Shown here: positions 1 to 44,585 of the stretch, in pieces
Layout: every line of letters starts with the position of its first letter
How positions within the stretch are numbered: position 1 is the stretch's first letter
Assembly (NCBI GenBank): GCA_964425655.1
Contig: CAYRMU010000002.1
Span: 1 to 44,585, forward strand
Direction: 5' to 3'
Length of the DNA: 44,585 nucleotides
From: an uncultured Candidatus Saccharibacteria bacterium
GTDB taxonomy: Bacteria > Patescibacteriota > Minisyncoccia > Phycocordibacterales > UBA918
Notes under the pieces: model-generated
Database searches by the model: none
Seen by the model: only the letters and a program-made list of their open reading frames with translations
What the model was told of the DNA's origin: nothing
Position numbers and translations under genes: made by a program

Positions 1-32
1 GCCGCACCCAAGAGGGGTGCGGCTTTGTTTTT
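1..32 (+). terminator. Rho-independent terminator of an upstream plus-strand gene lying outside the window
   Basis: GCCGCACCC-aagag-GGGTGCGGC followed by TTTGTTTTT. Confidence 0.6.
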
Positions 33-251
33 AGAGTGACTTTAAACCGTTATACTGGTTTATTTACTTTCTGCTTACTCTGGCTTCTGTAGTGGCACCC
101 ACCAGTTTCTAAGTAGAATTTTCATTATATGAAAATTCATACTAAGAACTGTCGGGCCCGGCTCGACTGTTTTTAATTCTTTGAAGGAATTAAAAACATG
201 TCTGCGCCTCTTACCGTTGCCAGAAGCAAAGCAGTTTGCTTCTTAAAAAGC

Positions 252-794
252 TTATTCAGCTTTTTGCAACGGTAAGCCGATGAATCGCAAGAGCGCTTCA
301 GCTTCTGCCTTGGTCTTTGCTGTAGTCACAATCGTGATAGCGAGACCGAAGACATCCTTGATTTCTTCATCAGCCGTCTCAGGGAAAATTGAGTGTTCCT
401 TGATACCGAGCGTAATGTTCCCCATCTCGTCAATCGCTGTTGTCTTGAGACCGCGGAAGTCGCGTGTCTGCGGCAAGGCAATGTGAACGAGTTTATCGAG
501 GAAGTGGTGCATCCGGGCGCCACGCATCGTGACCTGGTAGCCAATGATATCACCTTCGCGGAGCTTGAATGATGCGATTGACTGACGAGCCTTACGTGGA
601 GCAGCCTTCTGACCGGTAATGGTCGCGAGGCGGTTCTGGATAAGGGCAATCTTTGCCTTGTCCTCGATCTTTCCGGTTCCCGTTGAAACGATTACCTTCT
701 CGATACGTGGAGCTTGCATGACATTCTTGTACCCAAAGTCCCCCTTGAGTGCGTCAAATGCGCCGGCAATCTTCGTTTTCATAGTATCTGTCAT
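252..794 (-). CDS. rplE: 50S ribosomal protein uL5
   Basis: 180-aa ORF with an ATG start. The sequence is typical of uL5 (PRIEKVIVSTGTG, FRGL...DEMGNITLGIKEHSIFPE). It follows uL24 as in the spc operon. Confidence 0.95.
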   Translation of the reverse strand: MTDTMKTKIAGAFDALKGDFGYKNVMQAPRIEKVIVSTGTGKIEDKAKIALIQNRLATITGQKAAPRKARQSIASFKLREGDIIGYQVTMRGARMHHFLDKLVHIALPQTRDFRGLKTTAIDEMGNITLGIKEHSIFPETADEEIKDVFGLAITIVTTAKTKAEAEALLRFIGLPLQKAE

Positions 795-796
795 AC

Positions 797-1108
797 CTAG
801 ATAGATTTACCTGAAGGTCGTGCGATACGCACTTTCTTCACCTTATCACCCTCTTTCTCGACCTTGTATCCGGCACGTACCGCCTTTTTCCCTTCCATGA
901 GTGACACGTTAGAGACATGAACTGGTACATTCTTCTTGATCACCTGGCCCGCAGAACGGGTGCGGCGACTCTTCTGGTGGCGAGTGGCAATGTTGATGCC
1001 ATCGAGGAGTACCTGCTCGGTCTTTGGCAATGCCTCAGTTACCGTAGCAGTCTTTCCCTTATCTTTGCCCGCAATCACCAATACTGTGTCTCCTTTTTTG
1101 ATTTTCAT
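797..1108 (-). CDS. rplX: 50S ribosomal protein uL24
   Basis: 103-aa ORF. MKIKKGDTVLVIAGKDKGK is a KOW motif typical of uL24. It lies between uL14 and uL5. Confidence 0.95.
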   Translation of the reverse strand: MKIKKGDTVLVIAGKDKGKTATVTEALPKTEQVLLDGINIATRHQKSRRTRSAGQVIKKNVPVHVSNVSLMEGKKAVRAGYKVEKEGDKVKKVRIARPSGKSI

Positions 1109-1126
1109 ATATATATCAATTACGGG

Positions 1127-1498
1127 TTACACAACTTCTGGTGCCAAAGAAACAATCTTCTGGAAACCTGCTTCTGCAAGTTCACGTGGGATTGGGCCGA
1201 AGACACGGTTTGCCTTAGGTTCCTTACTTTCCTTGTTAACGATAACGACGGCGTTGTCATCAAAACTGATGTATGAGCCATCCTTTCGGCGGTAGGCTTT
1301 GCGCTGACGCACAACCACTCCGCACACCACGTCCTTCTTCTTCACCGCCTTACGCGGTTCCGCGGTCTGAATTGAGAGAATCACGAGTTCACCGAGTTCA
1401 GCATAGCGCTTCTTTGAACCGCCGAGGACCTTGAATACACGTCCTACTTTACCGCCAGAGTTGTCGGTAATTTTTACAATTGAACGATCTTGAATCAT
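1127..1498 (-). CDS. rplN: 50S ribosomal protein uL14
   Basis: 123-aa ORF. MIQDRS...VKITDNSGGK and the C-terminal GPIPRELAE...KIVSLAPEVV are characteristic of uL14. Confidence 0.95.
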   Translation of the reverse strand: MIQDRSIVKITDNSGGKVGRVFKVLGGSKKRYAELGELVILSIQTAEPRKAVKKKDVVCGVVVRQRKAYRRKDGSYISFDDNAVVIVNKESKEPKANRVFGPIPRELAEAGFQKIVSLAPEVV

Positions 1499-1502
1499 AC
1501 GC

Positions 1503-1760
1503 TTATGCTTTTACGAGCTCGAAGCGCTTGCGCTTAGAGATCGGACGAGTCTCTTTAATTTCGACCTTTTGCCCCACTGCTGCTGTGTTACCAGCGTCAT
1601 GTACCAAGTACTTCTTGGTTCGGCGCTGATACTTCTTGTACTTTGGGTGCTTGACGTAGCGTTCTACGGCTACGGTGCAGGTATCCTGCATCTTACTTGC
1701 CACCACGGTACCAGAGAGTACGCGACCGCCAGTCTTGGTTGTTGTTTCTGTGTTCGTCAT
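1503..1760 (-). CDS. rpsQ: 30S ribosomal protein uS17
   Basis: 85-aa ORF. G.VVASKMQDTCTVAVERYVKHPKYKKY matches the uS17 core. Position in the operon is conserved. Confidence 0.93.
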   Translation of the reverse strand: MTNTETTTKTGGRVLSGTVVASKMQDTCTVAVERYVKHPKYKKYQRRTKKYLVHDAGNTAAVGQKVEIKETRPISKRKRFELVKA

Positions 1761-1765
1761 AGGAG

Positions 1766-1975
1766 TTACGCTGTCTTAGCTGCTGATGCGTTACGACGGG
1801 CAGTAGCTTCGGTGAGTGCCCAAGCAATCTGCTTGCGCGCGTCACGTACCTTCTGCACATCGCCACTACCTACACCTCCGGTGCCGAAGCGAACGGTGCG
1901 GAGTACTTCACGCTGCTCGCGGACGAGTGTCGTGAGTTCTGCATCGGTCTTCTTTGCAATATCTTTGTAGTTCAT
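1766..1975 (-). CDS. rpmC: 50S ribosomal protein uL29
   Basis: The track ORF begins at a GTG (1993). I prefer the ATG at 1975 (MNYKDIAKKTDAEL...), which gives a 69-aa protein of typical uL29 size placed just after the rplP stop. Confidence 0.85.
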   Translation of the reverse strand: MNYKDIAKKTDAELTTLVREQREVLRTVRFGTGGVGSGDVQKVRDARKQIAWALTEATARRNASAAKTA

Positions 1976-1985
1976 GGTAATCAGC

Positions 1986-2420
1986 TTATACACGTGTGTC
2001 TTCGCGACGAACGACCTTGGCCTTCAAAGGAAGCTTACACGCTGCCTTACGGAGGGCTTCACGGGCGATCTCTTCAGAGACACCGTCAACCTCGAATAAT
2101 ACTCGACCTGGGCGTACTTCAAACATAAAGTGATCTGGATCTCCCTTACCCTTACCCATCGGTACTTCTGCCGCCTTCTGAGTTACTGGTCGGTCTGGGA
2201 AGATACGAATCCAAATCTTTCCGGTCTTGCCGAGTGTTCGTGAGATCACGCGACGAGCGGCTTCAATCTGGTTACTGGCAACGCGTGAGTCAGTTGTAGC
2301 CTTAAGTCCATATGAACCAAATGCTACGGTGATACCACGAGTCTCAGGCTTCATGCGCTTCGCTGCACTCTTGCGGCCTACTTGCCACTTGCGGTGCAAT
2401 GTCTTTTTTGGAAATAACAT
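1986..2420 (-). CDS. rplP: 50S ribosomal protein uL16
   Basis: 144-aa ORF. MLFPKKTLHRK...GSYGLKA...IWIRIFPD.PVT.K..E.PMGKGKG is the uL16 signature. Confidence 0.95.
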   Translation of the reverse strand: MLFPKKTLHRKWQVGRKSAAKRMKPETRGITVAFGSYGLKATTDSRVASNQIEAARRVISRTLGKTGKIWIRIFPDRPVTQKAAEVPMGKGKGDPDHFMFEVRPGRVLFEVDGVSEEIAREALRKAACKLPLKAKVVRREDTRV

Positions 2421-2431
2421 ACGCGTGACGC

Positions 2432-3157
2432 TTATGCAGCAGAGTTAGGTCGGCGGGTACGTGCTGCCGGCGCCGCTGGCGCTTCAGCTGCCTTGCTTCG
2501 ATCAGCAAAGATGTCGCCTCGGTAAATCCAAACCTTTACACCAATCACACCGTACGGGAGATTAGCGCGCTCACGAGCAAAGTCGATGTCTGCGCGGAGT
2601 GTCTGGAGTGGAATTCGACCCTTCTTGAGCTCTTCGCGGCGAGCCATATCAGCTCCACCGAGACGGCCTGAAACAATGATGCGAACACCCTGTACGTCGC
2701 GGTTCGCCATTACTTTCTCCACGGTCATTTTAAGGACGCGGCGGAACGGCATACGCTTCTCAAGGCCTTCAACGATCATTTGTCCAACGATTGCCGCTGA
2801 GGTTTCAACAGAGCGGACTTCTTCAATATCAATCTTAATCTCCGGCATCTGCTGGAGCTTAAGGGTACGCAAGAGCTGTGAGAGCTCTTTTTTGAGTACC
2901 ACTGCACCTTCCCCACTGCGGCCAATGATGAGGCCTGGGCGGGCGGTCTTTACAATGAGACGAAGGGTCTCTTTGTTACGCTCAATTTCGATTGCGTCAA
3001 CTGACATACCCTTGAGCTTCTTCGAAAGGTGCTTGCGAATTGCAGCATCGGTACGAATGTACTCACGGTAGGTCTTTGGATCTGTAGTGACCCAGCGACT
3101 GCGCCAGTCACGGATGATACCGACGCGCTGAACGTATGGATGGGCTACGTGTGTCAT
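2432..3157 (-). CDS. rpsC: 30S ribosomal protein uS3
   Basis: 241-aa ORF with a KH-domain region and RLGGADMARRE...GRIPLQTLRADIDF. It has an Ala/Pro-rich C-terminal tail. Confidence 0.95.
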   Translation of the reverse strand: MTHVAHPYVQRVGIIRDWRSRWVTTDPKTYREYIRTDAAIRKHLSKKLKGMSVDAIEIERNKETLRLIVKTARPGLIIGRSGEGAVVLKKELSQLLRTLKLQQMPEIKIDIEEVRSVETSAAIVGQMIVEGLEKRMPFRRVLKMTVEKVMANRDVQGVRIIVSGRLGGADMARREELKKGRIPLQTLRADIDFARERANLPYGVIGVKVWIYRGDIFADRSKAAEAPAAPAARTRRPNSAA

Positions 3158-3165
3158 AGATTTCC

Positions 3166-3489
3166 TTACTTAGTACCGAGCTCGACGGTAATGTGACTTG
3201 AGCGCTTGTTGATTGGCGATGCTGAACCACGGGCTCGTGGCATGAATCGCTTCTGGGTTACCCCTTTATCAACAGACACTTTCTTAATAATGAGCGCATC
3301 GGCTGCCACTCCCGTTGCGAGGGCGTTTGCCTTCGCTGAGAGAATAACCTTTGCAAATGGACCAGCTGCACGCTTATCAACGAAGTTGAGTTGGGCAAGT
3401 GCGGCATCAACCTTCTTTCCTCGAACCAGATCAGCAATCAGGCGAACCTTACGTGGTGACTGTCGGTAGTTTTTGAGAACTGCTTTCAT
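3166..3489 (-). CDS. rplV: 50S ribosomal protein uL22
   Basis: 107-aa ORF. SPRKVRLIADLVRGKKV..A...L is typical of uL22. Operon position fits. Confidence 0.93.
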   Translation of the reverse strand: MKAVLKNYRQSPRKVRLIADLVRGKKVDAALAQLNFVDKRAAGPFAKVILSAKANALATGVAADALIIKKVSVDKGVTQKRFMPRARGSASPINKRSSHITVELGTK

Positions 3490-3497
3490 ACCACAGA

Positions 3498-3830
3498 TTA
3501 CTTAGTTGCCTTTGCGGCCTTAGCAGCTGCAATTTCGGCATCCTTCTTCTTCTGGTCAAGCTCCTTCTGCATCTTACCGCCGTGGCGATAGAATTTGGTG
3601 GTTGGTGAAAATTCACCGAGACGATGACCTACCATGTCCTCAGTTGCGAGAACTTCAATGTGGTCCTTACCATTGTGAACACCAAAGGTAAAACCAATCA
3701 TTTCTGGTGAAATCACACAGTCTCGTGCCCATACCTTGATTGGTGCCTTGTAGTCCTCCGGCTTCTTGCCGACAACTTTCTTCAGCACTTTTTCATCAAC
3801 GTATGGACCCTTATAGAGTGATCGTGACAT
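3498..3830 (-). CDS. rpsS: 30S ribosomal protein uS19
   Basis: 110-aa ORF. MSRSLYKGPYVD...HNGKDHIEV.ATEDMVGHRLGEF.PT matches uS19. It has a Lys/Ala-rich C-terminal extension. Confidence 0.95.
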   Translation of the reverse strand: MSRSLYKGPYVDEKVLKKVVGKKPEDYKAPIKVWARDCVISPEMIGFTFGVHNGKDHIEVLATEDMVGHRLGEFSPTTKFYRHGGKMQKELDQKKKDAEIAAAKAAKATK

Positions 3831-3985
3831 ACAGAAAAATCACAGCTACACCCACTTTGGGCGTAGTGCGCTACGAATAATATGCTCTTCCTCTCCTTCT
3901 CACGCATGTGAGAGAGGCGTATAACGGTTTTGTCTGCATATTGCCCTACCAGAGGCGAATATGTAAACGAGGTCAGAACGGGGCT

Positions 3986-4014
3986 ATAGTACGGGAAATA
4001 CCTATAAAAGTCAA
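3986..4014 (-). promoter_or_regulatory. Sigma70-type promoter for the rpsS-rplE block
   Basis: The minus strand reads TTGACT - 17 nt - TACTAT. It lies directly after the terminator of the inserted gene 4062-5147, about 150 nt upstream of rpsS. Confidence 0.55.
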
Positions 4015-4016
4015 TT

Positions 4017-4050
4017 AAACCAGCAGCGGCAGTATGACCGCTGCTGGTTT
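4017..4050 (-). terminator. Terminator hairpin of 4062-5147
   Basis: CCAGCAGCGG / CCGCTGCTGG is a 10-bp stem with an 8-nt loop. The T-rich tail is short (TTTAATTG). Confidence 0.6.
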
Positions 4051-4061
4051 ATACGGGTACT

Positions 4062-5147
4062 TTAGTAACACCCGACTTGCGTTGGAACTGCTCGACAGCT
4101 GCCTGGATTTTCACAGTTAGTTGTCCGATTTTCTGAACAGGTTTCAGGCGTAGTATTGCTCCAGGCGTGACGGGTGAGATAGCATGGACCCCAGCACATA
4201 TTAGTACATGCTGAACTGCCACCTTGCGTTGTCGTCCATTGCTGGTAGAGTGCCCAACCGGCTGGGCATGAAGCTTGGGCAAACTGACAGAACTTGTCTG
4301 CACCCGACGTATACACTGTACCGCCAAGATCAGTACACTGCTTCTCAGAATGTTGGCCATTGACGAGCATTGGTCCAGTTGAACCACTCGGTACACCACA
4401 TGACCAGACACCACCATTTGAAATCAGCGTTTCGCCGTTTCCACATGCAGGAAGCCCACTTGCTGAATTGCCACTTGCACCAATGTATCCAATTAAACGA
4501 ACTTCAACGTTTTGTGTTGCATACGATTGCATCAAAATAATGCCAGCAGCATTTGTTGCAACAGTAACGTATCCCATGCGATTAGCTGACCCGAATAACT
4601 GAAGTCCCGAAGCGCCTGCACCCACCCCACTTCCCACGGTTGAACCCTGAACTCCAGCCACACCCTTTGGTTTAAACGTAAAAGAGTTAGTCGTATTTTG
4701 ACTTGTCGTTACATGGAGATAAACGAGTGTTGCTCGGGCACCGACTATTGCAGCAAGATTAAGATCTATTCCACCGGTATCAACTGCACCACTACCTGTG
4801 ATTGAACCACTGTAAACCACCTGATTAGTAGATACCCACCCGCCGCCCGCAACAGACCCGCAGTTCTCACCGTTTTCATCACAATACTCAGCCGCACCCA
4901 CTCGGCCTGTAACCGTCAGGTCTAAATCATTTACATCAGAGGTACCTCTGACCAGTACTCCTCCTGCCACATCGAGTGCGCCAACGCCTAATCCACCGGA
5001 CTTAATCTGTGACACACCTCCAGTATTGACAGGAGCTGCAACATTGCTTCCTGTGGGAACAGCGGTTGGTGCTGTCCAGGCTGAGAGATAATCAGCCCCA
5101 ATAAGGAGACAGAGTACTAAAATCAAAATTATTGATGAACGGAACAT
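4062..5147 (-). CDS. Secreted Cys-rich modular protein, paralog 1 (function unknown)
   Basis: 361-aa ORF with an ATG start. Signal peptide MFRSSIILILVLCLLIGADYLSA|W. Its N-module (WTAP..P..SNVAAPVNTG, Q.K.G.LGV, YCDENGENC) is shared with 5924-6838 and 8852-9520. Its C-terminal 92-aa 10-Cys module ending TQVGCY is shared with 8852-9520. A terminator hairpin follows. Confidence 0.85.
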   Translation of the reverse strand: MFRSSIILILVLCLLIGADYLSAWTAPTAVPTGSNVAAPVNTGGVSQIKSGGLGVGALDVAGGVLVRGTSDVNDLDLTVTGRVGAAEYCDENGENCGSVAGGGWVSTNQVVYSGSITGSGAVDTGGIDLNLAAIVGARATLVYLHVTTSQNTTNSFTFKPKGVAGVQGSTVGSGVGAGASGLQLFGSANRMGYVTVATNAAGIILMQSYATQNVEVRLIGYIGASGNSASGLPACGNGETLISNGGVWSCGVPSGSTGPMLVNGQHSEKQCTDLGGTVYTSGADKFCQFAQASCPAGWALYQQWTTTQGGSSACTNMCWGPCYLTRHAWSNTTPETCSENRTTNCENPGSCRAVPTQVGCY

Positions 5148-5281
5148 GGCGAAATTGAGAAAAATTTGATTGTACTGTAAGTATACTGGATGTATCTAAT
5201 ACACCATATACCTATCCCCACGCGCGCTGATGTCACTTATTCTGTTACATTAATACAGTCCATGCTAGGCTTGTACCATCT

Positions 5282-5602
5282 ATGCCTAAGCCCCGCGGTC
5301 GAGAACACACCACCCTCACAGAAACAGCCACCGAAGTGGTTAGGGTTTTAGAGCGTATCCCGGGCGTCAAAATGATTGCCCCAGGTGAGATTCGCACCAC
5401 ACAACGCCGAAAAGGTGGCAAACGACACCTAACGCTGGTATATACGAGTGCCGGCTTTGAACTCATCATTACCGGACAAAGTGTTCAGAAGGTAGCGGTA
5501 CACACTGAAGGAGACCCGCTACTAGTGGGAGGAGCGCTCCTTGCTCACAAGGAGCTCCGAGAGTTTGCCGCAAAAGCCCGAGAACGAAAGCCTGGTATAT
5601 AA
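5282..5602 (+). CDS. Small conserved-looking hypothetical protein (106 aa)
   Basis: ORF with an ATG start and no obvious SD, followed immediately by a 13-bp hairpin (5602-5631). The REHTTLT ... MIAPGEI ... GGKRHLTLVYTSAGFELIITGQSVQKVAVH pattern vaguely recalls DUF2103/COG4031-type proteins. That resemblance is from memory only. Confidence 0.55.
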   Translation: MPKPRGREHTTLTETATEVVRVLERIPGVKMIAPGEIRTTQRRKGGKRHLTLVYTSAGFELIITGQSVQKVAVHTEGDPLLVGGALLAHKELREFAAKARERKPGI

Positions 5603-5631
5603 AGAAATCTCCCCGACTGGGGAGATTTCTT
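5602..5631. terminator. Bidirectional hairpin between convergent genes 5282-5602 and 5634-5909
   Basis: AAGAAATCTCCCC-gact-GGGGAGATTTCTT is a 13-bp perfect stem whose arms are T-rich at both ends. Confidence 0.65.
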
Positions 5632-5633
5632 TA

Positions 5634-5909
5634 CTAGTCATTTGGATCTATAACTTCGTCACCTTCTTTGGGTGGTGGTATGGTTGCCGGGTCAGGCAGC
5701 GGAACACCTTCAACAAACTCAATGTCATCCGCAACAGGTGGCAGCAGTGCGGGATTAATCGTTGTATCAGGCTTAGGTGCTACCGGCTCTGGACGTGCCG
5801 CACTGTTACCTACAAAAAGCTGGTGAGCAACAGCTGACAGACCAAATAGTGTGCCTATGAGCACCCCGATTACTATACCAACTGTTGCACCTGCTAGATA
5901 CTGTTTCAT
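5634..5909 (-). CDS. Small single-pass membrane protein with a Pro-rich tail
   Basis: 91-aa ORF with an ATG 14 nt after the stop of 5924-6838. It has an N-terminal TM helix (GATVGIVIGVLIGTLFGLSAV) followed by a Pro/acidic-rich segment. Confidence 0.6.
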   Translation of the reverse strand: MKQYLAGATVGIVIGVLIGTLFGLSAVAHQLFVGNSAARPEPVAPKPDTTINPALLPPVADDIEFVEGVPLPDPATIPPPKEGDEVIDPND

Positions 5910-5923
5910 ATATACGTAGAAGA

Positions 5924-6838
5924 TTAATTTGACGCATCACAATATAATCCATCAATGCGACTGTTGTATGCACTCGCGCCGTACCGCTGCCACTGCCCTG
6001 AAGCATTCAGGAGATGGATGCCGTTATTGCTTGGTGAACTATACGCACCACTAACTGAACCAACGACGGTACTTCCTGGGTAGAAGTAGTTGCACACCCA
6101 AGCCATTTCGGCAGTACGATGGCCAATTGACGAAACGTTCCAATACGCAATACCGGGCACGCCAGCATCTTGCAGCGCTTTGGTCAGTGCATGTCCTCCA
6201 ACAATGTAGCGAATATCAGCAGTTGGAGTAAAGTTCTCTACGCCATAGCTGAACGCCTTGCCTTCACTAGCCAGTTGTGAGATAGATTTCCCAGTGCAGT
6301 CACCCGCCACGTTTTCAGAGTAAAATCCCTGGTCAAGCCGGTACATCTTGTACCACCCTGCACCTGGTCCATAGTAGTAGGCGTATCCGTTACTGTATGG
6401 AAGGTAGCCTCCCTGGTAGACCACCGTTACACCGTTATTCTCGCGACACACGATTGAATCAGGCCAATCCTGGACCTGTGTTCGAATATTACTCTGACCA
6501 CTTGCCACCGTACTAAGATCGGTACAATTTAGACCATTCTCATCGCAGTATTGATCAGCACCTATTTTGCCCTCAACTTCAAGTGTTACCGCTCTGTTAA
6601 ATGCGTCAGAAGTTGATGCACCCTGTACGTACGCACTACCAAACACACTGAGCCCTCCCACACCGAGCAAACCTTCCTTATCTTGCGGCGCGGCCCCGGT
6701 ATTAAGTGGTGCTGCCACATTGCTACTGGTTGGACTTGCCATTGGCGCAGTCCACGCAAAGAGTGCATCACCAGCAACAAGTGCCGCGAGTACCACGGCC
6801 AATGATGCAAACTGCACGTGACGACTAAATAATTTCAT
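5924..6838 (-). CDS. Secreted modular protein, paralog 2 (function unknown)
   Basis: 304-aa ORF. It has a signal peptide and the same N-module as paralogs 1 and 3 (FAWTAP..SP.SSNVAAPLNTG, Q.K.G.LGV, YCDENGLNC). Its Tyr/Gly/Trp-rich C-terminal half is unrelated to the other two. Confidence 0.85.
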   Translation of the reverse strand: MKLFSRHVQFASLAVVLAALVAGDALFAWTAPMASPTSSNVAAPLNTGAAPQDKEGLLGVGGLSVFGSAYVQGASTSDAFNRAVTLEVEGKIGADQYCDENGLNCTDLSTVASGQSNIRTQVQDWPDSIVCRENNGVTVVYQGGYLPYSNGYAYYYGPGAGWYKMYRLDQGFYSENVAGDCTGKSISQLASEGKAFSYGVENFTPTADIRYIVGGHALTKALQDAGVPGIAYWNVSSIGHRTAEMAWVCNYFYPGSTVVGSVSGAYSSPSNNGIHLLNASGQWQRYGASAYNSRIDGLYCDASN

Positions 6839-6981
6839 ATAAATAAATCCTAAAATCTAAACCCTACGTCTATTTTACATGGGTATAGTGCACTGGGTAC
6901 TACATATTCACAGAATACTGTACTCGAGGAGATAGTATGTGGTTACGTATTCCATGTACAGATGCATACAGCGAGCAAAAA

Positions 6982-7019
6982 CAAAAATACCGCCACCCTT
7001 GCGGGTGGCGGTATTTTTG
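6982..7019. terminator. Terminator after rpsJ (bidirectional shape)
   Basis: ATACCGCCACCC-ttgc-GGGTGGCGGTAT, flanked by an A5 run and a T5 run, lies 4 nt after the rpsJ stop. Confidence 0.8.
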
Positions 7020-7022
7020 TTT

Positions 7023-7370
7023 TTACATCATCTTCACATCAATGCTGACGCCTGATGGAAGGGAGAGGTTGGTCAATGCTTCAATCACCTTCGCACTTGG
7101 ATTCTCGATGTCGATAACGCGCTTATGCATGCGCATTTCGAATTGTTCTCGCGCATCTTTATGCACGAAGGTTGAGCGGTTCACCGTGTACTTCTTGATT
7201 TCTGTTGGCAAAGGGATTGGACCAACAACTGCTGCATCGAAACGCAACGCAGTGTCAATAATCGACTTTACACTGGTATCAAGAATCTTGTGCTCGTACG
7301 CACGAACACGGATTCGTAGCTTTTGGATTTCTCCAGCGGCTGCTTTTTTGGTCGTTTTGGCTTCAGCCAT
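7023..7370 (-). CDS. rpsJ: 30S ribosomal protein uS10
   Basis: 115-aa ORF. KLRIRVRAYEHKILD.S...I.......GPIPLPTE...YTV.RS..V.K..REQFEMR.HKR.IDI is the uS10 signature. Confidence 0.95.
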   Translation of the reverse strand: MAEAKTTKKAAAGEIQKLRIRVRAYEHKILDTSVKSIIDTALRFDAAVVGPIPLPTEIKKYTVNRSTFVHKDAREQFEMRMHKRVIDIENPSAKVIEALTNLSLPSGVSIDVKMM

Positions 7371-7405
7371 AAATAGTGGGTACCCGTACTGGGTAGCGAA
7401 CGTGC

Positions 7406-8596
7406 TTACGCAACGATCTTGGTTACCACACCGGCACCTACAGTCTTACCACCCTCGCGGATAGCAAAACTCTGTGACTCTTCCAATGCAATTGGAGATA
7501 CGAGCTTTACCTTGAAGGTAGCTGTATCACCTGGCATTACCATTTCTGTACCTTCAGCAAGTGTTACGTCGCCGGTTACGTCAGTGGTGCGGATGTAGAA
7601 CTGTGGCTTGTAACCTGAGAAGAACGGTGTGTGACGACCACCTTCTTCCTTTGAAAGAACGTACACCTCAGCTTCGAATTCGGTGTGTGGTGTTACTGAG
7701 CCCTTCTTCGCAAGTACCTGACCACGGTGTACATCCTCCTTCTTGATACCGCGGATAAGGATACCAGCGTTGTCGCCAGCCTGTGCCTGATCGAGTGACT
7801 TGTTGAACATTTCAACGCCGGTCACGGTAGTACTTGCAGTATCCTTGATACCAACAATTTCTACTTCTTCACCTACCTTAACAGCTCCACGCTCCACACG
7901 ACCAGTTACGACGGTACCTCGTCCTTCAATTGAGAAGATGTCCTCAATTGGCATAAGGAATGGCTTGTCGAGTTGGCGAACTGGAGTTGGGAAGAATGTA
8001 TCCATTGCATTCACGAGCTCCATTACCTTGTCAGCCCATTCACCACCTTCTGGTGCGTTAAGCGCCTGGAGGCCTGAACCCTTAATAACTGGAGTGTTTG
8101 CTCCGTCGTATCCGTTCTTCGTGAGAAGCTCTCGGAGTTCCTCTTCTACGAGCTCAATCATTTCAGCGTCATCCACCATGTCTACCTTGTTGAGGAATAC
8201 GATGATGTTTGGTACACCTACCTGCTTTGCGAGGAGAACGTGCTCACGAGTCTGTGGCATCGCACCGTCGGTTGCAGCTACTACGAGTACTGCGCCGTCC
8301 ATCTGAGCAGCACCGGTAATCATGTTCTTGATGTAGTCGGCGTGTCCTGGAGCGTCAATGTGCGCGTAGTGGCGACTTGGTGTCCAGTACTCACTGTGTG
8401 AGAGAGAAATAGTAATACCACGAGCCTTTTCTTCTGGGGCCTTGTCGATTTCGTCTACTCCTTTAACGTTAGCTCCGTAGTCCCCTCCCTTCTTTGAGAG
8501 AACGTTGAGAATAGCAGCGGTAAGGGTAGTTTTACCGTGGTCAACGTGACCGATGGTACCTACGTTTACGTGCGGCTTTGTACGATCAAATGACAT
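7406..8596 (-). CDS. tuf: Elongation factor Tu
   Basis: I set the start at the ATG at 8596 ([28 protein letters not shown]). The GTPase motifs DAPGH and NKVD are present. The 15 upstream residues in the track are a spurious extension. Confidence 0.96.
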
Positions 8597-8790
8597 ATAA
8601 ATGTAATTGTTCTTACTTTTAATTAAATAATTACCGCACACGGCTGCTATTCATATTGATATATGAAAAGTGGCACGAGCGCTCGGTCATCGTGGCGCGA
8701 GAACGGCGCACCATGACTGAGCACTGATGTGAAAGAGCAGATATAATCTTAGCCCCGCACGACCGCTAACGGCCGTATGCAGTGCGAGCT

Positions 8791-8818
8791 ATAGTACCAG
8801 ACTAGTCCGGTTTTGCAA
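8791..8818 (-). promoter_or_regulatory. Candidate promoter for tuf-rpsJ
   Basis: The minus strand reads TTGCAA - 16 nt - TACTAT. It would give a leader of about 190 nt before tuf. Confidence 0.4.
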
Positions 8819-8851
8819 GCAAAATACAGTACGTGACCCGACCGGAAAACG

Positions 8852-9520
8852 CTAGTAACAGCCGACCTGGGTAATAGTAGCTGTACAGGTAGCGCTGCCC
8901 CCAAAATCGCATCCTCGTGCAGTATCTCGTCCTGGCACGTACGTACAGGTGGCTGGATTTAGATTTGTAAACGCATGCCCAGCGGCGGTACAGCGCGTAC
9001 CGCATGCATTGCCACACGTCTGGCTCGCGGTGGTTGTCCATTGCTGGTACTTAGTCCAACCTGAAGGACAGCTCACACCATTAAAGCGGCAGACGGAAAC
9101 TGATCCTGTATTAAAGATAGTTCCCCCGGCAGCGGTACACTGCGCTTGTGTGTGCACACCATAGACAATATCGGTACTCGGTGAAGCAGCCCCACTGAAG
9201 GTATCGATAATTGATTTAGCAGTAAAACAATTTTGACCATTCTCATCGCAGTATGCACTCGCGGCAATATTGCCGGTAAGTGAAATTTTTGTGTCGACAG
9301 TTGGTACGTCTGCGCGATTTACCATAATTGCATCCCCCGCTATCAGCTCACTAACGCCAAGAAGCCCAGGCTTCGTTTGTGTGGTGCCACTCGTATTAAC
9401 CGGCGCAGCCACGTTGCTACTTGGCGGGACTGCGGCTGGTGCTACCCAGGCAGAGAGGTAATCTGCTCCGATGAGAAACGTGAGGACGAGGAGCAGGGCT
9501 AGCGGGGTTTTGTAGTTCAT
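8852..9520 (-). CDS. Secreted Cys-rich modular protein, paralog 3 (function unknown)
   Basis: I set the start at the ATG at 9520 (MNYKTPLALLLVLTFLIGADYLSA|W). The GTG extension in the track would run to the edge of the hairpin at 9568-9602. It carries both the N-module and the 96-aa 10-Cys C-module (ending TQVGCY) shared with paralog 1. Confidence 0.85.
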   Translation of the reverse strand: MNYKTPLALLLVLTFLIGADYLSAWVAPAAVPPSSNVAAPVNTSGTTQTKPGLLGVSELIAGDAIMVNRADVPTVDTKISLTGNIAASAYCDENGQNCFTAKSIIDTFSGAASPSTDIVYGVHTQAQCTAAGGTIFNTGSVSVCRFNGVSCPSGWTKYQQWTTTASQTCGNACGTRCTAAGHAFTNLNPATCTYVPGRDTARGCDFGGSATCTATITQVGCY

Positions 9521-9526
9521 ACGTAA

Positions 9527-9532
9527 AGTATA
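9527..9532 (-). promoter_or_regulatory. -10 box (TATACT) 6 nt upstream of the ATG of paralog 3; leaderless configuration
   Basis: The minus strand reads cgtcTATACTttacgtATG. Confidence 0.4.
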
Positions 9533-9567
9533 GACGGTACGGCATAATGATAGAGCTTTCTTATACA

Positions 9568-9602
9568 CAGAGACGGTCGAGGCAAAGCCTCGACCGTCTC
9601 TG
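9568..9602 (-). other. 15-bp perfect GC-rich hairpin without a U-tract
   Basis: CAGAGACGGTCGAGG-caaag-CCTCGACCGTCTCTG lies between the stop of 9621-10001 and the promoter of 8852-9520. Confidence 0.6.
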
Positions 9603-9620
9603 CACTTCAGGCAAAACTAT

Positions 9621-10001
9621 CTATGCTGCTTGCGCCTCATCCACTACACTATGCGGAGCATCAAAGAGCGCGATAAACTGATCGAAACTATCGTCTCTCG
9701 CGGCATTAAATTTGGTCGGTACAAATTCAAGTACGACACCGAGGTCCGCTAGGGCCTTGGTAACATCGTGCTGGCAAAGCTCCAGCTTCCTTCGGTCATC
9801 AAGCACCGATTGTCGCCCGCCATACGCTATCTGTTCAGCTAGCGTTTGATAGGCGTTAACCGCAGCAACAACGGTTGGTTCTGCGCCGTAGCGTTCAAAT
9901 ACTCGTTCTCCCGAGAGGGTCTGTAGTGTCTTCTGATTGTAGCTCTCGTTCGCTGCTGCTTTAGGTACTGGGTTCTGACCAAATAAACCAAATATTTTCA
10001 T
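9621..10001 (-). CDS. Hypothetical cytoplasmic protein (126 aa)
   Basis: Only the part from the ATG at 10001 (MKIFGLFGQ...) is taken. The upstream part of the 264-aa track ORF overlaps rplB in another frame. It is preceded by the rplB terminator and an extended -10 box, and followed by a hairpin. Confidence 0.6.
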   Translation of the reverse strand: MKIFGLFGQNPVPKAAANESYNQKTLQTLSGERVFERYGAEPTVVAAVNAYQTLAEQIAYGGRQSVLDDRRKLELCQHDVTKALADLGVVLEFVPTKFNAARDDSFDQFIALFDAPHSVVDEAQAA

Positions 10002-10010
10002 ATGTCTATG

Positions 10011-10019
10011 AGTATACCA
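10011..10019 (-). promoter_or_regulatory. Extended -10 promoter (TGgTATACT) 9 nt upstream of the ATG at 10001
   Basis: The minus strand reads ttTGgTATACTcatagacatATG, immediately after the rplB terminator. Confidence 0.45.
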
Positions 10020-10052
10020 AAACAACCGGCGCCTGCAGGCGCCGGTTGTTTG
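10019..10052 (-). terminator. Terminator after rplB
   Basis: AACAACCGGCGCC-tgca-GGCGCCGGTTGTT is a 13-bp stem followed by TTGG. Confidence 0.7.
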
Positions 10053-10062
10053 ATAACTCTCT

Positions 10063-10914
10063 CTAGCTTCGCTTGCCCACCTTGCGGCGAGAAACAATAG
10101 CTTTGTTTGAGTACTTCTTTGGTGATCGTGTCTTCTGACCCTTGCCAGTTGGACGACCCTGCTTCGTACGGGCTCGGCGGTGGCCACGCGGTGCGCGACC
10201 TTCACCTCCTCCGTGTGGGTGGTCAACGGCGTTTCGGGCTGAACCACGGTTCTTCGGACGAAGTCCCATGTGTCGAGCGCGACCAGCCTTACCAATCGAT
10301 ACCAAACGGTTTTCTTCGTTTGAAACCTCACCGATGGTTGCCCAAGCAGTTGAGGTAACCTTGCGAACTTCCGTTGATGGCATCTTGAGTGAGGTAGTAC
10401 CGCCGTCTTGCGCAACTACTTCAGCGTAGTTACCAGCAGAACGAGCGAGACGTGCACCTGCTCCCGGCTTCAACTCCACGTTGAACACAAAGGTACCAAC
10501 AGGAATCTTGTGAAGCGGCAAGCGGTTACCCGACTTTACCTTCGCCTCTTCTGAGACGATAAACTCATCACCAGCCTTGAAAGACTGTGGTGCGAGTACG
10601 TAGCGACGCTCACCATCTTTGTAGAGTACAAGGGCGATGAAGCCAGTGCGGTACGGGTCGTATTCAATCGTTTCAACAATTGCAGGGATATCTTTCTTGT
10701 TGTACTGGAAGTCAATTGCACGGTATGTTCGCTTATTTCCACCACCACGGTAGAGCTGCGTTGTGCGTCCCTGACTATTTCGTCCACCAGTACTTCGTCC
10801 ACCTTTCGTGAGCGACTTCAATGGGTTACTCTGGGTTGAGGTAAGCTTCTTCTTATACTCAATTACCGAACCATCGCGACGTCCAGCAGAGGTAGGCTTG
10901 TATGCTTTAACCAT
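10063..10914 (-). CDS. rplB: 50S ribosomal protein uL2
   Basis: 283-aa ORF. RN..G..T...RGGG.KR.YR.IDF and GSARNAVDHPHGGGEG are uL2 hallmarks. Confidence 0.96.
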   Translation of the reverse strand: MVKAYKPTSAGRRDGSVIEYKKKLTSTQSNPLKSLTKGGRSTGGRNSQGRTTQLYRGGGNKRTYRAIDFQYNKKDIPAIVETIEYDPYRTGFIALVLYKDGERRYVLAPQSFKAGDEFIVSEEAKVKSGNRLPLHKIPVGTFVFNVELKPGAGARLARSAGNYAEVVAQDGGTTSLKMPSTEVRKVTSTAWATIGEVSNEENRLVSIGKAGRARHMGLRPKNRGSARNAVDHPHGGGEGRAPRGHRRARTKQGRPTGKGQKTRSPKKYSNKAIVSRRKVGKRS

Positions 10915-10924
10915 ATACTAGAGA

Positions 10925-11296
10925 TTACACGAGGCTGATGGAGTCGCCCTTTTTCAAGTAGACGTACGCCTTCTTCATCCCCTTTTCTGTTAATACGCGA
11001 TTCTTTGCCTTCGACTTATACTGTCGAGGCGTTTTGTTCACGATGTTTACATTCACCGGCGTCACGTTGTAGAGCGCTTTTACCGCAGCCATCACATCAC
11101 GCTTGGTGGCTGTCCGACGAACTTCGAATGTGTATACGTTCTGTTCTCCGAGACGCACCGCCTTTTCAGTGATACGTGGCTTAACGATAACACTTGAGAG
11201 GTTTGCGTCAGTAGCACGAGCTGTTACAGCTGGTGCACTCACGGTCTTCTCAACTGCGCTCTCTTCGATTTTTTTACTTCGACTGAAGAGTGCCAT
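10925..11296 (-). CDS. rplW: 50S ribosomal protein uL23 (N-terminally extended)
   Basis: 123-aa ORF. The core IVKPRITEKA......NVYTFEV...A.K.....AV...Y.V.P..VN matches uL23. An extra leader of about 30 aa is present. Confidence 0.9.
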   Translation of the reverse strand: MALFSRSKKIEESAVEKTVSAPAVTARATDANLSSVIVKPRITEKAVRLGEQNVYTFEVRRTATKRDVMAAVKALYNVTPVNVNIVNKTPRQYKSKAKNRVLTEKGMKKAYVYLKKGDSISLV

Positions 11297-11326
11297 ACTT
11301 AAATAATTACTGAATCAAATCTGCTA

Positions 11327-12010
11327 CTACGCAGCTTTTGGGGTTACCTTTGCCACGCGGGTCACGAGAATATCAAGTGACTCCTTTGGCTCAGCGACGA
11401 TAACGTACTTGTAGGTGAGGAGATCAACTGGGTTGATATCTTTTGCCTGTGCTACTTCGTAGTTACCGAAGTTGCGGAAGCTCAATTCTGCATTCTCGTT
11501 TCGTCCAGAAAGGACAACGAGGGCTGCATTCTTGCGCTTATTCGCGAGCGCGTCGTTACCGCTACCGACAGCAACAGCCTTAATAATGGCCTTTGCTTCA
11601 GTTGCCTTAGGTGCCGCAAAGTTCAAGTCCTCGACGAAGATCATTTCACCGTCTGCAAACTTCTTTGAGAGGGTGGTTGCGAGTGCCTTCGCACGCACTT
11701 TCTTGTTAATCTTCTTATCGTAGTTCTTGTCGTTGGTAGGTCCGTGTGCAACACCACCACCTGCCCAGATTGGTGACCGGCGTGACCCATGACGAGCCCG
11801 ACCAGTTCCCTTCTGCTTCCATGGCTTCTTACCAGTACCGCTTACTTCACTGCGGTCCTTGGTGTGTGCACCACTGGTGCGAGCGTTACTCTGCATCGAA
11901 ACCACTACTTCGTGAACGAGGTCAGCGTTCCAAGCAATGCCGAAAACTGCTTCTGGAAGCGTGATTGAACTCGCCTCCTTACCATCCTTGGTGAATACTT
12001 TTGTTTCCAT
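11327..12010 (-). CDS. rplD: 50S ribosomal protein uL4
   Basis: 227-aa ORF. TKDRSEVSGTGKKPWKQKGTGRARHGS.RSPIW.GGGVAHGP is the uL4 signature. Confidence 0.95.
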   Translation of the reverse strand: METKVFTKDGKEASSITLPEAVFGIAWNADLVHEVVVSMQSNARTSGAHTKDRSEVSGTGKKPWKQKGTGRARHGSRRSPIWAGGGVAHGPTNDKNYDKKINKKVRAKALATTLSKKFADGEMIFVEDLNFAAPKATEAKAIIKAVAVGSGNDALANKRKNAALVVLSGRNENAELSFRNFGNYEVAQAKDINPVDLLTYKYVIVAEPKESLDILVTRVAKVTPKAA

Positions 12011-12020
12011 ATGAATACAC

Positions 12021-12641
12021 TTAGATGTTACGCACTTCGACTAATGCTCCTTTTCGACCTGGAATTGCTCCCTTGATGAGAAGAACGTTCTCACTTGGAT
12101 TTACCTGGAGAACCTTGAGGTTCTTTACGGTGATACGGTCACTACCCATGCGACCTGCCATGCGCGTACCCTTGAGTACACGTCCAAAGCCTGTAGCACC
12201 AATAGAACCTGGTTCGCGGAGTGAGTGCTTCATACCGTGAGAACCTGGACCGCCACGGAATCCGTGACGCTTCACGCCTCCCTGGAAGCCCTTACCCTTT
12301 GAAACTGCTGATACTGTTACTGCATCTCCAATCGTGAAGACACCAGCGTCAATTGTCTGTCCCTTCTCGAAGCCGTCAACTGATTCGTCGCGGTTCTTAC
12401 GTGGACGGAACTCCTTCACAAATTTGAACGCGCCCCCGAGGTGACCCATTTCAGCCTTTGTGCGGCGATGATCCTTCTGTGCACCGGCAGCTACCTGTAC
12501 CGCAGTGTACCCATCTGCTGCTTCACCCTTCACCATCGTAACGGTGAGCGGAGAAACGCGGAGGATAGTAGCTGGGTGACATGTACCGTCAGCATCGAAG
12601 ACCTGTGTCATGCCTTCTTTCGTTCCCAAAATAAACTTCAT
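12021..12641 (-). CDS. rplC: 50S ribosomal protein uL3
   Basis: 206-aa ORF. GTKEGMTQVF......PATIL and SKGKGFQGGVKRHGF.GGP.SHG are uL3 hallmarks. Confidence 0.95.
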   Translation of the reverse strand: MKFILGTKEGMTQVFDADGTCHPATILRVSPLTVTMVKGEAADGYTAVQVAAGAQKDHRRTKAEMGHLGGAFKFVKEFRPRKNRDESVDGFEKGQTIDAGVFTIGDAVTVSAVSKGKGFQGGVKRHGFRGGPGSHGMKHSLREPGSIGATGFGRVLKGTRMAGRMGSDRITVKNLKVLQVNPSENVLLIKGAIPGRKGALVEVRNI

Positions 12642-12727
12642 TGCGTTATTTTTGAACTAGTCTTATAAAGTCGCTTTAAAACTAGACCCAATGCCCGAAA
12701 ATAAGACCAAAGTCTTATAGCGGGTAA

Positions 12728-12787
12728 ACAAAACCGCGATTTTTATGTCGCGAGCACAAGCTCGTGGTATAAAAACCGCGGTTTTGT
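12728..12787 (-). promoter_or_regulatory. Long hairpin in the rplC 5' leader (candidate autoregulatory or attenuator structure)
   Basis: ACAAAACCGCG+TTTTTAT pairs with ATAAAAA+CGCGGTTTTGT, giving 19 stacked positions. The single A/C mismatch on the plus strand becomes a G-U pair in the minus-strand RNA. The apical part is CGAGC-acaa-GCTCG. Confidence 0.5.
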
Positions 12788-12855
12788 GCCCATTGGTTCT
12801 CAAGGTGGCAAGCCACCCATCACCGAACATAGGTCTTCCTTAAAAGCTGGGCGTT

Positions 12856-12883
12856 AGTATACGGTTATTTTGCAATAACGCAA
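12856..12883 (-). promoter_or_regulatory. Candidate promoter for the rplC-rplD-rplW-rplB block
   Basis: The minus strand reads TTGCGT - 16 nt - TATACT, right after the terminator at 12895-12922. It implies a leader of about 210 nt. Confidence 0.5.
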
Positions 12884-12894
12884 GCCCTGCCTAC

Positions 12895-12922
12895 AAAAAT
12901 ACCCGTCAGTGACGGGTATTTT
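12895..12922 (-). terminator. Terminator after 12957-13292
   Basis: The minus strand reads ATACCCGTC-act-GACGGGTAT followed by TTTTTG. Confidence 0.75.
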
Positions 12923-12956
12923 AGGTGCCGGTCTATTCGCGTACTGCACGTAGGAG

Positions 12957-13292
12957 TTAATTGTTTTGTAGGCTCTCGAGAACTTGCATACGAGCTGCTG
13001 TATCAGCCTCAACTGTATCAGTGGCAGGCGCGAGCTTTTCGAGCACATCTTTTCGTTCATCTGCAGTGATATCGCTTGCTGCTGTGTCACTGAGTGCCTT
13101 AAGTGTCTCGATACGGGCTTCGTCCGACACCGTTGCCGCAGCACCAGTCTCTTCTGTCTCTTGCACAGTTTGTTCTATCACCTGCGGCGCAGTTTGAAAC
13201 CGCTGCCAGAGAACCTGGGCGTAGATAACAACCACAATAGACAAAACAACAATAGCTACCGTTTCTAAAATCACAATAATGCGCTCGCTCAT
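12957..13292 (-). CDS. Small single-pass membrane protein with an acidic helical tail
   Basis: 111-aa ORF with an ATG 25 nt after the stop of 13318-14412. It has an N-terminal TM segment (IIVILETVAIVVLSIVVVIY) and an acidic, repetitive tail. A terminator lies at 12895-12922. Confidence 0.6.
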   Translation of the reverse strand: MSERIIVILETVAIVVLSIVVVIYAQVLWQRFQTAPQVIEQTVQETEETGAAATVSDEARIETLKALSDTAASDITADERKDVLEKLAPATDTVEADTAARMQVLESLQNN

Positions 13293-13317
13293 ACTCGTGG
13301 TACTTATAGATAATTAA

Positions 13318-14412
13318 TTAGCTCTCGTAGCTGTCAGGAAGAAGACGGACAGTAGCAGTATCAACCACAACTCCGTCGCACGTGAGCGTAAAGGTGGTTT
13401 GATTGAGGACAATATCCACCGATTGAGAGCCGGCAAGCGACGGTACGGAGAGTCCATTCGGCCCAGTTAGCGTACACGTGCTGGCGGCTGAATTCCAACT
13501 CACGGTCACCGAACTACCGCGCCGAGCAACACTCGTTGACACGTTCACGTCACCGGTGACAGCAGTTGCGTTACAGAGTCCCGTCCCGACATTACACCCA
13601 TTTACACAGGTCGTACTCACCGTCGCGGTTGGTTCACACCACATATTGGTACCAGTAACTTCTGAGACATTGCCGACACACTGAGCGGTACCGGCTCCCG
13701 TGCATGGACGATCAAAACCAGCCACCGCAAAACTCACCGCGCCAAGCACATCACTGCCCCAGGCAGTTGATTCATCTGGATTGACCTGGTAGAACGTTCC
13801 GTTATCATTTAAACGAACACCATACGTTGAGCACGTTGCTGCGTCATGATTGGCGCAGTTAAGGGAAATCCAGCCATCCCAGCCACCAGTCACGGTCGAA
13901 TCAGCTAAAGCTCCACTGCACGCAGCTGGGTCAGCAAACACCGAACAGGCTCGTGCCCACCCCATCAGTTCGTAGCCACTAGCGTCATTGCCGACCACAC
14001 GCGCATCGCAGCTTCCCGCTGGACAACCGGTAAGGCCACCAAAGCGTACCCAACCCAGACCCGTCTGATTGGTTGGAGCGGTACCTCCTACACTTGGTGT
14101 GTTTGAGCCCCAGGCATACCCGGTCACTGTCTTGTTGGCATTGTTATTAATCACTACTTTGTAGTTATTTGTGCACCCACCAGCCCCAGCATTGGCACAG
14201 TTAAGGGAAATCCACCCCATACCCTGCGAGCCACCTGACCCATCAGGCTGTACCCCCGCCCATAAGTATCCCGTAAGTTCGGCTGGAGTAGTCCAGGTCG
14301 CCTGCGCGTACACAGACTCAAAGGTCTTAAATTGCAACGCCATCCAGGTGCCCACAAGAACAATTGCAACAATTGCTCCAGCAATAGCACTGGTACGGAT
14401 AAAAGTATTCAT
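13318..14412 (-). CDS. Secreted Cys-rich repeat protein (GW-I/V-x-L/F repeats plus a C-terminal Ig-like domain)
   Basis: 364-aa ORF with an N-terminal hydrophobic anchor or signal. The motif recurs as GMGWISLNCAN / GLGWVRFGG / GWDGWISLNCAN, alternating with (Y/T)AWGS(N/D). The C-terminal ~90 aa look like an Ig-fold (VSWNSAASTCTLTG). Confidence 0.8.
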   Translation of the reverse strand: MNTFIRTSAIAGAIVAIVLVGTWMALQFKTFESVYAQATWTTPAELTGYLWAGVQPDGSGGSQGMGWISLNCANAGAGGCTNNYKVVINNNANKTVTGYAWGSNTPSVGGTAPTNQTGLGWVRFGGLTGCPAGSCDARVVGNDASGYELMGWARACSVFADPAACSGALADSTVTGGWDGWISLNCANHDAATCSTYGVRLNDNGTFYQVNPDESTAWGSDVLGAVSFAVAGFDRPCTGAGTAQCVGNVSEVTGTNMWCEPTATVSTTCVNGCNVGTGLCNATAVTGDVNVSTSVARRGSSVTVSWNSAASTCTLTGPNGLSVPSLAGSQSVDIVLNQTTFTLTCDGVVVDTATVRLLPDSYES

Positions 14413-14462
14413 AGGACTATTGTATAGTACCGTACCAGAAGGGCGTGGTTTGGTTATCCACC

Positions 14463-14499
14463 AAAAAAACGGCCGGGCGAATGCCCGGCCGTTTTTTTT
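14463..14499. terminator. Terminator after fusA (bidirectional shape)
   Basis: A7 - ACGGCCGGGC-gaat-GCCCGGCCGT - T8. Confidence 0.85.
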
Positions 14500-14504
14500 G
14501 AGTG

Positions 14505-16685
14505 CTATTCGTCGTCGTTATCTGGACGAACGCCTCTCTCTTTCTTAATATCTTCTGCAACATTCGGAGGAACCACTTCGTAGTGATCAAACTCCATCGT
14601 CATTGAGGCACGTCCCTGAGTCATCGAGCGGAGAGTGTTCGTGTACCCGAAGAGCTCTGAAAGCGGTACCTTAGCGTGGATGATAGTCTTACCACCCATT
14701 TCTGAGGTTCCTTCTACCTGACCACGGCGTGACGAGAGGTTACCATTGATGTCACCCATGTACTCTCCTGGGGTACGAACTTCTACCTTCATCACTGGTT
14801 CGAGAATAACCGCGTTGGCACGCTTTGCTGCATCTTTAAATGCGTTAATCGCTGCAAGCTTGAAAGCAATTTCAGATGAGTCTACGTCGTGGTATGAGCC
14901 GTCAAAGAGTTCAACTGATACGTCTTCCATCTTGTACCCGGCTACGAAGCCGCGCGTCATTGCTTCCTTCGCACCCTTCATCACGGCTGGGATGTACTCA
15001 CCTGGAATCACACCTCCCTTGATACTGTCGATAAATTCGAAGTGATCATCTTCACGGGTAATGTTCTTTGGCAATGCCTTTCCTTCAGCGAGCTCAAGCG
15101 GCTGAATAGGTCGGATGCGAATCTTCACGTGACCGTACTGACCACGACCACCAGACTGCTTGATGTACTTGTACTCAGCTTCTGCTTCGCGCTGAATGGT
15201 CTCACGGTAGGCTACCTGTGGCTTACCAATGTTTGCCTCAACCCCGAATTCACGCTTCATACGGTCAACAATGATTTCCAAGTGGAGCTCACCCATACCT
15301 GAAATGATGGTTTCCATCGTTTCTTGGTCACTCGCCACCTTAAAGGTTGGGTCTTCGTCTGAGAGACGCTTGAGGGCTACACCCATCTTCTCCTGGTCAT
15401 TCTTTGTCTTTGGCTCCACACGTACTGCTACTACTGGTTCTGGGAAGGTAATCTTTTCAAGAATGATTTGATCCTTTTCATCACAGAGGGTATGTGACGT
15501 CTTCACTTCCTTGAGTCCTACCATTGCAGCAATCTCGCCGGCAAATACTTCTTCAACTTCAGTTCGCTTGTCAGCGAGGAGACGCACGATACGTCCGACT
15601 CGCTCCTTATCACCTGTACTAGAGTTCACGATGTAACTACCAGCCTTCACGCTACCTGAGTACACGCGGAAGAAGGCGAGCTGCCCAACGAACTTGTCGT
15701 CTTGGAGCTTAAAGGCGAGCGCAGCAAACGGCTCACTATCGAGTGGGCGACGTTCAATCTCGCTATCATCCTTAGGGTTAATACCCTTAACTGGTGGAAG
15801 GTCAGCTGGTGACGGGAGGTAGTCAACTACAGCGTCGAGTACAAGCTGCACACCTACGTTGCGGAGTGCAGAACCAGTCAAAATTGGGAAGAGCTCGCAG
15901 GCGATAACTGCCTTACGCAAGGTGGTCTTGAGTGCTTCGTTTGAAGGTTCAGTTCCTTCAAGGTAGGCCTCCATCAAAGCGTCATCATGCGCAACCACAC
16001 GCTCGATAAGCTCTGCGCGCCACTGCTTGGCTTCTTCAAGGAGGTTCTCAGGAATTTCCTCTTCCTTTACCTCAATCCCCATTTCACCAGAAAAGCGGTA
16101 CGCCTTCATGGTGATAAGGTCTACCACACCAGCCAAGTCGTTCTCACGGCCAATTGGAATCTGGATACGCACTGCCTTCTTTGAAAGGCGCTCCTCGATA
16201 GACTTGATAGAAGCATCAAAGTCAGCTCCAAGCTTGTCCATCTTGTTTACGAAACAGAGGCGAGGCACGTTAGCTTCGTCGGCGTAGCCCCAGTTTGTTT
16301 CAGTCTGTGGCTCAACACCAGCGGCTCCGTCAAACACCACCACAGCTCCGTCGAGTACACGCATAGAACGCTTTACCTCAGCGGTAAAGTCGATGTGTCC
16401 TGGAGTGTCAATAACGTTGAAGGTGTGCTGCTTATCGGTATTCTTTCGGTCAGTCTCCATTGCCTTCGCCCAGTTACACGAAATCGCAGCTGCTGTAATA
16501 GTAATGCCGCGTTCGCGCTCCTGCTCCATCCAGTCAGTAACGGTTGCCCCGTCGTGTACTTCACCAATCTTGTGACTTACACCGGTGTAAAAGAGAATAC
16601 GTTCAGACGTGGTTGTCTTTCCCGCATCCACGTGCGCCACGATACCGAAGTTTCGTGTGCGCTCAATTGGAAATGCTCGTGCCAT
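14505..16685 (-). CDS. fusA: Elongation factor G
   Basis: 726-aa [31 protein letters not shown] and NKMDK GTPase motifs, followed by EF-G domains II-V. Confidence 0.96.
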
Positions 16686-16799
16686 AAATGTTCTTCGTAC
16701 TTATATATGTATAGTTTTAATAATCCCTCCCTAGTGCGCCGGTCACTGCTATAAGCAACAAAACACAATAGAAAAATTGCCCGAGAGCAAAGTGGCAGT

Positions 16800-16828
16800 A
16801 CTATACGGTATTTACGGCAAATCGGCAA
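16800..16828 (-). promoter_or_regulatory. Candidate promoter for fusA
   Basis: The minus strand reads TTGCCG - 17 nt - TATAGT, about 115 nt upstream of the fusA ATG. Confidence 0.5.
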
Positions 16829-16947
16829 CGGTACCGATACCATGGGAGAATTGAGTATCGTTAGGCAATGCATCCCCTTTTCAACATGACCGTAAGGTAG
16901 TACCCTGCAGTAAGACACTGATCCCTTCTTTTGAAAGGAGTTCTCCG

Positions 16948-17307
16948 ATGCGTATGTTCCTTGCCGCCTGCAGCGTGTGGATTTGCCTAATGCAAAACCC
17001 AGCACGAGCTGCAGACGAAACAATGTACACCTATACAATTTCCTGCCAGACCATGTCTGACGTATTTGTACTTATGCATATGTGGAAATTTTACACACAA
17101 CCTGAACGGGTTGCGGCACTAACCTATTTAGTAGGTACAAAAGGCTCATGCATAATCTACGCTCACGCACATCACCAACTCGATACGAGCACAAAAGTGG
17201 CCGAGTACTACGTATGGTTAAAGGATAGGTCATACTGGGTCAGTGTGTATACAATTCCTGGCCCAGAAGCAACCGAATACGTCATCAGCAGTCGACTGGA
17301 GCGATAA
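16948..17307 (+). CDS. Small secreted hypothetical protein
   Basis: 119-aa ORF. An AAGGAG SD lies 7 nt upstream of the ATG. It has a signal-peptide-like N-terminus (MRMFLAACSVWICLMQNPARA). A rho-independent terminator lies at 17308-17341. Confidence 0.7.
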   Translation: MRMFLAACSVWICLMQNPARAADETMYTYTISCQTMSDVFVLMHMWKFYTQPERVAALTYLVGTKGSCIIYAHAHHQLDTSTKVAEYYVWLKDRSYWVSVYTIPGPEATEYVISSRLER

Positions 17308-17341
17308 ACAAAAGCCCCGCACTATACCGGGGCTTTTTTTG
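17308..17341. terminator. Bidirectional terminator between convergent 16948-17307 and 17357-17887
   Basis: AAAGCCCCG-cactatac-CGGGGCTTTTTTT. Confidence 0.8.
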
Positions 17342-17356
17342 AATTACCCGTAGCGG

Positions 17357-17887
17357 CTACTCTACACTACACGCACCATCGGTGTACGAAAGTACGTTTC
17401 CGCGCGCACAGGCACTGCAGCCATTACTAAAGGTCTCAGGAATCGGATTGCACGGTGTAGTAATACACTGAATTTCGACAAGTCCACACACCGGCGCATA
17501 GATAGCTGGACACACATCAGCCTCAGACATCTCCTCGCTACACACCACTGGCTCTGACCCGCCGTTTGGCGGCATAGCCGGACACGCAGCAAACGCACAG
17601 TCTGGACCAACTCTCCCTACGTATGAGCCATCCGGACACTCTTTTGCATCCATAGTGCACATTGTCGGACCCTCTTCAGGAATCTCGGTTGGTGAAGGTA
17701 GCGTCTCACTATCATTACTCGGTGGCATACTGCCGCCTTCCTCAACCTCTGGCACGGTAGTCGTAGCCAATTGAGAAGTCCCAGAATCAATGTCAGGCGC
17801 CACAGCCACTCCCTGCCAGACCAAAATCGCAAAGACAAGTGCGAGTGCTCCAAACAGCACCATGTGTTGTTGTTTCATATCTACCAT
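17357..17887 (-). CDS. Secreted Cys-rich protein with a Kazal-like C-terminal domain
   Basis: 176-aa ORF with a signal or anchor and a Pro/Glu-rich linker. CTMDAKECPDGSYVGRVGPDCAFAAC is followed by CPAIYAPVCG...ETFSNGCSAC...GAC, which fits the Kazal pattern C-x-Y-x-PVCG ... (Y/F)-x-N-x-C. Confidence 0.7.
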   Translation of the reverse strand: MVDMKQQHMVLFGALALVFAILVWQGVAVAPDIDSGTSQLATTTVPEVEEGGSMPPSNDSETLPSPTEIPEEGPTMCTMDAKECPDGSYVGRVGPDCAFAACPAMPPNGGSEPVVCSEEMSEADVCPAIYAPVCGLVEIQCITTPCNPIPETFSNGCSACARGNVLSYTDGACSVE

Positions 17888-18213
17888 ATGATGCGCGCAC
17901 TTTACCTAAAACACAAGCGGCGTGGGTCAAAGACCCGCGCCGCTTAATAATTTATTTCTTCACTGCCTTATCCTTCTTCGGCTTCTTCTTCTCTTTTTTG
18001 TGCAATACTTTTTCAGCCATTTTGTTTAATTTAAATGAGGTTACTAAGCGACTGCATTAGGCAATTACCATGGGAGTACCTTAGCGCTAATAACTAATAT
18101 AAGTATACCGTCTTCAATACACCCCGAGCAAATCGAGAGTCTGAACAATTGACAGATTACTGAACTCACCTATAGTTCCTGCTAGGACGGTCTTTCACAA
18201 AAGGATAACGACC

Positions 18214-19056
18214 ATGACCAAACGTGAATACATAGCGATTCTACTTGGCACACTGTGTTTTGTCTTGATGACCGCTGGACTCAGTTACACGGCATTGAAC
18301 CTCTACACCTCGCTCTTTGTGTCACTTCTTGGTGCACTCGAGGTCGGCTGGCTTTACTACGCACCCAAAGCGTGGCGTACGGCACACACCATTACCTTGC
18401 CGGCAAAAGTCACAATTTCTAAGGCCTGGGTTGGTTCTGCACTACTGAACATCGTGCACTATGTCCTCTACTGGAGTGCACACATGCTCTGTCTAGCGAT
18501 TATTTTCACCGGCGGAACTGTCTGGTTTAGCTACATTGCACCGTTCATTCCGGATGGCCCCACGACAGCCTGGGTGTACGGCATTACCGGCCTGATTGTT
18601 GGTGTATCAATCATGTTTTATTGTTTTTCACTCACTGAAGATTCTGCACCTCCAGCAAATGTCTGGTTTGGCGAGGTCATCCTTAACCTTGGGAAAGCCC
18701 TGGGTGTAGCGCTGATTGGGGGTATCGTATTCCCGATGCTCGTTACAGGTACGCTCCTGATAGTTTGCCTTGCCCTCGCGTGGGTAGCACTTGCACTACT
18801 GATTGGCATTGCACTCCTTGCCAGTGAAAAACAGTTCCTGGTCGTCACCATCGGTATCATCACCGGAAGTGCAGCTAGCCTCATCTTCGGTGTCACTCCT
18901 GTTGCACCCATGGAACTCTCGCTTCGACTGCTCGTTGGTGCAGCTGCCGGGTTTGGAAGCGGTGAAGCCGTGCACTACGCCGGCAAGTTCTTTTCTGAAT
19001 CGAAGGTTGGCCGTGCGATAACCAATCGCGTCCTGCTCCAGAAACAACATACATAA
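18214..19056 (+). CDS. Polytopic integral membrane protein (unknown family)
   Basis: 280-aa ORF. An AAGGA SD lies 8 nt upstream. It has about 7 hydrophobic segments. A terminator hairpin lies at 19059-19091. Confidence 0.7.
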   Translation: MTKREYIAILLGTLCFVLMTAGLSYTALNLYTSLFVSLLGALEVGWLYYAPKAWRTAHTITLPAKVTISKAWVGSALLNIVHYVLYWSAHMLCLAIIFTGGTVWFSYIAPFIPDGPTTAWVYGITGLIVGVSIMFYCFSLTEDSAPPANVWFGEVILNLGKALGVALIGGIVFPMLVTGTLLIVCLALAWVALALLIGIALLASEKQFLVVTIGIITGSAASLIFGVTPVAPMELSLRLLVGAAAGFGSGEAVHYAGKFFSESKVGRAITNRVLLQKQHT

Positions 19057-19058
19057 TG

Positions 19059-19091
19059 CAAAAGGCGAGCACTCTGTGCTCGCCTTTTTTC
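19059..19091. terminator. Bidirectional terminator between 18214-19056 and the ABC-F gene
   Basis: AAAGGCGAGCA-ctctg-TGCTCGCCTTTTTT. Confidence 0.8.
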
Positions 19092-19101
19092 ATATCCAGG
19101 C

Positions 19102-20580
19102 TTACTTCTTCTTATCCAAATTCAACACCTCATCAATCCGTATCTTCTCCACAAAGTCCGCGACGTGTGATACCAGAATCATAGTGCCTTCGTACTGGTT
19201 GAGTGCCTCAGCAATTACCGGAATATGGCGGAAGTTGATGTGGTTGGTTGGCTCGTCGAGAATCAGGAGTCCTGGCTTTAAGAGTACCAAGCGAGCAAAC
19301 GCCACTAACCCCTTCTGCCCTTCAGAGAGCAGGCCAATTTTTGTCTTGATGATATCGCTGTTAATCAAAAAACCGGCGGCGACTGAGCGCATATCCTCCT
19401 CAATCTTCTTGTCCATCACGTCCATCAAACACTCAAAGACTGATTGATTGAAATCAAGGTTTGAGAAATCTTGCCGGTAGTAGCCAATCTTCACCTTCGG
19501 TGAAACAATCTCCCCTTTCGCGTGACCAGTGGCAAGTGACTCAAGGAGCGTCGTCTTGCCGATACCGTTTGGACCGACAATCTGCCAGTGCGTCCCCCGC
19601 TTCATTACAATGTCGCACGCCACATCCTTTGGCTGGTGATCACGAATCACCTTGTATGAGGTGAGGCGGAGTACTTCAGTTGGAATCTCAACCGGTACCG
19701 GAATGGTAAACGGACGGATAGTTCGGTCTTCCTTGCGTACATCAACTTTATTGTCTTCGTACTCCTCTACTTCCGCCTTAAGCTTTTGTGCAACCAAGCG
19801 CATCTTACCGCCCTTATTTGAGAAGTAGTTAATCTTGTCTTTGTTCTCCTGAATCTCTTTGGCAAGTTGTGAGTTCTGTCGCTTTTCGCGCTCAACGCGC
19901 GCCGCAATTTCTTTGATAACGTCGTTGTAGTTCCCGTCGTACACTTCAACGGTACGCGTCTGGACGTTTAAGTAGAGAACGCCCTGTGTAAACGAGTTCA
20001 AGAATTCTGCATCGTGGGAAATCACAATCACCGTTTTGTTGTAGCTCTTAATGAACTCAGTAAGGTGCTCAATGCCGGCATGATCGAGATTGTTGGTCGG
20101 CTCATCAAGGAGGAGAACGTCAGGGTTCTGAATAAGGGCAGAAGCCAATAGTAGTCGCGCTTGCTGACCTCCCGAAAAGCTACCGATTACACGCTCCTTA
20201 AACTCCGCTGCCATTTCTTGTTTTGGGGAAAGATTAACAATCTCCAATACCGCATCAATCCGAGGATCAATATCGTACACCTTCTCACTAAAACACTTCT
20301 CAAAAAAGGCCCGGACCGTAAGCGTCAGTTCATCACGGGGAATAATCTGGCGGGAGAGCGCAATCGTGGTACGCGGCATGATATTGATATCTCCCTCATC
20401 CGCACGGAGAGCGCCGGTAATTAAAGCAAACAGGGTACTTTTGCCTGCACCATTTTGCCCCATGAGGGTAAGCTTGGCGCCGCGACGAATAGTAAAACTA
20501 GCCGCCTTAAGAATTGGCTTTGTAGAATCGTGCTCGTAAGAGACTTCATTAAATGAGATGAGACCAGCGTTTCGTGACAT
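19102..20580 (-). CDS. ABC-F family ATPase (two tandem ABC domains, no TM domain)
   Basis: 492-aa ORF. Two Walker A motifs (GQNGAGKST, GPNGIGKTT), two signature/Walker B pairs (FSGGQQ...LLLDEPTNNLD; LSEGQKG...LILDEPTNHIN) and a charged inter-domain linker. Confidence 0.88.
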   Translation of the reverse strand: MSRNAGLISFNEVSYEHDSTKPILKAASFTIRRGAKLTLMGQNGAGKSTLFALITGALRADEGDINIMPRTTIALSRQIIPRDELTLTVRAFFEKCFSEKVYDIDPRIDAVLEIVNLSPKQEMAAEFKERVIGSFSGGQQARLLLASALIQNPDVLLLDEPTNNLDHAGIEHLTEFIKSYNKTVIVISHDAEFLNSFTQGVLYLNVQTRTVEVYDGNYNDVIKEIAARVEREKRQNSQLAKEIQENKDKINYFSNKGGKMRLVAQKLKAEVEEYEDNKVDVRKEDRTIRPFTIPVPVEIPTEVLRLTSYKVIRDHQPKDVACDIVMKRGTHWQIVGPNGIGKTTLLESLATGHAKGEIVSPKVKIGYYRQDFSNLDFNQSVFECLMDVMDKKIEEDMRSVAAGFLINSDIIKTKIGLLSEGQKGLVAFARLVLLKPGLLILDEPTNHINFRHIPVIAEALNQYEGTMILVSHVADFVEKIRIDEVLNLDKKK

Positions 20581-20667
20581 AGGGCATTATCCTACCCTAA
20601 TTTGACAGAATTGCAATGTGCTGTCCTTCTTTTAAGCCATATTTTAGCCCTGAAACGGTCTAGTTTA

Positions 20668-20696
20668 TTGACTTTTAGTTATAAATGTGCTATTAT
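20668..20696 (+). promoter_or_regulatory. Near-consensus sigma70 promoter with an extended -10 for the GC3-rich orphan gene
   Basis: TTGACT - 17 nt - TATTAT, with TG at -15/-14 (gTGcTATTAT), about 40 nt upstream of the ATG at 20736. Confidence 0.65.
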
Positions 20697-20735
20697 AGTA
20701 GTTGAATTCGACCTTTTACAACAGGAGAGAGAAAA

Positions 20736-21317
20736 ATGGGCTACTCGTTTGTTGGGGACTTCGTTTCCAGTGCTGTGAGCTTCCCCGGGCGCTGCCCGAT
20801 CACGGGGCGCTTCATGAGCACCTTCGAGTTCGACGACGATGAGCCGCTGGAGCATTTCTTCGGGATCATCGACGTGGCGACCGAAGAAGTGACCGATTCC
20901 AATGATGAAGAATCGGACGACATTCTTCACTCCTTCAGCGAAAGATACTTTGGTCAACAGTATGATGACCTCTCGGCAGAAGAACAGGCTGAATTTAATC
21001 AGCTCAACGACAAATACAAGACTGACTACTGGCACCCCAAAGACCTCGTGACCCTGCGCCGCCTTGACGGTCTCCGGTGGGTCAAAAAGACCTACGGCAA
21101 ATGCCTCTACGGCGCACCCGAGGTCAATCCCCACATGGGGTGCTCGGGCTTCGGCGCGAACGACAAGTCGTCGGTCATGAACTATGGCTATGACGACTAC
21201 CTCAGCCGTCGTGGCCATGACGACACACGCAAGAGCCGCAAGGCCACCATCAGGCGCTTCCGCCGGTCGGCGCGCAAGCTGCGCACTGTCGAACACACCC
21301 TCTCCCTGCTGTACTGA
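20736..21317 (+). CDS. Orphan acidic/basic hypothetical protein with foreign-looking GC3-rich codon usage
   Basis: 193-aa ORF. An AGGAG SD lies 8 nt upstream. A near-consensus promoter lies at 20668-20696 and a terminator at 21344-21372. There is a strong G/C preference at third codon positions in this frame. The overlapping 249-aa antisense ORF is rejected. Confidence 0.7.
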   Translation: MGYSFVGDFVSSAVSFPGRCPITGRFMSTFEFDDDEPLEHFFGIIDVATEEVTDSNDEESDDILHSFSERYFGQQYDDLSAEEQAEFNQLNDKYKTDYWHPKDLVTLRRLDGLRWVKKTYGKCLYGAPEVNPHMGCSGFGANDKSSVMNYGYDDYLSRRGHDDTRKSRKATIRRFRRSARKLRTVEHTLSLLY

Positions 21318-21343
21318 CAGCAAGTTCCTTCTTCGACCACCTT

Positions 21344-21372
21344 GGCCGCATCCCCTGTGATGCGGCCTTTTT
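21344..21372 (+). terminator. Terminator of 20736-21317
   Basis: GGCCGCATC-ccctgt-GATGCGGCC followed by TTTTT. Confidence 0.8.
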
Positions 21373-21414
21373 ATGTCAGGCACCCTGTCACTGAAACGCC
21401 TACCTTGCGCGCAC

Positions 21415-21443
21415 AAAAAAGACCGCACGAGGCGGTCTTTTTT
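21415..21443. terminator. Terminator downstream of the 47-aa Lys-rich gene (bidirectional shape)
   Basis: A6 - GACCGC-acgag-GCGGTC - T6. Confidence 0.7.
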
Positions 21444-21460
21444 GTGTAGTGAGAGAAAAT

Positions 21461-21604
21461 TTATTTCTTCTTTGCAACCTTCTTGGTAGCCTTCTTCACG
21501 GTCTTCTTTACCGCCTTCTTAACTACCTTCTTCACGGTCTTCTTGGCTACCTTTTTTGCTGGAGCCTTCTTTGCAACTTTCTTAGCTGCTTTCTTTACTG
21601 CCAT
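21461..21604 (-). CDS. 47-aa Lys/Ala/Val-rich basic micro-protein (histone H1-tail-like)
   Basis: Not in the ORF track (under 60 aa). My hand translation of the minus strand gives MAVKKAAKKVAKKAPAKKVAKKTVKKVVKKAVKKTVKKATKKVAKKK-stop. It has an ATG start and a TAA stop. A terminator hairpin with a U-tract lies at 21415-21443. Confidence 0.6.
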   Translation of the reverse strand: MAVKKAAKKVAKKAPAKKVAKKTVKKVVKKAVKKTVKKATKKVAKKK

Positions 21605-21778
21605 GATTTTTGTTTTATACAAAATGATTAAGACATGAAGACCGACGAAGTACAGAAGAACAGAATCTCGTGCACCTGTGTGGTGCTCATGTGTTCATCA
21701 TTATAAATCCTTTCATAATTTTTTTGTGTGTGTACACTGTGCACAAGTGTGCATAATTATTTATAAAATATTTTTTGT

Positions 21779-21812
21779 AAAAAAATATCACACACAAATT
21801 TTTGTGTGTGAT
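21779..21812 (-). terminator. AT-rich terminator hairpin after 21836-22306
   Basis: ATCACACACAAA-tt-TTTGTGTGTGAT has 12-bp arms and is followed on the minus strand by ATTTTTTT. Confidence 0.55.
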
Positions 21813-21835
21813 AGAAAATATCTGTAGCTGAAAAA

Positions 21836-22306
21836 TTACGATTGCATGAGTACGCGAACAATGTCTGTGATGGTTCCTGTCGTTTGCAAATCAATACCCG
21901 TGCGCGTTGCAATGTTATTTAGTAGTGTCTCCATACCGCCACGAGAAATTGCGCCCGGTGTTTCATGGACAAGTGTTGCATCACGAAGCTCAAGCTCAAT
22001 TCTGCCACTACTATTTATGCTGTAGTACCCAACACTCGCCTCCACTCCTTCAAAGTCAGTTTCAGCGAGACCTGGAAATGAGTCGAGAAACATTTGTGGA
22101 AGGTAGCCTTCTGCAGGTAACCCTTGCTTCTTACGTACCTCTTCTTCTAACGTAAAAATAAATACTTCGGTCAAAATAGGATCGATAGTAACCGGTTCTA
22201 CCGCGGGTGCAATAAGTTGCTCTTCCACCCATCCCGCTCCACCAAGATAGATAAAAGCCAGATTCGCGGCCACGAGGCACACCATGAAAATAATCACTTT
22301 ATACAT
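21836..22306 (-). CDS. Membrane-anchored hypothetical protein
   Basis: 156-aa ORF with an ATG start and an N-terminal TM segment (VIIFMVCLVAANLAFIYLG). A terminator lies at 21779-21812. Confidence 0.65.
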   Translation of the reverse strand: MYKVIIFMVCLVAANLAFIYLGGAGWVEEQLIAPAVEPVTIDPILTEVFIFTLEEEVRKKQGLPAEGYLPQMFLDSFPGLAETDFEGVEASVGYYSINSSGRIELELRDATLVHETPGAISRGGMETLLNNIATRTGIDLQTTGTITDIVRVLMQS

Positions 22307-22348
22307 AGTGCCAAGTATAGCACCCTCACATATTCCGTGAATTCACTA

Positions 22349-22354
22349 TATAAT
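22349..22354 (+). promoter_or_regulatory. Consensus TATAAT box 8 nt upstream of the ATG at 22363 (leaderless configuration)
   Basis: cacTATATAATgcctgtatATG. No good -35 element was seen. Confidence 0.4.
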
Positions 22355-22362
22355 GCCTGTAT

Positions 22363-23385
22363 ATGTGGCACTGGTTTATCGCCCTCATACTCATCAGTAC
22401 ACCGCTGTCTATGCACGCGGAAGAAATCAACGCTGGCTTTGTTCGTGGCATCTGGTACAGCAGTGAACGCGTCTTTGCTGACACACCCACCCGCGTTTAT
22501 GTCGCTATTAGAAATAACACTGGGGCAGACCTCACCGGTACCGTCACATTTTTTGCAAACGATAAAAAGCTTGGTACACAACCGGTCGCAGCCCTCAACA
22601 ATCGAATTATCGAAAGCTGGGTTGACTGGGAGCCAGCCTATGGTGAGCATACACTTCGAGCTGAACTCTCACGAGTAAAGCTATCAGCCGTTGGGAGTGA
22701 AACTGAAACCGTTGCTACTGCACTCGCCGCTGCCACAGACACGCTCTTTGTTGACTACGATACCGACAGCGATGATGTCGGCAACGCAACTGATGACGAT
22801 GATGACGGAGACGGTGCGAGCGACACCACTGAAGCGACTAATGGTACTGACCCACTCGTAGCATCCAATACCAAAACTGAAGCTGCACCACGTGCAACTG
22901 AGCAGGTCGATGTTGCCACTGTCCCCGTACGTTCAGCTTCCGATAACACGACTGTTGGTGGTCTCGAACGCTACCTTACGCCATCACGCGCTGATACACT
23001 CTTAGGCTCAATCACTTCGTGGGCTGATACCACTAAAGCAAAACTCGACACGTATCGAGATGAACGCGCGCGTGAACGTGCAGCTGAAGAACAAGCACCA
23101 CAAATCACCGTCGACAATAACGGCTTTGGCGAAGTGACTCGCTCAACCGATCCTGATGCTGCTCCCGAAGCACCGAGCAATCCACCCAATAGTCTCGTGA
23201 GTGATCTCGTTGCCCTCATAGGTACACTGCTTGGCGGCATCATGACGCTCATCCTTTCCGGGATTTCGCTCCTGCTCGGACACGCGCTCGTTCTCCAGCT
23301 ACTCCTACTCCTCGCCATCCTTGCGGGGACGTACATCACTGCCCGCAAGCTGAGCCATCGCCCTATTGCTAAAAAGCGCAAATAA
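22363..23385 (+). CDS. Secreted, membrane-anchored surface protein (Ig/CARDB-like N-domain, Asp-rich Ca-binding-like repeat, C-terminal TM)
   Basis: 340-aa ORF with a signal peptide (MWHWFIALILISTPLSMHA). DYDTDSDDVGNATDDDDDGDGASD resembles thrombospondin type-3 DxDxDG repeats. It has C-terminal hydrophobic helices and a KKRK tail. A TATAAT box lies 8 nt before the ATG. Confidence 0.7.
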   Translation: MWHWFIALILISTPLSMHAEEINAGFVRGIWYSSERVFADTPTRVYVAIRNNTGADLTGTVTFFANDKKLGTQPVAALNNRIIESWVDWEPAYGEHTLRAELSRVKLSAVGSETETVATALAAATDTLFVDYDTDSDDVGNATDDDDDGDGASDTTEATNGTDPLVASNTKTEAAPRATEQVDVATVPVRSASDNTTVGGLERYLTPSRADTLLGSITSWADTTKAKLDTYRDERARERAAEEQAPQITVDNNGFGEVTRSTDPDAAPEAPSNPPNSLVSDLVALIGTLLGGIMTLILSGISLLLGHALVLQLLLLLAILAGTYITARKLSHRPIAKKRK

Positions 23386-23415
23386 AAAACGACCTTCAGT
23401 GAAGGTCGTTTTTTA
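23384..23415. terminator. Bidirectional terminator between convergent 22363-23385 and the GH15 gene
   Basis: AAAAAACGACCTTC-agt-GAAGGTCGTTTTTT. Confidence 0.8.
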
Positions 23416-23424
23416 TACAGGTGT

Positions 23425-24480
23425 TTAGGATGCCATATCCCGTACTTTCTTGAGCGCCACGACGTACATACTCTCTGACCACCCGAGCGGTGTGTTATCG
23501 TTCGGCGTACTGGTGTGGGAGTAGTAAAGCTCAGGCACCTGACCATTACTCGTAACCGTCGCCTTCGCTCGGTTAAGGTAGTACCAGGCTCGGTCCGTAT
23601 CACCGCGTTCTGCGTAAATGATGGCAAGCCAGGCGAGCCCGAAGCACCACTCAGCTTCTTCGCTGTAGCCATCTTCATTGTTGTTGTAGTACCGATCAAG
23701 TTTGTAGCGAATCACGCCTTTGTCTCGGGTGAGGTGGTACTCAACGTTCCGTAGAATCTCCGCTGTCTCCTCTTCATTGGTGACATGAAACGGGTATATC
23801 AGGGAAAGCAACGCCAGGTCAGCAAACTTCGTGGCTGACTCTCGTGGTAGCAGCATGCGCAATGCTGACTCACCGAGTGCAATTGCCTCAGGCGGCACAA
23901 GGAGCCAATCAACCCCTTGTGCTTTCTTTAGCGCGGCCACACAAGAACCAATCGAAGATGCGTGCACCTCCATATTCTCTTCCCAAATACCATTATCAGG
24001 GTCGTGCCAGTACTCAATCGCAATCAGGTAATCAATAATTTTCTGTACCATCGCTCGCTCTTCCTCAGTCTCAACAATACTTGCGCCGCGTACCTCCAAC
24101 TCAACGATGATATTGAGCACCTCTCCCACAGCATCGTTCTGGCTATTCCCCCACTCTTCCCAGTACTCCTCAAAGGTCTCGGGATTAAACCGAGCATGGA
24201 TACGCTGCCACGTTTCGTGCGGCTTGTGTGCAATCGCCCAATCAATCTTCTCACTATGCTTCACAAAGACTGTCAGCAAGGCTTTGGCCGCTTTTTGCAC
24301 AGTGGCAATGTCACCGGTCTCCAAAAAGCCTAACGTGACGAAGTAGATATCACGAAGCCAGGCTTTATCGTAGCCGGTACCGACGTCGTGCGCTGAAGCA
24401 GTAAACACGCCCGTTGGTTTCTGGAGGCGACGAACTTGGTCGAGGTGTGCAGCAATTTCGGCATCAAAATTAATTTCCAT
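23425..24480 (-). CDS. Glycoside hydrolase family 15-like protein (glucoamylase-type catalytic barrel only)
   Basis: 351-aa ORF. AWLRDIYF matches the GH15 WxRD motif. GIWEENMEVHASSIG matches the (D/G)LWEE catalytic-acid region. VPELY....PLGWSESMY matches the catalytic-base region. Confidence 0.7.
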   Translation of the reverse strand: MEINFDAEIAAHLDQVRRLQKPTGVFTASAHDVGTGYDKAWLRDIYFVTLGFLETGDIATVQKAAKALLTVFVKHSEKIDWAIAHKPHETWQRIHARFNPETFEEYWEEWGNSQNDAVGEVLNIIVELEVRGASIVETEEERAMVQKIIDYLIAIEYWHDPDNGIWEENMEVHASSIGSCVAALKKAQGVDWLLVPPEAIALGESALRMLLPRESATKFADLALLSLIYPFHVTNEEETAEILRNVEYHLTRDKGVIRYKLDRYYNNNEDGYSEEAEWCFGLAWLAIIYAERGDTDRAWYYLNRAKATVTSNGQVPELYYSHTSTPNDNTPLGWSESMYVVALKKVRDMAS

Positions 24481-24499
24481 ACAAAGAACAATGTGATAG

Positions 24500-24928
24500 T
24501 TATTGGTTGAGCGTTTCCCAAGCGGCAGAGCCGTGCGCTGCGATTTCGGTTAATGGTGGGAGCGCTTCGGCCACGCGACCGGCGGCTGTTGGGTAGTAGC
24601 TGCGAAGCTCAGCGTAGAGAGCAACGGTTTTTTCATAGGCAACGAAGAGTTCATGGAGCTTTGCGATAGCCTGCTCAGCCCGGTAGTTATTTTGCTCTTT
24701 GATTTCGGTATAGAGCTGCTCCACTACCTCACGGTGCTGCTGCGCGAAGGCGACCATACAATCTTCCGCTGAGGTCAGTGCATACTCCCGCCCATTGGAT
24801 TCAAACGTCGCTTTAAGCTCCGACGGAAAGCGCTCGGCGAGTGTATCGAGGACCGCTGCCAGCGCTTCATGTCGTTGCTGCTCCACCAAGGAGAGCCGTT
24901 CGTGATTGTTTAATTTCTCCATACCCAT
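24500..24928 (-). CDS. Helical hypothetical protein (142 aa)
   Basis: I set the start at the ATG at 24928 (MGMEKLNNHE...), because the longer track ORF would run into the terminator of the upstream gene (25002-25033). It ends 20 nt before the GH15 start, so the two are a likely operon. Confidence 0.55.
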   Translation of the reverse strand: MGMEKLNNHERLSLVEQQRHEALAAVLDTLAERFPSELKATFESNGREYALTSAEDCMVAFAQQHREVVEQLYTEIKEQNNYRAEQAIAKLHELFVAYEKTVALYAELRSYYPTAAGRVAEALPPLTEIAAHGSAAWETLNQ

Positions 24929-25001
24929 GTCGATGCTAATCGCTAATGCACCTATTTTAGCACGCCGGAATCGCGAGTAGTAAAACGCGTATTCTGTATA
25001 C

Positions 25002-25033
25002 AAAAAGCAGCAAACGTACTGTTTGCTGCTTTT
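25002..25033 (-). terminator. Terminator after the SRPBCC gene
   Basis: AAGCAGCAAAC-gtact-GTTTGCTGCTT; on the minus strand it runs into TTTTTG. Confidence 0.7.
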
Positions 25034-25048
25034 GGGTATGAGTAGTCT

Positions 25049-25531
25049 TTAAGCTGCTAGGAGTTCAGCCAAGTTTTGGAGTGCGGCTGTCAGTCCGGGC
25101 ACTACACCCATATCGATGGTCTTCTTCAATTCTTCTGGGTTGGCAAACGTAGTATGCATCACCACCTCCGTACCACCTTCAATACCCCGAAACGTAATCG
25201 TGAAATGCGCCGGGAGAAAGTCAGGACTCACGACACCAGCTTCGTCACAGAACTCGTCGGTCCCGCTAAATGACACACCTTCATCAACTGCCTCATAGTG
25301 CTGCATCCCATACGAACGCTCACCCTCAGGCCCGCACATACAGTAGTGCCAGTGCCCACCTACCTTAAAATCCATTGACTTCGTCTCACAGCGCCAGGGC
25401 TTTGGCGCCCACCACTTATCGAGCTCTTCACTTCGGGTAAAGGCAGCGAAGACAAACTTTGGTACAGCTGCAAATGTGACCGTCACCTTCATCTCACCCG
25501 TCGCTTCGTTTGTATCAAATATAGGATTCAT
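25049..25531 (-). CDS. SRPBCC superfamily protein (AHSA1/YndB-like)
   Basis: 160-aa ORF. KWWAPKPWRCETKSMDFKVGGHWHYCM.GPEGE and the length are typical of Activator-of-Hsp90-ATPase-homolog-like SRPBCC proteins. It has its own terminator. Confidence 0.7.
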   Translation of the reverse strand: MNPIFDTNEATGEMKVTVTFAAVPKFVFAAFTRSEELDKWWAPKPWRCETKSMDFKVGGHWHYCMCGPEGERSYGMQHYEAVDEGVSFSGTDEFCDEAGVVSPDFLPAHFTITFRGIEGGTEVVMHTTFANPEELKKTIDMGVVPGLTAALQNLAELLAA

Positions 25532-25537
25532 GCCAAA

Positions 25538-25543
25538 AGTATA
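25538..25543 (-). promoter_or_regulatory. -10 box (TATACT) 6 nt upstream of the SRPBCC ATG (leaderless configuration)
   Basis: The minus strand reads gggTATACTtttggcATG, shortly after the terminator at 25568-25599. Confidence 0.4.
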
Positions 25544-25567
25544 CCCGGGATTATTTCTGCTGTATAG

Positions 25568-25599
25568 AAAAAAGGCGAACGAGTGAACTCGTTCGCCTT
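25568..25599 (-). terminator. Terminator after the P-loop-CYTH gene
   Basis: AAGGCGAACGAG-tgaa-CTCGTTCGCCTT with a minus-strand T6 tail. Confidence 0.8.
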
Positions 25600-25602
25600 G
25601 CT

Positions 25603-26709
25603 TTAGGCGGCTACCGCAGGGGCAGACATATCGAAGTTTGAGAACCCTTTTTCATGAGTTATCTCACGTTCAATCTGCAAGAACGGCGGCAAATCAATCG
25701 ATGTCTCCATATCGCTACGCGCTACCTCAATCTCAAGGTGCACTTCACTCGGCCGACGACCGGTATGGAACACATCAAGCTCACAGTAGTGCCCGTCGTA
25801 GACGAAGCAATGCCGCGTCTTATGAATATCAACCCGGCGATAATCACGCCGGATCAAATAGTTATCATACTCGGACCGAGTCAGGATACGCTCACGCTCA
25901 ACGGAGACCCCGGCTGCCACATACTCCTTGACGGTATGCGAGTAGACCCAGTAGTTGTTCTGGCCTCGCGCACGCACACGCTCAGTCTTGCCGGACACCC
26001 CGACCAGATACGTCTGCACAATATCGCACGGCACCGCATGTGAGGGTAGTTGCGACACGCTGAAGTTACCGACCAGAAACTTACGCTCCGCTTCAAGTGG
26101 CTCAGGCTCACCGAGGAGTCGTGCCAGAGCACCGACCGCCCGGTTGATTTTGCCGGAGAATGGTTCGCCCGGTTCATTCTTGATAACAATCATATGCGGC
26201 GTACCAACCCAGGCGTGCAACGTGCGGTCATCAAGCAGTTTTGCTTCTTCAAGTGTTTCGTACCGCGTCTCATTGGAAGCGGCGTTGTAAAACTGCTCAG
26301 CCCCATTGGCGGCACTGCGCATATAGATGACACCGTCGTAGCGCTCATCGCGAACCTGCTCAAAGCGCAAACCATGCTCGTGCAGGTAGCTTTGCAACTG
26401 CTCCATGCCCGTATAGGCCAACTGATCACAGACCCCGCGATCAGCAATCATCACCGGTTTCAGGCCATCGGCCTGCAGCCGTTTGGCGGCGTTGTGGTAC
26501 ATCGCTTCGTGATAGAGCACGTGCTCCAGCACCGCGGGTTGAAACTCCGGCCGCAGCTGACTGAAACCTGCTCGCATGAGTGACGTGGCGGCTTCGGGAA
26601 CAAAAATTGGGGAATACCCCCGCTCCAAAAGCCATTCACGCATACCAGCTTGCGCGGTGGTTTTTCCTGCACACGGGCCACCGGTGAGGACGATTCTGGG
26701 TATATTCAC
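25603..26709 (-). CDS. Fusion of a P-loop NTPase/kinase-like domain (AAA_28-like) and a CYTH (triphosphate tunnel metalloenzyme) domain
   Basis: 368-aa ORF. The GTG start has a GGAG SD 7 nt upstream. The N-terminus IVLTGGPCAGKTT is a Walker A motif. The C-terminal half starts with the CYTH ExExK motif (EAERKFLV) and ends with KTRHCFVYDGHYCELDVF......VHLEIEV. Confidence 0.7.
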   Translation of the reverse strand: MNIPRIVLTGGPCAGKTTAQAGMREWLLERGYSPIFVPEAATSLMRAGFSQLRPEFQPAVLEHVLYHEAMYHNAAKRLQADGLKPVMIADRGVCDQLAYTGMEQLQSYLHEHGLRFEQVRDERYDGVIYMRSAANGAEQFYNAASNETRYETLEEAKLLDDRTLHAWVGTPHMIVIKNEPGEPFSGKINRAVGALARLLGEPEPLEAERKFLVGNFSVSQLPSHAVPCDIVQTYLVGVSGKTERVRARGQNNYWVYSHTVKEYVAAGVSVERERILTRSEYDNYLIRRDYRRVDIHKTRHCFVYDGHYCELDVFHTGRRPSEVHLEIEVARSDMETSIDLPPFLQIEREITHEKGFSNFDMSAPAVAA

Positions 26710-26852
26710 GACAATACTCCTTTGTCAGAGAACAGTTTCTACCAACCCCGAACATACCATAGGCAGGATTGATTGCAACTACGAAAAAACACTAGTAATT
26801 TAGAAAAAGTAGCGTACTATACGGCCCGCCACGAAGTATAAGGAGTATGTGG

Positions 26853-27359
26853 ATGGAAAAGACGTTGACCCTCATCGGAAACATGATGTTTGGACTACGG
26901 TTCGTCATGTCGGTGTTCTATCTCGGCTTGGTATTGGTCATCATGACCGTATTGTGGAAATTTTGCGGAGAAGTGTTCTCGATTCTCTCTCCTGCAAAAA
27001 TAGCCAGCTTGTCCAAGATGGACATGATTATCAAGGTGCTTGAACTGGTTGATATGACCATGGTCGCCCAGCTCGTCTGGGTTGTAGCGCTCGCCGGTTT
27101 CTCGCTCTTTGTAACTGCTGCTCACTTTGAAGGTGACACAATCAAAAAGCCCGATTGGCTTGACCACGTCAACACCTACAACCTAAAGTTGAAGCTCGCT
27201 TTTGCGGTCATCTCTATCTCAGGGGTCCATGCACTGAAAACCTACCTCAAAGGTGGTGTCACCATGGACATGTTGGCTGTCGCAAGCGTACACTTCATCT
27301 TTGTTCTTTCCGCCGTCGGCATTGCGTATGCCGAACGCCTCGCCCACAAAAGTCACTAA
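26853..27359 (+). CDS. yqhA: UPF0114/YqhA family membrane protein
   Basis: I chose the second ATG (26853), which lies 7 nt after the AGGAG SD. LVDMTMV, VISISGVHAL, HFIFVLSA and the C-terminal RLAHKSH are colinear with E. coli YqhA as I recall it. A terminator follows. Confidence 0.8.
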   Translation: MEKTLTLIGNMMFGLRFVMSVFYLGLVLVIMTVLWKFCGEVFSILSPAKIASLSKMDMIIKVLELVDMTMVAQLVWVVALAGFSLFVTAAHFEGDTIKKPDWLDHVNTYNLKLKLAFAVISISGVHALKTYLKGGVTMDMLAVASVHFIFVLSAVGIAYAERLAHKSH

Positions 27360-27383
27360 GAAGCACCCAATATAAAAAAACCA

Positions 27384-27417
27384 AACACTCGAACCCAAAG
27401 GGTCCGAGTGTTTTTTA
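27384..27417 (+). terminator. Terminator after yqhA
   Basis: AACACTCG..ACC-caaag-GGT.CGAGTGTT followed by TTTTTT. Confidence 0.7.
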
Positions 27418-27604
27418 TAACGCTCGGAATAAATTATATATACACGGTAACCGAGATTTTCTAAAGCAGACAAGGCAAAAGGCCGGAAAATTTGCGGAAC
27501 TACACACGGTGGTAACTCCCATTTTCAGATGCTCCACCAGGGCATACCCATTTTTATAGTCGCTTCCACTCCTTAAAAATTAGATAAAGTATAAGGCGAA
27601 TAAG

Positions 27605-27630
27605 AAAAAAGACCCTCTCGGGTCATTTTT
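27605..27630 (-). terminator. Short terminator about 125 nt downstream of rpsG
   Basis: A6 - GACCC-tctc-GGGTC - aT5. The stem is only 5 bp. Confidence 0.45.
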
Positions 27631-27754
27631 CTAAAACTTTCACAAATTGAATGCAGGGCGAGGCGCGACGAGAAAATATTTTGAGGTGTACCTAGATGTA
27701 CATTGAAAAATATTTTCTTGGAAGCAACGAAGCCCAGCGTCAATTTTGGAAGTT

Positions 27755-28228
27755 TTACCAGGCGAAGTGGGCGAAAGCTCGGTTAGCCTCAGCCATCTTG
27801 TGCGTATCTTCCTTCTTCTTCACGGCTGCACCTTCTTCACGCGCTGCGAGCATGAGCTCTGAAGCCAACGCCTTGTGCATTGGCACACCCTTTTGGTTGC
27901 GCGCACCGTTGATAATCCAACGAAGGGCAAGGGCATGTCGTCGCTCTGGGCGAACTTCACGTGGTACCTGGTAGTTAGCTCCACCTACGCGGCGTGAGCG
28001 AACTTCCATTTGTGGACCAGCATTGCGGAGCGCTGTGTTGAAGATTTCGAGTGGGTCGCCACCGTGCTCCTTCGCATTCTTGATTTCCTCGAATGCGCCG
28101 TACACGATTTTGCGGGCGGTCTCCTTTTGACCACGGAGCATGATGTAGTTCACCAAGCGTTCAACTTCTGTTGAACCAAAGCGCACATCAGGCTTTACAA
28201 CGGGTCGGTTTTTAATTGGTCGTCGCAT
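27755..28228 (-). CDS. rpsG: 30S ribosomal protein uS7
   Basis: 157-aa ORF. P...PD..F.S..V.RLVNYIM..G.K..A..IVY and [17 protein letters not shown] matches uS7. Confidence 0.95.
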
Positions 28229-28400
28229 AATGTTGTTATTAATGCGAATGAGAAATATGACAAAATCATTTTTTCATTCTTCGCATAATGGTCTTTCATA
28301 CCGTATGTATGATTACCAATCGATAATCTGTAGCGAATATAAACTATTGTAATTGTAGGATTCGCGTCCTACCTGTGCTTGCGCACAACTCAACTGAGGA

Positions 28401-28811
28401 CTACGCCTTTGGTCGCTTTGCGCCGTAGCGTGAGCGGCCTCGTCGGCGCTTGTCTACGCCAGTTGAGTCGTACTTACCGCGGACGATAGTGTAGTTAACA
28501 CCGATGTCCTTCACGCGACCACCACGTACGAGTACTACTGAGTGCTCCTGCAAGTTGTGGCCGATACCTGGAATGTAGGCGGTGATTTCCTGACCGTTTG
28601 AAAGGCGTACACGAGCAATCTTTCGAATCGCTGAGTTCGGCTTACGTGGGGTCTTGGTAGTCACGCGTGTACATACACCACGCTTAAATGGTGAATTGTA
28701 TCGGTTGGGTGAATTCGTAATCGAATTGAACCCTCCCTGCAAAGCACCAGTGTTAGACTTAGTGACTTTGTCGCGTCGGTTCTTCTTTGCTAATTGATTG
28801 ATTGTTGCCAT
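28401..28811 (-). CDS. rpsL: 30S ribosomal protein uS12
   Basis: 136-aa [51 protein letters not shown] is the uS12 signature. Confidence 0.96.
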
Positions 28812-28913
28812 AAGATAGCTGGGTCAGGATACTACAAATCCAATATTTTGCAATGTTTTCGGCCGTTCGAGTGTGCTCTCAGGGACGCACCCACTGGTTG
28901 TATAGACGCAACC

Positions 28914-29549
28914 TTAGAAAATGCGACCGGTAAGGAGGGTAAAGAACTCGCCCACAAATATGCTAAATGGCGCTGCGAGGACATAGATAAAGAGAAATAG
29001 CGTAGCAAACGCAGCAAATAAGCCGTAACTTTCAACTGTGTAGAGGAATTGCTGGTAGGCTCGAGCTGCGTTAAAAGGCAGGAGCGCCTTCAAAATCTTC
29101 GAACCATCAAGCGGTGGGAGCGGCAACAGGTTGAAACACATCAAGAGCAGGTTGATGTACACAATGTATTCAAGGATTGAAATCATTGGCAAAGTAAGTG
29201 CCAGAGGGTCAGCGGCGCGCAAAACAAGCGCAAAAATAAGGGCAATCAGCAGGTTTACGGCCGGACCAGCCGCTGCCACCATGGCCTCACCCCACTTCTG
29301 GTTGCGGAGGTTGTACGGGTTATACGGTACTGGCTTTGCCCAACCGAACAAAAACCCCGTATTCCCCAGAATCATCAAGGCCGGCAAGATAATTGAGCCG
29401 AGGAGATCAATGTGAACGATTGGATTGAGGGATAAACGCCCCTGAAGCCTCGCCGTTGGGTCACCGAGCCAATTAGCGGCATGGCCATGGGCCACTTCGT
29501 GAATAACGATTGAAATAATGAGGACAGCAATCAGTAACAGTTGTTCCAT
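28914..29549 (-). CDS. Site-2 protease family (peptidase M50) membrane metalloprotease
   Basis: 211-aa ORF. HEVAHGHAANWLGDPTA...GRLSLNPIVHIDLLGS is the typical M50B N-terminal region with the HExxH motif. It is polytopic. Confidence 0.85.
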   Translation of the reverse strand: MEQLLLIAVLIISIVIHEVAHGHAANWLGDPTARLQGRLSLNPIVHIDLLGSIILPALMILGNTGFLFGWAKPVPYNPYNLRNQKWGEAMVAAAGPAVNLLIALIFALVLRAADPLALTLPMISILEYIVYINLLLMCFNLLPLPPLDGSKILKALLPFNAARAYQQFLYTVESYGLFAAFATLFLFIYVLAAPFSIFVGEFFTLLTGRIF

Positions 29550-29685
29550 ATGGGGTCTAGCATAGCATATGAACTAAACCCGGTCAGGTGCGTGCCCTTC
29601 TGCGATTATTGCCGTTTGAGAAGCCGGTAGAGTTGCATATTTGGCCTACTATGCTAGTATTGCCGGCACTAACTCATTTATAGGT

Positions 29686-29928
29686 ATGGCAAAGCAATGC
29701 GAAATCACGGGCAAGAAGACCCAAATCGGCGGACGCTACAGTAACCGCACTCGTGCGACACAGTTCAATCCGTGTGGCAAGGTTACTCGTCAGCCAAATC
29801 TCCAGAAGCGCCGTATCTTCGTTCCAGAACTCGATAAGCACGTAGTCGTTAAGGTTTCGACCAAGGGACTCCGCACGATTGCTAAGAACGGAGCCTACGC
29901 CACGCTGAAGGAAGCAAAACTTATCTAA
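29686..29928 (+). CDS. rpmB: 50S ribosomal protein bL28
   Basis: I set the start at the ATG at 29686 (MAKQCEITGKKTQIGGRYSNRTRATQ...). The track start is a TTG 15 codons upstream. A terminator lies at 29934-29965. Confidence 0.88.
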   Translation: MAKQCEITGKKTQIGGRYSNRTRATQFNPCGKVTRQPNLQKRRIFVPELDKHVVVKVSTKGLRTIAKNGAYATLKEAKLI

Positions 29929-29933
29929 GTTCT

Positions 29934-29965
29934 AAAAACCACGCAACAACCGTTGCGTGGTTTTT
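29934..29965 (+). terminator. Terminator after rpmB
   Basis: AAAACCACGCAAC-aacc-GTTGCGTGGTTTTT. Confidence 0.8.
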
Positions 29966-29986
29966 CGTTGCCTCGCTGCTACAAAG

Positions 29987-30018
29987 AAAAAAGGTGGTGC
30001 GTTCGCGCACCACCTTTT
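29987..30018 (-). terminator. Minus-strand terminator about 250 nt downstream of the ComEC-MBL gene
   Basis: GGTGGTGCG-ttcg-CGCACCACC. The minus strand continues with TTTTTT, the plus strand only with TTTT. Confidence 0.6.
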
Positions 30019-30268
30019 CGGAGTCTTTGTGCTACCACCCACAAAAATCCGATACATGAGATATGTGATTGCTTCCCTTGCTTACGCTACTTCCCGTCAG
30101 GGCTATTACTTCCGCTCTCAAGGTGCTTCTGTCTCGCACGTTGACCGAAAGATCACATTTGCCATGCATCTCATGACTGCATGTTGACGCCACAACGCTC
30201 CGTCAATAGCGAAGGAATTTTTTGCGGGAACGAACTGAACCAAATGGCAATATACTAGGAATTTAATA

Positions 30269-31153
30269 TCAGTCAAGCCAAATTGTGACACCGTCACTCA
30301 TAAATGTAATCGTGCCGCGTTCAGCCGTACTCACCGTTTCGACACCTGCATTAAATAGTGCGTCGGTAACCTCTACATGTGGGTGACCGTACCGACTATC
30401 CTTCTCAGCCGAAATAACTGCATACACTGGATTGACTGCAGCAAGAAAAAGTTCGGAGGTTGAGGTGCGCGAACCGTGGTGGCCCACTTTTAAAATATCA
30501 CTCTCAAGGCGATCTCCTTCCACCAAAACAAGATACTCCTCAATGCTCTTTGGCGAATCACCGGTTAGCATTACTTCCGTTTCACCGTAGGTTACCTTCG
30601 CAATAATCGAAGAGGTGTTACTTTCGAGGTCTTTTGGATTAGTCTCTGGAAAGAGCACTTCAAGAGTCACTCCTCCACCGAGATCGTATTGCTGCCCCCG
30701 TCGGGCAAAGGTCAGTACCGCTCCTTCACCTACAAGTCCTTGTGTGAAGGCAGTCGCAGCTGGACTATCACTCTCGTTTTCCGTGTAGAGCACTGAACCA
30801 ACCTCATAGCGTGCCAAGACATCCGCGAGGCCGCCCACGTGGTCGGTGTCAGGGTGCGTCGCAATCATGAGATCAATCGTACGATCAAAAAACGACATTA
30901 CCTTTCCGAGTTCGGTCAAGACGCCAGCGTCAGGTCCACCATCAATCAAAACCTGAACCCCAGTTGGACTCTCAATAAAGATGGCATCCCCTTGCCCAAC
31001 GTCGAGAAAGTGTACTTCAAGCAATGGTTCAGCCATACCAAGCGATGCCGGGAGAACAACCCGGTCATATGATGGCCACAGCCACACCAAAACTGCAGCA
31101 ACCGTAAGCATACACAAACTCATCAACCGCATCCGCACTACCGTATCTGGCAT
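30269..31153 (-). CDS. Stand-alone ComEC-type metallo-beta-lactamase domain protein with an N-terminal TM anchor
   Basis: 294-aa ORF. LDVGQGDAIFIE, ATHPDTDHVGG (the HxHxDH-type motif), LTGD and KVGHHGSRTS are the motifs of the C-terminal MBL domain of ComEC/Rec2. Confidence 0.8.
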   Translation of the reverse strand: MPDTVVRMRLMSLCMLTVAAVLVWLWPSYDRVVLPASLGMAEPLLEVHFLDVGQGDAIFIESPTGVQVLIDGGPDAGVLTELGKVMSFFDRTIDLMIATHPDTDHVGGLADVLARYEVGSVLYTENESDSPAATAFTQGLVGEGAVLTFARRGQQYDLGGGVTLEVLFPETNPKDLESNTSSIIAKVTYGETEVMLTGDSPKSIEEYLVLVEGDRLESDILKVGHHGSRTSTSELFLAAVNPVYAVISAEKDSRYGHPHVEVTDALFNAGVETVSTAERGTITFMSDGVTIWLD

Positions 31154-31201
31154 ATAGCATTATGATACACTGTGTGCACTAGCATTAATTAGCTACTGTA
31201 T

Positions 31202-31777
31202 ATGCATTACACACCAAAAACATTTACCCTCCCGGAACTTCACGGGATTTCTAAGGCGACAATTGAGGAGCACATTGGTCTCTACAATGGATACGTCAAG
31301 CACGCGAACCTGATTCGCGAGAAGATTGAAGCGTACAGCAGTGATCCGGAAAACAACAACTACGCCATCGGTGAAATGCAGCGCCGTTTTGGCTTTGAGT
31401 TTGGTGGTATGCGTAACCACGAGTACTACTTCGCCCAGTTTGAAGGTGGTCCATCAGCGCTCCCTGAAGGAACCCTGAAGTCTATGATTGAAGCACAGTG
31501 GGGTTCTGTTGAAGCATGGCAGAATCGCTTCAGGAGTGTCGCCATGACTCGCGGTGTTGGCTGGGCTATGCTCTACCTTGACCGCCAAAATAATCAGCTC
31601 ACCCTAACCTGGGTAGATGAGCAGCACCTCGGGCAACTGGCCGACCTCGACATCGTTCTTGCACTCGATATGTGGGAGCACTCATACATGCTCGACTACC
31701 CACCAAGTCAGAAGAAGTCCTACGTTGATGCTTTCTTCGCCAACCTCAACTGGGAAGTCGTCGCAGCTCGAATTTAA
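31202..31777 (+). CDS. Fe/Mn superoxide dismutase family protein (divergent N-terminal motif)
   Basis: 191-aa ORF. DMWEHSYMLDY matches the DxWEHAYY signature. Candidate metal ligands are the His in IEEHIGLY, the His in MRNHEYYF, and Asp and His in DMWEH. Confidence 0.72.
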   Translation: MHYTPKTFTLPELHGISKATIEEHIGLYNGYVKHANLIREKIEAYSSDPENNNYAIGEMQRRFGFEFGGMRNHEYYFAQFEGGPSALPEGTLKSMIEAQWGSVEAWQNRFRSVAMTRGVGWAMLYLDRQNNQLTLTWVDEQHLGQLADLDIVLALDMWEHSYMLDYPPSQKKSYVDAFFANLNWEVVAARI

Positions 31778-31820
31778 GTGAACATTTCCCAAGATGAAAG
31801 CCGACACCTGGTGTCGGCTT

Positions 31821-33344
31821 TTATCGTTCTGCCACAATGGTCCAGCCTTTGAGATGACCAAGCGAGGGGTGCGGCGAAGCCAATGATTTCTTCTGTCGTG
31901 TGAACCTGAACCAGGCGAACGCTGCAACTCCATAGAAGCCGAGCATGTAGGTGACAGAAAACGGAGGAATCGTCACCGACGCAAAGGGAACAGCAGCAAA
32001 CGTGGTGGCAATTACGAGAATATACGAGAGTGAAACGTACGCAGCGTACGCAACCGGTATAGCGAGTGTTTGCGAAACAAAGGCAAGTACGCCCGTGACA
32101 AATGTGAGTAGCATAGCGACCGCCACCATCGGGAGTACAAGCACATTAACGACCACCGCAGTCAAAGACACCTCGCCGATGTGATACATGATGAGTGGCG
32201 TGACAAATATTTGTGTCGTGACCGTCGCCACCAAAAACTCACGTGTCCCAACAAGGTTTGGCACCCACTGAAACCACTGCTCAACGTACGGCGCCAACAC
32301 AATGAGTGCAAACGTAGCAAGAAACGACAATTGGAAACCGACATCGTACAAGAGGAGTAGTGGATTGAGAAACAGCATCGCCACACCGGCCACAAAGAGC
32401 GCCCGCAGGATGTGGTGTGTCATACCGCCAAACTTCATGAGAAGGAGGAGGCTCGCCATGACACTAGCTCGAACCACGGTAGCAGAGAGACCAACGAGCA
32501 ATGCGAAACCCGCAATACCGAGCATGCCGGTAATGAGTCGTGCCCGATAGGGCAGGACGTACGCTAACACATACATGAAGAACGACACGACGAGCATAAT
32601 GTTGTAGCCCGAAAGCACCACGATGTGCATGATACCGGTCTCACGAAAGGCCTCCTCGTAGGTTTCACCAAGCGCCCGCTTAACCCCGAGCAAGAGTCCT
32701 TCCGCTAGTCCAACGTGTGGTGCCGGAATAAGACCTTCAATGTTGTTCATAAAGGCAAACTTTATTTCAAGCAGACCGGTGACAACTGGATTACCGCCGT
32801 CACTCGCAACTACCGACACCTCCGCAAAACTCATGGTGTACCCGACGCCACGAGCGGCCAGATAGCCTTTGTAGTTAAACATTCGGCCTACGTCAGTAGC
32901 AAAGGCTTCGGGCTCTTTCAATGTACCCGTAACGGTGACCGTGTCACCATACGAAACAGCTGCCAACCGGTCGGTTGTCACGAGTACTGTAGTGTCTTCG
33001 GTTGCAACATAGAGATGGAGTGCGGTCTCACGCATTTCCGGCTCGCGAGTAATCACGCCCTCTAGCGTTACTTCCCTCCCGAGCTGTTCCTCAAAGGGTG
33101 GAACAATGAGCGACGGCATCATCTGTACGCGCACAAGCATGCACGAGAGGACCAAAAGAAATATCGGAACACACCAAAGCCAAGCGGGTGCTGTCGCTGA
33201 ATTTCGGCGTACAACAATAAACAATGCTGCACCCACTAATGCGAACAGACCAAGGAACGAAAGCGACACCAGATACCCTACTGGGCCGAGAATTGCTCCA
33301 GTCACAACAGCACCGACAATGGTATAAAAATAACCGTCAGTCAT
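31821..33344 (-). CDS. comEC: ComEC/Rec2 DNA internalisation channel, membrane part only (no MBL domain)
   Basis: 507-aa polytopic ORF. It has an N-terminal TM pair, an OB-like soluble insert (DUF4131-like) and a competence-domain TM bundle (GIMHIVVLSGYNI, LSFLATFALI). It ends without the lactamase domain. Confidence 0.8.
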   Translation of the reverse strand: MTDGYFYTIVGAVVTGAILGPVGYLVSLSFLGLFALVGAALFIVVRRNSATAPAWLWCVPIFLLVLSCMLVRVQMMPSLIVPPFEEQLGREVTLEGVITREPEMRETALHLYVATEDTTVLVTTDRLAAVSYGDTVTVTGTLKEPEAFATDVGRMFNYKGYLAARGVGYTMSFAEVSVVASDGGNPVVTGLLEIKFAFMNNIEGLIPAPHVGLAEGLLLGVKRALGETYEEAFRETGIMHIVVLSGYNIMLVVSFFMYVLAYVLPYRARLITGMLGIAGFALLVGLSATVVRASVMASLLLLMKFGGMTHHILRALFVAGVAMLFLNPLLLLYDVGFQLSFLATFALIVLAPYVEQWFQWVPNLVGTREFLVATVTTQIFVTPLIMYHIGEVSLTAVVVNVLVLPMVAVAMLLTFVTGVLAFVSQTLAIPVAYAAYVSLSYILVIATTFAAVPFASVTIPPFSVTYMLGFYGVAAFAWFRFTRQKKSLASPHPSLGHLKGWTIVAER

Positions 33345-33368
33345 AGTGTAAGTCTAGCAAAGCCATAG

Positions 33369-33398
33369 AAAAAAGCCGTCCCAAAATGGAACGGCTTT
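33369..33398 (-). terminator. Terminator after 33404-33751
   Basis: AAAGCCGT...ACGGCTTT stem with a minus-strand T6 tail. Confidence 0.65.
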
Positions 33399-33403
33399 AC
33401 TGC

Positions 33404-33751
33404 TTATGCAGCGTCTTGCACTGCCGATGCGTCGGAGTCTTTGAGTTTCGGTTTGATCCGACACTTGACCAGCTTGGCAAACTTGATCATCAAGTCAAGC
33501 TCATCGCGCTCTGCCGCAACCAACGACTCAGTCCTGGCTGCCTTCAGCACCGGAAGAACCAAATCATTGATCTTTGCATGGAGCGCTTCCTCATGACCCC
33601 GCCAAACGCGGGGGAGGCGAGCGGCCCTCGGTTTCTTCGGCACCGCTTCATGGGGATGGAGCGGCCGCGCACGTTGTTCCGTGAGCCGCGCATACCCGAG
33701 CTGTCTGACCAGGTCTTTTGCCTGTTCAATCGTCATGTCGCTTTGTTTCAA
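33404..33751 (-). CDS. Hypothetical basic protein (115 aa)
   Basis: The TTG start at 33751 has an AAGGAGGG SD 5 nt upstream. An alternative ATG lies at 33736. A terminator lies at 33369-33398. The antisense 143-aa ORF is rejected. Confidence 0.55.
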   Translation of the reverse strand: MKQSDMTIEQAKDLVRQLGYARLTEQRARPLHPHEAVPKKPRAARLPRVWRGHEEALHAKINDLVLPVLKAARTESLVAAERDELDLMIKFAKLVKCRIKPKLKDSDASAVQDAA

Positions 33752-33827
33752 AGGAACCCTCCTTGTCTTCTCACACCCTCAATGGATGTCAGCGGTAGCG
33801 AAGACTGTACCAGATAGAAGAAATCGG

Positions 33828-34244
33828 TCAAGCGGCGTTATCCATCGCCTCGTTTGCGAGCTTATCAGCTGCTTTATTTTCACTCCGGGGAATATGGACA
33901 AACGTTACTGACGCGTAATCGTTGGTGAGTGTTTTAGCCTTATCAAAATAGGTTTTGAGCGTAGCATCTTTCACTTTGTACACACCATTCATCTGACGCT
34001 GTACGAGCTCACTATCAAGCTTTACGGTGAGGTGTACCGCCTTCGTGTCTGGGACCAGTGTCGCAATATGTTCAAGCGCACGAACAATGCCCGTGTACTC
34101 GGCAACATTGTTGGTAGCTGTACCGATGTACTCAGCAAGCTCAGTCATGAGTGCACCTTTGTCGTCGTACACTGCTACACCAATCCCCGCCGGTCCTGGA
34201 TTACCTCGTGCCCCTCCATCGGTATGTACCGTAATATTTTGCAT
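33828..34244 (-). CDS. rnhA: Ribonuclease HI
   Basis: 138-aa ORF. HTDGGARGNPGPAGIG, NNVAEY, KLDSELV and ENKAADKLAN supply the DEDD catalytic residues of type 1 RNase H. Confidence 0.85.
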   Translation of the reverse strand: MQNITVHTDGGARGNPGPAGIGVAVYDDKGALMTELAEYIGTATNNVAEYTGIVRALEHIATLVPDTKAVHLTVKLDSELVQRQMNGVYKVKDATLKTYFDKAKTLTNDYASVTFVHIPRSENKAADKLANEAMDNAA

Positions 34245-34251
34245 GCAGAAA

Positions 34252-34260
34252 ATAGTACCA
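34252..34260 (-). promoter_or_regulatory. Extended -10 promoter (TGgTACTAT) 7 nt upstream of the rnhA ATG
   Basis: The minus strand reads gcttttttatatGGTACTATtttctgcATG, immediately after a hairpin with a T6 tail. Confidence 0.45.
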
Positions 34261-34280
34261 TATAAAAAAGCGAACCAGTC

Positions 34281-34481
34281 TTAAACTGATTCGCGATACT
34301 CACGGCCGTGGTTGGTACACACTTCTTTGGTGCCGGGCATGTAGTGACGCAGGAGTGATTGATGCGGCTCCAAACCCGCCAATTCAACTTGATCGTTCTG
34401 GCAAACCGGGCAGACAATGTACACCTTTGTGGTGGCCGGAATATCATGAGACGGGCGAGGTTTTCGCGAGTCATACTGCAT
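34281..34481 (-). CDS. Small hypothetical protein, possible zinc-ribbon (66 aa)
   Basis: The ATG has an AAGGAG SD 7 nt upstream. CPVC ... C..H spacing suggests a metal-binding knuckle. The overlapping GTG-started 104-aa ORF is rejected. Confidence 0.55.
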   Translation of the reverse strand: MQYDSRKPRPSHDIPATTKVYIVCPVCQNDQVELAGLEPHQSLLRHYMPGTKEVCTNHGREYRESV

Positions 34482-34531
34482 GCGTGCACTCCTTTCTAAG
34501 GGACTGATTTAGTAGTAATTTGCCTGAAACA

Positions 34532-36223
34532 CTAGACTATGTCAACCAATCGCAACCGTGTCTGTTTACGTCCCATGAAGTCGGACGACTCGAGGTGCGC
34601 CAACAGCTGCACTGACTGCCCCGCCTCAGGAGCGACACTGAATTGCTCAGGCTGCTTAAAGAACGCAATCGCTTCGCGCGCTATCCCACGCGTCCTAAAG
34701 GTGAGCTTCGTATGCTCTTTCCCTTTCCCAAACAGCTCAACCGTATCAGGTGTCGCCGCAATTAAATAGAGCGGCTTTGGATTGCCGGTGCCAAATGGTG
34801 CGAGCTGCTGCTGGATAGAAAACACCTCGTTGGTGAGCGCATCTATACTACACGCAAAATCAACGACGCGGTCTTCTACAATCGCAGCACTTTCCCCAAG
34901 CGCCAAAAGTGCTTCATGTAACGCCTGCGGGAGCGTATGAATCGCCTCGTCGCGGACCCCGAACCCACCAGAAAAGTGGTGGCCGCCGTACTCATGGAAA
35001 TGTTCCGCTACCGCTTCCATGAGAGTATGCACGCTCACGGTTCCCCCGGAACGGCATGAGCCTTTTAGTTTTCCATTACCGTCGCGCCCCCAAATAAAGG
35101 CTGGTCGTCCATGCTCTTCAGCGAGTTTGTTCGCCACCAAACCAACGAGCGATGGTCGCCACTCGGGTGACCCCAGTACAATAACTGACGGTACCTCAAT
35201 GAGCGCCTTCAGGTGTGCATGCGCTTCTCGCGTCATAGCAGCCACAATTCCCTTTCGCTCGTTGTTGAGTTTCTCCAAGTGCGCCACACGAAGACCAGCT
35301 ACAACTTCGTCACGGCTCGCGAGCATGGTGAACGCATCTTCGGGTGTATCCATCCGCGAAGCGGCATTGATGCGTGGACCAATGGTAAAACCAATGTCAT
35401 CCTCTGAGAGCGTCCGCAAGTTAACCCGCTGTGTGCGCAAGAGTTGCTGTAGCCCTGGTCGCTTTGTTTTACGGAGCACCATGAGCCCGTAGTGGGCGAA
35501 CACGCGGTTCTCAGAGACGAGCGGTACCATATCGGCAATTGTCGCTAAGCCGACCATATCAAGCCACCACTTCTCTTGTCCGGGCAGCACCTTAAACGAA
35601 CCAGCAGCAAGAACCGCTTGCGCAAGCTTGTAGGCTACCGCTGCACCGCAGAGACCCCTGAAGGGATAGTCACCGAGTTGTGGATTTACAATCGCCAGTG
35701 CATCTGGTAGTACTGCACCTGGTTGATGATGGTCAGTGATAATCACATCAACGCCCCGCGTACGTGCATGCGCTACCGCCGCCACGTCGGTGGTGCCGCA
35801 GTCGACGGTAATAATGAGGGTTACCCCTTGATCGGCGAGCACGTCGACTGCACTACTATGCAACCCGAAACCATCATAGTGTCGGTGAGGAATATGATTT
35901 TGAAACTGCGCATGGCCAATTGCCTGGAAGAGATCGTGGAGCACTACGCCACCAGGAATACCGTCGCAATCGTAGTCACTATAAATTGCGATACGCTCTC
36001 CTGCGGTTACCGCTGCCAAAATACGTGCGACTGCCACAGGCATGTCGTGGAGAAGTTCAGGCGCAAAGAGCTGTGCCTCGTAGGATGGCGCCAAAAAAGA
36101 GGTGGCTGCCTCACGGTCTTCTATGCCGCGCGTGTACAAAAGCTGCTGCGCTAGGGGAGGCAGGTGTGCCAACGCTCGTGCTACGGTATCTGGAACTGGC
36201 GGTGCAATCCGTAATGTCGCCAT
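34532..36223 (-). CDS. recJ: Single-stranded-DNA-specific exonuclease RecJ
   Basis: I set the start at the ATG at 36223 (MATLRIAPP...); the track uses a TTG at 36247. DHH motifs: DYDCDGIPG, TVDCG, ITDHHQP. The DHHA1 motif is GGHHFSGGFG. Confidence 0.88.
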   Translation of the reverse strand: MATLRIAPPVPDTVARALAHLPPLAQQLLYTRGIEDREAATSFLAPSYEAQLFAPELLHDMPVAVARILAAVTAGERIAIYSDYDCDGIPGGVVLHDLFQAIGHAQFQNHIPHRHYDGFGLHSSAVDVLADQGVTLIITVDCGTTDVAAVAHARTRGVDVIITDHHQPGAVLPDALAIVNPQLGDYPFRGLCGAAVAYKLAQAVLAAGSFKVLPGQEKWWLDMVGLATIADMVPLVSENRVFAHYGLMVLRKTKRPGLQQLLRTQRVNLRTLSEDDIGFTIGPRINAASRMDTPEDAFTMLASRDEVVAGLRVAHLEKLNNERKGIVAAMTREAHAHLKALIEVPSVIVLGSPEWRPSLVGLVANKLAEEHGRPAFIWGRDGNGKLKGSCRSGGTVSVHTLMEAVAEHFHEYGGHHFSGGFGVRDEAIHTLPQALHEALLALGESAAIVEDRVVDFACSIDALTNEVFSIQQQLAPFGTGNPKPLYLIAATPDTVELFGKGKEHTKLTFRTRGIAREAIAFFKQPEQFSVAPEAGQSVQLLAHLESSDFMGRKQTRLRLVDIV

Positions 36224-36277
36224 AGTACGCACTATGATATCATACAAACACTATTCCTATGTTCAGCCAGAAAACCT

Positions 36278-36685
36278 ATGTCTGTATCCATTTTTACGAG
36301 AATTATTAATCGAGAAATCCCTGCCCACTTCGTCTACGAGGATGAACACTGCGTGGCCATTCTCGATAAATTCCCTGCCGTGAAAGGTCAGACACTCGTG
36401 ATCCCAAAGAAGGAGGTCGATTACGCTTTTGATCTTGATGACGACACGTACCTTCACCTCTTTAAAACAGCCAAGCTTGTTGCGAAAGCTTCAGACAAAG
36501 CGTTTAACGCCGCACGTACCTGCCTCGTGGTTGAAGGGTTTGAAGTACCGCACGTTCATATCAAAATCTACCCTATGGTTGATACTGCAGCTGCGCTCGG
36601 AGAAATTCTACCCAACGGAAGCGAGGCGAGCGATGAGGAACTCGCAATTGTGGCAACACAACTCATGGCAGCTCTCGAGACATAA
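36278..36685 (+). CDS. HIT family nucleotide hydrolase/transferase (variant HxHxK triad)
   Basis: 135-aa ORF. IFTRIINREIPAHFVYEDEHCVAILD and VPHVHIKIYP give the histidine-triad region, with Lys at the third His position. Confidence 0.8.
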   Translation: MSVSIFTRIINREIPAHFVYEDEHCVAILDKFPAVKGQTLVIPKKEVDYAFDLDDDTYLHLFKTAKLVAKASDKAFNAARTCLVVEGFEVPHVHIKIYPMVDTAAALGEILPNGSEASDEELAIVATQLMAALET

Positions 36686-36705
36686 GCAGTCTAACGTACA
36701 GAAGT

Positions 36706-36736
36706 AAAAAACGCGTACCCAAAGGTACGCGTTTTT
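36706..36736. terminator. Bidirectional terminator shared by HIT (+) and pgk (-)
   Basis: AAAAAACGCGTACC-caaa-GGTACGCGTTTTT. Confidence 0.85.
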
Positions 36737-36751
36737 CTGTTGTACATACGC

Positions 36752-37894
36752 CTAGTCAGTTTTTCCGTTACGCATAGCCTCAATGCCAGCGAGGGTGCCT
36801 GTCTCGAGAAACGTCAGCATAGCGCCTCCGGCAGTTGAAAGAAAGGCAAACTTCTCTTGTTTGGCCATACCTTCAATCGAAGCGACGGTGTCCCCTCCCC
36901 CAATCACCGCGTAGCCAGTTGCATCAGCAATACGTTTAGCAGTACCAATGGTGAACTCTTCAAACCCTGCTTCGTAGTTTCCAAATGGACCATTCCACAA
37001 AATACTGGCAGCGTTCTTAATGAGCGGCTCAAGCATAGCCAAGGTGGCTGGGCCCATATCGAGGATTCGCTCATGCGGCTGCACTGCGTCAGGCAAGACC
37101 ACGTAGCTACTGGTACCGTCAGACACCGTCACATCGACCGGCAAGAGTAACTTTGGGTGTGTTACTAGCGGGCTTCCGGTCAGGTCAACGTCTGATACCA
37201 GCGACTCACCTACGTTGTAGCCTTTCGCTTTAAAGAGATCGTTGGCCAGTGCTCCACCAATGAAGACATGGTCGTAGACATCGAGGAACTGTTGTACGAG
37301 CGGCATCTTCGTATCAAACTTAGCGCCGCCGAGCATAAAGAGCGCTGGGTGCTTCGGTGTACGCATTTTCATGAGCTCATCGTACTCATGCATAAAGTTC
37401 ATGCCAGCACATGACGGAAGGAACTGTGTAATCGCACAAATAGAAGCATGCTCACGGTGTGAGTCTGCAAAAGCGTCATTGACGTAGATCTCTGCCATAT
37501 CAGCTAGGCTTCGCGCAAAGTCAGCGTCATTCTTTTTCTCACGCGGGTCACGACGCACATTCTCCAAGACCAGCACCTCACCGTCTTTGAGCTCATCACG
37601 TAGCTGGAGCGAGACGGAGCCGGTCACTTCCGGTGAAAACCTAACTGAGGGCAGGTGCGCCCGCAAGAGTTCAGCCACCGGCGCTGCCGACTCTTCACCA
37701 TCGCCCAAGTGACCCACGGCGATTACTCGCGCCCCCTTCTTGACGAGGTAGTTCATTGTCGCCAGAGCACGCGTGATGCGGAATTGATTCTGTACGACAC
37801 CATCCTTAATCGGCACGTTCATCGGTGTACGTAGGAGTACATACTTTCCCTGCAGATCGTCCTGTTCACAGATTCGTTTAAGCGTTTGTGGCAT
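36752..37894 (-). CDS. pgk: Phosphoglycerate kinase
   Basis: I set the start at the ATG at 37894; the track uses a TTG at 37921. LQGKYVLLRTPMNVP, GGAKFDTK and GGGDT are PGK motifs. It overlaps the tpiA end by 17 nt. Confidence 0.9.
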   Translation of the reverse strand: MPQTLKRICEQDDLQGKYVLLRTPMNVPIKDGVVQNQFRITRALATMNYLVKKGARVIAVGHLGDGEESAAPVAELLRAHLPSVRFSPEVTGSVSLQLRDELKDGEVLVLENVRRDPREKKNDADFARSLADMAEIYVNDAFADSHREHASICAITQFLPSCAGMNFMHEYDELMKMRTPKHPALFMLGGAKFDTKMPLVQQFLDVYDHVFIGGALANDLFKAKGYNVGESLVSDVDLTGSPLVTHPKLLLPVDVTVSDGTSSYVVLPDAVQPHERILDMGPATLAMLEPLIKNAASILWNGPFGNYEAGFEEFTIGTAKRIADATGYAVIGGGDTVASIEGMAKQEKFAFLSTAGGAMLTFLETGTLAGIEAMRNGKTD

Positions 37895-38657
37895 ATGCTT
37901 CAGCACTATTGATAATTGCAATAAATTCTTTTGGCTTCAGACTCGCTCCACCTACCAAGAAACCGTCAACCCGGCCAATCTTCATCAGTATTTCAGCATT
38001 GTCTTTCTTTACTGAACCACCATAAATGATTCGCACAGTCTTGAGCGATGGTCGGCCGTACTGTCCGACAATAACCTTCTGAATGAAGAGCTTCATCTCG
38101 TACACATCTTCCGGAGTAGCAGTCTTTCCAGTACCAATTGCCCAAACTGGTTCGTACGCAATAACGAGCTGCTTCAGCTTACTCTTTGGCACAGCAGCGA
38201 GCGCAGAACGAAGCTGCGCTTCGACAACACTGTAAAAATTACCCTGACTATCACGCTCCTTCTCACCAACACACACAACCGCTGTTACATTGGCTTTAAT
38301 AATTGAGAGAATATCTTTGTAGATATCAGCATCTGTCTCACCTCGCGCGCGTCGTTCTGAGTGACCCACGATAATTGCGGTCGCTCCCACACTTTTGAGC
38401 ATTGGCAGTGAAACCTCACCCGTAAAGGCACCGGTGGTTTCAAAGAAGATATCTTGTCCAGCGAGCGCAATACGCTGCGACGGGTTGAGACGTTCAATTT
38501 CTGAGATAAAGGGGGCCGGTGCTGCTACGGCAACAACCGTCGTTCGCATCTTCCGACCAAGCTCCTTGCGAACTTCGAGAAATAATTTGCGTGCTTCTCC
38601 GACCGTCGCTGGATTCATTTTCCAGTTTCCAATCACCAGTGGTGTATGTGCTTTCAT
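37878..38657 (-). CDS. tpiA: Triosephosphate isomerase
   Basis: 259-aa ORF. VIGNWKMN, IIVGHSERR, AYEPVWAIGTG and YGGSV are TIM hallmarks. Confidence 0.93.
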   Translation of the reverse strand: MKAHTPLVIGNWKMNPATVGEARKLFLEVRKELGRKMRTTVVAVAAPAPFISEIERLNPSQRIALAGQDIFFETTGAFTGEVSLPMLKSVGATAIIVGHSERRARGETDADIYKDILSIIKANVTAVVCVGEKERDSQGNFYSVVEAQLRSALAAVPKSKLKQLVIAYEPVWAIGTGKTATPEDVYEMKLFIQKVIVGQYGRPSLKTVRIIYGGSVKKDNAEILMKIGRVDGFLVGGASLKPKEFIAIINSAEAYATNA

Positions 38658-38666
38658 AATAGTTCG

Positions 38667-38675
38667 ATTGTACCA
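38667..38675 (-). promoter_or_regulatory. Extended -10 promoter (TGgTACAAT) 9 nt upstream of the tpiA ATG
   Basis: The minus strand reads gttttttgctcaTGgTACAATcgaactattATG, abutting the pilus-operon terminator. Confidence 0.45.
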
Positions 38676-38680
38676 TGAGC

Positions 38681-38714
38681 AAAAAACACACAGCAGGAGT
38701 TTACCTGCTGTGTG
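38681..38714 (-). terminator. Strong terminator ending the pilus gene cluster
   Basis: CACACAGCAGG-agttta-CCTGCTGTGTG is an 11-bp stem with a minus-strand T6 tail. Confidence 0.85.
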
Positions 38715-38729
38715 CTCGCTGTATGGTGG

Positions 38730-40097
38730 TTAAAATGACTCTTGCCAGCCGTTGAGCGTAAAGCCGCCGCCTGGACCACTCGTAAAGAGAAGGTTGACGA
38801 GTCCACTTTCGTAGGTCACCACGGTACTATTGCCGAGTGTAATCAAGTACCCAGTAACCTCTTTGAGCGACACACTATTAGCCATATTTACCCGACCATG
38901 CGCCGCATACACGAGGAGATCACCCACCGACGACTGCCCAACATCAATCGCAATTGGCGTATTATTGCCATTTTCCGAAGCATTATTTTGTGAAATCAAA
39001 AGTACGTACGACTTTGGATCACCTGAACCGGCAAACGACGTACTATTCTCAATGGTAATTTGACTACTGGTAAGGCGATTCGACTCATTGTCAGCGATAA
39101 TCGGCACCGTTCGCTCACCCACTGCTGGCGCCACCGCAATATTAGGGCCAGTTTTAAAGGTGATATTTCCCGTTGCCCAAATAGTACCAGTGAGTGTAAT
39201 GTCGGTGTTGTTACCCCGAAACTCAAGGTTGCACTCAACCTTCACAAACCCAAGCGTGGTGTCACTACTAATAACGTAGGTACCACTACTACATTCGGGG
39301 TCAGTACTCGCAATCACCGTACCTGAATCAACCACATCCTGCTTCAGCACATCGATTTCTTCATCAGTTATCGGCATCGTGGTTGGGTCTTCTTCTGGTT
39401 GATGGGCGAAAATTGAACCATTTACCACAGCGCCACCGATGCGCTCATAAATGTACGCATCACCTGTCACAATGCCGCCGTTCAGCGTATACGCATAGGC
39501 ATCACCACCAATCTCTGAATCACGTATCGTACGCGCTCTTCCGGTACCACTCGCTTCCACACCACGAATGAGTCCTGATGCCCCCGCCGAGATAACATCG
39601 CCATCGATAAAAGATGTACCTCCTCCAACAATTGTGCCATTTGAAAACACGTTACCCAGAACCTGCGAGGAATTTGTCATAGAAAAGCCACCGTTACCGC
39701 TCTGTACACCGAAATTGAATGAGGCGCCACTCCCTAGGTAGAGCTCTAGCTCACTCTGCTTAAATGCACGACCAGCTTCTCCGTCAGCCACAATTTGGTA
39801 CATATCGGTACCACCATTGAACGTATAGGTAGTCGTTGCCACGGCGCCACCAACCTCCACTACTTCGCTTGGCTCCACTGTCAGTCCGGCAATGAATCGA
39901 TACGCCATATCTTCAACTCCACTTTCAGCCGCATAGAAACTCTGACTTCCAGTCGAAAACAAACGGTAGCTGAGGAGATCGCTGTAAAACGACCGAGCCA
40001 GTACTGCCGTCAGGGCAGCGCTCGCAATCACAAAAAACAGCATGAAGAGCAAGAGGGCGGCACCACGAGCATGAGTGTTTGTTTGCATACTATTCAT
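38730..40097 (-). CDS. Large pilus-associated protein with a PilX_N-like N-terminus and beta-helix-like repeats
   Basis: 455-aa ORF. Its ATG overlaps the stop of the upstream pilin gene (ATGAATAG). The N-terminus ARGAALLLFMLFFVIASAALTAV...AAESGVE resembles the PilX N-terminal domain, but there is no G|F-x-x-x-E prepilin site. It is rich in Gly/Asn/Ser repeats. A strong terminator follows. Confidence 0.65.
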   Translation of the reverse strand: MNSMQTNTHARGAALLLFMLFFVIASAALTAVLARSFYSDLLSYRLFSTGSQSFYAAESGVEDMAYRFIAGLTVEPSEVVEVGGAVATTTYTFNGGTDMYQIVADGEAGRAFKQSELELYLGSGASFNFGVQSGNGGFSMTNSSQVLGNVFSNGTIVGGGTSFIDGDVISAGASGLIRGVEASGTGRARTIRDSEIGGDAYAYTLNGGIVTGDAYIYERIGGAVVNGSIFAHQPEEDPTTMPITDEEIDVLKQDVVDSGTVIASTDPECSSGTYVISSDTTLGFVKVECNLEFRGNNTDITLTGTIWATGNITFKTGPNIAVAPAVGERTVPIIADNESNRLTSSQITIENSTSFAGSGDPKSYVLLISQNNASENGNNTPIAIDVGQSSVGDLLVYAAHGRVNMANSVSLKEVTGYLITLGNSTVVTYESGLVNLLFTSGPGGGFTLNGWQESF

Positions 40098-40593
40098 ATG
40101 AACCTCGTAAGACGCTACTACTGTAGTACGTTTCTGTTACCGTCGTATCGCCGACTGTCGCCGTAGCAGCAATCTCAACGCGAAGCAGTATAGTTGATAC
40201 CATATCGTACTGGTACACAGTAAAGCTCGTTACCGTAATACCATCGCCGGTTATCGGCACTGCAGTACCGCCATTTTCTGCCACGGTAATCGCACCACCG
40301 CTCAAGGTATAGACTCGTTCGACTGCTTCGTACTGCAACGAGACGGTACTCGGTGACACATCGAACGTACTACCGGCCTGATCGAGCGCAGTCGCGTTGC
40401 GAACATCTGCCAACATCCGCTCGTACGCACCACGCACTTGCTCGGTTAATATTTTCTCGGCCCGGTATGCCTTTAGCGAGTCAGAAAAATTCAAAAGTGA
40501 CGCCACCGCCGTTGAAGCGAGTAGTACAAACAGGGCAATATACACCAGTATTTCAACGAGTGTGAAGCCGCGGTGTGTGAGAGGTAGAGCCAT
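40090..40593 (-). CDS. Type IV pilin-like (prepilin-type N-terminal cleavage/methylation) protein
   Basis: I set the start at the ATG at 40593 (MALPLTHRG|FTLVEILVYIALFVLL), which gives the classic G/FTLxE prepilin site. The track start is a TTG 5 codons upstream. Confidence 0.8.
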   Translation of the reverse strand: MALPLTHRGFTLVEILVYIALFVLLASTAVASLLNFSDSLKAYRAEKILTEQVRGAYERMLADVRNATALDQAGSTFDVSPSTVSLQYEAVERVYTLSGGAITVAENGGTAVPITGDGITVTSFTVYQYDMVSTILLRVEIAATATVGDTTVTETYYSSSVLRGSYE

Positions 40594-40597
40594 AAAG

Positions 40598-41083
40598 TTA
40601 GAGGTCAAAAATATTGGTGAGGAGGGCCGTCAGTGACACACTCTCGCCACTTCCCCACGTTACAGTAACGGTCACCAATCGACTCCCTGCATCAATCGTG
40701 GCACCCGGAGCGGTACTTGCCACTAAGTCGTCATCGGCATTACGGTAGGCATTGGCAAGTGTGACGGTTCTGGTGAACGTACTATCAATAACTTCCGGCG
40801 TGGTACCAAGTGCAAGTGTCGTCGGATCAATATCAAGATAGTAACTAGTCCCAATGGTCAATGCTTCAAGAGTGTTCCAGTTGAGATCTCGGATTCCTCG
40901 AACCATTTCTTGTCCTTCTACCGCCAGAAGGTTTGCTTTTGTATGTTCACGAACCACGGTGGCGTTCGCAAAGAAAAGTCCAAGTGCATTTGCAGTAAAT
41001 ACAACCACTACAGCAAAGAGTGAGACACCAATCAGCACTTCAATGAGTGAAATTCCTCGGTTGTACCGATGTGCAATTCGCAT
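40598..41083 (-). CDS. Type IV pilin-like (prepilin-type N-terminal) protein
   Basis: 161-aa ORF. MRIAHRYNRG|ISLIEVLIGVSLFAVVV has Gly at -1, Glu at +5 and a hydrophobic helix. Confidence 0.8.
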   Translation of the reverse strand: MRIAHRYNRGISLIEVLIGVSLFAVVVVFTANALGLFFANATVVREHTKANLLAVEGQEMVRGIRDLNWNTLEALTIGTSYYLDIDPTTLALGTTPEVIDSTFTRTVTLANAYRNADDDLVASTAPGATIDAGSRLVTVTVTWGSGESVSLTALLTNIFDL

Positions 41084-41087
41084 ACAT

Positions 41088-41570
41088 CTATTCTACTAGA
41101 CCGCTGGCATAAATTGTAATCGTTGTCGTTGCACTACTACGCGCATCAATCACGTCGATGGTACCTGACACATCTGGAATACCACTAATCCGAGCAAAAA
41201 TGACGCTGGTTGCTGCACCAGTGAGTGACGGATCAATCACAATCCCGCTCGGGAAGGCAATAATCTGGTTTGCTGCACTGCCAGGCGTCACACTCGCACC
41301 GCTAAAGTACTCAATGGTTGATGTCCCAATGTAGACACCGTAGGTCGTCTCTTCGAGCGATGCGATTGATTTACTGCGCGCTTCAGTGAGCCCACTCTTT
41401 AACTCAGCCACAATCTGCGCATGCTGCTGACGTGCGCCATAGCGAGAAATTCCAGCTAGTGAGATGGCTGCCATAATCGCAATGACGGCGAACACTACTA
41501 GTATCTCGACAAACGTGAAGCCACCTATGCTTGCTCCGCCGTTCCGCTCTATGCGAAAAGATTGGTACAT
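41088..41570 (-). CDS. Type IV pilin-like (prepilin-type N-terminal) protein, first after pilC
   Basis: I set the start at the ATG at 41570 (MYQSFRIERNGGASIGG|FTFVEILVVFAVIAIM), 4 nt after the pilC stop. The longer track ORF would overlap pilC. Confidence 0.8.
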   Translation of the reverse strand: MYQSFRIERNGGASIGGFTFVEILVVFAVIAIMAAISLAGISRYGARQQHAQIVAELKSGLTEARSKSIASLEETTYGVYIGTSTIEYFSGASVTPGSAANQIIAFPSGIVIDPSLTGAATSVIFARISGIPDVSGTIDVIDARSSATTTITIYASGLVE

Positions 41571-41574
41571 AGTA

Positions 41575-42801
41575 TTAGATACTGTCGCCGATTGAGTAAA
41601 TTGGCGCAATCATCGCAAGGGCAAAGAAACCAACCGTACCGCCAATAACGACCATCAAGAGTGGTTCAATAATAGTTGAAAGGTCTTTCGTCTTCTGCTC
41701 AACTTCATTTTCATAAAATGTGGCCAACTGCTCAAGCATTTGGGCAATGTTACCCGTTTCCTCACCCACAAGAATCATCTCTCCTACGAGAATTGGGTAC
41801 AAATCATCACGCTCCATAAAAATACCGGAAAGAGGATCGCCCTTCTCAACTCGTTTTGATGCCTCAGCAATAATCTGCCGGTAGTAGTAATTCTGTACTA
41901 CTTCACCAGTAATTTGGAGTGCTCGAAGCACATCAACCCCTGAAGCCAAGAGTGAAGAGAGGGTACGAGCGGTGCGGGCAGCGTTCGTCTCTTTTGCCAT
42001 TTTGCCGATAACGGGCAACCGTGGAAACAGCCATGACGTCATGCGCTTCCCTACCGCCGTCCGTAAAAACATCCCAGCGCCAACCACTGAACCAATGAGT
42101 GCACCGATTGTCAGCAGCGTGTTGTTCGCCATAAACTTACTCGTCGCCATCAAAACTTTTGTGGTTGGCGGAAGTTCGGTGCCAAGACTTTCAAACGTAC
42201 CGGTGATTGACGGCATTACGTAAATCATCATCAAAATACCGATAATCACCAAGATGGTAATAACGATAGCAGGGTAAATCATTGCCCCTTTAATTTTTTT
42301 GCGGAGACTCGATGAACGCTCCATCTGCACACTCAACGTCTGGAGTGTTGCGGCCATACCGCCACTCTCAGCCCCAGCTCGCACCATCGCAACGTACAAA
42401 TCATCAAACACTTTCGGGTACTTACCGAGCGCATCAGCAAACGGTTCACCCTTGTTAATTCGCTCAATTACGTCGCGCATAATACCCTTGAGGCGCGGAT
42501 TTTTACTCTGGCGCTCAATAACGTTGAGCGCCCGGGACAACGGCAAGCCAGCCACGAGCATTGACCCGAGGTTACGCGTCAGCATCACGAGCTCATCTTC
42601 TTTGACGCGACTAATGGCGTACTCGAGCTTTTCAACATTAAGGATTCCTTTAATATCGAACTTTCGTTTCTCTCCAATGGATTCAACAGTATGCCCTGAC
42701 TGTCGTGCAATTTCGTACACGGCGAAGCGGTCACTTGCGGTAACCACTTCCGTTACTGCATGACCATCACGATCTTGTCCGACATAGGTGAATTTTGGCA
42801 T
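41575..42801 (-). CDS. pilC: Type IV pilus / T2SS platform protein PilC/GspF family
   Basis: 408-aa ORF with the duplicated GspF-type cytoplasmic-domain plus TM architecture. It lies directly downstream of the ATPase. Confidence 0.88.
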   Translation of the reverse strand: MPKFTYVGQDRDGHAVTEVVTASDRFAVYEIARQSGHTVESIGEKRKFDIKGILNVEKLEYAISRVKEDELVMLTRNLGSMLVAGLPLSRALNVIERQSKNPRLKGIMRDVIERINKGEPFADALGKYPKVFDDLYVAMVRAGAESGGMAATLQTLSVQMERSSSLRKKIKGAMIYPAIVITILVIIGILMMIYVMPSITGTFESLGTELPPTTKVLMATSKFMANNTLLTIGALIGSVVGAGMFLRTAVGKRMTSWLFPRLPVIGKMAKETNAARTARTLSSLLASGVDVLRALQITGEVVQNYYYRQIIAEASKRVEKGDPLSGIFMERDDLYPILVGEMILVGEETGNIAQMLEQLATFYENEVEQKTKDLSTIIEPLLMVVIGGTVGFFALAMIAPIYSIGDSI

Positions 42802-42809
42802 AGGTTTGA

Positions 42810-44561
42810 TTACTCACTAACAACACGTAGTACCTCCTCAATCGTGGTGACACCCCGCGAGGCTTTATAAATCCCGTCTTCGAGCATGGTCAACATTCCT
42901 TCACGGCGCGCCTGTTCTTCAATTTGATCAATCGTACCGTTTGCCATGATAAGTTCCTTAATTGCTGCGGTTACCGGGAGTACTTCATGGATACCCGTTC
43001 GCCCCTGATAGGCATCCTCGCCAGCTTCAGGTTTGGTATGTTGAAACGGAATTGCGTTCCAACTAGCCGTATCTTTGACCACCTTCTCTTCTTTTAAAGT
43101 ATCGAGAATTTTCTCAAGGTCGGCATGCTTCATGAGCTGGGTCCGCTCATCGACCGTCAATGTGTACGGCTCCTGATGCTCAGGATTAATCTGGCGCACC
43201 AGACGCTGCCCAATTGCAACGCGCAGGGTTGAAGTCAGCAAAAACGGCTCAATACCCATATCAATCAAGCGCGAAACTGAGCCGGCGGCTGAGTTAGTGT
43301 GAAGCGTGGCAAGCACCAAGTGTCCGGTAAGGGCTGCGTTAATCGCGAGACTTGCTGTCTCTTCGTCACGGATTTCTCCCACCATGATAATGTCGGGGTC
43401 TTGGCGCATAAGTGAGCGGAGTCCAGCCGCGAAGGTAAAACCAATTTCTGGCTTCACTTGCGTCTGATTAATGCGTGGCATCTGGTACTCAATCGGGTCT
43501 TCAATTGTCGAAATATTAACCTCGGGCGTATTCAAGAGGTCGAGAATCGTGTACAGCGTAGTAGTCTTACCCGAACCTGTCGGACCAGTGACCAGAATAA
43601 TACCAGTCTTCTGGCGCATCGCTTCTTGGATACGCTCGGCAGTTTCCCCGTGAAAGCCAATACCTTCAAGGGTGAAGCCCGAACGATTCTCACGCAAGAG
43701 ACGCATCACGATTTTTTCTCCGTAGAAAATTGGCAGAACTGAAACGCGGAAAGAAACTTTTTGACCATCCATCTCCATTTTAAAGCGGCCGTCTTGTGGC
43801 AAGCGCTTCTCATCGAGCTTGAGGTTTGAAAGTACCTTAATACGCGCAGCAATTGTTGACGCAGCATGCTTTGGAAGCGTCATTGCATCGTGCAAGATAC
43901 CGTCAATACGGTACCGCACGAGGAGCGACTCTTCCATTGGTTCAATATGAATATCAGACGCCCCTTGAATAATCGCGTGACGCAAGAGCGTATCCACGAT
44001 ACGCACAACCGGCAGGTCTTCAGCCATCTTTTTGAGATCAGCCTCAGTTACCTCTTCGCCTGACGCATCGGCCACAAGCTTAAGAGCCGAGCTTTCCTTG
44101 GAGATAATGTCACCGAATTCATCCTTGAGTGTCTTCTGGTACTGCTGCAGAGCAGTTCTCATTGACTCGGTGTCGGTCAATCGCGGCAAAATCTTAAGCT
44201 CTGTCTTCTTTTTAATGAAGTCAATCGCTGGTAAGTCGGCGGTGTCGAGCATTGCCACTTCAAGCGTGCCGTCCCCTTTCTTAAAGGCGACAATGTTGTG
44301 ATTACGCGCAACCGGCTCAGGAATGAGGGAGAGAATCGCAAAATCAATCTTTTCGTCCTTGAGAGAGACGAACGGAATTCCGAGTACGTATGACTCAACT
44401 CGACGCAAGTCATCTTCAGTCATGTGTCCACCCGCAATAAGCGCTTCAGCTAGGGTGCGCTTTTCATCTTTCGCAATTTTCTCCGCCGTCGCTAAATCAC
44501 CTTTTGGCACAAGCCCAGCATCAAGCACAAAGCGGCGCAATTGTTCATCTTGAATACGCAT
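42810..44561 (-). CDS. pilB: Type IV pilus assembly ATPase PilB/GspE family (cysteine-free)
   Basis: 583-aa ORF. It has an N-terminal T2SSE_N-like domain, Walker A GPTGSGKTTT, the Asp box, Walker B IIMVGEIRD and the His box ATLHTN. The translation contains no Cys residue. Confidence 0.92.
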   Translation of the reverse strand: MRIQDEQLRRFVLDAGLVPKGDLATAEKIAKDEKRTLAEALIAGGHMTEDDLRRVESYVLGIPFVSLKDEKIDFAILSLIPEPVARNHNIVAFKKGDGTLEVAMLDTADLPAIDFIKKKTELKILPRLTDTESMRTALQQYQKTLKDEFGDIISKESSALKLVADASGEEVTEADLKKMAEDLPVVRIVDTLLRHAIIQGASDIHIEPMEESLLVRYRIDGILHDAMTLPKHAASTIAARIKVLSNLKLDEKRLPQDGRFKMEMDGQKVSFRVSVLPIFYGEKIVMRLLRENRSGFTLEGIGFHGETAERIQEAMRQKTGIILVTGPTGSGKTTTLYTILDLLNTPEVNISTIEDPIEYQMPRINQTQVKPEIGFTFAAGLRSLMRQDPDIIMVGEIRDEETASLAINAALTGHLVLATLHTNSAAGSVSRLIDMGIEPFLLTSTLRVAIGQRLVRQINPEHQEPYTLTVDERTQLMKHADLEKILDTLKEEKVVKDTASWNAIPFQHTKPEAGEDAYQGRTGIHEVLPVTAAIKELIMANGTIDQIEEQARREGMLTMLEDGIYKASRGVTTIEEVLRVVSE

Positions 44562-44585
44562 AGAAACACAAGACCTCCGTCTTTA

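Follow-up and report, generated by a model that had tools for sequence, protein, structure and literature searches.

A fragmented and permuted str-S10-spc cluster in an uncultured genus of Paceibacteria

Ribosomal protein genes normally form an unbroken row. In the DNA analysed here (the window: the whole stretch of 44,585 nucleotides, which spans the entire contig C2, C2:1-44585) this row is cut into pieces, and two of the pieces have changed places. This raises the question whether such an order is real and, if so, how a row of this kind can be taken apart. The host genus belongs to the uncultured Paceibacteria (Parcubacteria, Kaiserbacteria-like) of the CPR. As a whole, the data are best explained by an inherited chromosome arrangement of autonomous, reshufflable units, a reading that we consider very probable. 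The ancestral str-S10-spc super-operon would have been broken up, at a fixed set of joints (rpsG|fusA, fusA|tuf, rpsJ|rplC, rplB|rpsS and rplE|rpsN), into autonomous transcription units. Every unit would have a sigma-70-type promoter and an intrinsic terminator, and in most cases a structured 5' leader, and the joints would have been colonised by genes for secreted or membrane proteins. With every unit self-sufficient, adjacency would be free of selection and the units could be reshuffled. In this species the whole rplC-rplD-rplW-rplB unit (rplCDWB; promoter, leader, genes and terminator) would have been relocated in one rearrangement, from the rpsJ/rpsS interval to a place between the genes of the fusA gap and tuf.

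Gene order and soundness of the assembly

All gene calls for ribosomal proteins and factors in the window lie on the minus strand and are backed by Pfam. Unit 1 holds rpsL (28401-28811; Ribosom_S12_S23, 1.8e-31) and rpsG (27755-28228; Ribosomal_S7, 2.8e-57). After 11 kb follows unit 2, fusA (EF-G, 14505-16685; GTP_EFTU, EFG_III, EFG_IV and EFG_C), and after genes for a secreted and a transmembrane protein unit 3, the relocated module rplC-rplD-rplW-rplB (10063-12641; Ribosomal_L3, L4, L23 and L2). Two further genes separate it from unit 4 (7023-8641), which consists of tuf (GTP_EFTU with D2 and D3) and rpsJ (7023-7370; Ribosomal_S10, 6.8e-32); tuf ends at 7406 and starts at 8641 in the ORF listing or at 8596 in the 396-aa gene call of the independent contigs. 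Behind four more genes, the row closes with the nine genes from rpsS to rplE (252-3830), each with a Pfam match, though a weak one for L29 (1e-4). The gene identities and the permuted order given by the first-pass annotation are hereby borne out.

The same annotation had taken rpsN and rpsH to be lacking after rplE. Since the window is the whole of C2, the stop after rplE, followed by a non-coding stretch (1-251), is the end of the contig and not of an operon: rpsN is found at the end of another contig (C57:41-223), and a third opens with rpsH-rplF and further genes (from C43:12). The rplE|rpsN gap measures 205-3260 nt in relatives from the genus and is a further variable joint. 23S rRNA is missing from the assembled contigs of this MAG.

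The order could also be a chimera, produced by mis-joined metagenome reads, for example via the paralogous secreted-protein genes (par) or mixed strains. The genome is a MAG of 76 contigs, three paralogues lie at the breakpoints, and several of the independent contigs end at shared points (window 63, 10022 and 10991), all of which would suit such an error. The longest repeat that the paralogues share, however, measures 48 nt, at 65-79% identity, which is too short to misguide an assembler; long repeats were not found in the window. Moreover, ten independently assembled contigs from seven NCBI metagenomes and two Logan runs (different samples, two assemblers) each align colinearly to the window as a single HSP; identity is 99.4-100% through all of the junctions. 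They carry 10-44 private mismatches, and each junction is covered by 3-8 of them. The swapped order also recurs in two further species, G017 and G295, on contigs of 18 kb and 110 kb. A chimera is thus barely credible and close to refuted; the junctions are not mis-joined, the exchange of tuf-rpsJ with rplCDWB within a fragmented cluster holds, and the permuted order is confirmed as genuine.

Distribution and recurrence of the arrangement

Fragmentation is ancestral in the genus. Among the 87 species having both rpsJ and rplC (every compared genome being a MAG), 71 show the canonical order from rpsJ to rplC with a gap of 259-19,063 nt (median 2,212), and tight adjacency of the two genes occurs in none of the 87. 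A fully contiguous canonical block is present in G028, G035, G038 and G040, which belong to other families of the order; further genomes from other families are broken at rpsJ|rplC or rplB|rpsS. The fragmentation that the first-pass annotation had pointed out is therefore real, but it did not arise in this genome: it is long established in the genus and, in part, in the order. Only the permutation is lineage-specific.

In most relatives rplCDWB sits between rpsJ and rpsS. The swap is seen in three of the 87 species (this genome, G000, with G017 and G295) and in none of 46 loci from other Patescibacteria. Other rearrangements exist as well: in a sister clade (G016, G274 and G278) rplCDWB has moved to one shared, different site, whose orthologous position is empty in this genome (contig C49), and G022, G253 and G008 represent additional variants. 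In some species the pieces of the cluster lie more than 100 kb apart.

Rare as the swap is, it has at least two independent origins. In the tree G000 groups with the canonical G256 (89/81) and G295 with the canonical G007, G009 and G010 (100/99), and an AU test rejects a clade of G000 and G295 (delta lnL 193.6, p 0.00075). Since a single origin is rejected, the swap is recurrent, having arisen at least twice within the genus. The genus tree comes close to a polytomy in its backbone; a grouping of G000 with G017 has a p-AU of 0.38, and G017 may share its swap with either G000 or G295.

The nearest published concept is the "invasion-separation" of ribosomal operon clusters, in which a few genes invade a joint, selection for co-location relaxes and later rearrangements part the pieces fully. 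The genus resembles this in having joints with 0.26-19 kb of variable genes and species whose pieces are widely separated. In that work the joints lie between operons, whereas here two are inside S10 (rpsJ|rplC and rplB|rpsS) and one is inside spc (rplE|rpsN). Further differences are that new promoters and leaders mark the units here, that the order of the units has been permuted repeatedly, and that the genus belongs to the CPR. In cyanobacteria and plastids the str operon has rps10 behind tufA, with the rpl3 cluster apart from it, an arrangement that is to our knowledge fixed for the whole phylum. There, as here, tuf-rpsJ forms one unit detached from rplC; in this genus, by contrast, the units are still moving.

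The module boundaries also match the clusters of archaeal ribosomal protein genes: in Asgard and other archaea uL3-uL4-uL23-uL2 form a small cluster of their own, uS10 is always apart, and a large cluster runs from uS19 through uL5 (PMC10833476). Unlike in archaea, the large block is here additionally cut after uL5. The likeness is convergent, because the four contiguous relatives from the same order named above keep the bacterial arrangement.

Promoters, leaders and terminators of the units

The units are probably transcribed separately, judging from conserved signals at both of their ends. A generic promoter scan of the region shows no enrichment over shuffles (15 found against 16.5 expected). 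The genus as a whole keeps promoters upstream of rpsL, fusA, tuf, rplC and rpsS, regardless of the arrangement; in the window all of them lie on the minus strand. A candidate for rpsL-rpsG (TTGCAA-N16-TATCCT, 28826-28853) lies in a block conserved in nine genomes of the genus and ends about 15 nt upstream of the ATG, so the mRNA leader of rpsL would be very short. The fusA promoter (TTGCCG-17-TATAGT, 16800-16828), found by the scan, is conserved in 14 of 14 aligned genomes, and that of tuf-rpsJ (TTGCAA-N16-TACTAT with a TG extension, 8791-8818) in 18 of 18. For rplCDWB (TTGCGT-N16-TATACT, 12856-12883) the pattern cTTGCa-N-gTATACT occurs at the equivalent place in 22 of 24 genomes. The rpsS to rplE promoter (TTGACT-17-TACTAT, 3986-4014), likewise from the scan, precedes a 155-nt leader (3831-3985); this promoter and the leader start CGUUCY..ACCUCG..CCUGGYAG are kept in 6 of 12 aligned genomes, the leader of the remaining ones exceeding the stretch examined. 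All four promoters predicted earlier (at 3986, 8791, 12856 and 16800) coincide with these conserved sigma-70-type promoters.

At the other end, unit 1 is followed by a hairpin 3' of rpsG (27671-27718, inverted repeat I2; -30.6 kcal/mol, z -4.9), and hairpins at this place are found in 75% of the genus genomes. An intrinsic terminator with A-tract, GC stem and U-tract follows fusA (14463-14499; -32.2 kcal/mol, z -7.3), and a terminator hairpin follows rplB (10019-10052; -33.9 kcal/mol, z -7.6); strong hairpins recur there in 86% and 96% of the genomes, respectively. A perfect 22-bp bidirectional terminator abuts the 3' end of rpsJ (6977-7024, inverted repeat I1, 100% complementary; -41.8 kcal/mol, z -9.9), and the top match of the terminator scan is a 15-bp hairpin after par1 (4016-4051, minus strand; -26.9 kcal/mol, z -5.8). 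The four terminators of the first-pass annotation thus range from z -5.8 to -9.9, with 0 of 200 shuffles as stable. Across the genus the median MFE of the best 50 nt is -22 to -29 kcal/mol after module-terminal genes against -11 to -16 after internal ones. The terminator proposed for each fragment is in line with these stable folds and their recurrence at module ends. Together with the conserved promoters and leaders in relatives, this supports the central reading of the first-pass annotation, including that every fragment may be its own promoter-to-terminator unit.

Two units have structured leaders, and Rfam holds neither of them. That of tuf (8597-8790, minus strand) carries the blocks GCUCUUUCACA and GUUCUCGCGCC, conserved in the genus alignment, and an alifold helix domain in which 16 of 20 pairs show compensatory double changes. 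The rplC leader (12642-12854, minus strand) combines the invariant AAGACCUA and CCAAUGGGC with two hairpins, the variable P1 and P2 of 20-25 bp; P2 is terminator-like (12734-12781) and has a U-rich tract behind it. Covariation is evident: 85.5% of cells are paired against 33-53% in slid controls, and 17 pairs show double changes against 4-11, with 0 of 500 shuffles doing as well. A model of the leader, R1, matches 12705-12854 at 118 bits. In 200 genomes of the order it is almost confined to this genus, with one weak extra match in another family, at the rpsJ|rplC position and directly upstream of rplC. Where relocated copies were examined (G000, G008, G016 and G017), the leader had moved along with the module.

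The rplC leader, in which a conserved junction precedes the terminator-like hairpin, may act as an autoregulatory attenuator that a ribosomal protein, for instance L4, senses. It could instead be a small RNA gene in its own right (with a promoter, a length of about 125 nt and P2 as terminator), or a terminator followed by a downstream rplC promoter. P2 is so stable that it would terminate most transcripts, TTGTYG-N17-TATTAG is conserved in the stretch from P2 to the ATG, and support is only marginal (permutation p about 0.05) for the closing helix P0, which would link the region 3' of P2 into the fold. The TAT(T/A)AG box, however, lacks the final T that the five well-conserved -10 boxes of the cluster all share, and the element stays with rplC both in the relocated copies examined and in the single distant match. 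In addition, an attenuator hairpin inside a ribosomal protein leader has a precedent in the E. coli S10 operon leader, which acts through L4-mediated attenuation and translational repression (PMC3616713). We therefore regard a small RNA or a downstream promoter as possible but unlikely, and an attenuator as the better reading. Like the E. coli leader, the putative attenuator is a structured 5' leader with a terminator-like hairpin before an L4-encoding operon (PMC3616713). It differs in lying upstream of rplC instead of rpsJ, in having no sequence or Rfam similarity, and in its two-helix junction with a possible closing helix, as against five hairpins.

Gap genes and the route of the move

The extra ORFs reported for every junction are all present. 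Between fusA and rplC (12957-14412, minus strand) lie sec364 (13318-14412; signal-anchor, Cys-rich, with an internal repeat) and tm111 (12957-13292; a small TM protein), both without a Pfam match and with homologues in the fusA|tuf gap of G001, G007, G016 and G295. Between rplB and tuf (8852-10001, minus strand) are a 126-aa ORF (9621-10001) with its own computed hairpin (9569-9605) and par3 (8852-9520; 222 aa), which carries the par N-terminal module; both are called as genes in the independent contigs. The third gap (4062-6838) contains par2 (5924-6838), tm91 (5634-5909) and par1 (4062-5147) on the minus strand, none with a Pfam match, and a plus-strand DUF2103 gene (5282-5602; Pfam 5e-6). 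In canonical relatives the rpsJ|rplC gap contains par and tm91, and the rplB|rpsS gap contains par and DUF2103. The genes at 4062-6838 would accordingly be these two old gaps, fused.

These contents are consistent with a single three-breakpoint move, in which rplCDWB may have travelled by tandem duplication and loss or by excision and reinsertion. One form of the latter goes back to the first-pass annotation: recombination between par paralogues of the same strand in the three gaps, with excision of a circle carrying rplCDWB and re-integration upstream of tuf. This route seems rather improbable to us. It is true that par-type genes occupy the fusA|tuf, rpsJ|rplC and rplB|rpsS gaps of canonical-order relatives (G001, G007, G016 and G256), and that an identical three-joint exchange arising at least twice is what a repeat-driven bias predicts. 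But one par gene would be expected on either side of the insert, and neither a gene nor a remnant is present between tm111 and the rplC promoter. With about 55% identity over 83 aa, today's paralogues are much too divergent, and the sister clade has put rplCDWB at a site flanked by non-par genes.

A tandem duplication of tuf-rpsJ-gap-rplCDWB, after which the first tuf-rpsJ and the second rplCDWB copy would have been lost, is somewhat more plausible, and we put it forward tentatively. Remnants of duplicated tuf, rpsJ or rplCDWB are not detectable in the window, and a cut-and-paste move would end in an identical order. Duplication followed by loss nevertheless predicts the exact first gap (fusA, the old gap genes sec364 and tm111, then rplC), a novel joint after rplB with the 126-aa ORF followed by the par gene found before tuf in relatives, and rpsJ followed by the genes of the old second gap (par2 and tm91) and third gap (DUF2103 and par1). 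It accounts for the gap contents no worse than par recombination does. Duplications have been implicated in rearrangements of operon clusters elsewhere (PMC8046335), and G009 retains, immediately upstream of rplC, a partial second copy of the 3' end of rpsJ, as a scar of such a process would look.

Gene order and soundness of the assembly

Few bacterial gene orders are conserved as strongly as that of the S10-spc block. In the window, however, the canonical order with short spacers (fusA-tuf-rpsJ-rplC...rplB-rpsS) is not found. Reading downwards on the minus strand, rpsL-rpsG comes first and is separated by 11 kb of other genes from fusA. Next are genes for a secreted repeat protein (sec364) and a small transmembrane protein (tm111), then rplC-rplD-rplW-rplB (uL3-uL4-uL23-uL2; hereafter rplCDWB), a 126-aa ORF with the secreted paralogue par3, and tuf-rpsJ. 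The latter is followed by par2, a second small transmembrane protein (tm91), a DUF2103 gene on the plus strand and par1, and then by rpsS...rplE; the joints between units from fusA onwards hold 1.2-1.8 kb of other genes each. Pfam matches support every ribosomal and translation-factor gene at its minus-strand coordinates, and the genome (G000) has one rpsJ only. The first-pass annotation had read this region as a fragmented cluster in which rplCDWB is placed ahead of tuf-rpsJ. The Pfam identities and the recurrence of the order in independent contigs confirm the sequence fusA-rplCDWB-tuf-rpsJ-rpsS, and this interpretation is supported.

The window comprises the whole of contig C2 from an 898-kb MAG (76 contigs, 94% complete); its GC content is about 50% and its GC skew is negative over the whole length. 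The three paralogues par1-3 have a common N-terminal module of about 85 residues (46-57% identity), and par1 and par3 also have a C-terminal module in common. At 21466-21600, on the strand opposite an annotated ORF, nine overlapping copies of a 12-nt periodic repeat are seen.

The same annotation raised the concern of an assembly chimera, which we checked with independent assemblies. Among the par paralogues the best match extends over 48 nt (65-79% identity), and there is no repeat able to mislead an assembler. An exact-protein look-up with L2 returned 23 contigs. The ten of these that were listed all show the same gene order; they derive from two Logan assemblies and from seven NCBI metagenome assemblies that were deposited separately. 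Each forms one unbroken alignment with the window at 99.4-100% nucleotide identity while carrying its own SNPs. Every junction is covered by 3-8 independent contigs. The order fusA-rplCDWB-tuf-rpsJ-DUF2103-rpsS is also shared by G017 and G295, two further species of the genus. Taken together, the lack of a misleading repeat, the colinear contigs and the order in these two species exclude a chimera. Several independent contigs stop exactly at window positions 63 (close to the contig end), 10022 (within the rplB terminator palindrome) and 10991 (inside rplW, without explanation); the cause could be hairpins that broke the assembly, or variation within the population.

The block had also been taken to end after rplE. 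The sequence stops 251 nt downstream of that gene, but this is the end of the contig rather than of the operon: rpsN sits at the end of contig C57, and rpsH-rplF-rplR-rpsE... begin contig C43 and run on into C58. The rplE-rpsN spacing varies from 205 to 3,260 nt in relatives, and a further joint is probably present here.

Distribution of the split and recurrence of the swap

Comparing the synteny of ribosomal protein genes among relatives, a check already proposed in the first-pass annotation, shows that the split is genus-wide and the swap rare. We surveyed the positions of rpsJ and rplC in 100 sampled species of the genus, 87 of which have both genes. In 71 of them the order is canonical on one contig, with a gap between rpsJ and rplC of 259-19,063 nt (median 2,212) and a tight joint in none. 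Only three, G000, G017 and G295, have rplC upstream of rpsJ. In one species (G253) the two genes are 107 kb apart on opposite strands, and in the remaining 12 they are on separate contigs. As the genus is mostly canonical but gapped, fragmentation is its ancestral state and permutation is rare and derived. The gap contents differ from species to species.

Outside the genus the canonical order fusA-tuf-rpsJ-rplC is found in all 46 other Patescibacteria loci having both fusA and rplC. Within the same order, members of other families have a fully contiguous bacterial block (G028, G035, G038, G040), an insertion between rpsJ and rplC (G025, G027) or one between rplB and rpsS (G027, G032, G034, G036, G037, G039). 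Spacings in contiguous relatives are 67-123 nt for rpsJ-rplC and 92-105 nt for rplB-rpsS.

Relatives with canonical order carry sec364, tm111 and one par gene between fusA and tuf, par genes and tm91 between rpsJ and rplC, and a par gene with DUF2103 between rplB and rpsS. Given these contents, the present order is the expected product of a single three-breakpoint exchange of adjacent blocks. It could have come about by cut-and-paste of an rplCDWB cassette reaching from promoter to terminator, or by a tandem duplication after which each block lost one of its two copies. A possible scar of duplication is seen in G009, where a partial second rpsJ 3' end lies just upstream of rplC (contig C3, about 25877-26035): it covers residues 63-115 at 85% identity and is 254 nt from rplC, with the intact rpsJ another 2.3 kb upstream. 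Recombination among the par paralogues, suggested in the first-pass annotation, is a possible cause as well, but the footprint it predicts is missing in G000.

Par-family genes, which in the window lie within 4062-9520, recur in all three gaps through the genus (G001, G007, G016, G256, G295), with as many as five consecutive members in G016. Their features include a signal-anchor and the motifs AW(T/V)AP..SNVAAP(V/L)NT..Q.K.G.LGV.. and YCDENG.NC. A word-based homology search with par3 gave six matches, one of them named Candidatus Paceibacterota. The opposite-strand DUF2103 gene is a constant resident ahead of rpsS.

Exchange with tuf-rpsJ is not the only relocation observed. In G016, G274 and G278 rplCDWB is absent between rpsJ and rpsS, where the order is rpsJ-DUF2103-rpsS. 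Nor is it present between fusA and tuf in G016 and G278; the G274 contig stops at rpsJ. In all three, rplCDWB occupies one and the same new site, flanked by homologues of two genes of contig C49. The orthologous site in G000 is empty (C49:3567-5034), its two flanking genes being adjacent and 194 nt apart. In G022, fusA is followed after 1.4 kb by rpsS..., and tuf-rpsJ-rplCDWB is 226 kb distant; in G008, rplCDWB adjoins tsp3 and gh15 genes.

A concatenated tree (up to 17 proteins, 3,433 columns, 24 taxa) places G000 as sister to the canonical G256 (89/81), and this pair as sister to the clade of G278, G016 and G274 (100/100). G295 falls within a clade of the canonical G007, G009 and G010 (100/99). 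A tree constrained to unite G000 and G295 is worse by 193.6 log-likelihood units (AU p = 0.00075), and the swap therefore arose at least two times independently. This could be decided only once closer taxa had been added. For G000 and G017, analyzed in the first two trees with a backbone lacking resolution, monophyly is not rejected (AU p = 0.38). Overall, the arrangement is a lineage-wide reorganisation with rare, recurrent permutation.

Promoters, terminators and leader RNAs of the units

Canonical S10 genes are co-transcribed from one promoter upstream of rpsJ. For the window, four separate promoters had been predicted, and alignments of the sequence ahead of each unit place conserved sigma-70-type promoters at precisely these positions, all on the minus strand: ahead of fusA (16828-16800, TTGCCG-17-TATAGT, in 14 of 14 genomes), rplC (12883-12856, TTGCGT-16-TATACT, 22 of 24), tuf (8818-8791, TTGCAA-16-TACTAT, 18 of 18) and rpsS (4014-3986, TTGACT-17-TACTAT, 6 of 12 within the stretch examined). 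The alignment adds a fifth ahead of rpsL (28853-28826, minus strand). Since a generic promoter scan performs at chance level (15 found against 16.5 expected, no enrichment over shuffles), phylogenetic footprinting is needed for such calls. Ahead of the units' first genes no obvious Shine-Dalgarno sequence is seen, and rpsL has only about 10-15 nt from the -10 box to its ATG (28812-28853, minus strand). AU-rich boxes (UUAUUAG, AUUAUUA) sit 15-40 nt ahead of the rplC and fusA starts.

The four terminators proposed along with these promoters fold into hairpins of exceptional stability (-27 to -42 kcal/mol, z -5.8 to -9.9). A GC-rich hairpin with a U-tract straight after the last gene of the unit, as in intrinsic terminators, is present; downstream of rpsJ the inverted repeat is perfect over 22 bp, and the par1 hairpin has a weak U-tract (AUUGACUUUUA). 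Patterns are similar throughout the genus. Within the 110 nt downstream of each gene, the median best-50-nt MFE is -22.0 kcal/mol for rpsG, -28.7 for fusA, -23.1 for rpsJ, -26.5 for rplB and -26.8 for rplE, against only -11 to -16 kcal/mol for internal genes. Judged from sequence conservation, the internal promoters and terminators argue against a single S10 co-transcript here. Being autonomous, the units would also be movable.

The rplC unit has a structured leader (12642-12854, minus strand), conserved in about 22 of 24 genomes of the genus. It measures about 200 nt from promoter to ATG, and about 150 nt in most relatives. It contains the invariant AAGACCUA and a GUUC/GAAC helix whose capping hairpin (P1) is free in sequence. 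Next come the invariant CCAAUGGGC(A) and P2, a long hairpin of 20-25 bp (-35 to -56 kcal/mol) that resembles a terminator and, together with the U-rich stretch after it, spans 12734-12781; at the 3' end are GGUCU, the UUAUUAG box and the start codon. RNAalifold on a plain MAFFT alignment gave the base of P2 only; the structure was drawn by hand from single-sequence folds and tested afterwards. In this drawing 85.5% of the cells are paired, against 33-53% with slid partners, and 17 pairs show double changes, against 4-11; none of 500 shuffles reached any of the measures. For the possible closing helix P0, the energies of cognate and non-cognate duplexes differ only marginally.

A covariance model of the rplC leader has one match in G000 (118 bits). 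Over 200 genomes of the order it is confined to the genus, apart from one weak match in another family that likewise lies between rpsJ and rplC. Rfam gave no meaningful match, either for the whole window at gathering threshold or for the rplC leader at E <= 10. Wherever a relocated copy was examined (G000, G008, G016, G017), the element has stayed with rplCDWB.

The tuf leader (8597-8790, minus strand) is about 190 nt long, with blocks GCUCUUUCACA and GUUCUCGCGCC flanking a helix domain of 20 pairs, 16 of them compensatory, and it has no Rfam or tRNA match. A tRNA cluster upstream of tuf is ruled out, as a tRNA scan of the window found none. For the two other leaders a quick alifold was run. 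The fusA leader (16686-16799, minus strand) has a short conserved GC hairpin and then the AUUUUUCUAUU U-run, which is attenuator-like; the rpsS leader (3831-3985, minus strand) has the conserved 5' start CGUUCY..ACCUCG..CCUGGYAG.

Relation to known systems

The S10-spc order underlies the placement of CPR genomes by '16 syntenic ribosomal proteins on one contig', and a split like this one can scatter such marker sets over several contigs. In the literature searched, neither the split nor the permutation is described for CPR. Invasion of operon clusters followed by their separation is a published principle (PMC8046335), which our finding extends rather than founding a different type of system. 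Unrelated genes, in small sets of varying content, occupy the same joints in related species, and later full separation or rearrangement is observed in G022, in G253 (inverted), in G016, G274 and G278, and in G000, G017 and G295. Whereas the published joints coincide with pre-existing operon boundaries, those at rpsJ-rplC and rplB-rpsS cut inside the S10 operon. The spc operon is cut as well, and new promoters, leaders and repeated permutation are further differences. Archaeal clusters have the same boundaries, uS10 | uL3-uL4-uL23-uL2 | uS19... (PMC10833476).

In the E. coli S10 leader, L4 triggers termination at a leader hairpin (PMC3616713). The rplC leader is likewise located 5' of an operon encoding L4 and holds a terminator hairpin, but has no homology to it by sequence or structure model (no Rfam match). 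By analogy, the element may act as an autoregulatory attenuator. Mimicry of rRNA by the invariant CCAAUGGGC was considered as well; 23S rRNA is essentially absent from the MAG assembly. As a tentative and rather doubtful reading, rplCDWB might be a position-independent cassette, by virtue of its own promoter and a new attenuator sensing a ribosomal protein and unrelated to that of E. coli. If so, this would account for its repeated relocation (at least twice into the fusA-tuf gap and once to an unrelated site) and for the convergence of bacterial module boundaries on archaeal ones. Such convergence would suggest that ribosomal protein genes have a deep modularity, regulatory or assembly-based, rather than reflecting mere historical accident.

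To our knowledge, how this phylum regulates ribosome synthesis has not been described; the rplC and tuf elements provide it with candidate new ribosomal protein leader RNAs. The division of the block into five or six movable units in a species-rich CPR genus shows that its order is not mechanistically required. With more than 80 species having the same joints and several independent reshufflings, the genus offers a natural experiment on the cohesion of ribosomal operons. Another odd join of ribosomal units is seen in a distant Patescibacteria MAG (JAYTMX010000045.1, 'bacterium isolate GFS_3829'), in which fusA is preceded, at a distance of 191 nt and in the same orientation, by an rplE homologue.

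Follow-up and report, generated by a model that had tools for sequence, protein, structure and literature searches.

Three modular proteins encoded in a rearranged ribosomal-protein cluster belong to a large, mainly patescibacterial family

The initial annotation of the window (the whole stretch of 44,585 nucleotides analysed here) described a broken ribosomal-protein cluster, with genes for three secreted, cysteine-rich proteins, here designated m1, m2 and m3, in its junctions. What kind of proteins these are, and whether their position is real, is the question raised by this locus. The minus strand reads EF-G, orf364, orf111, L3-L4-L23-L2, orf126, m3, EF-Tu-S10, m2, TM91, DUF2103 (plus strand), m1 and S19-L22-S3. 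Four or more independent assemblies show this odd order again, so the rearrangement is real and not an assembly artefact. In the organism of the window, translocation of the L3-L4-L23-L2 block coincides with the junction placement of the m genes. In our judgement, m1 to m3 are probably old paralogues within a large, mainly patescibacterial family of Sec-exported, modular, ligand-binding mini-fibres built on a carrier module.

All three ORFs were recovered on the minus strand (Table 1), and alignment and a motif scan bore out the colinear N-terminal module described for them. This N-module, which follows the signal peptide and is 73-77 amino acids (aa) long, is marked by L(S/F)A directly before W, xAPxAxPxxSNVAAP(V/L)NT, QxKxGxLGV and YCDENGxNC. 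Its pairwise identity among the three proteins is 49-60% over 72-74 aa, its HMM E-values are 1e-26 to 1e-28, and exactly three copies occur in the window by motif scan and HMM. DNA repeats between the m genes span just 41-48 nt (65-79%). Gene callers give m1 354 aa, and its longer start (MFRSS...) also occurs in P0010, a protein in which m1's N-module is joined to TSP1. For m3, a GTG at 9568 is a possible upstream start, and the ATG at 9520 yields a canonical signal peptide.

Table 1. Features of the m genes, their surroundings and related loci in the window
Feature	Position	Strand	Remarks
-35/-10-like site ahead of S19	3986-4014	-	After hairpin 4016..4051
Terminator-like hairpin	4016..4051	-	15-bp stem; directly after m1 stop
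m1	4062..5147	-	361 aa; ORF list, alignment, N and C HMM matches
m1 10-Cys head	4065-4340	-	aa 270-361
m1 beta-sandwich mid-module	4473-4847	-	About aa 101-225; then Cys-containing linker
m1 N-module	4860-5078	-	aa 24-96
m1 signal peptide	5079-5147	-	aa 1-23
Sigma-70-like promoter match TAGATA-18-TACAAT	5169..5198	-	22 bp upstream of m1 start codon; consensus match only
TM91	5634..5909	-	91 aa; Pro-rich single-pass membrane ORF immediately downstream of m2
m2	5924..6838	-	304 aa; ORF list, alignment, HMM match
m2 C-terminal half	5927-6523	-	Tyr/Gly-rich, 4 Cys
m2 N-module	6524-6754	-	aa 29-105
m2 signal peptide	6755-6838	-	aa 1-28
Perfect 22-nt inverted repeat	6977..7024		Bidirectional terminator-like; at S10 stop codon, separates S10 from m2
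m3	8852..9520	-	222 aa; ORF list, alignment, HMM match
m3 10-Cys head	8855-9142	-	aa 127-222
m3 N-module	9227-9448	-	aa 25-98; then short linker
m3 signal peptide	9449-9520	-	aa 1-24
Hairpin between orf126 and m3	about 9568..9602	-	15-bp stem; read from the sequence; isolates m3 from L3-L2-orf126 block
Hairpin after L2	about 10021-10050
orf364	13318..14412	-	Cys-rich, exported or membrane-anchored; repeated G(Y/W)AWSxN(I/V)GWIxF/L motifs
pil operon	38730-44561		24 bp of contig remain upstream of pilB

The features of secretion are present in m1 to m3, whose signal peptides have the n-h-c layout with Ala at -1 and Leu at -3; Ala occupies -1 in 63 of 109 family members. Cleavage probably takes place just before an almost invariant Trp. 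Leu at -3 is a less common residue for SPase I, and the hydrophobic helix (aa 4-23 in the AF2 model of m3) could remain as a membrane anchor. Downstream of the N-module, about 105 of 111 members have an even number of Cys residues, as would suit disulfides formed outside the cytoplasm. The N-module itself, modelled as a monomer in m3, reached only low confidence (pLDDT 55-68).

Behind the N-module the three proteins part company, and the middle of m1 and the C-terminal half of m2 showed, as first described, no relation to the other members by alignment and sequence comparison. The mid-module of m1 is shared with P0002 and P0004-8, gave an AF2 model with pLDDT 74-88, and found weak jelly-roll/CBM/TNF-like matches in Foldseek (E at least 0.016). 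An ortholog of the m2 C-half (P0142, 49% identity) is encoded directly after S10 in locus L006, where it is directly followed by a homolog of TM91 (44% identity); TM91, which matched no Pfam family, is a conserved companion of m2. The C-module common to m1 and m3 was found as described; it spans 92 aa in m1 and 96 aa in m3, each copy containing exactly 10 Cys, with 48% identity and the motifs QCT..GGT, C(Q/R)F, CP(A/S)GW, YQQWTTT and TQVGCY-stop. The last codons are indeed similar at the nucleotide level, but only trivially so (15/18 nt over the TQVGCY codons, 32/63 overall). Since the AF2 model of m3 assigns it pLDDT values of 91-97, this 10-Cys head is predicted to be a real domain; the best structural matches had E-values of 3.1 in PDB and 0.8 in BFVD, and it has no structural relative there. 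It is rare, with about 10 members, in whose alignment 7-8 Cys columns are conserved (totals of 8, 10 or 12 Cys), and it is found on GNVGIGTTSP..KLEV fibre repeats as well (P0013, P0014). The closest head to that of m3 is L001c/P0103 (64% identity). The 10-Cys heads of m1 and m3 represent old paralogous subtypes and not products of a recent duplication. The heads of m1 to m3 themselves match no known binding fold, apart from the weak jelly-roll matches of the mid-module.

Neither module had been placed in a characterised family, and this holds for Pfam, NCBIfam, PHROG and PDB, none of which gave a match to the N-module or the C-module. The family, which is uncurated, is far larger than the three members originally proposed. 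A profile search with the N-module at a cut-off of E <= 1e-3 returned 6,125 protein clusters, mostly from Patescibacteria, and 649 remained at E <= 1e-10; homologs are present in related genomes, and the similarity reflects more than a recent local duplication. The N-module nearly always lies right after the signal peptide, and in almost every small member its start falls at residues 24-31. The proteins had also been called rapidly diverging, which fails at the level of domains: the m1 mid-module shares 72-81% identity with its orthologs, while L3 and L4 of the genomes that encode them reach 65-67%, and the head of m1 is 80% identical to that of P0003. The domain shuffling that had been suggested, with the secretion and stalk module kept constant, is well illustrated by locus L001. 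There, S10 and L3 are separated by four genes in tandem that are spaced 18-90 bp apart with no immunity genes interleaved and that combine one and the same N-module with four different heads, among them Collar and Gp53-like_C. Heads are likewise very diverse across 121 small members, and include TSP1 (six), PCSK9_C3 (three), H_lectin (two), Gp53-like_C (two), Collar, Peptidase_S74, Big_2 and Big-like domains; just about 17 of the 121 heads are recognisable, and the label "binding domains" is extrapolated from that minority. In giant members the second half of the N-module is repeated as 4-11 copies of L.LDV.G.IGA..YCD..G.NC units, with Peptidase_S74 at the C-terminus in five of six giants tested. 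As the giants are repeat fibres closed by this trimerisation chaperone, the small members are best regarded as "mini-fibres".

The position beside ribosomal-protein blocks is real, and the clade has conserved it: synteny places family members at the EF-G/EF-Tu, EF-Tu/S10, S10/L3 and map-ndk junctions of related genomes, in a locus sample that is biased to relatives of the copies in the window, since these supplied the scan patterns. Copy number and the slots occupied by paralogues vary between close genomes. Promoter and terminator signals of their own, as claimed for two of the genes, are present, but as consensus matches only, and promoter-like matches in the m1 region are no more numerous than the shuffled expectation. 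Within the clade, the genes may be autonomous transcription units in junctions between ribosomal-protein sub-operons.

The commonest neighbour of N-module genes is the orf364 family, found in 22-25 of 63 loci (jackhmmer, unbiased neighbour clustering) on the same strand, and often 0-60 bp away or overlapping; it is a candidate partner of the N-module proteins. orf364 itself has no Pfam match, and its homologs contain propeller-like repeats with weak WD40-like matches. In four loci (L035, L052, L059, L064) the pair lies 16-83 bp upstream of, or overlaps, pilB on the same strand, and in L017 it lies 1.4 kb upstream; pilC, three N_methyl pilins and an orf455 homolog follow downstream. The PilB and PilC families each occurred in 6 of 63 loci in an unbiased screen, and an operon of the same type exists in the window. 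It is conceivable, if rather unlikely, that both families are accessory adhesins of a CPR type IV pilus (PilY1/PilC-like) or Sec-exported cargo of a T2SS-like pseudopilus, which is a narrower version of the explanation favoured here. However, adjacency to pil genes is confined to 4-5 of 62 loci, the pair lies beside EF-G/EF-Tu instead in a Kaiserbacteria-like clade, and in the window neither orf364 nor the pilus operon, 29 kb away, adjoins m1 to m3. Moreover, m1 to m3 have no class III signal peptide (leader-Gly followed by F-x-x-x-E) and no PF07963 match, whereas the pilins of the window's operon do match PF07963.

A constant N-terminus with a variable, small and disulfide-rich C-terminus is also the layout of secreted polymorphic toxins or bacteriocin-like effectors, for which small downstream membrane proteins, such as the ORF kept after m2 and its ortholog or the TM ORFs that also follow orf364, would be immunity factors. 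This appears improbable: the recognisable heads of the 121 small members are all of binding, fibre or Ig type, with no nuclease, deaminase, peptidase toxin or pore former among them, the giants are fibres, and the L001 array lacks interleaved immunity genes. The conserved position between highly expressed operons might instead serve very high constitutive expression of abundant envelope parts (S-layer or sheath subunits), with the N-module as a lattice or anchor element. We hold this to be more doubtful still, as several paralogues per locus carry unrelated heads, copy number and slots are not constant, the genes are insulated by their own hairpins rather than embedded in ribosomal-protein transcripts, and heads of lectin and tail-fibre type speak for recognition. 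Tail-fibre remnants of a prophage or tailocin, lying by chance in the ribosomal cluster, are brought to mind by sister proteins with Collar, Gp53-like_C and Peptidase_S74, but are highly improbable; no relatives were found in IMG/VR or, by tblastn, in GenBank phages, PHROG gave no match, an N-terminal signal peptide is present in all members, the neighbourhood holds no other phage genes, and the syntenic position is kept across species-level genomes.

In the mini-fibre explanation, each protein comprises a classical tripartite signal peptide, a family-specific N-terminal carrier module and an interchangeable C-terminal head. The carrier consists of a Pro-rich cap (W-x-x-P-x-x-x-P-x-x-N-V-x-A-P-x-N-x-G-x-x-x-Q-x-K-x-G-x-L) and one fibre repeat unit ending in a C-x6-C loop, YCDxxGxNC. 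This constant module may dock or assemble the protein at the cell surface, with the orf364-family protein encoded beside it and, in certain lineages, the machinery of the type IV pilus as candidate partners.

Several known systems resemble this arrangement in part. In Mycoplasma, a small-genome host-dependent bacterium, Vsp/Vlp-type families are multi-copy tandem genes with a conserved signal/N-terminal region and variable exposed parts, as N-module genes are. In contrast to them, the N-module family lacks a lipobox, repeat-driven phase variation and invertible promoters, and varies by whole-domain exchange between old paralogues. Phage tail fibres or receptor-binding proteins and cellular Peptidase_S74 fibres likewise join a conserved N-terminal attachment part to exchangeable C-terminal heads; sister proteins share Collar, Gp53-like_C and Peptidase_S74 with them, and the giants form long repeat fibres, but m1 to m3 themselves lack those Pfam domains, and family members have signal peptides and a conserved chromosomal slot. 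Collar or collar-like heads, as in bacterial Phage Tail Collar domain proteins (PF07484; MdpB/COG4675-like), sit on the N-module in L001b, P0006-8 and P0012. The 10-Cys head has the opening F-x-F-N-x-x-x-C-P-x-G-W in common with Collar-type heads (hhalign: 16 columns, probability 59%, E 9e-5); beyond those columns its five disulfide-capable pairs and TQVGCY end have no counterpart. Modular type IV pilins (Streptococcus sanguinis PilB/PilC) likewise have a small constant N-terminal carrier, a short linker and a variable grafted module (PMC8179133). Their grafted modules include lectin and vWA domains, and they form multi-gene sets, are widespread in CPR and act in adhesion (PMC8179133). The location of some N-module genes directly upstream of a pil operon adds to the likeness, but m1 to m3 are Sec-type pre-proteins, and their hydrophobic segment precedes the conserved motif instead of containing it. 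Modular pilins may be regarded as a functional analogue, in which the grafted adhesive part is displayed by a carrier module (PMC8179133).

By this analogy, and from the heads of sister proteins, m1 to m3 probably serve in adhesion or host recognition, with the variable head binding a ligand, for example a protein or glycan carried by a host cell or a neighbour. Repertoires would be altered when heads are swapped and when paralogues are gained or lost. The diversity of the family stems from module combination and gene turnover, and orf364 is new as a second uncharacterised Cys-rich family, beside N-module genes.

Three genes of the window, m1, m2 and m3, encode an N-terminal module (the N-module) of which MAFFT alignment, a six-frame motif scan and an HMM search found exactly three copies in the 44.6 kb. 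The open reading frames, coordinates, strand and shared modules of the initial annotation were reproduced in every detail that could be checked by alignment and motif scan. In each protein, a hydrophobic signal segment ending in L(S/F)A is followed by W(T/V)APxAxPxxSNVAAP(V/L)NT, QxKxGxLGV, about 30 variable residues and YCDENGxNC, and all three match the N-module profile with HMM E values of 1e-26 to 1e-28. They also share the features that define the wider family, namely a signal segment, an Ala and, within 0-2 residues, W-x-x-P...P..N(V/T)xAP(I/V/L)Nx(G/S)...QxKxGx(L/F), in which, among 121 members, conservation of W, P, N, Q, K and G is complete or no lower than 90%. The closing loop (Y/F)CDxxGxNC (C-x6-C) reads YCDENG(E/L/Q)NC in m1-m3, and its Y, C, D, G, N and C hardly vary, if at all, across the family.

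The mature N-modules of m1-m3 are 49-60% identical in pairwise comparison. A C-terminal module of 92-96 aa, with exactly 10 Cys in each copy and the ending TQVGCY, is common to m1 and m3 (hereafter, the 10-Cys head); m1 has an additional middle module of ~125 aa, and m2 has a C-terminal half unrelated to both of these modules. Likeness between the three genes at the DNA level is confined to patches of 41-48 nt (65-79%), which argues for old paralogues kept by protein-level selection. Moreover, the m1 head is 80% identical to that of P0003 and the m3 head 64% identical to that of L001c, both from other genomes, while the two heads are only 48% identical to each other; they are two old subtypes. 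On both grounds a recent local duplication, the alternative raised in the initial annotation, is rejected. Nor are the proteins rapidly diverging, as had been supposed, since their domains show as much conservation between genomes as do L3 and L4 of those genomes. Their variation is combinatorial.

Window features considered in the analysis
Feature	Position	Strand	Basis or remark
m1	4062-5147	-	ORF and alignment
m2	5924-6838	-	ORF and alignment
m3	8852-9520	-	ORF and alignment
15-bp-stem hairpin after m1	4016-4051		sequence match
Perfect 22-nt inverted repeat, 4-nt loop, at S10 stop codon	6977-7024		AAAAACAAAAATACCGCCACCC / GGGTGGCGGTATTTTTGTTTTT
DUF2103 gene (predicted metal-binding)	5282-5602	+	marks the gap before S19 in the clade
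L3-L4-L23-L2-orf126 block and tuf-S10	7023-12641	-	block upstream of tuf-S10, versus downstream in L001, L005 and L041
orf364	13318-14412	-	364 aa, exported, Cys-rich; homologs at L047 1973-2944, L052 10898-12163 and L059 1475-3103
Type IV pilus operon	38730-44561	-	same type as the operon of L035, L052, L059 and L064
PilB	42810-44561	-	
PilC	41575-42801	-	
N_methyl pilin	41088-41609	-	PF07963
N_methyl pilin	40598-41083	-	PF07963
N_methyl pilin	40090-40608	-	PF07963
orf455, conserved 455-aa ORF	38730-40097	-	no Pfam match

The family described as having three members has thousands. When 1.84 billion representatives were searched exhaustively (HMMER) with an N-module profile that leaves out the signal peptide, 6,125 clusters (at 50% identity) passed E <= 1e-3, and 649 passed E <= 1e-10. 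A word-indexed protein search, which is insensitive for such short modules, gave 12, 2 and 4 matches. Among the 12 proteins found with m1, the N-module is already joined to several different ends: the m1 mid-module followed by other ends, the 10-Cys head, a thrombospondin type 1 domain (PF19030) and a collar-like head ending in ETRPxNxALLYCQK. Small members (150-450 aa) have an invariant Trp at residue 24-31, an Ala at -1 in 63 of 109 cases, and an even number of Cys downstream of the N-module in ~105 of 111, as expected of extracytoplasmic, disulfide-bonded proteins. Only ~17 of 121 small members have heads recognizable by Pfam, all of them binding, fibre or Ig-type domains: TSP1 (six), PCSK9_C3 (three), H-type lectin (two), the Gp53-like tail-fibre C-terminus (two), Collar, Peptidase_S74, Big_2 and Big-like. 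The domain shuffling suspected earlier holds up, one N-module being joined to diverse heads. Giant members (0.9-6.8 thousand aa) carry one cap, after which the second half of the module (L.LDV.G.IGA..YCD..G.NC) is repeated 4-11 times, and five of the six tested end in Peptidase_S74, the intramolecular chaperone that trimeric tail fibres and spikes typically carry. Thus, m1-m3 are the short end of a fibre-protein family, each consisting of a cap, a single fibre unit and a head.

Proteins with the N-cap also occur on contigs of 58-59% GC binned as Hyphomicrobium or Hyphomicrobiaceae (L022 9911-10543, L015 1287-1877 and L036 1574-1981), one Hyphomicrobium contig being 97.7 kb long with 59% GC; the N-cap is therefore perhaps not exclusive to Patescibacteria. 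Giant proteins from Micavibrio, from Alphaproteobacteria and from a complete Planctomicrobium genome (L065-L067) have the YCDxxGxNC unit alone.

Scans of m1-m3 against Pfam, NCBIfam and PHROG gave zero matches, as did PDB sequence-profile searches with the N-module and the 10-Cys module, and the family is described nowhere in the curated resources or literature searched (Patescibacteria/CPR surface proteins, S10 gene-order rearrangement). This agrees with the initial statement that neither module belongs to a characterized family. The 10-Cys head is rare, with about ten members in all; two were added by a profile search, and P0072, P0103, P0105 and the L007 gene between S10 and L3 came to light when the representative set and loci were inspected. 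It has 7-8 conserved Cys columns, with totals of 8, 10 or 12 Cys. Its AlphaFold2 model is a beta-rich domain (pLDDT 91-97), and Foldseek found no significant match to the m3 model in PDB or BFVD, where the best E values were 3.1 and 0.8, respectively. As modelled, the domain is new and has no structural relatives among the structures searched. Collar-like heads of sister proteins share its opening motif, F-x-F-N-x-x-x-C-P-x-G-W, and hhalign pairs the two kinds of head with a probability of 59% (E 9e-5); because only 16 columns align, this is no more than a hint of common origin. In the m1 model, which is of lower quality, the mid-module has pLDDT 74-88 and gave weak, generic jelly-roll, CBM or TNF-like Foldseek matches (E >= 0.016). 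The monomer model of the N-module is poor (pLDDT 55-68); an extended or oligomeric module would be compatible with this.

The signal segments of m1-m3 have one or two K/R within the first eight residues, a hydrophobic core of 12 aa (KD 2.8-3.6), a c-region containing G/D, Ala at -1 and, less typically, Leu at -3. Judged heuristically, these n-h-c features fit the signal peptides proposed in the initial annotation; export of m1-m3 is likely, and the signal would then presumably be cleaved. Other surface routes find no match in the three sequences. PF07963 (N_methyl) gives no match at E <= 1 and the class III motif G|F-x-x-x-E is absent, whereas the three true pilins of the window do match PF07963. 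The C-termini, ...TQVGCY in m1 and m3 and ...LYCDASN in m2, contain no LPXTG-type sortase signal. The lipobox [LVI][ASTVI][GAS]C does not occur either, the signal segment containing a Cys in m1 only (LVLC, with Leu at -1), not conserved in m2 or m3. Collar (PF07484) has no Pfam match in m1-m3 at the gathering score and Peptidase_S74 (PF13884) is absent from them; among sister proteins, Collar matches L001b and one of the 121 members.

Modular type IV pilins display a grafted adhesive module on a carrier pilin module (PMC8179133). These are the closest functional analogue, as both consist of a carrier module and a grafted or exchangeable functional part. Unlike pilins, m1-m3 have neither a class III signal nor a PF07963 match, and so fall outside that class. 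Phage receptor-binding proteins are the other analogue, from which the family differs in having signal peptides throughout and no relatives in IMG/VR or among GenBank phages. In general type, m1-m3 are carrier-plus-head surface proteins, a kind already known; new within that type are the N-terminal module, the 10-Cys domain, a recurrent candidate partner family and the habit of occupying junctions of the ribosomal supercluster.

The S10 region is among the most conserved bacterial gene orders (PMC8046335). By Pfam, the minus strand of the window reads EF-G, orf364, a 111-aa membrane ORF, L3-L4-L23-L2, a 126-aa ORF, m3, EF-Tu, S10, m2, a 91-aa membrane ORF, DUF2103 (opposite strand), m1 and S19-L22-S3 onward, so that tuf-S10 lies between L2 and S19, not ahead of L3. 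An identical order in at least four independent NCBI metagenome assemblies (L072-L075), and short Logan contigs spanning the m3 junctions, argue against misassembly, and an assembly artefact is rejected. An ancestral-looking order is found on the contigs of P0004 and P0005: EF-G, an orf364 homolog, a small TM ORF, EF-Tu and S10, then one to four tandem N-module genes, L3-L4-L23-L2 and a giant fibre-like gene. The four tandem genes of L001 have four heads (Gp53-like_C, Collar, 10-Cys, and the mid-module with another Cys-rich end). After L2, a giant exported fibre-like protein of at least 1,926 aa with GNVGIGTSSP..KLTV repeats is encoded in L005 (14023-19800) and L001 (13740-13994), in the slot held in the window by orf126 and m3. 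The product of orf126 (9621-10001, minus strand), directly after L2, has 126 aa, no signal peptide and no Pfam family; the gene moved along with the L3-L2 block, and positionally similar small ORFs follow L2 in L007, L012 and L041.

A synteny scan with one genome per species and patterns from a 5-sequence alignment gave 62 loci, almost all in Patescibacteria (Paceibacterota, Kaiser-, Yonath-, Campbell-, Adler-, Taylor-, Nealsonbacteria and others) and few outside; as the patterns derive from the window's own copies, the scan favours their orthologs. In the closest relatives (EF-Tu 80-88% identical), N-module genes occupy the slots between orf364 and EF-Tu, EF-Tu and S10, and S10 and L3, and in L006 both m2 and its small TM companion are conserved directly after S10. 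The L2-S19 region holds m1, between DUF2103 and S19, in the window, and probably also N-module genes in L018, two of them just upstream of DUF2103. DUF2103 itself marks this gap in five loci (L007, L012, L018, L030 and L041; 50-68% identity). Between DUF2103 and S19 there is no N-module gene in L041, L012 or L030; in L007, S19 lies beyond the fetched locus. L030 resembles the window in that L3-L2 is missing between S10 and S19. Another supercluster junction is occupied in a different lineage, where P0011 and a second family gene come after SecY-adk-map-ndk. Since the slots recur across relatives and in the P0011 lineage, the association with ribosomal junctions is real and recurrent. The placement that had been called unusual is so, yet many family members lie elsewhere in these genomes.

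The rearrangement puts the L3-L2-orf126 block of the window between family genes and may have been caused by recombination between paralogues, present DNA similarity being too low to show it. Upstream of EF-G, the window has no S12 or S7 genes, and in L001 and L005 a glutamate dehydrogenase gene is found there; the str operon is therefore split in this clade as well. In addition to the hairpin after m1, hairpins are found after L2 and before m3, and the 6977-7024 repeat resembles a bidirectional terminator, A/T runs flanking it on both sides. Of the promoter and terminator signals claimed earlier, these hairpins and one -35/-10-like match, ahead of m1, were recovered as consensus matches; each of the three genes is hairpin-insulated, which fits separate transcription units. 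No tRNA gene or Rfam element was found in the gaps.

When same-strand ORFs within 4 kb of N-module genes were clustered without bias, the orf364 family, and not a ribosomal gene, proved to be the most frequent neighbour (25 of 63 loci). Its genes often lie 0-60 bp from N-module genes or overlap them, at many loci with no ribosomal genes nearby; within the window's clade, orf364 always follows EF-G. The encoded proteins are rich in Cys, carry a hydrophobic segment at the N-terminus and repeat the motif G(Y/W)AWSxN(I/V)GWIxF; Pfam gives no convincing match to them. In L035, L052, L059 and L064, a paired orf364-family and N-module gene stands directly upstream, on the same strand, of pilB-pilC-three pilins-orf455, and in L017 such a pair precedes the pil operon with a 1.4-kb gap. 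The window contig ends 24 bp upstream of pilB, where the pair sits in other genomes. These linkages suggest a functional partnership of the N-module family with the orf364 family and, in some lineages, with the type IV pilus.

Two further exported proteins are encoded in the window. One (17357-17887, minus strand, upstream of EF-G) is Cys-rich, with 176 aa and a C-terminal part (...CPAIYAPVCG...NGCSAC...) that looks Kazal-like by eye; it has no Pfam match at E <= 0.01. The other (22363-23385, plus strand), a putative surface protein of 340 aa with an acidic region and a C-terminal membrane anchor, matches the bacterial TSP3 repeat (E 2.6e-5; 24.4 bits, slightly below the 25-bit Pfam cut-off).

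The best-supported reading is that m1-m3 are Sec-exported, disulfide-stabilized mini-fibres. The conserved carrier module would dock or assemble the mini-fibre at the surface, possibly on a partner, and the exchangeable head would bind a ligand, through which these proteins may serve in host recognition or adhesion. Secreted toxins are less likely, for no toxin domains were found in m1-m3 or the 121 members, and the tandem N-module arrays have no interleaved small genes, as cognate immunity genes would be. Less likely, too, is that the genes are a prophage remnant, given that every member has a signal peptide and that relatives are absent from IMG/VR and GenBank phages, on which account a phage origin is rejected. 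An S-layer role is likewise the less likely reading beside mini-fibres. A far broader extension of the mini-fibre reading strikes us as doubtful: that the N-module and orf364 families form an undescribed, mainly CPR surface-display system, in which a universal carrier plugs lectin- or tail-fibre-like heads, the new 10-Cys fold included, onto a conserved partner or the type IV pilus; that this is the main host-recognition repertoire of Patescibacteria episymbionts; and that junction paralogues drove the breakage and reshuffling of str-S10-spc in this clade.

Patescibacteria (CPR) account for a large part of the diversity of bacteria, and most of them live attached to another cell; to our knowledge, their host-binding determinants other than type IV pili are essentially undescribed. 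Annotators gain two or three new domain models, for the N-module, the 10-Cys head and the orf364 repeat. That non-ribosomal genes repeatedly colonize junctions of the S10 region, with an L3-L2 translocation in one organism, bears on marker-gene-based binning and on ideas of why this gene order is conserved. A family of ~6,000 clusters, with no Pfam, NCBIfam or PDB entry, now has a searchable signature, swappable heads and a recurrent candidate partner gene. Rather than a demonstrated new mechanism, it offers a concrete and testable candidate repertoire for host recognition in CPR.
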